Positions 1 to 64,000 of a stretch of DNA of 64,000 nt are shown here, piece by piece; the stretch's first letter is position 1; each line of letters opens with the position of its first letter. This DNA is from Nannocystis bainbridge (GTDB taxonomy: Bacteria; Myxococcota_A; Polyangia; Nannocystales; Nannocystaceae). The notes below the pieces were generated by a model that worked only from the letters and a program-made list of their open reading frames with translations, was not told the origin of the DNA and searched no databases. The translations under genes were made by a program, and so were the position numbers. Location: NCBI RefSeq assembly GCF_028368995.1, contig NZ_JAQNDL010000001.1, positions 3,488,001 to 3,552,000 of the forward strand, given 5' to 3'.

Positions 1-1
1 C

Positions 2-292
2 GGCCCGTTCCTCCACAACGGCTCGGTGCCGACCATCGAGCTGGTCCTCGACAGCACCAAGCGGCCCAAGTACTGGAAGCGCGTCGACTACGACTCGAAG
101 AACTTCGACGAGGAAGCGCTCGGCTGGCCGTTCGTCGCCACTCCCTACGGCCAGGTCGGCGCCCCCGACGACGAGCGCAAGTTCATCTACGACACGACGT
201 TCGTCGCCCACGGCAACGCGGGCCACACCTTCGGCGACCACTTCACGCCGGACCAGCGCCGCGCGGTGCTCGAGTACCTCAAGACGCTGTGA
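2..292 (+). CDS. C-terminal fragment of a c-type cytochrome (RoxA/di-heme peroxidase-like), 5'-truncated by the window edge
   Basis: Frame from nt 2 reads GPFLHNGSVPT...GNAGHTFG...RRAVLEYLKTL, the typical C-terminus of this family. Confidence 0.7.
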   Translation, partial: GPFLHNGSVPTIELVLDSTKRPKYWKRVDYDSKNFDEEALGWPFVATPYGQVGAPDDERKFIYDTTFVAHGNAGHTFGDHFTPDQRRAVLEYLKTL

Positions 293-295
293 CGC

Positions 296-1039
296 TCACC
301 CGAAGGCCGGCTCGCGGCCGTCGAGCGTGCCGGCCGCGCCGACCGCGGCGAAGCGGAAGAACAGGTCCTCGGCGAACCACCGCCGGGCCAGCGCCGCGCG
401 GGCCGCCGCCTGGTGGTTCGAGCCGGCCCACGCGAATTGCTCGAGGCTGTCGGCGTCGTCCCACACGCTGAACGTGACCGGGCGGATCCACGGCAGCTCG
501 CCGATCCCCAGCGCCGCGCGCAGGCCGGGCGCGCGCACCAGCCGGCTGTTGATCGCCGGCACCCGCGACCAGAAGTTGAAGAACCCGCGCAGGCGCAGGC
601 GCGCCCGCGTGATCGCGACCATGGGTAGCCTTTGGGGCAGGTCCGAAAGGCCAGGTCCGAACGGACAGGTCCCGCCCCAGCTACCGCGGCCGCGCGCGGT
701 CAGCAGCGCCAGCGTCCACGCCTCGCTGGCGCGCGCGCGGTAGTCGGCGAACAGCGCGCTGCGGGCGAAGAAGTCCGCGAGCACATGCTCCGAAGACCAG
801 GTCGCGACCAGGGCGTAGCGCGACAGGTCGGGCTTCGCCGAGAAGCCGAGGCCGCCGCCGCTGCCGCACAGGCGCCAGAACTGCAGGCCCGGGGTGGCCG
901 CCAGCGGGGCGCGGGCGCGGCCCATCTGCTTGAAGGCCCACAGCCGTCGGCCGGGCGGGAACCGCAGCACCGTGACCGTCGTGATCGTCGCGCCGGGCGG
1001 CGGGCGATGGACCCACCGGAGAGCGTGCTCGCCCGGCAA
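296..1039 (-). CDS. Spheroidene monooxygenase CrtA-like protein
   Basis: WAFKQMG...PGLQFWRLCGSGGGLGFS, GIGELPW..TFSVW and WFAEDLFFRF motifs; start uncertain. Confidence 0.7.
   Translation of the reverse strand: MPGEHALRWVHRPPPGATITTVTVLRFPPGRRLWAFKQMGRARAPLAATPGLQFWRLCGSGGGLGFSAKPDLSRYALVATWSSEHVLADFFARSALFADYRARASEAWTLALLTARGRGSWGGTCPFGPGLSDLPQRLPMVAITRARLRLRGFFNFWSRVPAINSRLVRAPGLRAALGIGELPWIRPVTFSVWDDADSLEQFAWAGSNHQAAARAALARRWFAEDLFFRFAAVGAAGTLDGREPAFG
635..672. repeat. 14-bp-period array (intragenic, crtA-like)
   Basis: CAGG cores at 638, 652, 666. Confidence 0.75.
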
Positions 1040-1043
1040 GCGC

Positions 1044-1799
1044 TCACGACCCCGGCAGGAACTGCACCGCGTGTTGCGGGATCGCCGTCGCCGCGCCCAC
1101 CAACACCTGGTCGCCCCAGCGCTCGACCCACAGCGCCCGGTCGGCCGCCGCGCGGTAGACGTAGGTCGCCACCCGCGGCAGCGCCGGCCGCCCGTGCATG
1201 CCGACCCCGGCCGCGCTGGCCTGGCCGCGCCGCTCGAGCGCGTAAGTGTGCTCCTGGTGCGGGATGTGGCGCGGCGGCTCGCCCGACAGCCCGTGGCCGC
1301 GGACCGGCTCGGCCAGCAGCCACCGCTCCTGGTCCGGCGAACCGACCAGCCAGCGCTGACGATCGGCGTCGGTCATCACCGCGATCACCGTGGCGGTGGC
1401 GCCCTCCTTGAGGTTGACCACGCCGTCGACCAGGTAGTCGCCGTCGAGGTTGGGGTCGCCGGTCTCGATGACGATGACGTCGCCCTGGCGCAGCGAGGTG
1501 AGGGTGAGCTCGGGCCCCTCGGGGGTGTCGGGCGCGGCGCGCGGGACGGGTGCGGGCTGAAGCCGGCCCTGGAGGCGCTGGGCGACGCGCGCGCGGATCT
1601 TCTGGCTGATCGGGTCTGCGGGGATCGATCCGGAGGTGGTCGAGCCGGAGGACGCGGCGGCGAGGGCGAGCTGCGGGCCGTCACCCTCGGTGAGCTGCCG
1701 CCGGTCGCCCCAGTCGCGCAGGCGTCGGGCCGCGAGGATCCCGACCCAAAAAGCACCGGCGATGGTCATGGCGGCGAGCAAGGAGGCGAGCGTCAACAT
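1044..1799 (-). CDS. Membrane-anchored DUF4178-like protein
   Basis: N-terminal TM (MLTLASLLAA...), LRQGDVI...DYLVDG, YALERRGQA and LWVERWG motifs; ATG at 1799. Confidence 0.55.
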   Translation of the reverse strand: MLTLASLLAAMTIAGAFWVGILAARRLRDWGDRRQLTEGDGPQLALAAASSGSTTSGSIPADPISQKIRARVAQRLQGRLQPAPVPRAAPDTPEGPELTLTSLRQGDVIVIETGDPNLDGDYLVDGVVNLKEGATATVIAVMTDADRQRWLVGSPDQERWLLAEPVRGHGLSGEPPRHIPHQEHTYALERRGQASAAGVGMHGRPALPRVATYVYRAAADRALWVERWGDQVLVGAATAIPQHAVQFLPGS

Positions 1800-2042
1800 G
1801 CGGGAGCGGAGGCCCTCGACGCTTGCTTGTAGCACGCGGCCCGGGCCCGCGGGAGGCCACACCCGTCAGGACCCTCGCCCGCCCGCCCTGCCGCGCGCTC
1901 GCCCCGGGAGATCGCCGCCCGCGCGAGGTGCGACGCCCGGGCCGGGTCCGCGGCCGGTCCGACGGCGCCTGCCGTGCCCGCGACCTCCCGCTGGCTCGTG
2001 GCCGCAGGCGCGCGCGCCGACGCGCCCACCGGCGGGCCGCAA

Positions 2043-2123
2043 GGACATGTCCCTTCGGACATGTTAAAAAGACGCGGAGCGGGAATCACAGGCACGTTAG
2101 GACATGTCCGAACGTGCATGTTC
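2043..2123. repeat. 14-bp-period arrays (intergenic)
   Basis: Cores at 2046/2060 and at 2089/2103/2117. Confidence 0.8.
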
Positions 2124-2207
2124 GGAGCCGAGCGCCGGCGGCACCGTCTCCGCGAACGTGCGCGACCCATGGCGAAAGCGCCCAGCACCGTCGCCGCTCC
2201 TCGTGTT

Positions 2208-2273
2208 GCGCCTGTCACTCAGGACATGTCGAAAAGCACATTGTCACAAGCACATGTACTTTGGAACATGTCC
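2208..2273. repeat. 14-bp-period array, 3' of hrpB
   Basis: Cores at 2211, 2225, 2239, 2253, 2267. Confidence 0.85.
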
Positions 2274-2287
2274 AAGAAGACCACGGC

Positions 2288-4837
2288 TCACCGCCGCGGG
2301 GCCGGCGGCGCGGCGGTGCGTGGGTCGTCGGGCCACGAGTGGCGCGGGTAGCGGCGCATCAGCGCCTTGCGGACCTCGGGGTAGTGGCGGTCCCAGAACC
2401 CGGAGAGGTCGGTCGTGACCTGCTCGGCGCGGCCGTTCGGGGCCAGCAGATGCAGCACCAGCGGCACCTTGCCGCCGGCGATGTGCGGCCCGCGGCTCAT
2501 GCCGAAGAAGTCTTGCAGGCGCGACGCCAGCCACGGCGGCTTGTCGGGCTCGTAGTGCACGGCCACGCGCCGGCCTCCGGGCAGCTGCACGTGCGTCGGC
2601 GCCAGCCGCTCGAGCCCGCCGCCCGCGGCCACGCGCCCGAGCAGCTGGCCCATCAGGTCGGCCGCGCGCAGCTCGGCGAAGCTGGTCCGGCCCTCGCAAA
2701 GCTCGGCCAGCACCGCGCGCGCGACCGCCTCGGTGATCACCGGCGCCCCCGGCACGTGCGCCGCCACGAACGCCGAGCGCGCCATCAGCCCGCGCAGCGC
2801 CTCCGCGTCGGCCACGAACCGCTCGGGCCCGGCCGCCTGCGCCTGCGCGCGCAGCAGCTCGCTGGCCGCGGGCGGCAGCTTCGCCCCCGTCGTGCGCTCG
2901 AGCAGCAGCCCCATGTACCGCAGCTCGCGCGCCCCCTCGACCCGCTCGCGCGCCGCGTTCCACTGCAGCTCGTCGCGCTCCTCGATCTCGTCGCACAGCT
3001 GGTCGATCAACCACTCCGGCTCGATCGCGCAGGCGCTGCGCACCAGCACCTGCGGCCCGCGGTCGGCCTCGCGCCGCTGCTCGACCTCCAGCGCCAGCAG
3101 CCACGGCGCCGTGCGCACCACCGACCCCGGCCCGAGCCGCGCCGCCCCGCCGCCCGCCAGCGCCAGCGCGCGGAAGCCCCCGACCTCGTCGCGCGCCTGC
3201 GCCACCCGCTCGGGGAAGGCCGCCAGCAGGGCCATGCGCAGCCTGTCCTCTCGTTCCTGTTCCTTGATACCTAGCTCTTTGGACCTGTCCCGAGAGTCAT
3301 GCGGAAGCGCGCGCAGTAGCTGGTCGCGGACCTGCAGCGCGCGGCGGGCCGGCCCGCCCAGCAGGCCGCGCTCGTCGCCGCGGCGGCGCAGCTTCTCGAG
3401 GTCGGCGAGGTCGACCAGCACGTCGGCGTCGGCGTCGCACGAGGCCAGCGCGCCTGACGGGCGGATCGATCGCTCGGACAGCAGCGCCGCCGCGCCGCAG
3501 GCCAGCCCCGGCACGCCGCGATCGATCCCCTCGCACAGCAGCCGCCCGAGCCGCGGGTGGAGCGGGAACGCCAGCATGCGCCGGCCCAGCGGCGTCACCT
3601 GGCCTGCAGGACCGGTCGCCCCCAGCCGCCGCAGCAGCGCCTCGCCGGCCTGCAGCGACGCCGCTGGCGGCGCCTCGAACCATGGGAACGCGGCTGGATC
3701 GGCGACCGCGAACGCGTGCAGGTCGAGCAGCGCGCTCGCCAGATCGACCCGGTGGATCTCCGGCGGCGTGTGCTCGGGCCGGCGGTCGTGGTCGACCTGG
3801 GCGTACAGCCGCAGGCACCGGCCAGGCCGCGTGCGCCCGGCTCGCCCGGCGCGCTGGGCCGCCGACGCGCGTGACACCTTGCCGAGCTGCAGCGTCGGGA
3901 TCCCCGTCCACGGGTCGTGCGCCGCCACCCGCGCCAGCCCGCCGTCGATCACCGCCGCGATCCCGTCGATCGTCACCGACGTCTCGGCGACGTTGGTGCT
4001 GAGGATCAGCTTCCTCTGGGGACATGGCCGAACGGCCAGGTCCTGCGCGGCCGGCGGCAGCTCGCCGTGCAGCGGCACCACCATCATCCCGTGGTGGGCG
4101 GCGAACCCGGCGCAGGCCTCGGCCGCGCGGGCGATCTCGCGGGCCCCGGGCAGGAACACCAGGACATCGCCGTCGAGCCCCTCGTCGACCAGCTTCGCCA
4201 GCGCCCGCAGCACCCCCGAGTGGAGCTCGTTCGGCTCGCCGAGGTGCTCGATCTCCACCGGGAACATCCGCCCGGCGCTGGTGATCCGGGCGCACGGCTC
4301 GGCTGCTCCTTCGGACAGGTAACTCGCGACCGCGGCGCCGTCGAGGGTCGCCGACATCACGACGAGCTTGAGGTCGGGCCGGTCCGAGCGCTGGAGCTGG
4401 CGCAGCAGCGCGAGCCCCACGTCGCCGTCGATGTGGCGCTCGTGGAACTCGTCGAGCACGACCGCGCCGACGTCGCGCAGCGCCGGGTCGGCGTGCAGCT
4501 TGCGCGCCAGCAGGCCCTCGGTGATGAAGCGCAGGCGCGTCGTCGGACCGACCGCCGACTCGAAGCGGACCTGGTAGCCGACGGTCGCGCCGAGCGGTTC
4601 GCCGAGGCTCTCGGCCACCCGCGCCGCGGTCATGCGCGCCGCCAGGCGGCGCGGCTGCAGCACCAGCACCTCGCGCTCGCCGGCCAGCCCGGCCTGCAGC
4701 AGCGCCAGCGGCACGCGCGTGGTCTTGCCGGCCCCGGGCGGCGCCTCGATCACCGCGCAGGGCGATCGCTGCAGGGCCGCGACGATGTCGGCGAGGACCT
4801 CGTCGATCGGCAGCTGCGAGGGTGCGCGCGGGGCCAC
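2288..4837 (-). CDS. hrpB: ATP-dependent RNA helicase HrpB
   Basis: APPGAGKTT, DEFHER, MSAT, STNVAETSVTI, QRAGRAGR, and C-terminal LLAPNGRAEQVTTDLSGFW..YP...YPRHSWP; start chosen at GTG 4837. Confidence 0.95.
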   Translation of the reverse strand: MAPRAPSQLPIDEVLADIVAALQRSPCAVIEAPPGAGKTTRVPLALLQAGLAGEREVLVLQPRRLAARMTAARVAESLGEPLGATVGYQVRFESAVGPTTRLRFITEGLLARKLHADPALRDVGAVVLDEFHERHIDGDVGLALLRQLQRSDRPDLKLVVMSATLDGAAVASYLSEGAAEPCARITSAGRMFPVEIEHLGEPNELHSGVLRALAKLVDEGLDGDVLVFLPGAREIARAAEACAGFAAHHGMMVVPLHGELPPAAQDLAVRPCPQRKLILSTNVAETSVTIDGIAAVIDGGLARVAAHDPWTGIPTLQLGKVSRASAAQRAGRAGRTRPGRCLRLYAQVDHDRRPEHTPPEIHRVDLASALLDLHAFAVADPAAFPWFEAPPAASLQAGEALLRRLGATGPAGQVTPLGRRMLAFPLHPRLGRLLCEGIDRGVPGLACGAAALLSERSIRPSGALASCDADADVLVDLADLEKLRRRGDERGLLGGPARRALQVRDQLLRALPHDSRDRSKELGIKEQEREDRLRMALLAAFPERVAQARDEVGGFRALALAGGGAARLGPGSVVRTAPWLLALEVEQRREADRGPQVLVRSACAIEPEWLIDQLCDEIEERDELQWNAARERVEGARELRYMGLLLERTTGAKLPPAASELLRAQAQAAGPERFVADAEALRGLMARSAFVAAHVPGAPVITEAVARAVLAELCEGRTSFAELRAADLMGQLLGRVAAGGGLERLAPTHVQLPGGRRVAVHYEPDKPPWLASRLQDFFGMSRGPHIAGGKVPLVLHLLAPNGRAEQVTTDLSGFWDRHYPEVRKALMRRYPRHSWPDDPRTAAPPAPRR
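3239..3304. repeat. 14-bp-period array (intragenic, hrpB)
   Basis: Cores at 3242, 3256, 3270, 3284, 3298. Confidence 0.8.
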
Positions 4838-5043
4838 GACGGCGCAGCATAGCGGCCCGCTGCGGCTGCGCCCGCTCGCAGGTTTGCGCCTGGTCGCGTG
4901 AGTTTTCCGCGAGACGATGCCCATCGCGTGAGCTGTCCTCGGGGTCATCTCTCCCGCAGAACTGGCCCGAACGGCAGGCGACGGGTCGCGCTCGCACGCC
5001 GCGCTTGACCGGGTGCCGGGGCCGGCGCCAAGCTCCCTCGACG

Positions 5044-5274
5044 GTGGCCTTCAACCTGGCGCAGCTCGAGCTCGGTGCGCGTGCCCGCGTGACCCTCGTC
5101 GGGGGCAGCGGGGCGCTGGCGCTGCGTCTGCTCGAGATGGGCTTCACGCCGGGCACCGTGGTGCTGCTGGTCAAGCGGGCCCCGTTCGGCGACCCGCTCG
5201 AGCTGCAGGTCCGCGGCTGTCACGTGTCGCTGCGCAAGGCCGAGGCCGCGCGGATCGAGGCGGTGTTGTTATGA
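5044..5274 (+). CDS. feoA: Ferrous iron transport protein A
   Basis: RLLEMGFTPG...RAPFGDPL...SLRKAEA; stop overlaps the feoB start (ATGA). Confidence 0.92.
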   Translation: MAFNLAQLELGARARVTLVGGSGALALRLLEMGFTPGTVVLLVKRAPFGDPLELQVRGCHVSLRKAEAARIEAVLL

Positions 5275-7427
5275 CGCTGCGCGGCGCGACGCCCCTGCGC
5301 GTGGCCCTCGCGGGCAACCCGAACGTCGGCAAGACCAGCCTCTTCAACGAGCTGACCGGGTCGCGCCACAAGGTCGGCAACTACGCCGGCGTCACCGTCG
5401 AGACCCGCGCCGGCGCCGTCGTCGCTCGCCTCGCCCCCGCGCGGCCGATCACGATCGTCGACCTGCCCGGCACCTACAGCCTCACGCCGATCGCCGAGGA
5501 CGAGGCCGTCGCGTTCCGCTGCCTCACCGGCGCCGACGACCAGCCGCCCGACGTCGTCGCCCTCGTGCTCGACGCCGCCAACCTGGCCCGCAACCTCTAC
5601 CTCGCCGTCCAGCTGCTCGAGCTCGGGCGCCCGCTGGTCGTCGCCCTCAACATGATGGACGTCGCCGCCGAGGCCGGCGCACCGGTCGACCCCGCCGCCC
5701 TGGCCCGCGCCCTCGGCGTGCCGGTCTTGCCGACGGTCGCGCGCACCGGCGAGGGCATCGCGCGCCTGGTCGAAGGGCTAGGTTCCATCGAACATGTCCC
5801 TTCGGACACCTCGCCGCTGCGCGCCCGCCTTCTGACGGGCGACGACGCCGTGCCGCCGCCGCCCGGGACCGAACTGGCGCGCTGGCGCTGGCTGGTCTCG
5901 GCGGCCGCGGCCGGCACCCTCGACCTGGCCGCGCCGACCGCCGACGAGCGCGTCGCTCTGGCCGCGCTGGCGCCCGCGGCCGTGACCGCGGCCGCGCACG
6001 CGCGGGTGATCGCCCGCTACCGCGAGGTCGACGCCCTGCTGGCCGAGCTCGGCTTCACCGCCGCCCAGCGCGAGCGGGCCCCGGCGATGACCCGCTCGGC
6101 GGCGATCGACCGCGTGCTGACCCACCGCGTGTGGGGCCTGGCGATCTTCGTCCTCGTCATGGCGACGATCTTCAGCTCGATCTTCACCTGGGCCGAGCCG
6201 ATCATGGGCGCGATCGAGGCGCTCATCAGCTGGCTCTCGGGACAGGTCCGCGGACCGCTCGGGCCCGGCGTCTTCACCGACCTGCTGACCCAGGGCGTGA
6301 TCGCCGGCGCCGGCAACGTGCTGGTGTTCGTGCCGCAGATCGCCCTGCTGTTCCTGCTGCTCGGCCTGCTCGAGGACTCGGGCTACATGGCCCGCGCGGC
6401 GTTCCTGGTCGACCGGCTGATGGCCAGGGTCGGCCTGCACGGGCGCGCCTTCGTCCCGCTGCTGAGCGGCTACGCCTGCGCCATCCCGGCCATCCTCGGC
6501 ACCCGCACGATCACCGACCCGCGCGACCGCCTGGCCACGATCCTCATGATCCCGTTCATGAGCTGCAGCGCGCGCCTGCCGATCTACGTCCTCTTCATCA
6601 GCGCGCTGTTCCCCGCCGACGACCGCGTCGGCCCGTTCACCGTCGGCAGCCTCATGCTGGTCGGCTTCTACGCGCTGTCGACGGTGTCGGCCCTGCTCGT
6701 CGGCGCGTTCTGGAAGCGCACCGCCCTGCGCGGCCCGACCCCGCCGTTCGTGCTCGAGCTGCCGCCGTACCGGCTGCCGCGCCTGCGCAACACCCTGCTC
6801 CACGTCTACGACCGCACCGCCGACTTCGTCCGCCAGGCCGGCACCGTCATCCTCGCGGTCACCGTCGTGCTGTGGGTGCTGCTCAGCTTCCCGCGCCCGC
6901 CCGACGCGCCGCCGGTGCCGGTCGACGTCGACCCGGTCGCGCATGTCGAGCCGGACATGTCCGAAACGCCAGACTCGCCGACCCCGCCGCGCGACGAGGA
7001 CTCGCCGATCGTGCACTCGATCGGCGGCCGGATCGGCAAGGCGATCGAGCCGGCGCTGCTGCCGATGGGCCAGGACTTCCGCATGGGCATCGCCATCCTC
7101 GGCAGCTTCGCCGCCCGCGAGGTCATGGTCAGCACGCTCGGCCTGGTCTACGGCATCGAAGAGGACGACGACGACCAGACCTCGCTGCGCGAGAAGCTCC
7201 GCGAGGCCCGCGAGCCCGACGGCTCGCGCCGCCACACCCCCCTGAAGGGCCTGGCGGCGATGATCTTCTTCGTCTACGCCTGCCAGTGCATGTCGACGCT
7301 GGCGGTGGTGCGCCGCGAGACCGGCGCGTGGAAGTGGCCGCTGGTGATGTTCACCACCATGTCGGCCCTGGCCTACGCGCTGGCGGTGCTGGTCTACCAG
7401 GTCGGCCTCGCGCTCGGCTACACCTGA
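5271..7427 (+). CDS. feoB: Ferrous iron transport protein B
   Basis: GNPNVGKTS, GNYAGVTVE, DLPGTYSL and NMMD GTPase motifs; LEDSGYMARAAF, PFMSCSARLP gate motifs. Confidence 0.97.
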   Translation: MTLRGATPLRVALAGNPNVGKTSLFNELTGSRHKVGNYAGVTVETRAGAVVARLAPARPITIVDLPGTYSLTPIAEDEAVAFRCLTGADDQPPDVVALVLDAANLARNLYLAVQLLELGRPLVVALNMMDVAAEAGAPVDPAALARALGVPVLPTVARTGEGIARLVEGLGSIEHVPSDTSPLRARLLTGDDAVPPPPGTELARWRWLVSAAAAGTLDLAAPTADERVALAALAPAAVTAAAHARVIARYREVDALLAELGFTAAQRERAPAMTRSAAIDRVLTHRVWGLAIFVLVMATIFSSIFTWAEPIMGAIEALISWLSGQVRGPLGPGVFTDLLTQGVIAGAGNVLVFVPQIALLFLLLGLLEDSGYMARAAFLVDRLMARVGLHGRAFVPLLSGYACAIPAILGTRTITDPRDRLATILMIPFMSCSARLPIYVLFISALFPADDRVGPFTVGSLMLVGFYALSTVSALLVGAFWKRTALRGPTPPFVLELPPYRLPRLRNTLLHVYDRTADFVRQAGTVILAVTVVLWVLLSFPRPPDAPPVPVDVDPVAHVEPDMSETPDSPTPPRDEDSPIVHSIGGRIGKAIEPALLPMGQDFRMGIAILGSFAAREVMVSTLGLVYGIEEDDDDQTSLREKLREAREPDGSRRHTPLKGLAAMIFFVYACQCMSTLAVVRRETGAWKWPLVMFTTMSALAYALAVLVYQVGLALGYT

Positions 7428-7504
7428 CCTGGCCCTGTGAGCATGTCGGATCGGTCATGCCCGATCGGACCTATTCGAATGGACCTGTTCTTTCGAACAG
7501 GTCC
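7425..7504. repeat. 14-bp-period array between convergent feoB and mscL
   Basis: Cores at 7428, 7442, 7456, 7470, 7484, 7498. Confidence 0.85.
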
Positions 7505-7525
7505 GGGGCATCGTCGCGGCTCGCC

Positions 7526-7963
7526 TCAGAGCGGGCGGGCTCGCAGCAGGTCGCGGATCTCCGCCAGCAGCTTCTCCTGGGCCGTCGGCGGCGCCGGGAC
7601 CTCCTCCTCCTTGGCGATCATGCGCTCCTTCGCCCGCTGGATCGCCGACACCAGCAGGTAGACGGCGAACGCGACGATCAGGAACGTGACGATGAAGTTG
7701 AGGAACACACCGTAGCGGACCGTCACCGCGCCGGCCGCGGTCGCGGCGGCCAGCGTGTCGTAGGGGCCGACCGGCGCGCCGTCCTTGAGGACGACGAAGA
7801 GGTTGGAGAAGTCGACGCCGCCGAGAGCGAGGCCGATGGGCGGCATGATCACGTCGTCGACCAGCGACTTGACGATCGCGCCGAACGCCGCGCCGAGGAT
7901 AATGCCGGAAGCCATGTCGATCAGGCTTCCGCGCATGGCGAACTTCTTGAACCCGCTGAGCAT
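7526..7963 (-). CDS. mscL: Large-conductance mechanosensitive channel
   Basis: FKKFAMRGSLIDMA.GIILGAAFGAIVKSLVDDVIMP...LLAEIRDLL. Confidence 0.97.
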   Translation of the reverse strand: MLSGFKKFAMRGSLIDMASGIILGAAFGAIVKSLVDDVIMPPIGLALGGVDFSNLFVVLKDGAPVGPYDTLAAATAAGAVTVRYGVFLNFIVTFLIVAFAVYLLVSAIQRAKERMIAKEEEVPAPPTAQEKLLAEIRDLLRARPL

Positions 7964-8064
7964 CGCGCGGGATTCTATTGCCCCGGACCGACGAACACGC
8001 CAGCGAACGACGGGGCGGCCGGTGGCGACCTGCGATTTGCCTCACGGTCGCGGCGGACGGCGGA

Positions 8065-8484
8065 CTACAGCTTGTCCGACGCGATGCCGACCGAGCCGAC
8101 GCCCGCCTCGTGGGCGGCCGCCATCAGGCGAATGACCTCGCCGTACTTGACCCCGGGCGCGGCGTCGATCGCCAGCTTGCCGTCGTTCTGAACCTTCGTG
8201 TTGGCCTGAAGCGCCGCGATCACGCCGACGGTGTCGCTGGCGATCACCTGCGTGCCGAGCTTGACGACCCCCGCGGTATCGATCGACAGCAGCAAGGTCG
8301 CGTTGGGGTCGGCCGGACCCTGCACCTTCGACTGGGTCGGGATGTCGAGCGGCATCTGCGTGTTGGTGGCCGGCGGCGCCGACACCATGAAGATGATCAG
8401 GAGGCACAGGAGCACGTCGACCAGCGGGGTCACGTTGATCTCGTTGAGGGCGTCGCCCTCGTCTCCGCCGACGCTGACTGCCAT
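8065..8484 (-). CDS. exbD: ExbD/TolR biopolymer transport protein
   Basis: EINVTPLVDVLLCLLIIFMV motif, KYGEVIRLM; ATG at 8484. Confidence 0.88.
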   Translation of the reverse strand: MAVSVGGDEGDALNEINVTPLVDVLLCLLIIFMVSAPPATNTQMPLDIPTQSKVQGPADPNATLLLSIDTAGVVKLGTQVIASDTVGVIAALQANTKVQNDGKLAIDAAPGVKYGEVIRLMAAAHEAGVGSVGIASDKL

Positions 8485-8578
8485 GGTGCGGCTCACGCTA
8501 GCGGGCCGCGGCCGCCGCGTAAAGCCCGGCCCCGATCGTCGGCGCACGCGCCGGGGTTTCCGCGATATCTTGCCGGCC

Positions 8579-9763
8579 ATGCTCCGCGCCGCCCTCGTCC
8601 TCGCCGTCGCGCTCGCCGGGACCGCCTGCAACGCGCCTGCGCCGGCCCCTGCCGCCAAGCCCGAGGCCGCCCCGAGCGCCCAGCCGACCCCGCAGCCGGC
8701 TCCGCCCGCGCCCGCCCCGGCGCCCGTCAGGGCCCGCGACCCCCTGTGCGAGGCCGGCGCGGCCCCCCTGGCGGCCCTGCGCGCGCACACCGGCGCGGCG
8801 TCGATCGCCTACGCCGGCACGCCGCTGCAGCAGTGGGTGGCGGCCAGCGACGCCGCCACGGGCCGTCACGACGACGCCGCGATCGCCGCGGTGCTGGTCG
8901 ACACCACCCCCGCCGGCTTCGCCTTCGTGCGCGCGCGCGTCGAGGGCTCGATCGCCCAGTGGATGCGCGACCGCCTCAAGCACGCCGCCGACGACAAGGA
9001 CGGCCGCGACGCCGCGTGGGCGGCCGCTCGCTGCGCCTGGGACGTGGCCCTGAAGCCGCTCGCGGCCGAGGTCGCCGGCGCCGAGCCGGGCCTCGCCGAG
9101 GACATCGACGCCGCCTTCGCCGCGGGCGAGGCGGCGCTCGCCGGCGGTGATACGACCGCGATCGACAAGGCGCTGCTGCCGGGCCACGAGGTGATCGAGA
9201 AGACCTGGTTCCGCCTGGCGCACCACCGCTTGATGCAGGCGCTGGCCGACGCGAAGGAGCACGGCGACCCGGTCCCGCTGGCCCGCGCGCGGGCCGTGTT
9301 CGAGGACCTGCGCGACCGCCTGAAGGACCGCAACAGCCCCGGCATCGCCGTCGTCGAGCTGGCCCTCGCGGCCCCGCCGAACAAGGTCGACGCCGCCAAG
9401 GTCGAGCGGGAGATCGCCGTGGCGGTGGCCAAGCGGGCCCGCAAGTACTGCGACGAGGCCCTCACCCCGGCCGCCAAGGGCCCGCTCGGCAGCGCGGCGG
9501 CGATGGCCACCACCGCCGAGGGCACGGCCTATACGCGAATTGTCCTTTCGGACATGTCCGAAAGGCTCAAGGACCAGGGCTTCGACGCGGCGGCGCACCT
9601 TCAGGCCTGGCAGGGCTACGCCGAGGCGGTCGCGGAGGCCGACGCCGACGAGGCGAAGCGGCTGAGCGGCGAGCTCGTGCAGTGGAACTGCGCCTACCAG
9701 CGCGCCCTGGCGATCCGCGAGTGCACGTCGTCGGCCGACGAGGTGTCGACGACGACACCTTGA
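8579..9763 (+). CDS. Hypothetical alpha-helical lipoprotein
   Basis: Lipobox-like LAGTAC, Pro/Ala tether, strong GC3 bias. Confidence 0.75.
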   Translation: MLRAALVLAVALAGTACNAPAPAPAAKPEAAPSAQPTPQPAPPAPAPAPVRARDPLCEAGAAPLAALRAHTGAASIAYAGTPLQQWVAASDAATGRHDDAAIAAVLVDTTPAGFAFVRARVEGSIAQWMRDRLKHAADDKDGRDAAWAAARCAWDVALKPLAAEVAGAEPGLAEDIDAAFAAGEAALAGGDTTAIDKALLPGHEVIEKTWFRLAHHRLMQALADAKEHGDPVPLARARAVFEDLRDRLKDRNSPGIAVVELALAAPPNKVDAAKVEREIAVAVAKRARKYCDEALTPAAKGPLGSAAAMATTAEGTAYTRIVLSDMSERLKDQGFDAAAHLQAWQGYAEAVAEADADEAKRLSGELVQWNCAYQRALAIRECTSSADEVSTTTP

Positions 9764-10219
9764 AGTCTCCCGCATCACGCGCATCGAGCTCGACCGCGGG
9801 GCCGTGATTCTCGCGGTCGTCACGCGCAGGCTCGAAGGCCTGGGCGCGGGCCGTGATCGAGGTGTGTCGCGCGTGGCCTCGTCGGGATGAAACCTCGGTC
9901 ACCCGAGTCGCAAATTTCGCAGCGCGCATGAACTCGGATTCATGCGCCGGCGCCCGCGACCACCCGCGCTGCGGGCCTCGAAGTCAAGTTCGAAGAGGTA
10001 TCGAAGCCGTCATGCGCCGATGCCTCATGCCCTCGCGGTGCGCCGCATCATGGACAGCCCGACGAGGTCACGTCGTCGCACGAAGTCGAGTGTGTCCCCG
10101 TCGACACCCACCCGCGCTCGATCGATGAATCGGGCCTGGAAGCGCCCGTTTACGCCATCTTTAGCCACATTGATGTCGCCTTGATTTGACGATCCGGAGC
10201 CCTCGCCAATGGTTTCGGC

Positions 10220-10399
10220 ATGCGCCACACAGGACTCGCCGCCCGCATGATTTTCGCCGAACGCTTCACGGCCGCCGTCATCGATCGGCCGTTCTACGCC
10301 GGACTCAAGATGGTCGCCGCACGCCCGCGCGTGAACGAGCCGATCGTCGTCGCTCCCGCCGAGCCCGCAGTGGCTGCGCCGATGCCGCGCGCGGCCTAG
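10220..10399 (+). CDS. Candidate 59-aa small protein (below ORF-track cutoff)
   Basis: ATG 10220 to TAG 10399: MRHTGLAARMIFAERFTAAVIDRPFYAGLKMVAARPRVNEPIVVAPAEPAVAAPMPRAA; mostly G/C third positions. Confidence 0.4.
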   Translation: MRHTGLAARMIFAERFTAAVIDRPFYAGLKMVAARPRVNEPIVVAPAEPAVAAPMPRAA

Positions 10400-10489
10400 C
10401 CGGTCGGACCCCTCGGTCCGGCGCGCTGGTCGGCGCGCCGCGCGTCGCACCGTCTCTCCAACCTTCGGCTGCTTTTCACCTTCCTCAAA

Positions 10490-10527
10490 GGACATGACCC
10501 TTCGAGCATGTGCTCAGGGCCATGTCC
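10490..10527. repeat. 14-bp-period array, 3' of the usp gene
   Basis: CATG cores at 10493, 10507, 10521. Confidence 0.85.
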
Positions 10528-10548
10528 TTTCGTCGTACCCGCCGGCGC

Positions 10549-11094
10549 TCACTCGTGCAGCGCGGGGATCACGAGGACCGGGCAGATCGCCTCGCGGATG
10601 ACGCGGTCGGCGGTGCTGCCGACGAAGAACCGGGCCACCCGCGAGCGCCCGCTGGCCGCCAGCACGATCAGGTCGGCGGCCTTCTTCTCCGACTCCTCGA
10701 TGATGACGCTGACGGCCACCCCCGGGCGCGCCTCGATCTCGACCTGCACCCCGCCGCAGTGGCGCTGGACGATCACCTCGAGCGCGGCCCTCGAAGTCTT
10801 CTGCGCCGCCTCGTGGACGTCGGTCAGCACCTGCGACGACAGCCCGACGCTGAGGTTGCCGGCGTACATCGTGCTGTAGTTGAGCGCCGGCGTGACGTGG
10901 AGCAGGACCACGGTGCCGAGGCTGGCGCGCGCGAGGTCGGCCGCGAGGATCACGCTGCGCACGGAGCTGGGCGAGAACTCGATATACTGGCCGTCGACCT
11001 CGACGGCCTGTCCGGCGGCGATGTGCTCGTCGCTCGCCGGTGAGAAGTCGACCGGCACCAGGATCTTGGTGAAGGGGGCGCGCGCGAGGGTCAT
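10549..11094 (-). CDS. Universal stress protein
   Basis: KILVPVDFS...ADLIVLAASGRSRVARFFVGSTADRVIREAICPVLVI. Confidence 0.92.
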   Translation of the reverse strand: MTLARAPFTKILVPVDFSPASDEHIAAGQAVEVDGQYIEFSPSSVRSVILAADLARASLGTVVLLHVTPALNYSTMYAGNLSVGLSSQVLTDVHEAAQKTSRAALEVIVQRHCGGVQVEIEARPGVAVSVIIEESEKKAADLIVLAASGRSRVARFFVGSTADRVIREAICPVLVIPALHE

Positions 11095-11137
11095 GCCGCT
11101 ATTGTAGTACACCCACGATCGGGTGGAAGGTGGACGC

Positions 11138-12442
11138 ATGTCACGCCCCGTGCCCGGGCCGCGCCTCGCCCCGCTCGCCAACTATCGCTTCGCCGTCGAC
11201 CCCTACGGCTTCTTCGCGGCCTGCAAGCGGCGCTACGGCGATCCGTTCGCGTTCCACCTCGCGGGCAAGCGGCTGGTCGTCACCGGTCAGCCCGAGCTCG
11301 CCCGGGTGATCTTCACGCTGGACCCGGACGCCACCCGCTCGTTCGGCACCGACCACCTCGACGCGCTGCTCGGCGACAGCTCGCTGATCGTCGTCAGCGG
11401 CGAGCGTCACCGCCGCGACCGCAAGCTGCTGACCCCGCCGTTCCACGGCGCCCGCATGCGCTCGTACGGCGCGATCATCCGCGAGGCCACGCGCCGCCAC
11501 GCTGCCGAATGGAAGGTCGGCCAACCATTCGTCATGCAGCACACGACCCAGGCGATCTCGCTCGAGGTGATCGTGCGCGCGGTGTTCGGGGTGACGGACC
11601 CGGCCCAGATCGCCCACGTCGGCGAGTCGCTGGTGGCGGTGATCGAGGCGCTGCACCCGACGCTGCTGTTCTCGCGCCACATCCAGCGCGACCTCGGGCC
11701 GCTGACCCCGTGGCGCCGCTTCGCCGCCGCCCAGGCCCGCGCCCACGCGCTCACGCGCTCGCAGATCGCCGCGCGGCGGGCTCAGCCGGCGGACGACATC
11801 CTGAGCCTCATGCTCGCGGTGCGCGACGAGGACGGCCACCCGCTCGAGGACGACGAGCTGGTCGACGAGCTGCTCACGCTGCTGTTCGCCGGCCACGAGA
11901 CCACCGCGATCGCGCTGGCCTGGGCGTTCGCGTGGTTGCTGCGCGCGCCGGCGGTGTTCGCCCGCCTGCGCGCCGAGTTGGTCGCGCTCGGCCCGGACCC
12001 CGACTGCGAGGCCGTGGCCGCGCTGCCCTACCTAGACGCGGTGTGCCACGAGGTCCTGCGCCTGTGGCCGATCATCCCCATCGTCCCGCGCACCCTGGTG
12101 CGCCCGCTGCAGCTCGGCCCATACGAGCTGCAGCCGGGCACCGCCGTCGCCGTCGGCACCGCGCTGCTGCATCAGGACCCGATCCTCTACCCCGACCCGC
12201 ACACGTTCCGGCCCGAGCGGTTCCTCGACCGCAAGCCCTCGCCGTTCGAGTTTACGCCGTTCGGCGGCGGGCATCGGCGCTGCATCGGCGCCGCGTTCGC
12301 GATCTACGAGATGAAGCAAGCGCTCGCGGTGCTGGTGCCGGAGTACGACCTGCGGCTGATCGACCGCACGCCGCCGCGGCCAGTTCGACGCAACCTGTCG
12401 CTCGGCCCGGCCGGCGGCGTGCACGTCGTGCGCGCCTCCTGA
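11138..12442 (+). CDS. Cytochrome P450
   Basis: AGHETT, EVLR, FRPERF and FGGGHRRCIG heme motif. Confidence 0.97.
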   Translation: MSRPVPGPRLAPLANYRFAVDPYGFFAACKRRYGDPFAFHLAGKRLVVTGQPELARVIFTLDPDATRSFGTDHLDALLGDSSLIVVSGERHRRDRKLLTPPFHGARMRSYGAIIREATRRHAAEWKVGQPFVMQHTTQAISLEVIVRAVFGVTDPAQIAHVGESLVAVIEALHPTLLFSRHIQRDLGPLTPWRRFAAAQARAHALTRSQIAARRAQPADDILSLMLAVRDEDGHPLEDDELVDELLTLLFAGHETTAIALAWAFAWLLRAPAVFARLRAELVALGPDPDCEAVAALPYLDAVCHEVLRLWPIIPIVPRTLVRPLQLGPYELQPGTAVAVGTALLHQDPILYPDPHTFRPERFLDRKPSPFEFTPFGGGHRRCIGAAFAIYEMKQALAVLVPEYDLRLIDRTPPRPVRRNLSLGPAGGVHVVRAS

Positions 12443-12547
12443 GCACTACCCCGGAGCCGTGGCCCGGCGTATCTTGATCGGCGGTGGCCGAGCATCCCTC
12501 ACGCATCACCGCCGGCGCCTCCCGCATGCGTCCAGGAGCCCAAGTGT

Positions 12548-13168
12548 ATGGAGTCGCGTAACAACATCCCCGGCCTCGCGCTCCTGGCCCTGAGCTTCAC
12601 CGGTTGTGCCGGCGGCGATCCGGCACCCGACCCCATCATCGGCGACTGGCGGGCGATCCAGGTCGACGGCGCGAAGCAGCCCTCGACCGAGTCGTACGGC
12701 GGGGAGCCGTTCCTGCGCGGCACGCAGCTCCGCATCGGTGACGACCTCGCCGGCGAGCTGGCCCTGTACCGCACGGCCGACTACGACGGCATCGACTACG
12801 ACGGCGAGCGCGTGGCCGACCTGGTCGTCGTCGCCTCGGGAGCGCCGAAGTACCGCATCGAAGTCGGGCACGATTTCTTCGACGGCGACGGCGACGAGAG
12901 TTCCCCGGCCGAACCGATCACCGGCTACGCCGACACCGAGTACGGCGACACCGAGGATCCCGGCGGCGCTGACGACGGCGCCCTCGCCGAAGACGACGAC
13001 CTCGCCGGGGTCCGGCCGCTGAAGCTGCCGGGCGCGCCGGCGCTGGCGCCCGCGGCGACGGTGTTCGCCTGCGACCTCGCGGGCGACACCTTGACCTGCG
13101 ACCGCGAGGGCGCGGACGACAAAAAGCACTGGGTGTTCGCCCGCATCCGCCCGGAAGACGAGGTCTGA
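12548..13168 (+). CDS. Acidic beta-rich lipoprotein, paralog 1
   Basis: Lipobox FTGC; PIIGDW, APKYRIEV and CDLAGDTLTC blocks shared with the next gene. Confidence 0.75.
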   Translation: MESRNNIPGLALLALSFTGCAGGDPAPDPIIGDWRAIQVDGAKQPSTESYGGEPFLRGTQLRIGDDLAGELALYRTADYDGIDYDGERVADLVVVASGAPKYRIEVGHDFFDGDGDESSPAEPITGYADTEYGDTEDPGGADDGALAEDDDLAGVRPLKLPGAPALAPAATVFACDLAGDTLTCDREGADDKKHWVFARIRPEDEV

Positions 13169-13173
13169 GCGTC

Positions 13174-13752
13174 ATGCAGCCGCGCATCCCCCTCCTGGCC
13201 CTCGTCGGCCTCCAGTTCACGCGCTGCACCGGCGGCGACGAAGCGCAGGTGAACCCGATCGTCGGCGACTGGGGCGCTGTCCAGCGCGACGGCGACAAGC
13301 TGCCCGACGTCTACGTCCACGGCCCCTCCACCGACGTGAGCGGCCTGCGGCTCGAGATCGACGACGAGCTCGGCGGCAGCTTCGAGTACTACAGCGAGCT
13401 CACGTACGAGACCTACGAGTACCGCCACAGCTTCGGCTCGGAGCTGCTCGTCGACGACAGCGCCGCGCCGAAGTACCGCATCGAGGTGCAGAAGGACATC
13501 TTCGGCGGCGACGAGGCCTACACCGACAGCGTCGGCACCGCCGTCACCTCCGACGGCTACGAAGACTACGGCGACGGCGGCGACGGCCTTGCGCCGGGAC
13601 TCGCGGCCCCGAGCCGGCCGATCGTCGCGCCCGCGGAGCTGGTCTTCACCTGTACTTTGGACCAGGACACCCTCACGTGCACGGGCGAGGGTTCGGCCCC
13701 GGAGTCGATCATCTTCAAGCGCAAGCGGCCGCCGGCGGCGGGCGAGGGCTGA
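13174..13752 (+). CDS. Acidic beta-rich lipoprotein, paralog 2
   Basis: Signal ending FTRC; PIVGDW, APKYRIEV and CTLDQDTLTC. Confidence 0.75.
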   Translation: MQPRIPLLALVGLQFTRCTGGDEAQVNPIVGDWGAVQRDGDKLPDVYVHGPSTDVSGLRLEIDDELGGSFEYYSELTYETYEYRHSFGSELLVDDSAAPKYRIEVQKDIFGGDEAYTDSVGTAVTSDGYEDYGDGGDGLAPGLAAPSRPIVAPAELVFTCTLDQDTLTCTGEGSAPESIIFKRKRPPAAGEG

Positions 13753-13793
13753 CGCTGGCCCGCTCGCGCGCGCGATGCTAACTCGCGCGCACG

Positions 13794-14690
13794 ATGCCCA
13801 AGCTGTCCCACGAGGCGCTCGTCCAGCTGGTCCGTCACGCTCCGGCGCTGATCCCCGACCTGCTGTGGCCCGGCGAGGCCAGGACCGGACCGATCCGGAT
13901 CACCGCCGGCGAGTTCGTCGACCTCAACTTCGCCGAGCACCGGGCCGACGTGGTGCTCGGCCTCGGCGGCGCGGCCGACCGTCCCGCCGAGGCGCTGGTG
14001 GTCGAGGTCCAGGTCGAACGCGACCCTCGCAAGCGCTGGACCTGGCCGGTGTACGTCGCCGGCCTGCGCGCGCGCCTCGGCTGTCCGGTCACCCTCGTGG
14101 TCGTGTCGCTCGACCCCGAGGTGGCCCGCTGGTGCGCCGAGCCGATCGACCTCGGCCGCCGCCGCACCACCGTCCACCCGTGGGTGCTCGGGCCCGAGGC
14201 CGTGCCCGTGATCACCGACCTCGAGCGGGCCCGCGAGCTGCCCGAGCTGGCGGTGCTGTCGGTCGCGGCCCACGCCGCCGAACCCGGCGCCGAGCAGATC
14301 GCCCTCGTCGCCCTCGAGGCCACCCGCGAGCTCGACGACCAGCGGGGGATCCTCTATCCTGACTTCGTCGTCGCCCTCCTGGGCCGCGTGGCCCGCACCG
14401 CGCTGGAGAAGCTCCTCATGGCCAACGGACGCTGGGAACCGCTGAGTGACATGTTCCGCAAACCTTGGCTCGAAGGCATCGCCGAGGGCGAAGCCAAGGG
14501 GTTCGCGCTCGGCAGGGCCGACATGCTGCTCAAGCTGCTCCAGCTCAAAGGCTTCGCGGTGACCGAGGCCCAGCGCGGCCGCGTGCTCGACTGCCGCGAC
14601 GAGGCCCAGCTCGACGCCTGGGCCGGCCGCGTGCTGACGGCCACCCGCCTCGACGAAGTGTTCGACGAGCCGGGCCCGGGCCCGACCTGA
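13794..14690 (+). CDS. Rpn-like PD-(D/E)XK nuclease/putative transposase family protein
   Basis: ADVVL...VVEVQ...KRWTWPVY core; C-terminal EGIAEGEAKG...LDAWAGRVLTATRLDEVF tail typical of Rpn/DUF4351-like proteins. Confidence 0.7.
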   Translation: MPKLSHEALVQLVRHAPALIPDLLWPGEARTGPIRITAGEFVDLNFAEHRADVVLGLGGAADRPAEALVVEVQVERDPRKRWTWPVYVAGLRARLGCPVTLVVVSLDPEVARWCAEPIDLGRRRTTVHPWVLGPEAVPVITDLERARELPELAVLSVAAHAAEPGAEQIALVALEATRELDDQRGILYPDFVVALLGRVARTALEKLLMANGRWEPLSDMFRKPWLEGIAEGEAKGFALGRADMLLKLLQLKGFAVTEAQRGRVLDCRDEAQLDAWAGRVLTATRLDEVFDEPGPGPT

Positions 14691-14723
14691 GCCGCCCCGT
14701 GTCCGTGGTTCGAGGGGCCACCG

Positions 14724-14775
14724 AAACCTGGCCTCAAGGGCATGTCCCAAAGAACATGTCCATGAAGACATCTCA
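14724..14775. repeat. 14-bp-period array, 3' of the Rpn-like gene
   Basis: Cores at 14727, 14741, 14755, 14769. Confidence 0.85.
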
Positions 14776-14954
14776 CTCGCCCCGTGCGGCGTGACGCGCG
14801 CGGCGTGAATCACCCTTCAGCCCCGGCGCGCCCGAGGAGAGGATCCGCCTGCATCGCCCGGCGGTCGTGCTCTTGGGCACACGCGCGGGCGGCCCTCATC
14901 GGGCCGCGCTCGTTGCTCGCGACCGGGGGTCCGGGCTAGCGTCTCGCCGCTCCG

Positions 14955-16130
14955 ATGACGGACGGCGACTCACTCGGCGTGCACGACCTCCCCGAAGCCA
15001 CTGACACCCCCGCGACGGACGGGACCTCGCTCGAGCTGCGAGTCGTCGACGGCATGCCGACCTGGTTCGGCCGCCGGCTCGCGCGCGCGCTGCTGCGGCT
15101 GGTCAGCATGGAGGAGAACAAGCCCGCGCAGCTGACCCAGGTCGTCACGCCGACGGCCGGCTATTTCCGCCGCGACCGCCACGTCCACCCCGCCGTCGAC
15201 CCCGGCACCTACCGCCTGCAGATCACCGGCGTCGCCACCCCGCGCGTCCTGACCCTGCCCGAGCTGCTGGCCCTGCCCCGCGAGACCCGCGTGTGCGTGC
15301 AGGAGTGCGCCGGCAATGGCAACCACCTCCAGGGCTCGGCCGGGCTGTGCGGCCAGGCCGTTTGGGAGGGCCCGAGCTTCGCCAGCCTGCTCGAGCTGTG
15401 CGGCGGCCCGGGCCTCGCCACGCACTTCGCCTGTCACGGCCTCGACGACCTCGGCTTCCTCAAGCGCGGCTACCACTACGGACTGTCGCTCGACGAGCTC
15501 ACGCGCGCGCGGGCGATCGTGGCCGTGACGATGAACGGCGAGCCGCTGTCGCGCCGCCACGGCTTCCCGTCGCGCCTGATCGTGCCGCGCATCTACTCGA
15601 TGTCGCACGTCAAGTGGCTCGGCCACATCGAGGGCAAGACGCAGCCGCACATGGGCATCCACAACCGCTTCGTCTTCACCAACAAGGAGAAGCGCGGCGA
15701 CAAGTGGGTGCGCGTGCAGGCGCGATGGATCGGCCTCAAGTCGATCGTGTCCGACTGCCGCGCGGCCCAGGGCGGCGGCTGGCTGCTGCGCGGGGCGGCG
15801 TGGGGCGGCGAGCGCCCGGTCGCCGCCGTCGAGGTCAGCACCGACGGCGGCCTCTCGTGGCAGCGCGCCGACCTGCGGCCGATCTCCGAACAGGTCGCCC
15901 GCGACGCCCGCCTGGCCTCCGGCGAGGTCGACGGCGCGTGGTCGGTGTTCTCGTTCCGCTGGCAGCCGCCCGGCCCCGGCACCTACAAGATCGGCTCGCG
16001 GGTGATCGACGCGGACGGCAACGTCCAGGCCCTCGACAACGACCCCAACGTGCACGGCCACTTCAACCAGACCCGCGTCAAGTGGCGCATGGTCACCGTG
16101 CCCGAGAACCGGCTTCCGGCTGGCGCTTGA
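14955..16130 (+). CDS. Sulfite oxidase-family molybdopterin oxidoreductase
   Basis: QECAGN Mo-ligand Cys, MNGEPL..HGFP.RLIVP, VKWL, VEVSTDGG.SW dimerization domain; true start may lie further downstream. Confidence 0.9.
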   Translation: MTDGDSLGVHDLPEATDTPATDGTSLELRVVDGMPTWFGRRLARALLRLVSMEENKPAQLTQVVTPTAGYFRRDRHVHPAVDPGTYRLQITGVATPRVLTLPELLALPRETRVCVQECAGNGNHLQGSAGLCGQAVWEGPSFASLLELCGGPGLATHFACHGLDDLGFLKRGYHYGLSLDELTRARAIVAVTMNGEPLSRRHGFPSRLIVPRIYSMSHVKWLGHIEGKTQPHMGIHNRFVFTNKEKRGDKWVRVQARWIGLKSIVSDCRAAQGGGWLLRGAAWGGERPVAAVEVSTDGGLSWQRADLRPISEQVARDARLASGEVDGAWSVFSFRWQPPGPGTYKIGSRVIDADGNVQALDNDPNVHGHFNQTRVKWRMVTVPENRLPAGA

Positions 16131-16181
16131 GACATGCCCTGAAGGGCATGTCCTGGCGGGCATGCTCATCCGAGCATGTCC
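16130..16181. repeat. 14-bp-period array, 3' of the sulfite oxidase-like gene
   Basis: CATG cores at 16133, 16147, 16161, 16175. Confidence 0.9.
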
Positions 16182-16337
16182 GATCGGGCACCCCGCGCTC
16201 GCGCACCGAGCGCTGAGGCGCCGCGCATGGCCGAGCGGTGACGGCTCGCTCCGGCGCCTCTCCGCTCCGTGGGCACCGCGCGCCGTACGGGCGACGCCTG
16301 CACGAGCCACCTCGTGCCGCCGCTGCCCGTGAAACGC

Positions 16338-16372
16338 AAAAAGCGACGACCTCCGCGCGGGAGGTCGTCGCT
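16338..16372 (-). terminator. Intrinsic terminator after the activase gene
   Basis: 13-bp perfect stem AGCGACGACCTCC/GGAGGTCGTCGCT ending in a T run on the minus strand. Confidence 0.85.
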
Positions 16373-16392
16373 CTGCTCACCTGACCTTCAGG

Positions 16393-20166
<3,774 letters not shown>

Positions 20167-20172
<6 letters not shown>

Positions 20173-20230
20173 GTTCTGAAGTTCCTGTTCCTGAAGACCT
20201 GGCGGGAAGGACCTGTCCTGAAGGACTGGC
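20167..20230. repeat. 14-bp-period array filling the plsR-like/plsA-like spacer
   Basis: Cores at 20170, 20184, 20198, 20212, 20226. Confidence 0.85.
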
Positions 20231-22033
<1,803 letters not shown>

Positions 22034-22445
22034 CTGGGTCCTGCCGGGCGGTCTAAAGTTGGCTGACAGTGTCGTCAGTGACACAGGTGTCAGTCAACCG
22101 AGAAGAGTCCTGCACACTTCCCGAAAAGCGGCAAGAAAGTGGGCCACGGGGCGAATTGACCCACGGGCGGGTCCCGAGCCGGGGCTTGAAAACCCCTGAC
22201 CACCGGGAGAGTTTCGAGCGGTTTCGCGCAGGCGCGAGCGCGGGTCCGAACGGCATTTTGCGCCGCTGGGAGCGGGATTCAGGGTCGGGCAGCACGGCCC
22301 GGCGGCTCGGCTCGCCGTGGAGAGGATCGCGGCCGACCGCTCGCGTGCGCGAGCCGCGAGGCCGCGTGGGCCGATCTCGGTGAGGGCGGTGTCACGAAGG
22401 ATCTCGCCACGTGACGGGCACGACCTCGCGTCGCGCGCGGTGGCT

Positions 22446-22735
22446 CGGCTGCGGCGAGCCGAGGCGCGGACACTGCATGTCTCGGAGGACAGCCGACTGC
22501 TTCGGACGCCTCGACCACGGCGTCGGCTGCGGTGAGCCGAGGTCTCGGTCGCTACATGTCCTGAAGGACAGCCGACCGCTTCGGGGCGCCACGTCTGCGG
22601 CTGCGGTGAGCCAAGGTCCCGGTCGCTACATGTCCTGAAGGACAGCGACTGCTTCGGAGGCCTCGACCGCGGCGTCGGCTGCGGTGAGCCGATCGGTCGC
22701 CACATGTCCCGAAGGACAGCCACTGCTTCGGGCGC
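22446..22735. repeat. Four tandem 74-78-bp composite palindromic units
   Basis: Units start at 22446, 22524, 22598, 22676; consensus CGGCTGCGGTGAGCCG..GGTCGCTACATGTCCTGAAGGACAGCCGACTGCTTCGG. Confidence 0.9.
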
Positions 22736-22740
22736 CGCGA

Positions 22741-24021
22741 CTACGGGGCGAGCTGCGGCGAGCGGATGCCCTTGATCTGCGGGATCTGCTGCTTCAGCTT
22801 GCGCTCGATGCCCTGCTTCAGCGTCGCCTGCGAGCTCGGGCAGGTGACGCAGTTGCCGGTGAGGCGCACGCCGACGGTGTCCGACGTCACGTCGAGCAGC
22901 TCGATGTCGCCGCCGTCGGCCTGGACCAGCGGACGGCACGCCTCGAGCACCTCGCGGACGCGGGCGATCAGCGCCTCGCCCTCGAGCGGCTCGCTGTCGA
23001 CGGCGGCGTTCGGGTCCTCGAGCAGCGCTTCGAACGGCGAGCGCTCGGGGTGATGGACCACCGGCAGCTTGACGGGCTGCTTCTTGACCGGGGCGGCCGC
23101 CTTGGGCTCGTAGGGCACGGTGGCGCCGCCGGCGGCCTTCCAGCCCTCGATGCCGCCGCGCAGGCTGACGACCGACTTGAAGCCGCGGCGACCGAGGACC
23201 TCGGCGGCCTGCAGAGAGCGCCGGCCCGAGCGGCAGTAGGCGATCCACACGCCCTGCGGGTCGAGGCCTTCGGCCTGCTCGAGCTCGCCCAGCGAGACCG
23301 TGCGCGCGCCGGCCAGCACGCCCGTCTGGGCCCACTCCGACGGCTCGCGCACGTCGAGCAGCAGGACCTTGCCGCCCTCGGCCAACCTGGCCTTGAGGGC
23401 AGCCGCGGTCAGCTCGCGGCCGTCGCCGTCGTCCTCGTCCTCGTCGCCGACGATCGCCGCGACCACCGGCGGCGCGGCCGACGGATCGGCGAGCAGCGCG
23501 ACGAGCTTGCCCGACTCGTGCAGCTCACGCAGCTCGTCGAAGCCGCCGATGCACTGCTCGCGGATGAACACGTGCGGCGTGGTGCGGCGCCCGGTCTTGG
23601 TGCGGATCGCCGTGCGCAGGTCGTGGTTGTCGGTGTAGTCGATCGTCTTGGCGAGCAGGTTCTGCTCGCGCACCAGGTCGAGCGCGGCGCGGCAGTAGGG
23701 GCAGCCGCGCTTGTAGTAGATGATGAGGGCCGGCTCGGCCGGCTTGGCCTCGGCCCCCTTCTCGGGCTTGACGATGCCGCGGTCCTGCTGCCACTTGCGC
23801 AGCTTGTCGCGGTCGGTCTGCCACATCGGCTGGTCGGGCGTGCCGCCGTCCCAGCTGGGGAGGTCGAGGCGGACGTCGATGCGATCGAGGCCGACGAAGC
23901 TGCGCACGCGATCGAGGCCGGCGGCGGCCACCCGGACGGGGGCGTGCTCCGAGGTCTTGCCGCGCTCGACGACCCGGTCGAGGGTGTGCACGGTGATGCG
24001 CTTGAGGAGCGTGCCTATCAC
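22741..24021 (-). CDS. Glutaredoxin-rhodanese-NifU(C-terminal) fusion protein
   Basis: CPYC...TTPHVFI...IGGFDEL; LLDVREPSEW...YCRSGRRS...LRGGIEGW; RPLVQADGGDIELL...GNCVTCPSS..TLKQGIE. Confidence 0.88.
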   Translation of the reverse strand: MIGTLLKRITVHTLDRVVERGKTSEHAPVRVAAAGLDRVRSFVGLDRIDVRLDLPSWDGGTPDQPMWQTDRDKLRKWQQDRGIVKPEKGAEAKPAEPALIIYYKRGCPYCRAALDLVREQNLLAKTIDYTDNHDLRTAIRTKTGRRTTPHVFIREQCIGGFDELRELHESGKLVALLADPSAAPPVVAAIVGDEDEDDGDGRELTAAALKARLAEGGKVLLLDVREPSEWAQTGVLAGARTVSLGELEQAEGLDPQGVWIAYCRSGRRSLQAAEVLGRRGFKSVVSLRGGIEGWKAAGGATVPYEPKAAAPVKKQPVKLPVVHHPERSPFEALLEDPNAAVDSEPLEGEALIARVREVLEACRPLVQADGGDIELLDVTSDTVGVRLTGNCVTCPSSQATLKQGIERKLKQQIPQIKGIRSPQLAP

Positions 24022-24068
24022 GAGGGGACGCCTTAGCCGGCAGGGCCGGCGGCGTCAAGTCGGGCATT

Positions 24069-24150
<82 letters not shown>

Positions 24151-24175
24151 GCGGAACAGAGCGTATCATTACAGT

Positions 24176-24910
24176 GTGACGTCGCTCCAGAGGCTTTGCG
24201 CGTGGATGTGTGGATTCGCGGTGATCGGCTGTTCGCAGCCGGCCGGTTCGCAGAAGACGGAGCCCGAGGCCAAGGGTGCGGCCGCGGAGCCCGCGAAGGG
24301 GACCGAGGCCAAGGCGCCGGAGGCCCGGGCCGCGGCGCAGACGACCTCCGGTCAGGTCCGCAGCGACGTGGCCCTGCCGCTGCCGGCCCTGCTCGGGCAG
24401 CCGGTCCTGTCGGTCGAGCCCAACTTCGGCGAGCACCAGGGCAAGGGCATGGCCCGCACGACATGCGTCCGCTTCGCGCCGGAGCGGACCTTCTTCCGCT
24501 GCACCTTCGCGCTCCAGCGCTACGCCGACAAGGGCGACGAGTGGGCGGGCATCCGCGTCGAGTACGAGGACGGCCTGGCGGCCTCGATCGGCTTCGACGG
24601 CTATAAAAAGGGGACCGGTCCGTTCGACCCGAAGGTGCTGCTGCGGGCCGTGGGCCTCGAGCTGCCCGACGAGCCCCGGGCCGACGCGCCGGCGGAGGGG
24701 GTGCGCCGGTGGGCGTGGTTCAACGACCGCGCGCGCCTCAAGATCGGCGAGCACCAGTACCGCGTCGAGATCTCGGTGGTCGGCGACGACTGGGCCCGCA
24801 GCCGCATCGACGTGGTGCGCAACGAGCCGCTGACGCCGGAGCAGAAGGCCAAGATCGTGCCGCCCGGCGCGGGCAAGCCGGAGATCAGCGAGCCGCCGCC
24901 AGGGCCGTGA
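24176..24910 (+). CDS. Hypothetical lipoprotein
   Basis: GTG start, lipobox VIGC, Ala/Glu/Lys tether, two Cys in the folded domain. Confidence 0.7.
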   Translation: MTSLQRLCAWMCGFAVIGCSQPAGSQKTEPEAKGAAAEPAKGTEAKAPEARAAAQTTSGQVRSDVALPLPALLGQPVLSVEPNFGEHQGKGMARTTCVRFAPERTFFRCTFALQRYADKGDEWAGIRVEYEDGLAASIGFDGYKKGTGPFDPKVLLRAVGLELPDEPRADAPAEGVRRWAWFNDRARLKIGEHQYRVEISVVGDDWARSRIDVVRNEPLTPEQKAKIVPPGAGKPEISEPPPGP

Positions 24911-24934
24911 GGGAGGCGTCGCCGGGCTGCGACA

Positions 24935-25014
24935 CCACCTGGCCTCACGGGCATGTCATCAAGGACATGTCATGAGTAACATGTCGCTCGGGGCATGTCC
25001 TTTCGGGCATGCCC
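24935..25014. repeat. 14-bp-period array between convergent genes
   Basis: Cores at 24938, 24952, 24966, 24980, 24994, 25008. Confidence 0.9.
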
Positions 25015-25018
25015 AGTT

Positions 25019-26437
25019 CTAAAAAATCTTGCCGGGGTTGAGCAGGCCGCTCGGATCGAGGACGGCCTTGATCCCGCGCATCAGCGCCACTTCGGTCGGG
25101 TTGCGGCTGAAGTGGAGGTGATCGCGCTTGAGCAGGCCGACGCCGTGTTCGGCGGAGATGCTGCCGCCGTGGGCCTGGACCAGGGCGTAGAGCTCGTCGT
25201 CGAAGCCGTGCACGCGCTCGAGAAATTCGGGCAAGCCGAGGCCGTCGGGGCGGAGGATGTTGAGGTGGAGGTTGCCGTCGCCGACGTGGCCGAAGCACAG
25301 CGCCTCGATGCCGGGCAGGCGCTCGGCGACGAGGGGGCGCCAGGCGGCCAGGAACTCGGCGACGCGGGCGACCGGCAGGGCGATGTCGGCCTTGTGCGGG
25401 GTGTGGCGATGGAGCGACTCGCTGATGTCCTCGCGGTAGGCCCACAGCGCGCGGCCCTGGGCTGCGGTCGCGGCCAGCACCGCGTCGGCGAGCTCGCCGG
25501 CGTCCGCGGCCTCGGCGAGGCAGGCGCTGAGCTCGTCACGCGAGTGCTCGAGCGCGGCGGCGCCGGGGACCGGGACCTCGACCTCGGCCAGCACGTAGCG
25601 CGCGGCCGGCTCGGCGAACGGCGGGTCGCCCCGGCGGTGGGCCAGCACGTGGCCGAGGCAGCCGTGGTCGAGGAACTCGAAGGCCGACAGCGTCAGGCTG
25701 CTGCGGCGCAGGCGAGCGAACAGCGCCAGGACCTCGACGTCGGACCCCACGGCGCACAGCGCGACCAGCGTGTCGGCCGGCGGTCGCGCCAGCTTGAGCG
25801 TGACCCCGACGATCACCCCGAGCGTGCCCTCGCTGCCGATGAACAGCTGGCGCAGGTCGTAACCGGTGTTGTTCTTGACCAGCGCCCCGCCGAGCGCGAG
25901 CAGTTCGCCGCTGGCGAGCACGACCTCGAGGCCGAGCACCCAGTCGCGCGTGAGGCCGTAGCGCAGGACCTTCACCCCGCCGGCGTTGGTCGCCAGGCTG
26001 CCGCCGATCTGGGCGCTGCCCTTGGCGGCGTAGTCGACGGGATAAAGGAGGCCGGCGGCGGCCGCCGCGTCCTGCACGGCCTGAAGGGTCGCGCCGGCCT
26101 CGCAGCGCAGGGTGCGGGCGGCCGGGTCGACCTCGAGGATCCGGTGCATGCGCTCGAGCGACAGCACGACCTCGCCGCGGGTGGCGGTGGCCGCCCCCGC
26201 CAGGCCGGTGCGGCCGCCGGAGGGGACGATCGGAACGCCGTGAGCGGCACACGCGCGGACGACCGCCTGGACATCGGCGGCCGAGCGCGGAAACACGATG
26301 AATGACGGCCGCACCGGCCAGCCGCCGCGGCAGCGATCGGCGCCGTAGTAGGCCAGATCGGCCGGATCGTCGCTCAGGCGGTCGGCGCCGAGGGCCGCGA
26401 TCAAGGCCGCGCGGAGGTCTTCGAGGTCGGGGACCAT
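25019..26437 (-). CDS. FAD-linked oxidase (D-2-hydroxyacid dehydrogenase/GlcD family)
   Basis: PSGGRTGLAG, IGGSLATNAGG, KNNTGYDL, GSEGTLG, GHVGDGNLH, SAEHGVG, LNPGK. Confidence 0.93.
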   Translation of the reverse strand: MVPDLEDLRAALIAALGADRLSDDPADLAYYGADRCRGGWPVRPSFIVFPRSAADVQAVVRACAAHGVPIVPSGGRTGLAGAATATRGEVVLSLERMHRILEVDPAARTLRCEAGATLQAVQDAAAAAGLLYPVDYAAKGSAQIGGSLATNAGGVKVLRYGLTRDWVLGLEVVLASGELLALGGALVKNNTGYDLRQLFIGSEGTLGVIVGVTLKLARPPADTLVALCAVGSDVEVLALFARLRRSSLTLSAFEFLDHGCLGHVLAHRRGDPPFAEPAARYVLAEVEVPVPGAAALEHSRDELSACLAEAADAGELADAVLAATAAQGRALWAYREDISESLHRHTPHKADIALPVARVAEFLAAWRPLVAERLPGIEALCFGHVGDGNLHLNILRPDGLGLPEFLERVHGFDDELYALVQAHGGSISAEHGVGLLKRDHLHFSRNPTEVALMRGIKAVLDPSGLLNPGKIF

Positions 26438-26561
26438 GACGTGCGAGGGTAACTCAATGGCGCGAGCGCGCCCGCATGCCGCGGGCGCGCTCGACACAGC
26501 TCCTCGGTTATCAGCGTTAGGCGCTCCCGAACGGCGTTCACCGCCCGGGAAGCGGCCGACG

Positions 26562-26891
26562 CTAGAGCGCCGGGAGGGCGTTGGCCGGCAGCCGCATGAG
26601 CTGGCGGACCATGCGGACGACGGACTTCACGACCGGGTGGCCCTTGATGAAGACCACGCCCACCACGTGCTTGTCGTCGCCAGCGACAAGGATCGCGTGC
26701 TCGCCGACGAGGATGCGAACGGCGGTCTCGCCCGCCACTTGCCGCAGCTTCACCGCTTCGAGCACGATGGGCTTCCAGCGCTCCTCGCCGACCCACGCCG
26801 CGTCGCCCGCCTGCGCCTGCTCCGCGGTTTGGTCCAACACGGCCACGATACCGTCGTGGCGAAGAACGCGCTCAATTCGTGTCGATGACAT
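26562..26891 (-). CDS. Small hypothetical protein, possibly Roadblock/LC7-like fold
   Basis: ATG at 26891, 109 aa, helix-strand pattern ending in an amphipathic helix. Confidence 0.55.
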   Translation of the reverse strand: MSSTRIERVLRHDGIVAVLDQTAEQAQAGDAAWVGEERWKPIVLEAVKLRQVAGETAVRILVGEHAILVAGDDKHVVGVVFIKGHPVVKSVVRMVRQLMRLPANALPAL

Positions 26892-27022
26892 GGACTTCCC
26901 TGTTTTTCTGGCCCAATTGGGCCCGTACGTCGCAAACTGGGGGGGTCGTGACGGGCTTTGGGTTTTACAAAAAGCCCCCAGGTGCGTCAAATCCGCAAGA
27001 CCGGTTTCACGGTGATTCACGA

Positions 27023-27838
27023 ATGAACCTTGTCGACACCCACGCGCACATCGACATGCCGCGCTTCGGCGATCGTGCGGAACGTCGATTTGCCGCTGTT
27101 CGGGCCGCTGCCGCGGGAATTTCGGCGATCGTAATCCCCGGTGTCGAACCGGAATCTTGGGACGCGCTGCTCGAGGTCGCGGCCGACTTGAGCGAAATCG
27201 CTCCAACCGTGCGCTTTCACACCGCCCTGGGGATCCACCCCCAAGTCCTTCCGCAGCTCGCCCCCGCGCATGATTCCGCGGTCCTGACCGCATTAAGCGA
27301 CCGGATTCGCGCGGCGCCGGCCGACCTGGTGGCGATCGGCGAGTGCGGCCTCGATTTCGGGCCGGGCGGCGGCGGGGTGCCGCGCGAGCGGCAGGTCGCG
27401 GTGCTGCGGGCCCACTTCGCGCTGGCGCGAGCGACCGGGCTTCCGTTGCTGCTGCACTGTTTGAAGGCCTACGCGGTGATGCTCGCGCTGCTGGACGAGC
27501 AGCCGTTGCCGCCGTCGATCCTGCACAGCTACTCGGGCAGCGCCGAGATGGTGCCGGCGTTCTGCCGCGGCGGTCACGCGATCTCGTTCGCCGGGGCGAT
27601 CACGCTGCCGGGCGCGCGCCGGCCGGTGCTGGCCGCCCGCGCGGTCGCGGCCGACCGGCTGCTGCTCGAGACCGACTCGCCCGACCAGACGCCGGCGTCG
27701 CGCCGGCCGGCCCGCAACGAACCTGCGTTCCTCGGCGACATCGCCCGCGCCGTCGCCGCGGCGCGCGAGGAGCCGCTCGAGCAGGTGGCCCAGACCACCA
27801 CCGACAACGCGCGCCGCCTGCTGCGGCTCGCTGCCTGA
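27023..27838 (+). CDS. tatD: TatD-family hydrolase
   Basis: DTHAH, GIHP, IGECGLD, LHSYSG, LLETDSP, RNEP. Confidence 0.93.
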   Translation: MNLVDTHAHIDMPRFGDRAERRFAAVRAAAAGISAIVIPGVEPESWDALLEVAADLSEIAPTVRFHTALGIHPQVLPQLAPAHDSAVLTALSDRIRAAPADLVAIGECGLDFGPGGGGVPRERQVAVLRAHFALARATGLPLLLHCLKAYAVMLALLDEQPLPPSILHSYSGSAEMVPAFCRGGHAISFAGAITLPGARRPVLAARAVAADRLLLETDSPDQTPASRRPARNEPAFLGDIARAVAAAREEPLEQVAQTTTDNARRLLRLAA

Positions 27839-27840
27839 CG

Positions 27841-29445
27841 ATGATGCGAACCCGCAGTCTGATGACCGTTCTGGCCTTCGGGACAGGCCTGCTGGGGTGC
27901 GGCGGCCCGCCGCCCACGCCGAAGCCCGAGGTCGGGGTCCCGACCCCCCCGCCGCCCGTGATCGCCGCGCCGGAGCCCGAGCGCGTGCCGCCGCCGCCCG
28001 AGAAGCTGGTGATCTCGCACCCGCGCGAGCTGGCCGAGGTCGACCTGTCGCGGCTGGTCTCGCTCGACCTCGCGCTGTCGCCGGAGGACCGCCGCGAGCG
28101 CGCCAGCCAGCTGCGCGACGACCTCGATTACGACCACGCCTGCGCGGAGCTCGACCTGACCCGCCTGGCCGAGCGCACGCCGGCGCTGCGGACGCTGCGG
28201 ATCTCCGGCTGCCTCGACGCGGTCCACGCGGGCCTCGGCGCGTTGATCGGGGTCGAGAGCCTCGCGCTCGCCGACCTCACGCTCGACGGGGTGGTCATGG
28301 GCCGGATCGCCAGCCTGCCGCGGCTGCGCCACCTGACCCTCGCGCGCGTGGCCCAGGGCGCCGAGCCGGTGGCCCTGCTGGCGCGCGCGCGGCTCGAGTC
28401 GCTGGTCCTCCGCGACCTCGCCACCGACTCGGGGCTGGCGGCGCTCGCCGGCGATGTCGCCGGGCTGCAGACGCTCACGCTCGAAGGCGCGTGGGCCGGG
28501 CACGACGCGCTGCTCGAGGTCGCCGACGGGGTCGCGCTGAAAGAAGTGAAGCTGCTCGACACCCGCGCGGGCAACTTCTCGCTGCACCAGCTCAAGCCGC
28601 TCACGGGCCTGTCGCGGCTGACGCTGCGCGGCTCGGGCTTCAACGACTACAGCCCGCTGTACGTGCGCGACCTGCCGCTGACCGAGTTCACGTGCGCCTG
28701 CCCGAACCTCGGCGACAAGGGCCTGCGCGCGCTGGGCCGGCAGGTGGGGCTGCGGCGGCTGGTGCTGCCGCAGTCGCGGATCTCCGGCGCGGGGCTCGAG
28801 GAGCTGGCCAAGCTCGGACTGCAGTCGATCGAGATCCGCGGCCGCGACCTCGGGCCCGACGGGCTGCTCGCGCTCAGCCGCCTGCCCGACCTGCGCACCC
28901 TCGTGCTCGGGCTGGCGCCGCCGCTGACGCTGGCCGACCCGACGATGCAGCACCTCGGCGAGCTGGCGGGCCTGCGCACGCTGGTGCTCGACATCCCGAG
29001 CCTGGGCGACCGGGTGGCCGACGAGCTCGGCGAGCTGATCGGGCTGGTCGAGCTCGACCTCGGCGCGACCCAGATCTCCGACGCGGGCCTGCGCGCGCTC
29101 GCGGGGATGCACGGGCTCAAGGTGCTGCGGCTGCACCACACCAAGGTGACGCACCGCGGGCTGGCCAACCTGGCCGCGCTGACGCAGCTCGAGGTGCTGG
29201 AGCTCGACCACACCGATGTGGTCGACGGCGGCGTGGCGAGCCTCAAGGACCTGACCTCGCTGCGGGTGCTGCGGCTCGACGCGACGCTCATCACCGATCA
29301 GTCGCTGCAGTACCTGCGCGGGATGACGAAGCTCGAGCAGCTGAACCTCGCGGACACGGTCGTCACCGCCGACGGCGCGGCGACGCTGCTTTCGCTGCCG
29401 TCGCTGCGCTCGGTCAACCTGGCCCGCACGCGCGCGAGTGATTGA
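27841..29445 (+). CDS. Leucine-rich-repeat lipoprotein
   Basis: Lipobox LLGC, Pro tether, ~24-aa repeats LxxLxLxxTxITDxGLxxL. Confidence 0.88.
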   Translation: MMRTRSLMTVLAFGTGLLGCGGPPPTPKPEVGVPTPPPPVIAAPEPERVPPPPEKLVISHPRELAEVDLSRLVSLDLALSPEDRRERASQLRDDLDYDHACAELDLTRLAERTPALRTLRISGCLDAVHAGLGALIGVESLALADLTLDGVVMGRIASLPRLRHLTLARVAQGAEPVALLARARLESLVLRDLATDSGLAALAGDVAGLQTLTLEGAWAGHDALLEVADGVALKEVKLLDTRAGNFSLHQLKPLTGLSRLTLRGSGFNDYSPLYVRDLPLTEFTCACPNLGDKGLRALGRQVGLRRLVLPQSRISGAGLEELAKLGLQSIEIRGRDLGPDGLLALSRLPDLRTLVLGLAPPLTLADPTMQHLGELAGLRTLVLDIPSLGDRVADELGELIGLVELDLGATQISDAGLRALAGMHGLKVLRLHHTKVTHRGLANLAALTQLEVLELDHTDVVDGGVASLKDLTSLRVLRLDATLITDQSLQYLRGMTKLEQLNLADTVVTADGAATLLSLPSLRSVNLARTRASD

Positions 29446-29567
29446 GGCCGGAACACGTCGAGACCGCGCCGAGAGTGGCCGGGCCGCGAGGATGCGGTAG
29501 ACAGCCTCGCGGGCCGTCGCGTCGCGTCGCGTCCCGGGGCTCCCCTTCGACGAGAGAGGCAATCACG

Positions 29568-29990
29568 ATGCAGATCGGCCTGTTCGGCTTTGTCATCGCC
29601 GCGCAAAACCCCACCACCAGCGCGCAGTGGTTCGTCGAGCACTTCGGCTTCGCCGTGGGCGTCGACATCGGCTGGTACGTCAACCTCCAGCACCCCGGCC
29701 ATGCGAACGTCAGCCTCGACTTCGTCCAGCGCGACCACGACTCGTGGCCGGTCGCCGCCCGCGGCAAGCAGGTCGCCGGCTCGCTGGTGGCCTTCCTGGT
29801 CGAGGACGTCGACGCCGAGCACGCGCGGCTGCGCGAGGCCGGTCTGACGATCGTGCTGCCGCCGGTCAGCGAGCCGTGGGGTCAGCGGCGGTTCCAGATC
29901 GCGGCGCCGGACGGCCTGTTCGTCGAGGTCCTGCAGCGCGTCGCGCCCGATCCGTCGTGGCTGGCCGCGCACGGCCTGGGCCCGCAGTGA
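29568..29990 (+). CDS. VOC/glyoxalase family protein
   Basis: FLVEDVDAEHARL...EPWGQRRFQIAAPDG..VEV; GAGG RBS upstream. Confidence 0.9.
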   Translation: MQIGLFGFVIAAQNPTTSAQWFVEHFGFAVGVDIGWYVNLQHPGHANVSLDFVQRDHDSWPVAARGKQVAGSLVAFLVEDVDAEHARLREAGLTIVLPPVSEPWGQRRFQIAAPDGLFVEVLQRVAPDPSWLAAHGLGPQ

Positions 29991-29992
29991 GT

Positions 29993-30122
29993 CGTCGCAA
30001 TGCCGCGGGGTGACGCTCACGCCAGCGTTGGCTCGCGCGCGGGCAAGTGAACGCGGCCGTCGCAATGCCGCGGGGTGACGCTCACGCCAGCGGTGGCGCG
30101 CGCTCGGGCAAGTGGACGCGGC
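29993..30122. repeat. 65-bp tandem duplication including the 3' end of thiD
   Basis: 29993-30057 vs 30058-30122 are nearly identical (CGTCGCAATGCCGCGGGGTGACGCTCACGCCAGCG...). Confidence 0.88.
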
Positions 30123-30888
30123 CGTCGATGCCGGGCACGCAGCGGGTGCGGACCACGTCGAGCCAGGCCACCGCGGCGCTGATGGCCGCCAGCATGTGGC
30201 GGCCCTGCGCCAGGCCGCAGGCGATCGCCGTCGCCAGGGCGCAGCCGGTGCCGCGCGGGTCGGGGCCGGCCACGCGCGGCCGCTCGAACACGTGGACCTG
30301 TCCCGGGAGACAGGCGATGTCACGGACCCGCTCGTGGCCCACCACCGCGCTCTTGAGCAGGACGCCGGCGCGGCCGAGCGCGTCGGCGGTGCGCTGGTCC
30401 AGCTCGGGGTCGTCCTCGGTCGAGCCGGTCAAGGCCGCCGCCTCGTGGCGATTGGGCGTCACGAGCCATGTCTCTTCGGACATGTCCCGAAGGCAATCTC
30501 GCAGGATGTCCGCGCGCGCGCCGAGGTCACCGCCGTCGGAGGCCGCGAGCACCGGATCGATCACCACCGGCACGCGGCGAGACGCGACCTCGTCGAGGAC
30601 CGCCTCGACCAGCGCCGCCGGCAACAGGCCGATCTTGATCGCGCGCGGCGGCGGCATCGACCGCAGCTCGCGGATGACCGCGGCCGCCGAGCGCGGCTCC
30701 GCCGACGCGGGGCGACCGTGACCCTGGCGCGTCCACGCGGTCACGACCCGGGCCACCGGCACGCTCGGGGCACAGGCGCCGGCCGTGAAGGTGTCGCGCA
30801 AGATACCGGCCCCGCCGGTCGGATCGAGGCCGGCGAGCAGCCACAGCGCGGTGGCGTGGCTTGAAGTCTCGGGTACACTGCGGACCAT
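30082..30888 (-). CDS. thiD: Hydroxymethylpyrimidine/phosphomethylpyrimidine kinase
   Basis: AGLDPTGGAGI..D, AIKIGLL, VIDPVL.ASDG, VTPNRHE, RGTGCALA; start uncertain. Confidence 0.82.
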   Translation of the reverse strand: MVRSVPETSSHATALWLLAGLDPTGGAGILRDTFTAGACAPSVPVARVVTAWTRQGHGRPASAEPRSAAAVIRELRSMPPPRAIKIGLLPAALVEAVLDEVASRRVPVVIDPVLAASDGGDLGARADILRDCLRDMSEETWLVTPNRHEAAALTGSTEDDPELDQRTADALGRAGVLLKSAVVGHERVRDIACLPGQVHVFERPRVAGPDPRGTGCALATAIACGLAQGRHMLAAISAAVAWLDVVRTRCVPGIDGRVHLPERAPPLA

Positions 30889-31102
30889 GGCGACCTTCAC
30901 CGGGACCGTGCGAAAGAACGACCTCGAGGGCGGCTTTCACGAGCTCGTCACCGAACAGGGCGATGTGTACCGCCTGAGCAAGTGCTCCGTGAAGGCGGGG
31001 GCGCGGGTCAAGGTGGAGGGCAACGTCGAATCCGGTGGTTTCGGGATCCACATGTCCGGACCGAGCATCGCGGTCAAGAGTATCGAGGTTCTCGCCAGCT
31101 AG
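30887..31102 (+). CDS. Small beta-rich hypothetical protein (71 aa)
   Basis: MATFTGTVRKNDLEGG...VKVEG...MSGPSIAV; good codon bias. Confidence 0.7.
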   Translation: MATFTGTVRKNDLEGGFHELVTEQGDVYRLSKCSVKAGARVKVEGNVESGGFGIHMSGPSIAVKSIEVLAS

Positions 31103-31265
31103 CGCCCGACCTGCCGGGTCGCGGTCCGCACCTCCGCGGGCCGCGTGGGCAGCCCCGCCCGGCCCCACCCTCGCGCCAGGGGCGTGAGGACATCCTGCCC
31201 GAGACAAGACCGTCGGCGCCGCCGAGGGTCGCGCAGGCCGTCACGGCGAGCGACGGACCAAAGGC

Positions 31266-31298
31266 GAAGGCCCTGTCACCGGTGGTGACAGGGCCTTC
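31266..31298 (-). terminator. Hairpin downstream of tRNA-Leu(CAG)
   Basis: 15-bp stem GAAGGCCCTGTCACC/GGTGACAGGGCCTTC; weak T-tract. Confidence 0.65.
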
Positions 31299-31306
31299 AG
31301 CGCTTG

Positions 31307-31389
31307 TGCGAGGAAAGGGACTCGAACCCCCACGTCCTAGGGACACACGGACCTGAACCGTGCGCGTCTACCAATTTCGCCATCCTCGC
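31307..31389 (-). tRNA. tRNA-Leu(CAG)
   Basis: GCGAGGA acceptor, CACGG-TTCAGGT-CCGTG anticodon arm, long variable arm, GGTTCGAGTCC; CCA not encoded. Confidence 0.95.
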
Positions 31390-31531
31390 GGCGGGCGTGG
31401 AACCTAGGCCGACTCGGCTTCGGCGTCAAGCAATTTTGCGATGGCCCGGAGGCGGTGCGAGGGGAGCATGGCGCACTCCACGCCAGGGACACCGGCCGGC
31501 TATCCGGCGCCCGTTTGCCGCCGGCAGGCCG

Positions 31532-34500
31532 TCAGGAGGACTTGTCGCCCGGCGGCTTGCCGGGATCGGCCGAACCGTTGGTGCCAGTCTTGCCGTCCTC
31601 GGCGGTCTGCTCCGGCCGGACTTTCAGCAGCGCCTGCAGTTCCGGCTCGAGCTCGCCGTCGTTGGGCCAGGCCTCGTCCTCCAGCACCTCGATGACGATC
31701 CGCTGGTTCGAGAGGTCGCGCTCGTAGCCGGCGCGAGGGGCGCCCGGCCGCCGGTCGTCGTCGAGCTCGCCCCACTCGGTGTCGATCGAGAACACCTCTT
31801 CGTCCTCGTCGGGCACGACCACCACGCGCGTGACCGACGCGTCTTCGTCGTCGTCGAGGTCGTCGTCGGACGGCAGGCGGAACACCGGGCTCGAGACCTC
31901 GGCGCCGCCGAGCGAGCCCATGTCGAAATCGCCGGAGTCGCCCGCCGAGCCGCCGGCCAGCCGCGCCGCCAAACTGACCGGCTCCGACTCGTCGTCGAGG
32001 TCGATGCCCGCCAGCGGGTCCGGGTCGCCGGGGTAGCGACGGATCATCGGCGCGACGATCGAATCCTCCGGGTCGGGCTCCGCCTCGTCGACGTTCACGT
32101 CGAAGCTGCCGCTGGTGTCGGGCCCCTCGAGGATGGTCGCCGGCGCCAGCGACACGCGAGCCAGGCGGGCCCGCTCGCTGTCGAGGAGGCGCTCCAGCTC
32201 GGCGATCTTGGCCTGCGCCTCGACCAGCAGGTTGCGCGTGACGTCGAGCTCGTCGGCGAGATCTTCGTACTGCTCCTTCTGCTTCTCGAGCTGGGCGAGA
32301 CCGGCAGCCAACCGCGCGGCCGAGCGGTCGGTCGCGTCGTTCATCTCCCAGATCTTCTGCTCCGCGGTGTCGAGCTGGAACAGCATGTATTCCATCTCTT
32401 CCGAGCGGATGCCGGCCTCGAGGCGAGAGCGACGCAGGCGGGCGCGCTCGTGCTCGACGATCCGCTGATGCTCGGCCTCGCTGCGGGCCAGCGCCTCGGC
32501 GTGCTCGGCGGCCTGATCGGCCAGCTCGCCGCGCAGATCGAGGATCTCGGCCCGCGCCGCGTCCGACAGCGGCCCCGAGCCTTGACCGATCCGGCTCGCG
32601 CCGAGCGACACGATCTGCTGCAGCTGATCGATCGCTTGGTGCTTGGCCTCGAGCTCGCGGCGCAGGCGGAACAGCTCGACCTCGGCGCCCTGCTTGGCCC
32701 CCGCGAGCCCCTCCATGTCCTGTCGCTGCCGGCGCAGGCGGCCGCGCAGGTGCTCCTGCTCGGCCACGCCTTCCTCGAGCCGGCGCTGCAGCTCGGCCGC
32801 CTCGTCCTCGCGCTCGATCGTCTTGCGCTGCTGGTCGCGCAGGCGCTCCTGCAGGCTGGGCACCGTCTCTTCGAGGCGCTGGATGTGCACCTGCAACACC
32901 GCCAGCTCGCCGCGCAGCTGGGCCGCGAGGGTCGCGTGGTCCTCGACCGAGCGCCGCAGCTCGCGGACCGTGCGGGTCGAGTCGGCCAGCTCGCGGTCGC
33001 GGCGGCGGACGATGTCGGCGGCGGCGCGCTCGCGGGCCCGCAGCTGATCGCGCTGCGCGGTGACCTTCTCGAGCTCTTGCTGACGCGCCGCGTTGTCGAC
33101 CGGCGCCGCCGCCCCGCCGTGCGCCCCGGACTCCGCGCGCGAGCGCAGCCGCTGCTCCTGCGTGTTGTAGAGCCCTTGCAGCTCGGCGTGATCGAGCTCG
33201 AGCTTGCGCAGCTCGTGACCGAGGCGCTCGAGCTCCTGCACCCGGTCCTGCTCGATCGCCCGGCTGCGCTCGACCTGCTCGCGCAGGCGATCGACATCCG
33301 TCACCAGGCGCACGTTCTCGAGGTGCTCGCGCCGGATCTCCTCTTCTTGTTGCAGCACTCGCGTCTCGAGCTCTTGCAGCTCCCCGGTGCGGCGCGCCAG
33401 CTCCTCGCGCAGGCGGTTGCGATCGATCGCCGCGTCGGCGGTGGCGCGGCCGCTCTCGGGCGCGGCCAGCGGGGCGACCTCGTCGACCAGCTCGTGGGTA
33501 GCGACCGCGTTGTCGGCGTCGGGCCGGCGCAGCAGCGCGGCCAGCGAGTGCATGCGGCTGTCCTCTTGGACATGTTGCAGCGACTCGAGGCGGTTCCGCG
33601 CGGCGTGCAGCTCGGCGTCGGTGCGGGCCTTCTCCTCGCGCACGCGATCGAGATCGCTGGCCAGCTTGACCGCGTGCGCCAGCAAGCCCTCGCGCTCGGA
33701 CGAGAAGTTGTTGACGATCTCCCGCAGGCGATCGAGCTCGACGAGCGTCTCCGGGTCGGCGAGGCCCGGCGTGGGTTCGGGGGCCGCGACGACCGGCTCG
33801 GGCTCCGGCTCGTCCTGCGACTCGGGCTCGGGCTCCGGCTCGGGCAGCGGCGCGGGGGCCGAGATCTCGTGCAGCCGCGGCTGCGGGGTGCCGAGCAGGG
33901 CCGAGGCCGACTCGGCGGCGAACAGCGCCACGAGGTCGAAATCAGTGCTCTCGGTCGGCTCGGGCGGCGAGTACTGCCGCGGCCCGGGCGGAGGCTCCGG
34001 CGGCAGCGGCATCGCCGAGATGACCGTCACCTCCCCCATGTCGATCACCGGCGTGAGCGGATCGACCGGGCCGGTCGGCACGATGATGCACTCGCGCAGC
34101 TGGGCGTCGAGCTCCGCCTGCGACGCGATGAGGAGGTAGCGCTGGATCGGCAGCGGCTCGTCGAGCAGGCCCTCGCGCAGCACCGGCACCAGCGCGTCGC
34201 CGGGCGCGGTCGGCAGCAGCGGCGCGATGCTCACGCCTTGCCACTCGAGCTGGGCGAAGGCGCCGACGTGAGCGAAGACGCCGCGGAGATCGTCCTCGAC
34301 CTCCCAGAGGTGATCCGGGTCGGGCTCGACGGCGAGAGCCAAAATGCCACCGTCCCGTAACACTCGCTTCGACTCGAGGATCAGCGCGTGCCGGGCGGAG
34401 GGATCGTGCGTCACGCCGCCCTCGATGCACGTCACGGCGTCGAGGCTGCGATCACGCAGCGGCAGTCGTGACAGCTCCAGCGGGCCCGACCACACTTCGA

Positions 34501-34660
34501 GACCGGGCTCGGCAGGACAGTCGCCGCCGAGCACGAGCACGCGGGCCACACCGGCCGCCGCGAGCCGTCGCGGTCCTTCCGGCCCCCCGGGGAGCACGAC
34601 GGCCACGCGCTTTTGGAGCAGCCAACGCTCCAAAGCTACATATGCGGGCAGGTGGTACAC
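31532..34660 (-). CDS. Degenerate methyltransferase-like N-domain + long coiled-coil protein
   Basis: LPLRDRSLDAVTC...ESKRVLRDGGILAL, Pro/Glu linker, ~500 aa of heptad-rich E/R/L/A, acidic tail. Confidence 0.75.
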   Translation of the reverse strand: MYHLPAYVALERWLLQKRVAVVLPGGPEGPRRLAAAGVARVLVLGGDCPAEPGLEVWSGPLELSRLPLRDRSLDAVTCIEGGVTHDPSARHALILESKRVLRDGGILALAVEPDPDHLWEVEDDLRGVFAHVGAFAQLEWQGVSIAPLLPTAPGDALVPVLREGLLDEPLPIQRYLLIASQAELDAQLRECIIVPTGPVDPLTPVIDMGEVTVISAMPLPPEPPPGPRQYSPPEPTESTDFDLVALFAAESASALLGTPQPRLHEISAPAPLPEPEPEPESQDEPEPEPVVAAPEPTPGLADPETLVELDRLREIVNNFSSEREGLLAHAVKLASDLDRVREEKARTDAELHAARNRLESLQHVQEDSRMHSLAALLRRPDADNAVATHELVDEVAPLAAPESGRATADAAIDRNRLREELARRTGELQELETRVLQQEEEIRREHLENVRLVTDVDRLREQVERSRAIEQDRVQELERLGHELRKLELDHAELQGLYNTQEQRLRSRAESGAHGGAAAPVDNAARQQELEKVTAQRDQLRARERAAADIVRRRDRELADSTRTVRELRRSVEDHATLAAQLRGELAVLQVHIQRLEETVPSLQERLRDQQRKTIEREDEAAELQRRLEEGVAEQEHLRGRLRRQRQDMEGLAGAKQGAEVELFRLRRELEAKHQAIDQLQQIVSLGASRIGQGSGPLSDAARAEILDLRGELADQAAEHAEALARSEAEHQRIVEHERARLRRSRLEAGIRSEEMEYMLFQLDTAEQKIWEMNDATDRSAARLAAGLAQLEKQKEQYEDLADELDVTRNLLVEAQAKIAELERLLDSERARLARVSLAPATILEGPDTSGSFDVNVDEAEPDPEDSIVAPMIRRYPGDPDPLAGIDLDDESEPVSLAARLAGGSAGDSGDFDMGSLGGAEVSSPVFRLPSDDDLDDDEDASVTRVVVVPDEDEEVFSIDTEWGELDDDRRPGAPRAGYERDLSNQRIVIEVLEDEAWPNDGELEPELQALLKVRPEQTAEDGKTGTNGSADPGKPPGDKSS

Positions 34661-34953
34661 GAGTAGGGGACTTTGGCCCCGGCATCATACTGCAAGGGCC
34701 GTCGCTTTCCCCCCAGAGACAGCGGTGGCGCAAACGCGCGCGGCGGTCCGCACGCGGGCCGGAGAGGCCGGGTCCGCGGCCGAACTCGCGGGCCAGCCCC
34801 GGCCCCGACGGCAGACCGGCGCGGGCGGGGGGGCCGGGCCGACGCGGCCCGAGACGGACCCGGGGGCGCGTCGCGGTCGATCGTCCGGCTCGCGATGGAA
34901 CGACGAGGGCGGTTGATCCGCGGATTTACCTGCCCTACGATGCGGAATCGTCG

Positions 34954-36552
<1,599 letters not shown>

Positions 36553-36560
36553 GGCCGCGC

Positions 36561-36760
36561 GAGGAGGCGAGGCCGCGCGAGCGGAGGCGAGGCCACGCGA
36601 GCGGTGTTGCTGTCGCGCGTGCGGTGTTGCTGTCGCGCGTGCGGTGTTGCTGTCGCGCGCGCGGCGTTGCAGTCGCGCGAGCGGTGTTGCGACCGCGTGA
36701 GCAGAAGTACCGTCGCGCGAGCAGAGCTGAGTCCGCGCGAGCGAGCTGCGGTCGCGCAAG
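36561..36760. repeat. 20-bp-period minisatellite
   Basis: GCGGTGTTGCTGTCGCGCGT x2 exact at 36601/36621, near-exact at 36641/36661, diverging units on both sides (about 10 units). Confidence 0.85.
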
Positions 36761-36934
36761 CGGAGTCGCGGCTGCGCCAGCGGAGCCGAGGCCGCGGCAG
36801 CGAAGCCGAGTGATGGGCTGCCCGCGCCCGGATGTCGGAGCCACGGGATCACGGGCTTTCCCTTGGTGACGGGAGGCGTCGCGCGATCGCCTTCGGTCTC
36901 ACCCGCCCTGCCCCGCCCGCCTGGCGACCAAACG

Positions 36935-36964
36935 CCGAGAGGGCGGCCTGGGCCGCCCTCTCGG
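36935..36964 (-). terminator. Hairpin downstream of gltI
   Basis: 13-bp stem CCGAGAGGGCGGC/GCCGCCCTCTCGG followed by CGTTT on the minus strand. Confidence 0.6.
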
Positions 36965-36995
36965 ACATGTCCTTACGGACAGCTCACTGTCGATT

Positions 36996-39900
36996 TCAGG
37001 CGACCGATACGCCGATGCCCTTGCGCGCCTTGAAGTAGTCCTCGCTGATGCTGTAGAGGACCAGCTCCTTGATCTTGTCCTTCGGCGTCATCGACGAGCC
37101 GAACGCGGCCTGCTCCTGGGAGATCAGGTGTGCGGCGGTGATGAGGTCGTCGCACAGCAGGAAGCCGATGCGATAGGCGGTGATCTCGGTGCCGAGGGCC
37201 CACTTCTTGACGTCGGTGGAACCGCCGGCCTCGACGAAGCGGCGCATGAGGCTGCGCATCTGGTCGCGGGCGTTGGCCGGCAGGCGCGAGAGGATCTCGC
37301 GGGCGATCTGGTCGAGCTCCTGACGGTTGCCGCCGGTCTCCATGTCGCACATGTGCATGCAAGCGAGGAACACCTGCTTGAGGTTCTGCGGCGAGCGGTC
37401 GAGCGCGACGTAGGCGTAGTGCGGCAGGTAGAGGTCGGCCATGTAGCGGCCGAGGGCGAAGGCGAGGTGCTTCTCGTTCTTGCCCTTCAGCAGGTTCTGG
37501 AACACGACCATCGTCGGGTGGACGCGACCGTCGCGCTGCGCGTTGAGCAGCGAGACGTCGCCGGGGTCTTCCGGCCGGAGGTAGAGGTCCGGCTGGCCGA
37601 CGTTGAGCAGCTGCATGACGTACTTGGCCATGCGGGACACCGGCGCGGGGTCGGTGTTGATGTCCGTGCGCTCGTTGGGCTTGAGGTACGCGGGCAGCGG
37701 GTTGGCGCGCCAGGCCGCGATCGCCGGGGCGATCGAGCCGAGGATGCCGGTGAGGTACAGGTCCTCGTCCGGGTGGAACACGTGGCGGCGGAGGATCTCC
37801 TCCGAGAGCCGCTGACGCGCCTGCCGGAACTCGTTCGACGCGTACTTGTCGTGGATCTGCTGCTCCTCGGGCGTGGCCTGCTTGAGGAACACCAGCGTCC
37901 GCGCCAGGCAGTACGCCTTATCGAACTGATTGCTCTTCCGGTAGATGTTGAAGAGCGCGTGGTAGCTCTCGTAGCGGAAGGGCTCCTGGGCGATGAGGAT
38001 CTGGTGCTCCTTGACCGCCTGGGTCGCGTACTCCTGCGGGTTGTCCTGCATGAGCGCCTCGTAGAGCTCGGCCAGCAGGTAGTGCCGCTCGGTGTTGCCC
38101 GGGTCGAGCTTGGCCGCGACCTCGAAGGCCGCGGTGGCCGCCTTGAAGTCCTTCAGGCGCGTCCGGTAGATCTCCGCGAGGTTCGACCACAGGGTGATCT
38201 TCAGGTCGCCCATGCTGTCGGCCGGGAGCCGCTTCAGCATCTTCCGGTACGACCGCTCGAGGGTCTTCCAGTCCTTCGACTTGGTGACCATCGCGTCGAT
38301 CGCCTGGAACGCCTTCAGGTACGCCGGGTCGTCGTCGAGCACCGAGTTGAAGCGGTCGATCGACTCGTCGTGGGCCTTGAGCTCGTCGCGGAGCAGCACC
38401 GCCGCGGTGTAGTTGTACTTCGAGCGCCGCTTGGGATCCTTCTCGATCTCGACGATGCGGTCGATGATCCGGATCGACTCCTCCCACTGCTTGTTGCGGG
38501 TGTAGATGTCCAGCAACGTGTGCAGCAGCGGGTAGTCCTTCGGCTGCAGGTCGAGGGCGTTCTGGTAGGCGGCTGCCGCCTTCTGCCAGTTGCCCAGCTT
38601 CTCGAGGTACAGCTTGCCGATCTCGTTGTAGATCGCCGCCTGCTGATCGCCGGTGGCGGCCACGTCGATCATGGCCCGCTTGGCCTGGATGACGCCCTCC
38701 CAGTCGCCCGCGCCCGTCTGCAGCTCGATGACCGCGTTCAGGGTGGCGAGGTCGTGCGGGTCCACCTCGAGCGCCTTCTCGAGGTAGTTGAGGGCCTTCC
38801 GCGGCTCGTTCTGCCGCTTCTTGATCATGCCGAGGCGGTAGTAGACGAGGACCGTCTCGGACGAGCTCTGGGTGTCGCGGTGCTGGACCAGGATCGTCTG
38901 GTACAGCTTGAACGCCTTCTCCCAGTCCTCCTTCTCGAACAGCAGGTCGGCCATGCCGACGAGCACCTCGCGGTTGGTCGCGTCGATGTCGTAGGCGCGC
39001 TTGAACTGCTTGAGCGACTTGTCGCTGTTGCCGAGCTTGCGAGCGACCTTGGCCGCGCGCAGGTAGAGGTCGCGCTGGTCCTGGTCGCCGAGCCCGAGCT
39101 GGTCGGCCTTGCGGGTCAGGACGTCGAAGATCGGGTCGGCGTCGGCGAAGCGACCCTCGTCGTAGTAGATCTGGCCGATCACGCGGCCGACCTTGACGTG
39201 CTCCGGATCGAGCTTGAGCACCTCGGCGAACAGCGCGACGGCCTTCTCCTTGTTCTCGAGCTCCTCGTAGTAGATGAAGCCGGCCTCGGCCGCGAGCGCG
39301 ATCTTCTCGAGCTTGGTGTTCGAGTAGCCGAACGCCGCCTCGAGGTTGCGAGCCGCCTTGAGCCAGTCGCGCCGGCCCTTGTACAGCTCTGCCAGGCTGA
39401 CGATCGCCGGCACGTAGCCCGGATCGATCTCGGTCGCCTGGGTCAGGCGCCGCTCGGCCTCGTCGAGCTGGCCCAGCTTCTCCTGGTAGACCTGGCCCAT
39501 GCGGGTCAGGTGCTGCACGCGGACCGGGGGGTCGCGCGACAGCTCGACCAGGCGCGCCAACGTCTTGAGCGCGGCCGGCCAGTCCTCGATCTGCTCCTGC
39601 AGGCGAGCGAGCGTGACCGCAGAGTCGAAGTGCTGCGGGTTCAGCTCGAGGATCTCGCTGTAGGTCTCGATCGCGCGGTCGATGTCCTGGATCTGCTTCT
39701 CGTAGACCTGACCCATCGCCACCAACAGGTCGGTCTTGGCGGCGGGCGCCGTCGTGACCACGATGTGGTTGCGGTAGGTCTCGACCAGCTCGGTCCACTT
39801 CTCGAGCCTGGTGTACAGGTCCTCGAGCTGGCGGTAGGTCGCGTCGCGGTACTTGTCGAGGAGGAGGATCTTCTCCAACGCCTCGGCCGCCCGCGCCGGG

Positions 39901-42900
39901 TCCTGCGCCAGGTTGACGTGCGCGGCCGCCATGCGGTCGTAGATGCCGATCTGCTCGTCACGCACCGTGGTGGTGTCGAGCTCGGCCTCGAGCACGCCGA
40001 GGTACTGCGGGACGTTGCCGCCCGCCAGGTACAGGCGCTCGAGCGCAGCCAGAGCCTCGCGGTCACCCGGCTCCGAGTCGACGATGGTCCGGTAGGTCTC
40101 GATCGCCGCCGTGGCGTCGCCGAGCTGACCCTCCTGCACGCCGCCGATGCGCTTGCGCAGGGCGATGACCTGCTCCGGCTCGTCGAGGGTGCCGACGCGC
40201 CGCTCGAGCACACCGACCAGGTCCTGCCACTGACCCTGGTTCTGATGGAGCCGGGCCAGCGCGTCGAGGGCGTTGATGTTCTCGCCGTCGATCTCGAGCA
40301 CCTTGCGGTAGCTCTCGATCGCCGCCGGGATGTCGCCGAGCCCGCCGTCCTGGACCTCCGCCAGCTGCGTCAGCGTGCGGATCTGGATGTTCGGGTCGGT
40401 CTCGAGCGGGACGATCCGCGCCAGCGTCTTGGCCAGCTCGACGTTGTTCATCGCCCGGCGGTAGAAGCCGGCCTGCTCGCGCAGCGCGTTGATGTTGTTG
40501 GCGTTGAGCTTGAGCGCCTCTTCGAGCGACTTGAGGCCGTAGTCGACGCGGTTGAGGTGCTCGCCGTACCAGCGACCGATCTTCACCCACAGCTCGGCCT
40601 GCTCGCCCTTGTCGGGGATCGAGCGGACGATGCCGTTGTACTCGTTGAGCAGCTCGCCCCACTTGTTGGCCTGGGTGGCGAGGCGCTCGAGCTCGCGCGA
40701 GGTGTCCTCGTTGGCGTAGTCGATGTTGAACGCGTACTTGAGGACCTCGAAGGCGTTGCCCGGGTCTTCCTGGTTCTCCTCGAAGACCTTCGCCATCTTC
40801 TGGTAGGTCGTGACCTTGAACTTGGCGTCTTCGAAGATCTCGACCTGACGCAGGTAGAGGTCGATGAGGTCGCCCCACGCCTCGGTCTCGCGGTAGATGA
40901 CCTCCAGCGCCTCGTGAGCCGGCATGTAGGCCTGGTCGAGGTCGAGGATCTCGAGGTAGGCGCCGGCCGCCTCGGTCTTGTTGCCGAGCTGCTGCTCCCA
41001 GATCGCGGCGATCTGCATGAGCACGTCGATCTTCTCGGGCGCCGACTCGACGACCTTGCGCTTCTTCTCGAGGACGCGGATGACCTCGTCCCAGCTGGCC
41101 TCGCTGCTGTGCAGGCGCTCGAGCGCCGCCAGAGCCTCGAGGCTGGTCGGCTCGAGCTCGAGGACGTGGCGCCAGGCAGCGATCGCCGCCTGGGTGTCCA
41201 TGAGGTACTCGGCCTGGATGCGGCCGACCTGGGCGTAGTAGGCGCGGAGCTGCTCCGTGCCGAGGGCGTCAGGGCCGAGCTCGATCAGGTTGGCGAGCAC
41301 GTCGTTGAGCTCGACCCAGGACTCGTTGCGCTGGTAGATCGCGTGGAGCGCGGTCAGCGTCTCGAGATCGCGGCCGTTGAGCTCGCGGGCGTTGAGCCAG
41401 GCGTCGAGGCTGTTGCGCTCCTTGCCGAGCCGGTCGCCGTAGACGAGGGCCAGCTGCTGGTAGATCGCAACCTTCTCGGTCGGGTCCTCGACCGCGAACA
41501 CCTGCCGCTCGAGCACCTCAGCGAGGTCCTCCCACCGCTGCGAACGCTCGTGCAGCACGGCCAGCTCGCCCAGCGCGAGCGGGTCCTCGCCGCGCAGCTC
41601 GAGCACCTTGCCCCACAGGTCGACAGCGTTCTCCTCACGGTCGAGCGCCTCGGCCGCGATCTTCGCCATGCGCTGGTAGCAGGCCGCGGTGTCCTCGTCG
41701 GTGTTGGCGATCGCCGCGGTCCGCTCGTACGTCTTGTACAGGTCCTCCCAGCGGGCGGCGCTGAGGTACAGGGCCTCGAGCCGCTCGAGGGCGCGGAGGT
41801 TGTTGCCGTCGATGTCGAGGGCGCGGTTGTAAGCGGCGATCGCCGCCTCGGGGTTGGCCAGCCACTGCTCGAAGGCGGCGGCAAGGCGCATCTCGAGGTC
41901 GACGAGGACCTCGCCGTCCATGGTCGCCTGGATCCGGCGCTGAAGGATCTCGGCGAGCTCCTCCCAACGGCCGGTCTGGGTGTACAGGCGGTCGAGCGCC
42001 TGCAGGCCGTCGCCGTGGTCGGGCACCAGCGCGAGCAGGCGGTTGTAGACCTCGATGGCCCGCGCGCGGTCGCCGAGCCGGGTCTCGAGGACCTGTCCCG
42101 AACGACTGAGCACGGCGACCCTCGCGTCCTGCGAGAGGTTCGGGTTCTCGAGGATCTGCTCGCCGACGTCGACGATGTAGCCCCACTCCTGCGTGGCCTC
42201 GGCGAGGCGCTCGATCTCCTCGGCGACGCGCTCGCTGAGCGGGTCGTCCATGTACGCCCGCAGCCACCAGTAGAACGCCTGGCCCGGGTCGCCCAGCTGC
42301 TGCTCGCAGATCTGCGCGGTGTTCTCGATGATCTGCAGCCGCTCCGCGGTGTCGGCGGTGGCGTTGAGCTTGACGTCCGCGAGCTTGATCAGCGCGTCCC
42401 AGTTGCGGGACGCCTGGTACAGCGGCTCGAGGATCGAGCCGATCTCGCTCTGGTGCTCGCCCTCGGCGAAGATGAGCTCGAGCGTCGCCTGCGTGGCCGA
42501 GCTGTCGGGGTCGATCTCGAGGATCGTCCGGTAGGCCTCGATGGCCTTCGGCAGGTCCTGGATGTTGTTCTGGTAGATCTGGCCCATGCGGTACTGCAGG
42601 GCGATGATCTCCTGCTCGTCCGCGGTGATGGCGATCTGCCGGCGCAGGTTCTCGACCAGCGGCTGCCAGCGCTCGAGCCCGGAGTAGATCCGATCGAGCT
42701 GGGCGATCGCGTCGCTGTTCTCACCGTCGATGTCGAGGATCGCCAGGTAGCGCTCGATCGCGTCGTCGATGCGGTTCAGCTTGGTCTCGAGCACGCCCGC
42801 GAGGCGGTGCAGCATGCCGACCTTGGTCGCCGGATCGGGGATCGCGGCGGCCTGCTCGGCCAGCAGGCTAGCGAGCTTCTCGTGGTCGCCCGTGACCTCG

Positions 42901-45900
42901 GCGAGGCGGTGGAGCTGGCCCAGAGTCGCCTCATGGGTCGGCTCGATCACCAGCGCGCGAGCGTAGGCGGCGAACGCCTGCTCGAACTGCTGCAGCTGCC
43001 GCTCGTGGATCGCGGCGATCTGGTGCAGCAGCTCGATCTGCTGCGCCGGATCCTGGGTCTGCCTGACCATCACCTCGTAGATGTCGACCAGCTTCTCCCA
43101 CTCGGCGAGCTGGTTGTAGAACGGCGCCAGGACCTCGGCGGCCAGCATCGGCTGGTCCTCGCCGTGGACGATGCGGTCGAGCGCGGCGATCGTCGGCGCG
43201 TGGTCGGGGGCGTGCGCGAGGGTGTCGCGGTAGGCCTCGACGGCGCGGACGATGTCGGCGAGCTGGGTCTCGTAGAGCCCGCCGATCCGGTGACGCAGCG
43301 CGGTCTTCTCGTCGCGCTGCGGCGCGACCTCGACGGCCCGCTCGAGGATCCCGAGCTGGTCCTGCCAGCGCTCGGCCTGCCCGTAGAGGCGGTCGAGCGC
43401 CTGGATGGCGTCGTAGTCGGCCGGCTCGAGGTCGAGGATCGAGCGATAGGTCTCGATCGCCTGCTCGACGTCCTTGAGCTTCTCGTCGTAGATCGGGCCG
43501 AGCTGGTGCAGCCAGTAGCGCCGGTGCTCGGGGGACTCCGCCAGCTCGGTCTTGCGGCGGTAGATGTCCTTGAGGTTCTCCCAAGCCTCGGTCTGCGTGA
43601 ACAGCTTGGCGAGGGCGTCGAGCGCCGAGGCGTCGGCGTCGTCGAGCGCGAGGACCTGCTGGTACAGGGCGATCGCGCCGGCCGGGTCTTCCATGGCCGT
43701 CTCGCGCGTCTGCGCGGCGTAGAGGAGGAGCGCCTTGCGGTCGGCGACCTCGGTGACCATCTCCGACTTGCGCACCACCGCCTCGACCAGCGACCCGAAG
43801 TTCGAGTTCTTGAGGTGGAGGTTGATGAGCGCGTCGACGGCCTCGAAGTTGCCGGGGTCGACGCCGAGGATCCGCTCGTAGCTCGAGGCGGCCTTGGCCG
43901 GGTCCTCGATCACGAGCTCGTAGATCTGGGCGATCTTTACCAGCAAGCGGATGATGAGGGCGTCGTCGACGATGTCGGGGATCGACTCGTCGTAGAGGGC
44001 GACGAGGCGCGGGTAGTCCTCGAGCTGGCGGGCCAGCGTCTCGAGCCGCTCCTGCGTGGTGGCGTTGCTGGGATCGACCTTGAAGGCGCGACCGAGAGCG
44101 TCGAACGCCTTGCTCGGCTCCTCGCCGGCGATCTCGTACAGCTCGGCGATGCGGTGCAGCAGGCCGATCTTCTCCTCGGCGTCGGAGGCGTGCGTCACCA
44201 TGATCTCGTACGCCTGGATCAGCCGCGGCCAATTGTTGTTGACGCGGTAGAACGGCTCGAGGGTCTTGGCGACGGTGAGCTGCTGCTGCTCGTGGGTCAG
44301 CAGCGTCTCGAGGGCGCCGAGCGCGGTGGCGTTGCCGGCGTCGAGCGCGAGCACGCGGTGGTAGGTCTCGACGGCCTGGCCGGCCTGCTCGAGCTTGGTG
44401 AGGCGGAGGTCGCCGAGGCGGAGGTTGAGCTCGATCTGCTTGTCGGGGTCGTTCGACAGCGTCAGCTGGCGCTCGAGGTTCTCGGCCAGCTCGGTCCAGG
44501 CCTCGCGCGCGAGGTAGAGCCGGTCGAGGGCGACGATCGCCTGCAGGTTCTCGAACTCGTCGGCGAGGATCTCGTTGTAGGTCGCGATCGCCTCCTCCTT
44601 CTGGCCGAGCATCTCGTCCTGAAGGTAGGCGATGCGGAACCGCAGCTCCTGACGCTTGCTGCCGTCATTGGTGAGCGGGATCTGGCTGCGGTACACGCCG
44701 AGCAGCTCGCCCCAGTTCTGGTCGCGGCTGTAGAGCTTCTCGAGCGCCTCGAGGGCATCGACGTTGTCGGCGTCGACCTCGAGCGCCTTCTTGAAGTTCT
44801 CGATCGCCTTGGGCGCGTTGCCGATGCGCTGGTCGTACAGGCCGGCCAGGCGCATGAGCAGGGTGCGCTGCAGCTCGCTCGGCAGGTCGCCGGCGACCGC
44901 CTCCTCGAACAGCGCGGCGTAGTCGGCGTAGCGGTTCTCGAGGTGGGCGAGCTTCTCGAGCTCCTCCTGCGCGGCCTCGTTGCGCGGGTCGTGGCGGAAC
45001 GCGCGGCTGTAGGCGTCGAACGCCGCCGCGGTGTTGCCGATGTTGTTGGCCAGGATGCCGCCGATCTGCAGCAGCAAGCCGACGCGCTCGTCGACGGTGC
45101 CGGCCGCGGCGACCTGGATCTCGAGCGTCTGGACCATCTTCGGCCAGTCGAGCAGGCGCTCGTAGACCGGGAGCAGGATGCCGGCCACCGTGGTCTTGAG
45201 CGCGTCGTCCTCGAGGTAGCCCTCGAGCCGCTTGCGCGCCTCCTCGTTGGCGGCGTCGACGTCGAGGACCTGACGGAACAGGTCCACGGCCTCGGGCGCC
45301 GAGTTCAGCTTGTCCTGCTGGACGATGCCGAGGCGGAGCAGCAGGGTCGCGCGGGCCTCGATCTCGTCGGGCGCGGTGACGTCGAGCTCGCGCCGCAGGA
45401 TGTCGGCGAGCTCGTTCCACTTGCCCTGACCGAGGTAGAGGCGGTCGAGCGCGGCGAGCACGGTCGGGTCCTCGACGCCGGTGGCGAGCACGGCCTCGTA
45501 GGCGGTGACGGCCTGGTCGACGTGACCGAGCTGCTCGTGGATGCTGCCGATGCGGGTCTGGATCGCGCGGCGGTCGTCGTCGTTGCCGGCGAGCGAGAGC
45601 TGGGTGCGGAGGACGTTGAGCAGGTCCTCTTCACGGCCGAGCGCGAGGTAGAGCCGCTCGAGCGAGGCGAGCGCGGTCGCCTCCTCGGCGTTGATCTCGA
45701 GGATCGCCTGGTTGGCGGCCAGGGCCGCCTCGAGGTCGCTCGAGCGCTTCTCGTAGATCTCGGCCAGCTTGAGCCGCAGCGGGATGCTGTCGGGGTCGGT
45801 GCCGTACTTCTCGATCGCGGCGCGCAGCGACTCGATCTGCTCGGTCCAGGCGCCGATCGACTCGCCGAGGCGGAACAGGTGCTCGCGCGTGTCGGCCTGC

Positions 45901-48900
45901 GTGTGGTCCTCGGTGAAGGCCTGGCGGTAGTAGGAGAACGACAGCGCCTCGTCCTGGCTGATGCGCTCGGCCAGCTCGGCCAGCCGGCGGAGCAGCGCCT
46001 GCCGCTGCGCCGGATCCTCGCTGTGGTTGAGCTGGATCTTCAGCGGGACCGAGATGTGACGCTCGTCGTGCGCCTGCTCGTAGAGATCGATCAGGGCGTC
46101 GGCGACGGTGAGGTTGTTGTCGTCGAACGACAGCGCGCGCTCGAGGGCGCGGGTGGCCTTGTCGGCCTTGTCCATGCGCGTCTTGTAGAGATCGGCGATC
46201 TTGAGCAGGAGCGTGGTGCGAGCCGCACCCTCGGCGGTCTCGGCCTCGCGCTCGAGCACGCGGATGAACTCGCCCCACTTGTCTTGCTTGGCGTAGAACT
46301 CCTGGAGGCTCTCCATGTCGCCGAGGGCGAGGTAGAGCTTCTTGAGGGCGTCCTGCGCGCGGCGGTTCTCGGAGTCGAGCTGGTACAGCTGCTCCCACGC
46401 CTTGATGGAACTGGCGTTGTCGTCGAGCTTGTCGCTGTAGTTGGAGCCGAGCTTGACGAGGTAGTTGGCCTTCTTGGTCGGGTCGCCCTCGACCTCGGCC
46501 AGCGTGCGCAGCACGCCGGCGAGCTGGCCCCACTCCTTCTCGCGCTCGAGGAGACCCTCGAGCTGCTCGAGCGCCTCGTGGTGGGTCGGCTCCATCGCCA
46601 GGACCTGGTTCCACAGCTCGATCGAGAGCGGGTTCTTCTTGATCTTCGAGACCGCGGTGCGGGCGACGTCGAGCAGCTGCTCCATGCGCTGCGCCGGGTC
46701 CTCGATCAGCGTCAGCTCCTTCTGCTGGACGTGAACGAGCTTCTCCCAGTCGCGCCGCTTGGCGTACAGGTCCTTGAGCTTGGTGATCGCCTCGACGTTG
46801 TACTCGTCGGCCTCGAGCACCGACTCGAAGCTCTTGATCGCCTCGGCCTGGTTGTTGAACTTGTCGAGGAAGAGGCGACCGGCCTCGAGGTGCAGGGCGG
46901 TGCGACCGACGGGGTCGGTGGTGAGCTCGGCGCGGCGGCGGATCCGGCTGATGAGGTCCGGCCAGCGCTTCATCTGCTCGAACTGGTTCTGCTGGGTCTC
47001 GACGACCTTGAGCAGTGACTCGGTGTCACCAGCGTCCTCGAGCACCTTCTCGAACGCGGCCAGCGTGGTGACCACGAGGCCGGGCTGACGAAGGTGATCG
47101 CGGTAGATGTCGAGGAGCTGCCAGTACGAGGCCTTGGTGTGCTCGAGGTCCTTGTTCGGATCGCCCTTGAGCTCGTCCTTCAGCAGGTCGGCGACGTTGC
47201 TCCACTTGCCAGCCTCGCCGTAGAGCTCCTTGAGGCGCGTCCGCGGGTAACGCTTCTGCGGCAGCTTGCCCATGGCGTCGCGCCAGGCGTCGATCGCCTT
47301 GGCGCCACCGGGGGCCTCCGCGGTGCGAGCGGCGTTGTAGATCCGGACCTCCTCGGGGAGGAAGATCTCGCCGTGCATCTCGACGCCGTCAGCCGGGATC
47401 GCGGCGATCTCGGCGGCGATCTTGTCGGCAGCGGCCTTCTCGGCGGCGACCTTCTCGGCAGCTGCGCGCTCGACAGCGGCGGCCTTCTCGGCCTTCTCGG
47501 CGGCGGCCTTCTCGGCAGCAGCGGCCCGCTCGGCGGCGACGCGCTCGCGCTCGGCCTTGTCGGCGGCGACCTTCTCGGCGGCGAGACGCTCACGCTCGGC
47601 CTTGTCGGCGGCGGCCTTCTCGGCAGCAGCAGCCTTGTCCGCGGCGGCCTTCTCGGCGGCAGCGGCCTTCTCGGCGGCAGCGGCCTCGCGCTCGGCGCGG
47701 TCGCGCTCGGACCGCTCGGCAGCGGCACGGTCAGCGGCGACGCGATCGCGTTCCTCCCGCTCGGCGGCCTCGGCCTGCTCGACGGCGGCTTGCTCGGCGG
47801 CGAGGGCAGCGGCGGCGGCTTGCTCGCGTGCGGCGTCTTCGGCCGCGGCCTCGTCGACGGCGGCCCGCTGCGCAGCGGCGGCTTCGGCCTCGGCACGCTG
47901 GGCGGCGGCACGCTCGGCGGAGTCGTCCGCCGGCGCCTCGAGGGCGCCGTGCTGACGCTGGAACTCGACGATCGTCGGGTGATTCGGAGCGTGCGTGACG
48001 CCGTAGGCCAGCAGGCTGCGGGCGCTCTCGACGTCCTGGCGCTGATGCCACGCGACCTCGCCGCCGAGGATCGCGAGCAACGCCACGTCGGTCGGATCGG
48101 TGATGACCTGCAGGCCGCGCACGGCCAGCTCGACGAGGCCCTCGGGGTTGCCGGTGCGCTCGGCGGCCTTCTTGAGCATGTGGAACGCGCCGAGGTGCCA
48201 GTCAGCGTCGTTCTCGTCCTTGAGGACGCTGGCGCCGATCGAGTAGGCGTACTCGAGCGCCTGGCGGAAGAAGTACGCCGCCATGTCGGCGTTGTTGAGG
48301 CGCACCTGCCAGATCAACGCGAACTGACGCAGCAGCGCGACCTTCTTGTCCGGCTCGCGCTCGAGCGCGGCGCGGCGGTCCTGCAGCTTCTGGATGTGCT
48401 GCAGGTGACCGCCGCCGGCGAGCAAGGTCTCGGCGATGTAGCCGGCCTCGTCGTTGCTCGGATCGGCGTCGAGCGCCTTGAACAGCAGCGGCAACAGGCG
48501 CGGGTCTTCGGGCGCCTCTTGCTGCAAGATCCGCGCGGTGCGGAGGTACAGCGCCGACAGCTGGTGGCCGCCGTTCTCGACGTTCGCGGCCAGCGGGTCA
48601 GCCTGGCCGCTGAGCGCGATCAGCTGGTTCATGCAGATGTTCTGCAGCGCGAACTGCCAGTTGCTCCGGTCGTACAGCGACTCCTGGAAGCGGTCCTGGA
48701 ACTCTTGATTGCGACCCTCGGCGCTGGCGGCCGCCTCGAGGTACGGGCGGGCCTGCTCGATCTGCCGCAGGTTGAGCAGCGCGCGGCCGTAGGCGTAGTT
48801 CAGCAGCGCCGCGCGGTCGGGGTCGCGATTGGCCCGCAGCTCGAGCGCCATCAGCTTGGTGACCATCTCGAGGTTGGCCATCTGCTGATAGATCTTGCGC

Positions 48901-49136
48901 GCCGACTCCAGGGCCTTGAGGTTCTCACGGTCGCGCTTGACGGCCGTCTGGTAGAACGTCATCGCCTTGGCCTTGTCGAGCAGCAATCCCTCGCAGGCCT
49001 GGGCGAGGTGGTAGAACGCCGCCGACTGCGCCTGAGGCGTGCCGGCGGAGCTCGCCTGCGACTCGGATTCGTCGATCACCCCGCTCCAGTCGGAGACCTC
49101 GGTGAGCCGTGACTTGATGCGCGTCGTTACTTCCAT
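36996..49136 (-). CDS. gltI: Giant TPR protein (4046 aa), GltI/AgmK-like gliding motility protein
   Basis: Continuous TPR-like repeats, size, position downstream of gltG, C-terminal LVLYSISEDYF..R..IG. Confidence 0.75.
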   Translation of the reverse strand: MEVTTRIKSRLTEVSDWSGVIDESESQASSAGTPQAQSAAFYHLAQACEGLLLDKAKAMTFYQTAVKRDRENLKALESARKIYQQMANLEMVTKLMALELRANRDPDRAALLNYAYGRALLNLRQIEQARPYLEAAASAEGRNQEFQDRFQESLYDRSNWQFALQNICMNQLIALSGQADPLAANVENGGHQLSALYLRTARILQQEAPEDPRLLPLLFKALDADPSNDEAGYIAETLLAGGGHLQHIQKLQDRRAALEREPDKKVALLRQFALIWQVRLNNADMAAYFFRQALEYAYSIGASVLKDENDADWHLGAFHMLKKAAERTGNPEGLVELAVRGLQVITDPTDVALLAILGGEVAWHQRQDVESARSLLAYGVTHAPNHPTIVEFQRQHGALEAPADDSAERAAAQRAEAEAAAAQRAAVDEAAAEDAAREQAAAAALAAEQAAVEQAEAAEREERDRVAADRAAAERSERDRAEREAAAAEKAAAAEKAAADKAAAAEKAAADKAERERLAAEKVAADKAERERVAAERAAAAEKAAAEKAEKAAAVERAAAEKVAAEKAAADKIAAEIAAIPADGVEMHGEIFLPEEVRIYNAARTAEAPGGAKAIDAWRDAMGKLPQKRYPRTRLKELYGEAGKWSNVADLLKDELKGDPNKDLEHTKASYWQLLDIYRDHLRQPGLVVTTLAAFEKVLEDAGDTESLLKVVETQQNQFEQMKRWPDLISRIRRRAELTTDPVGRTALHLEAGRLFLDKFNNQAEAIKSFESVLEADEYNVEAITKLKDLYAKRRDWEKLVHVQQKELTLIEDPAQRMEQLLDVARTAVSKIKKNPLSIELWNQVLAMEPTHHEALEQLEGLLEREKEWGQLAGVLRTLAEVEGDPTKKANYLVKLGSNYSDKLDDNASSIKAWEQLYQLDSENRRAQDALKKLYLALGDMESLQEFYAKQDKWGEFIRVLEREAETAEGAARTTLLLKIADLYKTRMDKADKATRALERALSFDDNNLTVADALIDLYEQAHDERHISVPLKIQLNHSEDPAQRQALLRRLAELAERISQDEALSFSYYRQAFTEDHTQADTREHLFRLGESIGAWTEQIESLRAAIEKYGTDPDSIPLRLKLAEIYEKRSSDLEAALAANQAILEINAEEATALASLERLYLALGREEDLLNVLRTQLSLAGNDDDRRAIQTRIGSIHEQLGHVDQAVTAYEAVLATGVEDPTVLAALDRLYLGQGKWNELADILRRELDVTAPDEIEARATLLLRLGIVQQDKLNSAPEAVDLFRQVLDVDAANEEARKRLEGYLEDDALKTTVAGILLPVYERLLDWPKMVQTLEIQVAAAGTVDERVGLLLQIGGILANNIGNTAAAFDAYSRAFRHDPRNEAAQEELEKLAHLENRYADYAALFEEAVAGDLPSELQRTLLMRLAGLYDQRIGNAPKAIENFKKALEVDADNVDALEALEKLYSRDQNWGELLGVYRSQIPLTNDGSKRQELRFRIAYLQDEMLGQKEEAIATYNEILADEFENLQAIVALDRLYLAREAWTELAENLERQLTLSNDPDKQIELNLRLGDLRLTKLEQAGQAVETYHRVLALDAGNATALGALETLLTHEQQQLTVAKTLEPFYRVNNNWPRLIQAYEIMVTHASDAEEKIGLLHRIAELYEIAGEEPSKAFDALGRAFKVDPSNATTQERLETLARQLEDYPRLVALYDESIPDIVDDALIIRLLVKIAQIYELVIEDPAKAASSYERILGVDPGNFEAVDALINLHLKNSNFGSLVEAVVRKSEMVTEVADRKALLLYAAQTRETAMEDPAGAIALYQQVLALDDADASALDALAKLFTQTEAWENLKDIYRRKTELAESPEHRRYWLHQLGPIYDEKLKDVEQAIETYRSILDLEPADYDAIQALDRLYGQAERWQDQLGILERAVEVAPQRDEKTALRHRIGGLYETQLADIVRAVEAYRDTLAHAPDHAPTIAALDRIVHGEDQPMLAAEVLAPFYNQLAEWEKLVDIYEVMVRQTQDPAQQIELLHQIAAIHERQLQQFEQAFAAYARALVIEPTHEATLGQLHRLAEVTGDHEKLASLLAEQAAAIPDPATKVGMLHRLAGVLETKLNRIDDAIERYLAILDIDGENSDAIAQLDRIYSGLERWQPLVENLRRQIAITADEQEIIALQYRMGQIYQNNIQDLPKAIEAYRTILEIDPDSSATQATLELIFAEGEHQSEIGSILEPLYQASRNWDALIKLADVKLNATADTAERLQIIENTAQICEQQLGDPGQAFYWWLRAYMDDPLSERVAEEIERLAEATQEWGYIVDVGEQILENPNLSQDARVAVLSRSGQVLETRLGDRARAIEVYNRLLALVPDHGDGLQALDRLYTQTGRWEELAEILQRRIQATMDGEVLVDLEMRLAAAFEQWLANPEAAIAAYNRALDIDGNNLRALERLEALYLSAARWEDLYKTYERTAAIANTDEDTAACYQRMAKIAAEALDREENAVDLWGKVLELRGEDPLALGELAVLHERSQRWEDLAEVLERQVFAVEDPTEKVAIYQQLALVYGDRLGKERNSLDAWLNARELNGRDLETLTALHAIYQRNESWVELNDVLANLIELGPDALGTEQLRAYYAQVGRIQAEYLMDTQAAIAAWRHVLELEPTSLEALAALERLHSSEASWDEVIRVLEKKRKVVESAPEKIDVLMQIAAIWEQQLGNKTEAAGAYLEILDLDQAYMPAHEALEVIYRETEAWGDLIDLYLRQVEIFEDAKFKVTTYQKMAKVFEENQEDPGNAFEVLKYAFNIDYANEDTSRELERLATQANKWGELLNEYNGIVRSIPDKGEQAELWVKIGRWYGEHLNRVDYGLKSLEEALKLNANNINALREQAGFYRRAMNNVELAKTLARIVPLETDPNIQIRTLTQLAEVQDGGLGDIPAAIESYRKVLEIDGENINALDALARLHQNQGQWQDLVGVLERRVGTLDEPEQVIALRKRIGGVQEGQLGDATAAIETYRTIVDSEPGDREALAALERLYLAGGNVPQYLGVLEAELDTTTVRDEQIGIYDRMAAAHVNLAQDPARAAEALEKILLLDKYRDATYRQLEDLYTRLEKWTELVETYRNHIVVTTAPAAKTDLLVAMGQVYEKQIQDIDRAIETYSEILELNPQHFDSAVTLARLQEQIEDWPAALKTLARLVELSRDPPVRVQHLTRMGQVYQEKLGQLDEAERRLTQATEIDPGYVPAIVSLAELYKGRRDWLKAARNLEAAFGYSNTKLEKIALAAEAGFIYYEELENKEKAVALFAEVLKLDPEHVKVGRVIGQIYYDEGRFADADPIFDVLTRKADQLGLGDQDQRDLYLRAAKVARKLGNSDKSLKQFKRAYDIDATNREVLVGMADLLFEKEDWEKAFKLYQTILVQHRDTQSSSETVLVYYRLGMIKKRQNEPRKALNYLEKALEVDPHDLATLNAVIELQTGAGDWEGVIQAKRAMIDVAATGDQQAAIYNEIGKLYLEKLGNWQKAAAAYQNALDLQPKDYPLLHTLLDIYTRNKQWEESIRIIDRIVEIEKDPKRRSKYNYTAAVLLRDELKAHDESIDRFNSVLDDDPAYLKAFQAIDAMVTKSKDWKTLERSYRKMLKRLPADSMGDLKITLWSNLAEIYRTRLKDFKAATAAFEVAAKLDPGNTERHYLLAELYEALMQDNPQEYATQAVKEHQILIAQEPFRYESYHALFNIYRKSNQFDKAYCLARTLVFLKQATPEEQQIHDKYASNEFRQARQRLSEEILRRHVFHPDEDLYLTGILGSIAPAIAAWRANPLPAYLKPNERTDINTDPAPVSRMAKYVMQLLNVGQPDLYLRPEDPGDVSLLNAQRDGRVHPTMVVFQNLLKGKNEKHLAFALGRYMADLYLPHYAYVALDRSPQNLKQVFLACMHMCDMETGGNRQELDQIAREILSRLPANARDQMRSLMRRFVEAGGSTDVKKWALGTEITAYRIGFLLCDDLITAAHLISQEQAAFGSSMTPKDKIKELVLYSISEDYFKARKGIGVSVA

Positions 49137-49409
49137 CTGAGACCCTGTTTTTTGAGCATTATCGGGGGATTACCCCGGGCTCGGGAGATGGCGGATATAC
49201 CACGCACCTCGCCGAGCGTTCAACGCGTCCGGAACGATTCAACGCAGGCGAGCCCAGCGGGCCCACCGTGCACACGACGGGGGACCCCCGCGGCGAGCCG
49301 CGGGGTGACTGATGGTAGGTCGGGCCTGGCGGGCCGCGTAAGTCGAGACGACGAGCCGTCCCCGACGGCCCGCGGGGGCCTGGCCTCGCGGGTACCGTCG
49401 CTGTCGGGC

Positions 49410-50318
49410 TCAGATGACGTCCTGCATGCGAGCGACGGTGTCGCGCGCCGCCTTGATGAGGTCGGGACGGGCGTCTCCGGCCTTGCCCAGGAACAGCTCG
49501 AGGTTCTCTTTGGCTTCCTTGCGCTGGCGCAGCTCGGCGAAGGCCATGCCGAGGCCGTAGAGCGCGTCGGCGCCGTCGGGGTCGATGGCCTTGGCCTTCG
49601 TGTAGGCGTCGATGGCCTCTTTCATCTGCCCGAGCTCGAAGTGGGCGCGGCCGAGGCCGTTCCACATGCGAGCGTCCTTGTCGTTGATCTGCGCGCCGGT
49701 ATCGAGCACCGCCATCGCCACGTTGGCGAAGCCGTAGTCGATGTACATGTTGCCGAGCGAGACGAACGCGGGGCTGTAGCTGGGCTTGATCTCGATCGTC
49801 TTGCGGTAGGCGGAGTCGGCCTTCTCCGGCTGATCGAGCTTCTCGTACAGCACGCCGGTGCGGTAATGGGCGCGGTACATCTTCGGGTCGAGCTTCAGCG
49901 CCTCTTGGAACGAGTTGATCGCGGCGTTGAACTTGGTCTCGCGCTCCGACGACGACACGCCGTCGGCCTCGCCCTGGGCCTGCTGCACAGCGCCGAGGTC
50001 GTACCAGTACTCGGCCTGCGGCTCGGCCTTCATGTTGTCGATCGCGCCCGTGAACGCCTTCTCGGCGTCGACCAGCTTGTTCTGCTTCTTGTAGATCTGG
50101 CCCAGGGTGTGATGCGCGGCCGCGTAGCTCGAATCGAGCTGAATGGCGTCCTGGATCGCCTTTTCGGCGCCGGCGGTGTTGTTGCGATCGAACAGCTGGA
50201 TGCCTTCGTTCATCCGGTTGATCGCCTGGACTCGGTTACGGCTCGCCAGGCCATTACAGGCCGGCAGGAGGACAGCACAGGAGACGACGAGAGCGGCCAG
50301 AGGGGAGAGACGACGCAT
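49410..50318 (-). CDS. TPR lipoprotein
   Basis: Lipobox LPAC, about 7 TPRs; ATG at 50318. Confidence 0.85.
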   Translation of the reverse strand: MRRLSPLAALVVSCAVLLPACNGLASRNRVQAINRMNEGIQLFDRNNTAGAEKAIQDAIQLDSSYAAAHHTLGQIYKKQNKLVDAEKAFTGAIDNMKAEPQAEYWYDLGAVQQAQGEADGVSSSERETKFNAAINSFQEALKLDPKMYRAHYRTGVLYEKLDQPEKADSAYRKTIEIKPSYSPAFVSLGNMYIDYGFANVAMAVLDTGAQINDKDARMWNGLGRAHFELGQMKEAIDAYTKAKAIDPDGADALYGLGMAFAELRQRKEAKENLELFLGKAGDARPDLIKAARDTVARMQDVI

Positions 50319-50646
50319 CAGAGACCTTTCCGGATCGCGTGCGGATGATAACGGGCGGGGCATCTGGTGACAAGGTTGCACGTCGGCGCGATCGTTCGCG
50401 GCGTTTCTCGGGCTTCGAGAAGGTCGCCGAGGTCGCGAGCGAAAACGCGCCACACGCGCCGGGCTCGCCGAAGATGCCGCTGGGCCCGGCAATCGGCCAG
50501 GTCGTGAGTTGACGCGAGCCCGCGGCCAGGGTCGGGCGATCTCACCGACAGATCTCCGAACGCCCAGCAGTCCTTAAACGCCGAAGGCCCGGCGTGGCCG
50601 GGCATCCTGGCTTTCGAGACAGGCTGTCCTTCAGGACAGCTTTCGA

Positions 50647-52737
50647 TCAACCCGGCTCGAGCACGAACGGGTACGAGACGATGACCGAACCGCCGCCTTC
50701 GGGCTTGGGGAAGGTCCAGCGTTTGACCGCCTGGGCGATGCAGGAGCCGACGGCCGGGTCCTTCAACGTGCTCTCCTGGACCACCGCCGTGGGCACCTTG
50801 CCGGTGCCGCCGATGGTGAACTGGACGGCGACGCGGCCCTTGGCGTTGGGGTCACGCGCGAGGGCCTGGTTGTAGCAGTAGCGGACCTCGTTGATGTGCG
50901 CGCGGACGATGCGGCGAATGATGTCCTTGTCGAGCGCGCCCTGGACCTCGGCCTTGGCCTGACGGACCGTCGGCACGCGGGTGCCGCGGCCGCCGAAGCC
51001 GGCGCCTGCGCCACGACCGTAGCCGGAGCCCGTGCCGCCGCCGCCGCCCTTGCCGATGAGGCCCGTGTTGCCGAGGCCGATCGTGCCCTCGCCGGTGCCG
51101 CCGCCGCCGCGGCCGGTGCCGACCAGGCCGAGGCCGCCGACGCCGTACGCTTCGCCGACCTCGGTGCCGGTGAGGCCGCCCCACACGTCCGCGTCGTCGT
51201 TGCCGACCGCGAACGCGCCGCCGTACGGCGAGGCGAGGAAGTGGCCGCTCTCGGCGCTCATGACCCCGAGGATGCCGGCCTGGCGCGCGGCCATGTCGGG
51301 GTCGAAGTTACGGGCCATCTGCGGGATGGCGTCCTTGGGGCCCTTCATGGCGTAGAGGCCCGACTTGCTCTTCGAGGTGGGCTTGCCCATCTTGCCCTCC
51401 TCGCCCTTGTGACGCTGACCGGTGCCGCCGGCCTCGTCGTCGGAGTTCTCCATGTCCTCCGGCGGCGGCTCCTCCTCCTCCGGCGGCTTGTCGGGCTGGT
51501 TGAGGTAACCGACGAAGCGGTTCTCTTCCATCATCTCGTCGAGGCTGAGGTTGCCGGCCTCGTTGGGGATCAGGTGCGTGAGCACCAGCAGGCTGCCGAT
51601 GACCACGAACGAGGCGCCGTTGTAGATCCAGAACGGCTTGTCGGTCTCGCTGCCGCCCTTGATCACCGCGCCCGGCGCGACCGAGTTCACGTAAAAGGTG
51701 ACGTCCTGGTACTTGACCCGCGCCGTCGCTCCGGGCGGCAGCGGGAAGCTGAACGACGAGCCCTGCGCGCCCGCGCGACCGGTGGCGACCAGCTGCTGCA
51801 GCGTGATCGTCTGGCCGTCGAAGGTGACCTCACCGCTCATGTTCTGGGTGAAGTTGAGCGCGAACTCGTGGTCGCTGCCGCGGACCAGCGGGAAGCCGTT
51901 GGGCTCGGGCAGGCCGGCCGGCGGCACGTGGAACGACGCGCCGTGACCCTCGCCGATCGTGAAGTTCTTGTTGACGTAGTCGCCGGTGCGGATGAGGCCC
52001 ATGCTGAACGGCACGAGGCCCGCGATCGCCAGCAGCATGCCGATCGCCGCCAGACCGTTTCCGGGCGGGGTCGGGCGCGGCGTGCCCTGCTCGATCGAAT
52101 CCTGGACCTTCTTGCCGTAGCCGGGCCAGTCCGCGTTCACGTCGCTGAAGAACACCGCCGCGCCAGCGACCAGCATCGCCCCGCCGATGGCGAGGAAGAT
52201 CGGCGCCTGCGACTTGCGGTTGCGCAGCTGACCGACGTGCTGCACGTCGAGCACCGTCGTGCCGTACATCGCCACGACCTCGGCCACGCGCGAGCCGCCC
52301 TGATTCTCGACCTCGCTGAGGTCGATCTGGATCGGCGCCCGCGTCGCCATCGGCGCGGCCATCGGCGCAGCGGCGACCGCCACAGCCACGGGCGCGGCCA
52401 CCTGCGACGGGGCCGGCGCGACCGCGGCCTGCTGCCGGACGAAGCCGACCTCGAGCCGGTAGGGCCCGAAGTTCAAGGCGTCGCCATCGTGCAGCACCGC
52501 GTTCTTGTCGATCCGCTGGCCGTTGAGCACGGTGCCCGCCGCGCTCCCGAGATCGATCACCCGCACCTCTTCGCCGGACACCTCGATCACGGCGTGCATG
52601 CGGGCCACGGCCTCGTCATCCAGGCAAACATGGCTGCTCTTCAGCTTGCCAATCTTGATGACATCCTGTGTCAGCGTCTGGGTGTCGACGAGCTGGTCGC
52701 CGTAAAAGACTTTGATAGCGAGCGTCTTGGTGGACAT
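50647..52737 (-). CDS. gltG: GltG/PglI-like FHA + TM + Gly-rich + TonB_C protein
   Basis: IKIGKL.SSH..LDD..VARMHAVIE FHA, EEGKMG motif, IRRIVRAHINEVRYCY...V.YPF TonB_C. Confidence 0.85.
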   Translation of the reverse strand: MSTKTLAIKVFYGDQLVDTQTLTQDVIKIGKLKSSHVCLDDEAVARMHAVIEVSGEEVRVIDLGSAAGTVLNGQRIDKNAVLHDGDALNFGPYRLEVGFVRQQAAVAPAPSQVAAPVAVAVAAAPMAAPMATRAPIQIDLSEVENQGGSRVAEVVAMYGTTVLDVQHVGQLRNRKSQAPIFLAIGGAMLVAGAAVFFSDVNADWPGYGKKVQDSIEQGTPRPTPPGNGLAAIGMLLAIAGLVPFSMGLIRTGDYVNKNFTIGEGHGASFHVPPAGLPEPNGFPLVRGSDHEFALNFTQNMSGEVTFDGQTITLQQLVATGRAGAQGSSFSFPLPPGATARVKYQDVTFYVNSVAPGAVIKGGSETDKPFWIYNGASFVVIGSLLVLTHLIPNEAGNLSLDEMMEENRFVGYLNQPDKPPEEEEPPPEDMENSDDEAGGTGQRHKGEEGKMGKPTSKSKSGLYAMKGPKDAIPQMARNFDPDMAARQAGILGVMSAESGHFLASPYGGAFAVGNDDADVWGGLTGTEVGEAYGVGGLGLVGTGRGGGGTGEGTIGLGNTGLIGKGGGGGTGSGYGRGAGAGFGGRGTRVPTVRQAKAEVQGALDKDIIRRIVRAHINEVRYCYNQALARDPNAKGRVAVQFTIGGTGKVPTAVVQESTLKDPAVGSCIAQAVKRWTFPKPEGGGSVIVSYPFVLEPG

Positions 52738-52858
52738 GGTCGGTCCTCGGTCCGGCGGATTGCGCGGGCAGAGACAGCGGGCTTCGGTGGCGGTTCCCGG
52801 GGTTCGGGCGCTTGTTCAAAAAAGAAACGTGAGTGAAAGCACGGGCGTCAGGCCCGGA

Positions 52859-53134
52859 TCACACATCGTTGGCCATCTTGATGAGCTCGGGAATGAAGTG
52901 CGGCCGGATGGTGATGAGGCTGGCGTGCTTGGTGCGGCCGCGCGAGGCGACGTTGGCGCCTTCGGGCGAGAGCAGCTCGCCGTCGACGTTGTCGTCGTCG
53001 AAGTCGTAGACCGTGGTGCCGCTGCCCTTGCCCTTGTTGGCCGCGGAGTCGGCGTCCTGGTCGCTGGCCGGAGCCGCGAAGGCGGTGGTCGAGGCGAAGA
53101 GGGTGGTCAGCAGAGTGATCAGAGCGAGCCGCAT
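52859..53134 (-). CDS. gltF: GltF/CglF-like small exported protein
   Basis: Signal peptide, YDFDDDNVDGELLSPEG...LITIR.HF.PEL; lies between gltE and gltG. Confidence 0.8.
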   Translation of the reverse strand: MRLALITLLTTLFASTTAFAAPASDQDADSAANKGKGSGTTVYDFDDDNVDGELLSPEGANVASRGRTKHASLITIRPHFIPELIKMANDV

Positions 53135-53290
53135 GATGAACCTCGTGGAACGGTCCCCCTGGGACCTTCACGCACCATACCTCGCTCGGGCCAGCCTTGT
53201 AAACGACCGGCCCTTGTGATGCGGTGGCCGGCGAGCGCGGACACGGGGCGAGGCGGGTTTGGCTGCGAGATCGCTCCGGACGCGTGACCC

Positions 53291-53323
53291 AAAAGAAAAA
53301 GGGGCGGCCGTCCGGCCGCCCCT
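53291..53323 (-). terminator. Intrinsic terminator after gltE
   Basis: Stem AGGGGCGGCC/GGCCGCCCCT followed by TTTTCTTTT on the minus strand. Confidence 0.88.
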
Positions 53324-53346
53324 CATGCGCGAATGACGAGCGCTGC

Positions 53347-54807
53347 TTACTTCGGAGCCGCGGCGCCGCCGGCGGGCGGAGCGCTGGGCGCCGGAGCGCT
53401 GCCGGCGGCCTCGGCGGCCTCGGCCTGCTTCTCGAGATCGAGGAGTCGCTTGCGCTCTTCCTCTTCCTGCTTCTTCGCGATCGCCTCGAGCTCCTTGGCC
53501 TTCTTCATCATCTCCTCGGAGACGCGGTTGAAGGCGATGGTCTCATCGATGGTGGCGATGCGGTCCTTGGCCAGCAGCACCTGCTGGGACCACTTCTTGT
53601 CGCTCTTCACCGTCTCGATGAACTTGTTGTAGTGGCCCTTGGCGACGTTGATCAGCTTCTCGTTCTGCGCGGTGTCGACGGTGTCCTGGGTGCTGATGTG
53701 ATCCTGGTACAGCACGCCGAGGTTGTAGATCGGGCGCGGATCGGAGGCATTGAGCTTGAGCGCCTTGTTGTACGACGCCTCGGCCTCCTTGAACTTCCTC
53801 AGGCCGCGCTGCGCCACGCCGAGAGCGAGGTGCGCCTCGGTGTTCTTGGCCTGACGCGAGTCCTTCAGCGCGATCTCGAACGCCTTCTCGGCCGTCGCGT
53901 AGTCGCGGAAGCGGATCGAGATGAAGCCGATGTTGAGGTTCGCCTCGACATGGTTGGCCTCGACTCGCACCGCCTCCTTGAACGCCTTGAGGGCGTTGAC
54001 CTGGTCCTGACGCTCGAGCAGCAGCAGGCCCTGGATGTTGTAGAGGTCGGCGGACTCGCGGCTCTCGGTCTTGAGCACGCGGACGCCCTGGGTCACCACG
54101 AGGTTCGCGAGCACCAGATACGACTTGTCCTTGCTGTGACCGCGGTCGTAGTAGATGCGCGCGAGGTTCTCGTAGGCGGCCTGGTTGCCCGAGTCGAGGG
54201 CCAGCACGCCCTGGATCGACTTCTCCGCCTCGTTGAAGGCGTTGACGTCGGTGTTGCTGGCGTACTGGTTGCGCAGCAGGCCGGCGACGTTGTTGCGGGC
54301 GGCGCGGGCCGACAGCTTGTTGGCCTCGACGCCCTTCTTGAACATGTCGAGGGCTTTCGACTCCTGGCCCTTCTTCCAGTAGATGACGCCGAGGTTGTTG
54401 TAGGCGAGGTCGAACTTGGGCGCCTGCGAGATGAGCTGGGCGTAGATGCCCTCGGCCTTATCGGACTGGCCGCACTCCTCGTAGACGACGCCCGAGTTGA
54501 ACTGCGCCAGCGCCATCTGCACGCCGTGAGTCTTGTAGACCTTCTGGAACGCGCCCGCGACGCGCTCGCACTCGTCGCCGCTGATCTTCCCGTCGCTCTT
54601 GGCCGCGTTGTAGGTCTTCACGGCCGCTGCGAAGTCGTTCTTCGCCTCCTTCGAGGCTTCGGCCGGCGCGGGCCCGCTCGGGCCGCCGCCGCCGCCGCCA
54701 CCGCCACCGCCACCGTCCGGGGTGTTGGTGCTGGTCTTGTTCTTCCCGCAGGCCGTCAATGCGACAGCCAGGGCGCCGATGCTTGCGATCTTGATCAGGT
54801 TACGCAT
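53347..54807 (-). CDS. gltE: GltE/AglT-like TPR lipoprotein
   Basis: AGGAG RBS, lipobox LTAC, TPRs, C-terminal coiled coil and Pro/Ala tail; synteny. Confidence 0.8.
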   Translation of the reverse strand: MRNLIKIASIGALAVALTACGKNKTSTNTPDGGGGGGGGGGGPSGPAPAEASKEAKNDFAAAVKTYNAAKSDGKISGDECERVAGAFQKVYKTHGVQMALAQFNSGVVYEECGQSDKAEGIYAQLISQAPKFDLAYNNLGVIYWKKGQESKALDMFKKGVEANKLSARAARNNVAGLLRNQYASNTDVNAFNEAEKSIQGVLALDSGNQAAYENLARIYYDRGHSKDKSYLVLANLVVTQGVRVLKTESRESADLYNIQGLLLLERQDQVNALKAFKEAVRVEANHVEANLNIGFISIRFRDYATAEKAFEIALKDSRQAKNTEAHLALGVAQRGLRKFKEAEASYNKALKLNASDPRPIYNLGVLYQDHISTQDTVDTAQNEKLINVAKGHYNKFIETVKSDKKWSQQVLLAKDRIATIDETIAFNRVSEEMMKKAKELEAIAKKQEEEERKRLLDLEKQAEAAEAAGSAPAPSAPPAGGAAAPK

Positions 54808-54839
54808 GGTGGTCGCTCCTTTGCTGGCTGCTGCCGGCC

Positions 54840-57800
54840 TCACTCGCTGTCCTCGTCGCCGTCGTCGGCCTTCTCGGCGGGCTTCTCAGCCGGCTTCTCG
54901 GCCGCGGCGCCGACGCTCGCCTTGCGCTTCTCACCCTCGAGGTCGAGCTGCACGTCCACGCGATCGGGGCGGCTCGCCGTGTACTGCGAGACGCCGAAGA
55001 TCTCTTCGGTCGCCGGATACTTGTCGGGCTCGCGCTGCTGGAGCTCCTCCTCGCACAGGCGGGAGAACTCGTTGAAGAACTGGAAGGTCGTCGAACGCTC
55101 GAGGCAGAACGAGAACTTCTTGACCGCGTCCTCCTGGATCGGCTGGGCCTTGTCGCCGAGCTCGTCGCAGAAGGCGTAGGCCTGCTCCTCGGTCTTGAAC
55201 TCCTTCGGCACCTCGGCGCGATAGAGCTGATCCGCGTAGTTCTGCGAGACCATGGCCGAGCGGGCGGCGGCGGCGAGCATCCAGTACGGGCTCTGCTTGG
55301 CGTTGACGATGCCGTCGTACTGCTGCTGCAGCGCCTGACCCTGCTTGGTCTTCTTCTCGTAGAACTCGAGGAAGCGCTTGGTCGAGTCGGCCTTCTTCGC
55401 GACCTGCTCCTTGTATTCCTTCTCCCACTTCGGCAGGCCGGCGTCCTTCTTCCACTCTTCGACGAAGAAGCTGAGGCCGCCCGGCATCTCGATCTTCAGG
55501 TAGTCCTCGTACTGACGGTCGGCCTTGTACACGCCCGACATGGCGACGGCGTTGGCGAAGTCCTCGCGCCGGTCGCGGTCCTCCTCGGGCACGTTGATCT
55601 TGCTCTTCGCCAGCTTGAGCACGCTGTCGAAGTACTTCTGCGCCTCTTCCGCCTTCTTCTTGTTGCGGGAGTGGACGGTGATGATGCCGGAGGTGGCCGA
55701 GCCGCAGTACTCCGGGATGTCCTGCTTCTTGCTGGCCGAAGCGGCGGCGCCCTTCTTCTCGGTGCCCTTCTTGACCTTCTTCTTCAGCGCCTCGGCGGCG
55801 GCGCGGGCCTTGTCACCGGCCTGCGCCTTCTTGCGCTTGATGGTGATGCACGAGTCGTAGAGCAGGCCCTCGGCGCACGACTGGCGCCACAGGATCTGGC
55901 CGATGTTGGCCTCGGCGACGATGCGACGGTCCAGGCCGCCGTTCTTGCCGTAGATCTTGAGGTACTCCTCGGCGTGCCGGAGCTTCTCGTCCTCGGTCTT
56001 GAGGATGTCGTGCTTCGACCAGAAGATCTTGGCGGCGAGCTCCGGGTTGTCCTTGCGGTAGAGACCCTCGTACTTCGACAGGTCGGCGCTGGCCTGCTGG
56101 TCCTGGCCGAGGCCGAGGCGGAACAGGTAGGCGTTGCGCAGGTAGTCGGGCGACTGCTTGTCCTTGATGTACTTCTCCGCGTACAGCTCCATGTGCTGCG
56201 CGGCCTTGTCGTACATCGCGATGGCCTGGTAGTTGCCGGCGAGGTTCGACAGCGTCTCCTGGTAGTGCTGACTGGTCGGGAACTTCTCGAGCAGGATCTT
56301 GCGGAAGCGAACCGACTGACCGAGCAGGAAGGCCGCCTCGTAGCACTCGGCCGCGTTCCAGATCAGCGTCGAGGCCTTCTCGTGGGCGTCGCCGTACTCG
56401 TTGTAGATGGCGATGAACTGCTCGGCGCACTTGCGGTAGCCGTCGGGGTCGCCCTTCCGGCCGGCCTCGAGGTAGGTCATGCCCTTCTTCCAGCCGATGC
56501 CGGCGAGGAGCCGCGGGATCGCTTCCTTCAGCTCGTCGGCCTCAGGATGCGTGTAGACCTTCATCTTCTGCATCTTCTTCGACCACGTCTCGAGGTCGTC
56601 GGATGCCTTGATCGCCTCCTCGGGCGTCAGATTCTTGTCGATCCAGCGGATCGTCAGGATGTCGAGGAGCATCTCGGAGCACCAAGCGGCGTAGATGGAG
56701 CCGTCGAACTTGACGACCATCTCCTCCAGGAGCGGGCGCGCCTCCTGGAACTTGTTGTGCACCATCATGAGCTTCGCCCGGTGGTAGACGATCTTGGGCA
56801 GCTCGGGGTCCTTCGGGTCTTTGACGTACTTCTGGTAGATGTCGTACGCCTCGATCATCTTCTTCTCGTCCTCGGCGTAGTCGCTCTCCGGGTACGAAAG
56901 ATTCTGATCGCCCTTGGTGTTCTCGTCGGTCTTGGTCTTCTTCTTCTTCTCTTTTTCCTTGTAGACGCAAAGACCTTCGGCGTTCGTCTTGCAGGACTTC
57001 GCCTGACCGCCCGTCTCGTCGTACTCGAGGGCGTTCTTCATCGCCAACATCTGCGCGTAGGCAGCGTCCTGCGTGAACTTGCCCTCGGGGTTGATCTCGA
57101 GGACCTTGACGAACTCTTCGTGGGCGCGACGGAACTTGGTCAGGCCGTCGGGCTTGGTCTTCTTGTCACTGACGAGCGAGCTGGCGCGAGCCCACAGCAG
57201 CTCCGCGTAGAACATCTGGATCTCGTACGAGTCCTTGTCCTTCGGGAAGGTCTTGAGGAAGCCCTCGTAGGCCCGCTCGGCGAGCGTGTACGTGGCCTCG
57301 TTCTTGGTCTTCTCGGCCTCGTCGTGCCACACGGTGGCCATCTGCTTCATCGTGTCGAGCGTCTCGTCTCGGCACTTGCGCTTGACGGCTTCCTTCTGCG
57401 ACCCGTTCTTGAACTTGTCCCAGTACTCGCCCAGGCGCGCCGTCTCGGTCCACTGGACTTCCTTGTTGTCGGTCGCCAGCGCGTTGATGACGACGCGGCC
57501 CTGCCACTCACAGGTCTGCGGGTCCTCGGGGAACAGCTCCTGCAGCTTGTGATAGGTGTACGTCGACTCGGTGTACATGCCCTGCCCGAAGTACTGGACT
57601 GCGAGCAGCTCCATCATCTTGCGGGACATGTTCTCGTCTTCCTTGGGGCCGTCGCCGACCTTCTGGAAGAACTCCCACGCCTTGGACGGCTTGCCCGACA
57701 TGACGAAGGCGCGGACGAGGTCGCGACGGGCGTCGCGGCGCAGCTGCCTGGCGTTCGCTTCGCTGCCGGCGCGGCCCTCGAGGGTCGCGGTGATCGTCTT

Positions 57801-58721
57801 GACGAAGAAGTCGAGGCTGAGGTCGTAGCGCGGGTCGGCGGTGCCGACCGGGTTCAGGTGACACCACGCCATCTTGTAGAGCGCGTAGGCGTAGACCGGG
57901 CTGTCCTTGAAGGTGATGACCTTCTCGTACAGCTGGAGGGCGTCGCCGATCTTGCTCTGGGCGAAGTAGTAGTCGGCGAAGCTGAGGTACGCGTTCGGGA
58001 TGTACTGGCTGTTCGGGTAGTCCTGAATCAGCCGGATGTACGCGTCCTTCATCTCCTGCTCGCGCTTGAGCTGGCCGAGCTCGAACGCGTAGAAGTACAG
58101 GGCCTCGTCGAGGCGCTTGTACTTGCTGAGGCCGGGGTCGGTGACGAGAGCCTTGTAGAGCTTGACGGCCTGCTCGCTGGCGGCCTTGGACTGCGCGTCG
58201 AACTTGGCCTGCTTGGCCTTGAGCTGGTCGGCCTTGCCCTTCTGCTTGGCCTCCTCCGCCTGGAAGATCGGGTCGTAGAGGGCGCCGGACTGGGTCTCGA
58301 AGTACGCCTTCTTCTCGAGGAAGTGGTCCGACAGGCGGTACAGCAGGTCCGGGTAGTCCGGGTGAGACTTGTCGGTCGCGTTGAGGAGGCGCTTGAGCTG
58401 CTCGATCTGCGTGTCGGCGATCTCTTGGGCGACCGCGGCGCGCTTCTTGGCGAACTCCTGCCCCTCCATCATGTCGACGCGGCGCTTGGTCTCTTTCTCC
58501 TGCCGCTCTTTCTCTTCCTTGAACTTCGTGTCGAGCGTGTCCTTGGTGCGGACCTTGCCGGACTTGCGGTTGTACTTGACGGCACTGTTCGCCTCGGCGC
58601 CGCCCTCCGCCGGGGCCTGCGCGCTGGCAGGAGCCGCGGCGGCGAAGACGACCACCGCGAGACCGACGCCGCTCAGGATGTTCAGCTTGCGAAACTTGCG
58701 GGGATGGCTGTGTGGCTTCAT
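54840..58721 (-). CDS. gltD: GltD/AgmU-like exported TPR protein
   Basis: Signal peptide, two TPR clusters, DEALYFYA..YPNSQYIPNAY, C-terminal FCDEL..KAQPI...C...FNEFSRLC; synteny. Confidence 0.8.
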   Translation of the reverse strand: MKPHSHPRKFRKLNILSGVGLAVVVFAAAAPASAQAPAEGGAEANSAVKYNRKSGKVRTKDTLDTKFKEEKERQEKETKRRVDMMEGQEFAKKRAAVAQEIADTQIEQLKRLLNATDKSHPDYPDLLYRLSDHFLEKKAYFETQSGALYDPIFQAEEAKQKGKADQLKAKQAKFDAQSKAASEQAVKLYKALVTDPGLSKYKRLDEALYFYAFELGQLKREQEMKDAYIRLIQDYPNSQYIPNAYLSFADYYFAQSKIGDALQLYEKVITFKDSPVYAYALYKMAWCHLNPVGTADPRYDLSLDFFVKTITATLEGRAGSEANARQLRRDARRDLVRAFVMSGKPSKAWEFFQKVGDGPKEDENMSRKMMELLAVQYFGQGMYTESTYTYHKLQELFPEDPQTCEWQGRVVINALATDNKEVQWTETARLGEYWDKFKNGSQKEAVKRKCRDETLDTMKQMATVWHDEAEKTKNEATYTLAERAYEGFLKTFPKDKDSYEIQMFYAELLWARASSLVSDKKTKPDGLTKFRRAHEEFVKVLEINPEGKFTQDAAYAQMLAMKNALEYDETGGQAKSCKTNAEGLCVYKEKEKKKKTKTDENTKGDQNLSYPESDYAEDEKKMIEAYDIYQKYVKDPKDPELPKIVYHRAKLMMVHNKFQEARPLLEEMVVKFDGSIYAAWCSEMLLDILTIRWIDKNLTPEEAIKASDDLETWSKKMQKMKVYTHPEADELKEAIPRLLAGIGWKKGMTYLEAGRKGDPDGYRKCAEQFIAIYNEYGDAHEKASTLIWNAAECYEAAFLLGQSVRFRKILLEKFPTSQHYQETLSNLAGNYQAIAMYDKAAQHMELYAEKYIKDKQSPDYLRNAYLFRLGLGQDQQASADLSKYEGLYRKDNPELAAKIFWSKHDILKTEDEKLRHAEEYLKIYGKNGGLDRRIVAEANIGQILWRQSCAEGLLYDSCITIKRKKAQAGDKARAAAEALKKKVKKGTEKKGAAASASKKQDIPEYCGSATSGIITVHSRNKKKAEEAQKYFDSVLKLAKSKINVPEEDRDRREDFANAVAMSGVYKADRQYEDYLKIEMPGGLSFFVEEWKKDAGLPKWEKEYKEQVAKKADSTKRFLEFYEKKTKQGQALQQQYDGIVNAKQSPYWMLAAAARSAMVSQNYADQLYRAEVPKEFKTEEQAYAFCDELGDKAQPIQEDAVKKFSFCLERSTTFQFFNEFSRLCEEELQQREPDKYPATEEIFGVSQYTASRPDRVDVQLDLEGEKRKASVGAAAEKPAEKPAEKADDGDEDSE

Positions 58722-58824
58722 GGACCTCTACCTCAGATGGCGGGTCCACGGGACCCGGCCTTGTTGCTGGCTCTTGTCAAACGCCGGCGAGGTCGCGCGC
58801 ATGACCTCGCCGGCGCCGCCGCGG

Positions 58825-60591
58825 CTACTCCTCCTTGCAGCGGCTAGTAACCTTGTAGTTGTAGTAACCGAGCTCGTCTTTCCAGTACTCGCCGTTGTAG
58901 TTGTAGATCTCGTGCTCGGCGTCGACCTTCGGTCGCACCGGACGGCGCTCGGTTGCTGCGCCGGCGTCGCCGGCCTTGATGCGGTTCAAGATCTCGTACT
59001 CGATCTTGATCGCCTCGCGCTCGAGGTCGTTGATCTGCTGGATCTGCTGGACCAACCGGTTACGCGCGAGGGCGCCGGTCGACTCCTTGCCCAGCGAGAG
59101 CAAGCCGTCGAGCGTCTCCGTGATCTGCTCGGCGAGCGGGCTGCCCTTGAAGTCGGACTTGGCGTCCTCGAGCTGACCCTGCTCGCGCACCAGCTCGTTG
59201 ACGAACGCGTAGTTCTTCTCGAGCGTCTTGTCCTGCAGCGACTTCTGAGCGACCTCCTCGACGAACGGGTCGAGCTTCGACTCGCTGTTGCGGATCTTCA
59301 CGCTGAGGTCGAACAGCGCGAAGTCCTCGGGCGCCTTGGCGAGCAGGTCCTTGAGGTCGTCGCGGGTCTTCGGGTACTTGCGGTTGAACTCCTCGATCGC
59401 CAGCTTCGCGGGCTGGTAGCGGCAGTTGAAGTAGTACGTGACCGCCTTGAGGATGATCGACTCGGGGTACAGGTAGTCGTAGAAGAACGGCGCGTTGAGC
59501 GTGTGGATGTACCCGAGCGTGCGCTGGTAGTGGATGTTCGACTGCTCCGGCTCGACCTCGACGAGGCGGAACTCCGTCCACGACGACGCGAGGATCGAAT
59601 CGAGCCAGTAGGGCGAGGCCAGCGGAATTTTGTCGTAGTACTTCAGCGCCGTGTCGTACTTGCCGACCTGGTAGAAGATGTAGCCGAGGGCGAGGTTGGC
59701 CCGCTCCTCGTAGCGCTGCATCTCCTCCTCGAAGCTCAGCTCCTCGATCTCGCCGGCGACCTGCTTCTGCTTGTTCTTCTTGGCGAGCTTGGCCTTGGCC
59801 TTGGCTTCCTTCTTGCGCTTCTTCTTGTCCTTGGCCCAACCCTCGCGTAGCGAGATGTTCTTGCGGAGGACGTTCTTGAACGCCTCGACCGCCTGCGGGC
59901 CGTGGAACTCGCGCGTCTCGGCGACGCCGAGGAAGAACTGCGCCGGGATGTAGTAGTCGCTGTTGTCCGGCACCTGGCCGAGCAGCGCGATCGACTGCCC
60001 GAGGTCGCCCTTCTGGTAGTAGAAGCGGCCGAGCAGGTAGTACAGCTCGTCGCGCACCTCGTCGAAGGCCGAGTCCTCGAGCTCGGTCGGCTTGTACGTA
60101 CCGACCTTCTCGAGCACGCCCGCGCCCTCCGGCAGCTCGCGGCTCAGCGACGCCAGCCACGGCAAGGTGAGCTTGTGGTACGGGTGGCTCGGGCCGGTCG
60201 TCACGATCTCGCTGAAGACGGCCAGCGAGACGGCGTAGTACTGCAGCTTGTACAGCGTCTTGCCGAGCCAGAACTGCGCGCGCGACTTGTCGCCAGGGGT
60301 CTTGCCGCTCGCGACCGCGTGGAAGATGACGGCAGCGCCCTGGTAATCCTCGGCCTTGTACTTGTCCTCGGCCTCGGCCAGCACGCCCGTGGCAGCGCCG
60401 TCGGGGTTGCTGGGTGCAGCCACCGGACCCGAGGGCGGCGGGACAGCCGGGCCTGCGGAGGGCGGCGGGACGGCCGGGCCCTTCGCCGGAGGCGGGGGCG
60501 GGGGACCTGCCACAGCCGGCGCCGCGTACAGGGCCCACGTGGCGCAAAGGCTGAGAAGAGTGGTGGACGTCAGTTGGCGGAGCGATTTCAT
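58825..60591 (-). CDS. gltC: GltC-like exported TPR protein
   Basis: Signal peptide, TPRs, TLNAPFF..Y.PES, C-terminal NGEYWKDELGYY...C. Confidence 0.8.
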   Translation of the reverse strand: MKSLRQLTSTTLLSLCATWALYAAPAVAGPPPPPPAKGPAVPPPSAGPAVPPPSGPVAAPSNPDGAATGVLAEAEDKYKAEDYQGAAVIFHAVASGKTPGDKSRAQFWLGKTLYKLQYYAVSLAVFSEIVTTGPSHPYHKLTLPWLASLSRELPEGAGVLEKVGTYKPTELEDSAFDEVRDELYYLLGRFYYQKGDLGQSIALLGQVPDNSDYYIPAQFFLGVAETREFHGPQAVEAFKNVLRKNISLREGWAKDKKKRKKEAKAKAKLAKKNKQKQVAGEIEELSFEEEMQRYEERANLALGYIFYQVGKYDTALKYYDKIPLASPYWLDSILASSWTEFRLVEVEPEQSNIHYQRTLGYIHTLNAPFFYDYLYPESIILKAVTYYFNCRYQPAKLAIEEFNRKYPKTRDDLKDLLAKAPEDFALFDLSVKIRNSESKLDPFVEEVAQKSLQDKTLEKNYAFVNELVREQGQLEDAKSDFKGSPLAEQITETLDGLLSLGKESTGALARNRLVQQIQQINDLEREAIKIEYEILNRIKAGDAGAATERRPVRPKVDAEHEIYNYNGEYWKDELGYYNYKVTSRCKEE

Positions 60592-61363
60592 GCGGTCGAT
60601 GCGTCCTAGGCGTGCGGAGTTTCGGCGATCCGAGAGCAGACCCTCAATCACAAAGTTGCAGGCCGGGGTAGGCGGACCTGCGCGGGGCACTGCGGGCCTT
60701 CATAGGGGTTTTCGGACGATACCAGCGGCGCGCTCACAGCCGCAAGAGCCAGCCGCGAAGGGTTTGGAGAGTCGAGCGCACGGAGAGGAAGAAGCCGAGG
60801 GCCGCGGAGGTTTTCGCGCAGCGACCCGATGACGGCCCCGAACCGAGGCTGCACACCCCGGAGCCGATGAACCGCTCGCCGACCTGCAACGGGGCCCAGC
60901 TTCCGCCGATCTGCGGAGGTTCCGGCGGGCTCGTAAAAATTCCGGAACGGCCTCGACGAGGATTCGTGATTTTTTACACGGGTCGACGGGCAGAACGGCA
61001 CCTGCAGGCATCGCAGCGCGATGCGAGGGCAAGACGGAGATCGCCCACCTGCAGATCCCGGATATTCGTCGCCGAGCAGCGTTCGCCATCGCCGCCCCCC
61101 CGGGGTGCCGGGACCACCGGCGATCGAGGTCCAAGAGCCCGTGCGGACGCTTCTCGGCGCGAACCGGCGTCGCGGTCGGGGCGGCGCCGACGCGCTCCGG
61201 CGGGCACGCGCGGACGGGCGCGCCCGAGTTTGGCCGGCTTTGTCACGCTACAGCCACGTTGAGGTCGGCGCGCATGGCTTCTACGGCGTTTCGCAGCGCT
61301 TGACCCTATGGTCCGGCAGTGTACGATGGGAAACCTGTTCGGCCGCCAAGACTGAGACGCCAC

Positions 61364-61987
61364 ATGCAAGTCACTCGCACGCCTGCTCTCTTGCGCACCG
61401 TCGCCAACGCGTTGGGCGCCCTGCTCCTCGTGCCGCTCCTCGCCGCCTGTCCGAAGGGCGATGTCGGCGCGCCCTGCAATCATGGCGACGTCGACCCGCC
61501 GGCCGACAAGGTCGTGACCTTCCCGGCCCTGAGCTGCAACGACCTCCTCTGCGTCTACGCCGACGAGAAGGACCCGCCGGCCGCCCCCTGCACGACCGAC
61601 GAGATGTGCAACGCGGCCAGCGACGACGGCAAGGCCCGCTTCCAGTGCGTCGAGTCGAAGTGCGAGCTCTCGTCGACCTACGTGCTCGAGCGCTCGATGT
61701 GCTCGAAGACCTGCTCGTCCGACACCGACTGCCAGGACGGCGGCCTCGGCAAGCAAGTGCTCGCGCAGGAGTCCAACTGCGAGGCCGGCTTCAGCTGCGT
61801 GCAGATCCAGAAGCTCGGCGAGTTCTGCTGCCAGAAGCTCTGCGTGTGCAACGACGACCTGTCGCAGGGCACCGTCGACGAGCTCGCCACGCAGTGCGCG
61901 GCGCTCCCGACCGACCAGAACGGCAAGCCGATCTGCGAGGACGAGATGATGCCCACGCCGCCGCCCGCCGACACCACCGGCGCCTAG
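61364..61987 (+). CDS. Cys-rich lipoprotein, CglC/GltK-like
   Basis: Lipobox LAAC, DVGAPC, CSKTCSSDTDC, FCCQKLCVC; divergent from gltC. Confidence 0.65.
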   Translation: MQVTRTPALLRTVANALGALLLVPLLAACPKGDVGAPCNHGDVDPPADKVVTFPALSCNDLLCVYADEKDPPAAPCTTDEMCNAASDDGKARFQCVESKCELSSTYVLERSMCSKTCSSDTDCQDGGLGKQVLAQESNCEAGFSCVQIQKLGEFCCQKLCVCNDDLSQGTVDELATQCAALPTDQNGKPICEDEMMPTPPPADTTGA

Positions 61988-61991
61988 CGCG

Positions 61992-62429
61992 TCACGGATT
62001 TCGATCCGCTTCGAAGGCCCCGGGGATCCAAGAGATCCGCGGGGCCTTCTCGCGTGGGTCGTCTTCGGCAGCGAGCGAGTCGTCGCTCGTCAGCACGCTG
62101 ACGACGTCGAAGCGCACGGCCACGGTCTCCCACAAGTCGCGGCCGACCAGCCACGCCGCTGCACCGCGTCGCAGCCGGGCCTGCTTCCGCGAGTCGACCG
62201 TCTCCTCCGGCGTGCCGGCCCGATCGTCTCCGCGGCTGCGGACCTCCACGAATACGTATGTGTCGACGCGATCGTCCACGCCGGCAGGCACGAGCCCGAC
62301 CAAATCGAGCTCCACACCACCCGCGCGGACGTTGCGGTCGACGACGAGGAGGCCGCGCGCCTCAAGGAAGCGTGCGGCCTGTTCCTCCGCCAGTTGGCCG
62401 CGCACCCGGGTAGAGGGTGGCGCGGGCAT
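61992..62429 (-). CDS. yraN: YraN family (UPF0102) putative endonuclease
   Basis: GQLAEEQAARFL..G..V..RN...ELDLV..FVEVRSR...RFDVV. Confidence 0.9.
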   Translation of the reverse strand: MPAPPSTRVRGQLAEEQAARFLEARGLLVVDRNVRAGGVELDLVGLVPAGVDDRVDTYVFVEVRSRGDDRAGTPEETVDSRKQARLRRGAAAWLVGRDLWETVAVRFDVVSVLTSDDSLAAEDDPREKAPRISWIPGAFEADRNP

Positions 62430-62435
62430 CGTGGC

Positions 62436-62852
62436 TCAGTCGCCCTGGGGCTCGGTCGACTCGCTGCTGGCCGAGGCGAGCCCTTCGTTGCCGTAGCCGC
62501 CGAGGCGGGCGCGAATGCGGGCGGCGTTGCCGCTGAGGTTGCGCAGGTAGTAGAGCTTGGCCTTGCGGACCTTGCCGCGGCTGACGAGCTCGACCTTCAC
62601 GACGCGGGGCGAGTTGACCGCCCAGACGCGCTCGACGCCGACACCGTGGGAGATCTTCCGAACGGTGAAGGAGCCGCGGGCGCCGCCACGCTTGCGGTGG
62701 ATGCAGACGCCTTGGAAGACCTGGATGCGATCCTTGCCGCCTTCGGAGATCTTCGCGTGGACGCGAATGGTGTCACCGGGACGGAACTCGGGGACATCGG
62801 CCCGCTTGTAGGAGGCCTCGATCGCTTCAATCAACGGGTTACTGTTGCTCAT
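62436..62852 (-). CDS. rplS: 50S ribosomal protein L19
   Basis: [44 protein letters not shown]. Confidence 0.98.
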
Positions 62853-63999
62853 GGCGGAGCTCCGAAGGGCGCGTGGAGCGGCAAGTCTTGAGTTCAGCCA
62901 GTGCGTCGGCGACAAGACGTGCTGCCGCTTCCACCGGCTGGGGGCCGGAAGAGTCATTCATCGGGGTCGTTTCTGCAAGTCCCGCGGCGAGTTTGGACGC
63001 CTGCAGAATCACCGGTGAAAACGCCGCCTCGAGCCCCCGGAGGCCCGTGGATGAGGGCGCAGAGGCGGCTCCCGGGGCGTTCGTGACGGGCCGTGCGAGA
63101 TCTCCCGTACCGGCGCAGGCCAGCACCAGTACGAGCGGCGCTGAGAGATCTCCCGTTCCCGAGGCCGCGAGCAGATCGAGCAACGGCGCGGCTCCGCGGG
63201 CGAGCGGCAGCCCGTCCGCGGGACCGAGCGCGACCAACCGCGGGGCGGCGCCGTGGCGACGGCGGAGTTCGCGGGCGAGATCTTTGAGGCTGCGAAACTG
63301 GGCCGCGCGGGGGACGTCGCCGAGGTCGGAGGCCCGACCCGGCGCGACGACCCGCAGCTCCGCCCCGCCGGCGCTCGCGGCAGCGGCTAGGGCGGCGAGC
63401 AGGGCTGACCTTTCGGACATGTCCTTTTCGCCCTGCCCGAACTGCGCGACGAGGTAGACCGGCGCACCCGCGGGCAGCGACCGCTGCGGCCGCAGGTCGG
63501 GCCGCAGGGCCCAGGTGCGCCGCCAGGCCTGCTCGCGGCGCCAGCGAGCGACTTCGGCGTGGGCGCCGGCGAGCAGCACGTCGGGTACACCGAGGCCGCG
63601 GAAGTCGGGCGGGCGGGTGAAGTGCGGGTGCTCGAGCCAGGCACCATGATCTTCAGGACATGTCTCGGACGACATGTCCTGAAGCGAGAAGCTGTCGCGC
63701 GCGGCCGACTCGGGGTTGCCGAGCACGCCCTCGCGCAGACGGGCGACGGCCTCGATGATCGCTAGCGCGGCGACCTCGCCGCCATTGAGGACGAAGTCGC
63801 CGATCGACAGGCACTCGTCGACGAAGTGCTCGCGCACGCGGTCGTCGATGCCCTCGTAGCGGCCACACAGGAGGCCGATCCGCGGGACCGTGGCGAGCCG
63901 CTCGGCGACCCGCTGGTCGAAGCGCGGGCCGGCGGGGGTGAGGAGGATCCGGTGCATCGGCCCGCGCTCGCGCGTGACGTGCTCGAGCGCCGCGACGAC
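62839..63999 (-). CDS. trmD: tRNA (guanine37-N1)-methyltransferase with long C-terminal extension, 5'-truncated by the window edge
   Basis: [41 protein letters not shown]; frame open to the window end. Confidence 0.95.
63401..63438. repeat. 14-bp-period array (intragenic, trmD extension)
   Basis: Cores at 63404, 63418, 63432. Confidence 0.75.
63642..63679. repeat. 14-bp-period array (intragenic, trmD core)
   Basis: CATG cores at 63645, 63659, 63673. Confidence 0.85.
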
Positions 64000-64000
64000 C

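Follow-up and report, generated by a model that had tools for sequence, protein, structure and literature searches.

Palindromic units resembling GGACATGTCC repeat at exact 14-bp steps throughout the 11-Mb genome of Nannocystis bainbridge, where our array caller found 4356 arrays of 2–12 units each. The pattern, described from a 64,000-nucleotide stretch of this genome (the window) by a sequence-only reading, is genuine and genome-wide, and the coordinates and cores listed there were confirmed on the window sequence. Of the options raised by that reading, the one that agrees best with the data is a new REP-like element. The explanation that we prefer, and to which we give roughly even credence, is that the arrays are lineage-specific palindromic micro-repeats at transcript 3′ ends, REP/BIME-like in position and clustering and RPE-like within genes.

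Motif, unit and 14-bp register

Exact copies of GGACATGTCC number 956 genome-wide, ranking fourth among 10-mer palindromes, and the palindrome is common despite a G+C content of 71.5%. In the window, 28 occurrences with ≤1 mismatch were found compared to a mean of 1.5 in dinucleotide shuffles (0 of 100 shuffles reached 28), as were 78 hits with ≤2 mismatches compared to 25.8 expected. The anticipated autocorrelation at 14, 28 and 42 bp was clearly present, with 23 hit pairs in the window at these distances versus a mean of 0.06 (maximum 2) in 200 first-order Markov resamples. Across the genome (≤2 mismatches), we counted 2655 pairs at 14 bp versus 21 at 13 bp and 10 at 15 bp, followed by 1235 at 28 bp, 953 at 42 bp, 461 at 56 bp and 193 at 70 bp.

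The repeats are built from an 18-bp palindromic module, CATGTCC-N4-GGACATG, and the 14-bp register arises because neighboring modules overlap at a common CATG. Its better-conserved portion, TGTCC-N4-GGACA, occurs in 1987 exact copies, compared to 0–16 copies for any other spacer length between 0 and 11. Units at array ends retain the inner half only, and some long arrays contain internal duplications of 14, 28 and 42 bp. Motif and phase are conserved and the 4-nt spacers are not: only ~1% of neighboring units are off phase, while the spacers are near random, with a neighbor identity of 0.32 versus a background of 0.27 and no master sequence. Tandem Repeats Finder (TRF) reported only four arrays in the window, at low scores, and missed the two longest, as fits divergent units at fixed spacing. 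These results support the view, already put forward from the window, that units diverge while their spacing is held under constraint, and equally that the arrays are not copies of a single fixed element. That CATG and phase persist while the spacers are saturated with change implies continuing constraint.

Arrays and their placement relative to genes

Using gene positions from a crude codon-score gene caller made for this analysis, we found median distances of 19 bp from stop codon to array and 161 bp from array to next start. Among arrays of ≥4 units, 519 were convergent, 359 tandem and 28 divergent, with 235 in called CDS; intergenic DNA totals 281 kb (convergent), 929 kb (tandem) and 509 kb (divergent). 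In intergenic regions of 100–399 bp, occupancy by arrays of ≥2 units was 0.67–0.68 (convergent), 0.21–0.35 (tandem) and 0.04–0.16 (divergent), so that convergent regions are more than twice as often occupied as tandem ones; some consist of the array alone. A small set of 14 loci sampled in other genomes included none between divergent genes. Units in convergent regions have a CATG core in ~76% of cases, and arrays with the next start <40 bp away show a lower CATG-core fraction (0.52 versus 0.70–0.76 elsewhere) and weaker folds per unit (−4.1 versus −5.2 to −6.0 kcal/mol). Short gaps within probable operons are also filled by arrays, and 886 of 4354 arrays (~20%) lie in frame within genes, counted as arrays that are ≥150 bp within an ORF and have coding sequence of the same frame in the 120 nt on either side.

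The window offers examples of these placements. One CATGTCC-N4-GGACATG module (2 units, 2043..2066) and a further 2–3 units (2086..2123) share the tandem intergenic region that follows hrpB (minus strand, 2288..4837; identity by Pfam), and 5 units at 2208..2273 end 14 bp from the hrpB stop (RNA fold −25.1 kcal/mol, z −2.9). Six units at 7425..7504 nearly fill the convergent feoB/mscL region, with the feoB stop falling within the first unit (z −3.4 and −3.8), and another six at 24935..25014 lie 24 bp and 4 bp from two convergent stops (z −4.8 and −4.1). Four units at 16130..16181 begin at the stop of a molybdopterin oxidoreductase gene and form two perfect hairpins of 9–11 bp with 4-nt loops (z −5.5); this convergent region also contains a canonical hairpin-plus-T terminator (16340–16374). 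The 3 units at 10490..10527, 21 bp past the stop of a minus-strand Usp-family gene, fold as a whole into a single nested hairpin (−31 kcal/mol, z −7.1). Four units at 14724..14775 (tandem intergenic region) lie 33 bp past the stop of 13794..14690(+), and 2 units at 36963..36986 lie 9 bp past that of a 4046-aa ORF, 36996..49136(−). Five degenerate units, mostly with CCTG cores, fill the 58 bp that separate two genes on the same strand at 20167..20232, probably inside an operon; this array is retained in 5 relatives, one with 15 extra bp, and its RNA fold is no better than shuffles (z +1.7).

Three entries in the original list require qualification. The modules described as four pairs in 22476–22717 are present, but as four single TGTCC-N4-GGACA modules (22476..22723), one within each 74-bp copy of a tandem repeat, and relatives have different repeats in this intergenic region. 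The cores at 3242–3298 and 50606–50637 lie where they were placed, but both stretches are weak and were not detected by the array caller. The latter (50603..50643) comprises two interleaved pairs, CCTG/CAGG and GCTG/CAGC, 3–20 bp past the stop of 50647..52737(−). The former (3239..3304; cores CCTG/CCTG/CCTA/CCTG/CATG) lies in a variable HrpB linker, is translated in frame and is kept within the genus, with no clear insertion relative to other genera, and its membership of the family is doubtful.

About half of the listed loci, including this HrpB linker, are inside ORFs rather than between genes, with Pfam confirmation of the ORF for hrpB and feoB only. Within hrpB there are 2 further units at 4020..4043 (cores 4023/4037). 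The feoB coding sequence contains 3 units at 5776..5813 (5793/5807), retained in 5 of 5 related genomes compared, and 2 units translated in frame at 6939..6962 (6942/6956). Others are 3 units with CAGG cores at 635..672 (638–666) in ORF 296..1039(−), across which the coding score falls and TRF finds a period of 14; 2 units at 9536..9559 (9539/9553) in CDS 8231..9763(+), conserved in 5 relatives; 2 units with cores at 14450/14464; a CCTG/CAGG pair at 30294..30317 (30297/30311) and 3 units at 30464..30501 (30467/30481), both in called CDS 30082..30900(−); 2 units at 33554..33577 (33557/33571) in CDS 31532..34549(−); and, in the weakly coding ORF 62839..64206(−), 2–3 units at 63401..63438 (63404–63432) and 3 in-phase CATG cores at 63642..63679 (63645–63673).

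Turnover and taxonomic range

Comparison with related genomes shows that copies and units are gained and lost quickly. The feoB/mscL site has 6 units here and 0, 2, 2 and 3 at the orthologous sites of four relatives, and the site at 24935..25014 has 5–6 units in four relatives with unrelated spacers and different flanks. The array at 10490..10527 is near-identical across six species (5 relatives) despite divergence of the intergenic DNA around it. In feoB, the array at 6939..6962 lies within a lineage-specific, Nannocystis-specific loop insertion of 25–45 aa, which has 1–4 CATG cores in related species, is absent from genera g2, g5, g22 and g27, and is shorter and without CATG units in genus g4. 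The element as a whole is abundant in Nannocystis (genus g1), rarer in two sister genera (g2 and g4), and at or near background in the 14 other genera scanned. Copies persist where they are least harmful, namely after stops (chiefly convergent), in short same-strand gaps and in in-frame linkers.

Folding, candidate roles and related systems

We next consider what the arrays may do. For 600 arrays drawn from the 993 with 4–6 units, the mean RNA MFE was −27.3 kcal/mol; it was −16.3 after mononucleotide shuffling and −25.8 when arrays were reassembled from units exchanged between arrays. In the window, z was ≤ −2.9 in 7 of 8 folds, and folding was strong on both strands. Compensatory base pairing is weak: a C at position 8 has G as its partner at a frequency of 0.29, compared to 0.20 when position 8 is another base, and the six positions of the unit that lie outside CATG show a complementarity of 0.537 versus 0.520. 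The conserved thing is the motif, not the structure. Each half-site is conserved independently, and sequence statistics are symmetric regardless of transcription direction, ordinary strand skew being able to account for a small sense-strand excess of G and T.

Under the micro-repeat explanation, gene-end arrays would be transcribed, and the transcript of either strand would fold into clustered stems of ~10 bp with 4-nt loops because each unit is near-palindromic. Such clusters may act as transcript-end structures, shielding the 3′ end from exonucleases and pausing or attenuating read-through between convergent genes. The invariant CATG core, together with the strict phase, suggests that a putative sequence-specific machinery generates or reads the units. 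This machinery is probably not a RAYT transposase: no match to Y1/RAYT (PF01797) was found in the 90.5%-complete genome, so the known REP mobilization route is missing, and spacers lacking a master sequence make copy-and-paste spread hard to envisage. Points against this explanation are the weak compensation, the lack of a T-tract, Y1/RAYT and a master spacer, terminators that are only modestly rarer beside arrays, and the failure of the well-conserved 20167..20232 to fold.

Strict phase and a conserved motif without compensatory pairing favor a putative sequence-specific reader, and the foremost alternative, possible though distinctly less probable, places that reader on double-stranded DNA. 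Arrays would then be sites for an abundant protein whose dimers, one on each 14-bp unit and rotated by ~120 degrees from unit to unit, putatively form a short helical filament at gene ends. Such a filament would block or insulate convergent transcription, or would provide a topological barrier or a gyrase-type site, as has been suggested for BIME-2. The exact register with near-random spacers, individually conserved half-sites, the frequency of CATG in convergent regions, direction-independent statistics, the more than doubled convergent occupancy, and a clade-limited range matching a clade-limited factor are all consistent with this. However, a roadblock would be harmful in the 886 in-frame coding arrays, short gaps in probable operons are filled, unit number changes fast at orthologous sites, and a DNA-level barrier has no need to sit 19 bp from a stop; nor did the two families screened (PF01797 and PF00870) yield a candidate protein.

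Somewhat less probable is that the arrays are functionless selfish or mutational by-products of sequence-specific insertion or slippage, their distribution reflecting nothing beyond purifying selection that keeps them out of promoters and most coding positions. Near-identity of 10490–10527 in six species amid diverged DNA argues against this, as do the retention of CATG and phase beside saturated spacers, the variation of core quality and fold strength with context, and the position of arrays tight against stops instead of anywhere promoter-free. Such by-products would nevertheless account for in-frame genic copies and the lineage-specific feoB insertion, rapid unit-number turnover, internal duplications in some long arrays, and the near lack of arrays in divergent regions.

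It is unlikelier still that the arrays are this lineage's factor-independent terminators, bidirectional hairpins selected for RNA structure alone. Their location just past stops, densest between convergent genes, strong folding usable from both strands, and convergent regions made of array alone resemble such terminators, and 73% of array-free convergent regions lack a canonical terminator by a crude scan. Yet there is no T-tract after arrays (≥5 T in the next 12 nt in just 3.6–5%), conservation is in sequence and not in pairing, a structure-only signal needs neither a CATG core nor an exact 14-bp period, and copies lie within genes and operons. The same genome has canonical hairpin-plus-T terminators, such as 16340–16374 beside an array; in convergent regions these number 0.11 per region with arrays versus 0.27 without, a modest deficit of ~0.74-fold per non-array base. 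Least tenable is the suggested parS/matS-like chromosome-organizing signal for a partition or macrodomain protein, which we judge very improbable: beyond the general idea of dispersed palindromic sites nothing favors it, and the thousands of arrays track gene 3′ ends rather than chromosome domains and also lie within genes. Each full 250 kb holds 9–76 of them; they occur on every one of the five contigs and on either GC-skew arm, and are confined to no domain.

No family matching the element was found in Rfam and no description of it in the literature. GGACATGTCC is identical letter for letter to a p53 response-element half-site (RRRCWWGYYY) employed in p53 binding studies. Among the 20 of 47 literature matches listed for the motif, 8 titles deal with p53 or its family and none with bacterial repeats. 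We regard this as a sequence coincidence, the genome having no P53-domain match (PF00870) at E up to 1.

Related architectures are known, and it was too strong to claim that this one has no counterpart among described systems. Phase-locked iteron or operator arrays with one dimer per repeat (MetJ metboxes, ParR/parC, TubR/tubC, omega heptads), as in plasmid centromeres and MetJ operators, are likewise short, degenerate tandem repeats of variable number with a fixed period that is not whole helical turns; they occupy one or few loci per replicon, at promoters or centromeres, and their protein is known, in contrast to the thousands of gene-end loci here. Rickettsia palindromic elements (RPEs) lie between genes and in frame in coding genes, where they add a peptide in tolerant loops, as do the feoB and other ORF-internal arrays. 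RPEs are ~100–150 bp long with family consensus sequences, unlike the 14-bp units here with no consensus outside the motif, and the host lineage is unrelated. REPs are ~20–40 nt long, compared to a 14-bp unit (18-bp module with common ends). The arrays further differ from REPs and BIMEs in their exact phase and random spacers, in units that are themselves palindromic and therefore have no alternating orientation, in the missing transposase, and in the fifth or so of copies in frame in genes. Palindromic units at regular spacing are the defining feature of BIMEs (PMC2817692), a second reason why the claim was too strong. Like the arrays, the REPs and BIMEs of enterobacteria, pseudomonads and xanthomonads are imperfect palindromes of short length that number in the hundreds to thousands, and roles in termination, mRNA stability and chromosome organization have been put forward for them (PMC2817692; PMC3333891). 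The arrays resemble them in being mostly extragenic, at gene 3′ ends and between operon genes, and in forming regularly spaced clusters of variable unit number that are genus- or clade-limited (PMC2817692; PMC3333891).

Phased palindromic units and their modular structure

The repeated unit is a 10-bp palindrome resembling GGACATGTCC followed by a 4-nt spacer, and arrays consist of such units in 14-bp register. In the window, 28 sites match GGACATGTCC with at most one mismatch, compared to a mean of 1.5 in dinucleotide shuffles (0/100 shuffles reach 28), and 78 sites match with at most two mismatches vs 25.8 expected. Pairs of window matches at exactly 14, 28 or 42 bp number 23, against a mean of 0.06 and a maximum of 2 in 200 Markov resamples. 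The window occupies 3488001-3552000 of contig C1 of the Nannocystis bainbridge genome (G000; 11.05 Mb, 71.5% G+C). Across the five contigs of G000, matches with up to two mismatches lie 14 bp apart 2655 times, compared to 21 times at 13 bp and 10 times at 15 bp, with further peaks at 28 (1235), 42 (953), 56 (461) and 70 bp (193). The 14-bp autocorrelation that the sequence-only reading had anticipated is present both in the window, where it exceeds resampled background, and genome-wide, and re-reading the positions it listed returned sequences matching its description. The exact decamer GGACATGTCC occurs 956 times in G000 and ranks fourth by frequency among 10-mer palindromes, even though it is 40% A+T.

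Chaining of seeds in phase, with duplicates removed, yielded 4356 arrays of at least two units, 1915 of at least three and 1141 of at least four, the longest comprising 12 units. Some two-unit arrays are chance pairs; with the loosest threshold, pairs within coding sequence (CDS) are about five times as frequent at 14 bp as at other offsets. Jointly, the arrays span 166,620 bp and, with 14-bp flanks, contain 8259 of the 39,940 CATG tetranucleotides in G000; array unit numbers showed no even-odd pattern. CATG is not avoided in coding sequence as it would be under restriction-modification (observed/expected 1.1). Separately, CTAG is strongly depleted in G000 coding sequence (606 observed vs 6426 expected, ratio 0.09) and AATT is 4.5-fold over-represented.

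In consensus, each unit reads G G A C A T G T C C, followed by a variable four-base spacer that has no consensus of its own. CATG is found in approximately 76% of units from convergent regions, and the outer positions match in 60–78%. Arrays of equal length share no position-specific sequence outside the repeated motif and are therefore not copies of one element. TGTCC-N4-GGACA is present in 1987 exact copies in G000, while all other spacings from 0 to 11 give 0–16, and the end units of arrays keep their inward half and lose the outer one, leaving CCTG, GCTG or GATG on the left and CAGG, CAGC or CATC on the right. On the basis of this spacing specificity and the half-kept terminal units, the element is best described as a series of 18-bp CATGTCC-N4-GGACATG modules overlapping by CATG. 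The central spacer dinucleotide is skewed to AA/TT, AT, CG and GA/TC, palindromic spacers are in slight excess only (0.099 observed vs a null of ~0.074), and a minority of arrays carry 14-, 28- or 42-bp duplications.

Two conventional repeat classes were considered and rejected. A slippage-derived minisatellite is at odds with the low identity of neighboring spacers (lag-1 identity 0.32 vs background 0.27) and with Tandem Repeats Finder, which reports just four window arrays and not the two longest; as so few are detected, the earlier proposal that units diverge under invariant spacing was correct. A MITE does not fit the near-random spacers and the absence of a position-specific consensus outside the repeated motif.

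Location of arrays at gene ends and within genes

All location counts rest on our own codon-score caller (8212 genes, 84% coding sequence), which agrees with Pfam for hrpB, feoB, mscL and other genes of the window. Arrays of at least four units fall into convergent (519), tandem (359) and divergent (28) intergenic regions and called CDS (235), the three intergenic classes totaling 281, 929 and 509 kb, respectively. Among regions of 100–399 bp, at least two units are present in 67–68% of convergent, 21–35% of tandem and 4–16% of divergent regions, and at least four units in 43–47%, 7–12% and 1%, respectively. In convergent regions, the two stops are 17 and 21 bp away from the array, and the longest arrays occupy the entire region, 6 bp off each stop. 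The first unit contains the stop codon in 10% of cases. In tandem regions, the median distance is 19 bp from stop to array and 161 bp from array to next start. Loci with three exact in-phase CATG cores (n = 801) are 89% intergenic. Arrays with the next start under 40 bp away probably sit inside operons; CATG cores are scarcer in them (0.52), CAGG/CCTG cores more frequent (0.30), and their folding is weaker.

Units also occur in phase within genes, a point that the sequence-only reading had not raised. Deep in called CDS, a partner with at most three mismatches lies 14 bp away for 1508 seeds, compared to 9–95 for any other offset between 9 and 20. Of the 4354 arrays, 886 sit in frame within an open reading frame (ORF), 150 bp or more from its ends, with both 120-nt flanks scoring as coding in the same frame (610 with two units, 174 with three and 102 with at least four). 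The window feoB gene holds two such arrays. That at 6939-6962 is located within a 25–45-aa loop insertion that is missing in sister genus g2 and in three further genera (g5, g22 and g27), and is shorter and devoid of CATG units in sister genus g4; across six Nannocystis-type genomes it carries one to four CATG cores, with a 42-bp (14-codon) duplication in one genome. The weak stretch at 3242-3298 in hrpB is translated and kept within the genus, but was rejected as a clear insertion. An exact 42-bp super-period (three units, 14 codons) is seen in called ORFs at two sites on contig C3 of G000, 1816605-1816726 and 1347886-1348049, which may be cases of array-derived sequence evolving into tandem repeats of coding DNA.

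Folding potential and comparison with transcription terminators

RNA folding assigns to the arrays the G+C-rich hairpins characteristic of intrinsic terminators. Of eight window array strands tested, seven fold with z ≤ -2.9; the array at 20167-20232, though conserved, does not fold (z +1.7). For 600 arrays sampled from the 993 with four to six units, the mean fold was -27.3 kcal/mol, compared to -25.8 kcal/mol for unit-swapped rebuilds and -16.3 kcal/mol for mononucleotide shuffles (p = 8e-6). Because swapped-unit arrays fold nearly as well, the shared palindromic word supplies most of the folding potential, and array-specific complementarity adds only about 1.5 kcal/mol. Compensation between neighboring units is scant: a C at position 8 meets G at the partner position 3 in 0.29 of cases, against 0.20 for a T at position 8, no pair of positions has more than 0.023 bits of mutual information, and complementarity at positions 1–3 and 8–10, outside CATG, is 0.537 vs a background of 0.520. 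The conservation of CATG and phase without such compensation argues for sequence-specific machinery that would make or read the units. On the sense strand of tandem regions, position 3 is G more often (0.265) than position 8 is C (0.209), with a corresponding surplus of T over A at mirrored sites; this shift has the direction of ordinary coding-strand G/T skew, and an unoriented convergent control shifts by a comparable amount.

Arrays are not followed by a T-tract (downstream T fraction 0.09–0.28), and at least five T in the next 12 nt were counted for only 3.6% (tandem) to 5% (convergent) of them. Canonical hairpin-plus-T terminators are present in G000. One of these, on the minus strand at 16340-16374, consists of a 15-bp stem followed by TTTTTGCGTTT directly 3' of the stop of a 1259-aa BcrAD/BadFG-type gene, and shares its intergenic region with a four-unit array at 16130-16181 that abuts the opposite gene. 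Mutual exclusion of arrays and canonical terminators was considered and rejected, as the modest depletion seen with a crude detector was largely gone after correction for non-array length. At locus L103 (contig C165 of genome G008), a canonical GC-hairpin plus T-run terminator precedes the array at locus position 1500 by ~60 bp, and a three-unit array follows the terminator at a distance of ~16 bp; judged by its two identical spacers, the L103 array looks like the product of a recent 14-bp duplication. Public metatranscriptome and metagenome runs matched at most 0.31 of words, and the contigs of four of them, placed on the window, derive from related organisms and break at diverged intergenic regions. 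One RNA-library contig covers 16747-21049 and crosses the array at 20167-20232, with no readable transcript start, end or strand.

Taxon range, affinities and candidate functions

Orthologous intergenic comparison of the window with five related genomes, in which the flanking genes are 80–96% identical, revealed both change and retention of units. The feoB/mscL region holds six units in the window and two, three, zero and two in G005, G007, G001 and G010, respectively (G003 was not alignable). The region at 24911 has five to six units in every genome compared, with differing spacers, and a three-unit array at 10490 is near-identical in six of six genomes. CATG-N10-CATG-N10-CATG occurs 1670 times in G000; counts are 1005–1162 for five further large genomes from the Nannocystis-type genus g1, 2–62 for five smaller g1 genomes (64–88% complete) and 0–4 for 20 genomes from other genera. 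Its reversed control gives 0–2. TGTCC-N4-GGACA is also enriched in sister genera g2 (87–169) and g4 (67–696), and is near control level in 14 other family genera (0–20 vs controls of 0–10). In g2, g4 and one g1 metagenome-assembled genome, the same module follows stop codons, with 0/14 loci between divergent genes. The in-phase motif was found in no viral contigs.

Position at gene ends, copy number, regular clustering, limitation to a clade and unit numbers that change rapidly are traits described for REP/BIME sequences (PMC2817692), and the arrays display each of them, in line with the sequence-only suggestion of a new REP-like element. Like REP/BIME, they are short imperfect palindromes able to form hairpins and exceed 100 copies per genome (4356 arrays; 956 exact decamers); like BIMEs, they form regularly spaced clusters, here with an exact 14-bp period and two to 12 units. 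Alternating orientation cannot be scored, since each unit is its own reverse complement. As to extragenic location, the picture is mixed, with 89% of the 801 loci of three exact in-phase CATG cores between genes but 886 of 4354 arrays in frame inside ORFs. However, a search for the Y1/RAYT transposase (PF01797) gave no matches in G000 (90.5% complete), with the control search positive in 6/14 reference genomes. Given this result, and since unit size differs from that of REPs, the phase is exact and the spacers are random, we file the arrays as a variant of the REP/BIME kind rather than a member.

Rickettsia palindromic elements have in-frame copies within genes. The 886 ORF-internal arrays and the lineage-specific feoB insertion resemble these, the hrpB case being no clear insertion. 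Against Rfam covariance models, the window gave only two tRNAs at gathering score and no array match with E < 0.6. GGACATGTCC is identical to a p53 half-site used in binding studies, a likeness we regard as coincidence because G000 has no P53 domain. Titles and abstracts of the literature on Nannocystis and myxobacterial repeats and terminators yielded no description of such arrays.

On the favored reading of their function, arrays at gene ends would be transcribed into hairpin clusters, which would act as 3'-end structures that protect against exonucleases and damp convergent read-through. Exact phasing could, speculatively, arise if a unit were inserted at CATG and CATG regenerated on both sides. 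A dedicated factor of Nannocystis and two sister genera might polymerize on the 14-bp-phased units, as DNA or nascent hairpin RNA, to form a bidirectional gene-end boundary, that is, a protein-dependent terminator or insulator at roughly two in three convergent gene pairs, with the same or related machinery seeding new units, also in genes; we consider this proposal a long shot. A filament of a protein binding double-stranded DNA at gene ends has a modest but real probability; against it speak the occurrence of arrays within genes and operons and their short distance to stop codons. That the arrays are a purely selfish by-product appears improbable, as this would leave unexplained both their conservation across six genomes and the dependence of core quality on context. 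Still more doubtful is the idea that hairpin structure alone makes them intrinsic terminators, considering the missing U-tract and the fixed sequence. The parS/matS-like chromosome organizer also put forward initially is contradicted by the distribution of arrays, which occur on every contig and both GC-skew arms at 9–76 per full 250 kb with no regional or domain restriction, making such a role highly implausible.

If these results are confirmed, a single 14-bp word in strict register would make up 1.5% of the 11-Mb genome and the majority of convergent gaps. The arrays would combine the positional hallmarks of REP/BIME with the absence of the sole known REP mobilization enzyme, and their in-frame presence in coding sequence would be on a scale otherwise linked to Rickettsia. 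They offer a tractable case both for transcript ending in very high-G+C bacteria with few U-tract terminators and for the origin and spread of palindromic repeats without RAYT, and the contrast of three genera with and 14 without them provides a computational handle on the responsible factor. In practical terms, the prediction of operons, the annotation of terminators and the engineering of biosynthetic gene clusters in Nannocystis will all be affected by the arrays.

The window contains several other repeats. A 74-bp tandem repeat at 22445-22767 (3.8–3.9 copies, 76–80% matches), upstream of a NifU/rhodanese/glutaredoxin gene, holds one TGTCC-N4-GGACA in every copy, and the five relatives have different, unrelated repeats there. 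A direct repeat of 65 bp, present in 2.1 copies with 94% identity, is located at 29993-30127, and a block of tandem 20-bp units (up to 4.9 copies, 79–92% matches) at 36551-36810, in the 443-bp gap before a 4046-aa ORF at 36996..49136(-). Inside this ORF, long degenerate repeats of 15-bp period (47408-47920, up to 17.7 copies) probably encode a repetitive Ala/Glu/Lys-rich segment. Finally, within 10000-10420, a small ORF (10247..10399, 50 aa) and ~150 bp upstream of it are nearly invariant in six genomes while the remaining intergenic DNA has diverged; to judge from this conservation, the stretch could be a conserved small gene or a regulatory RNA.
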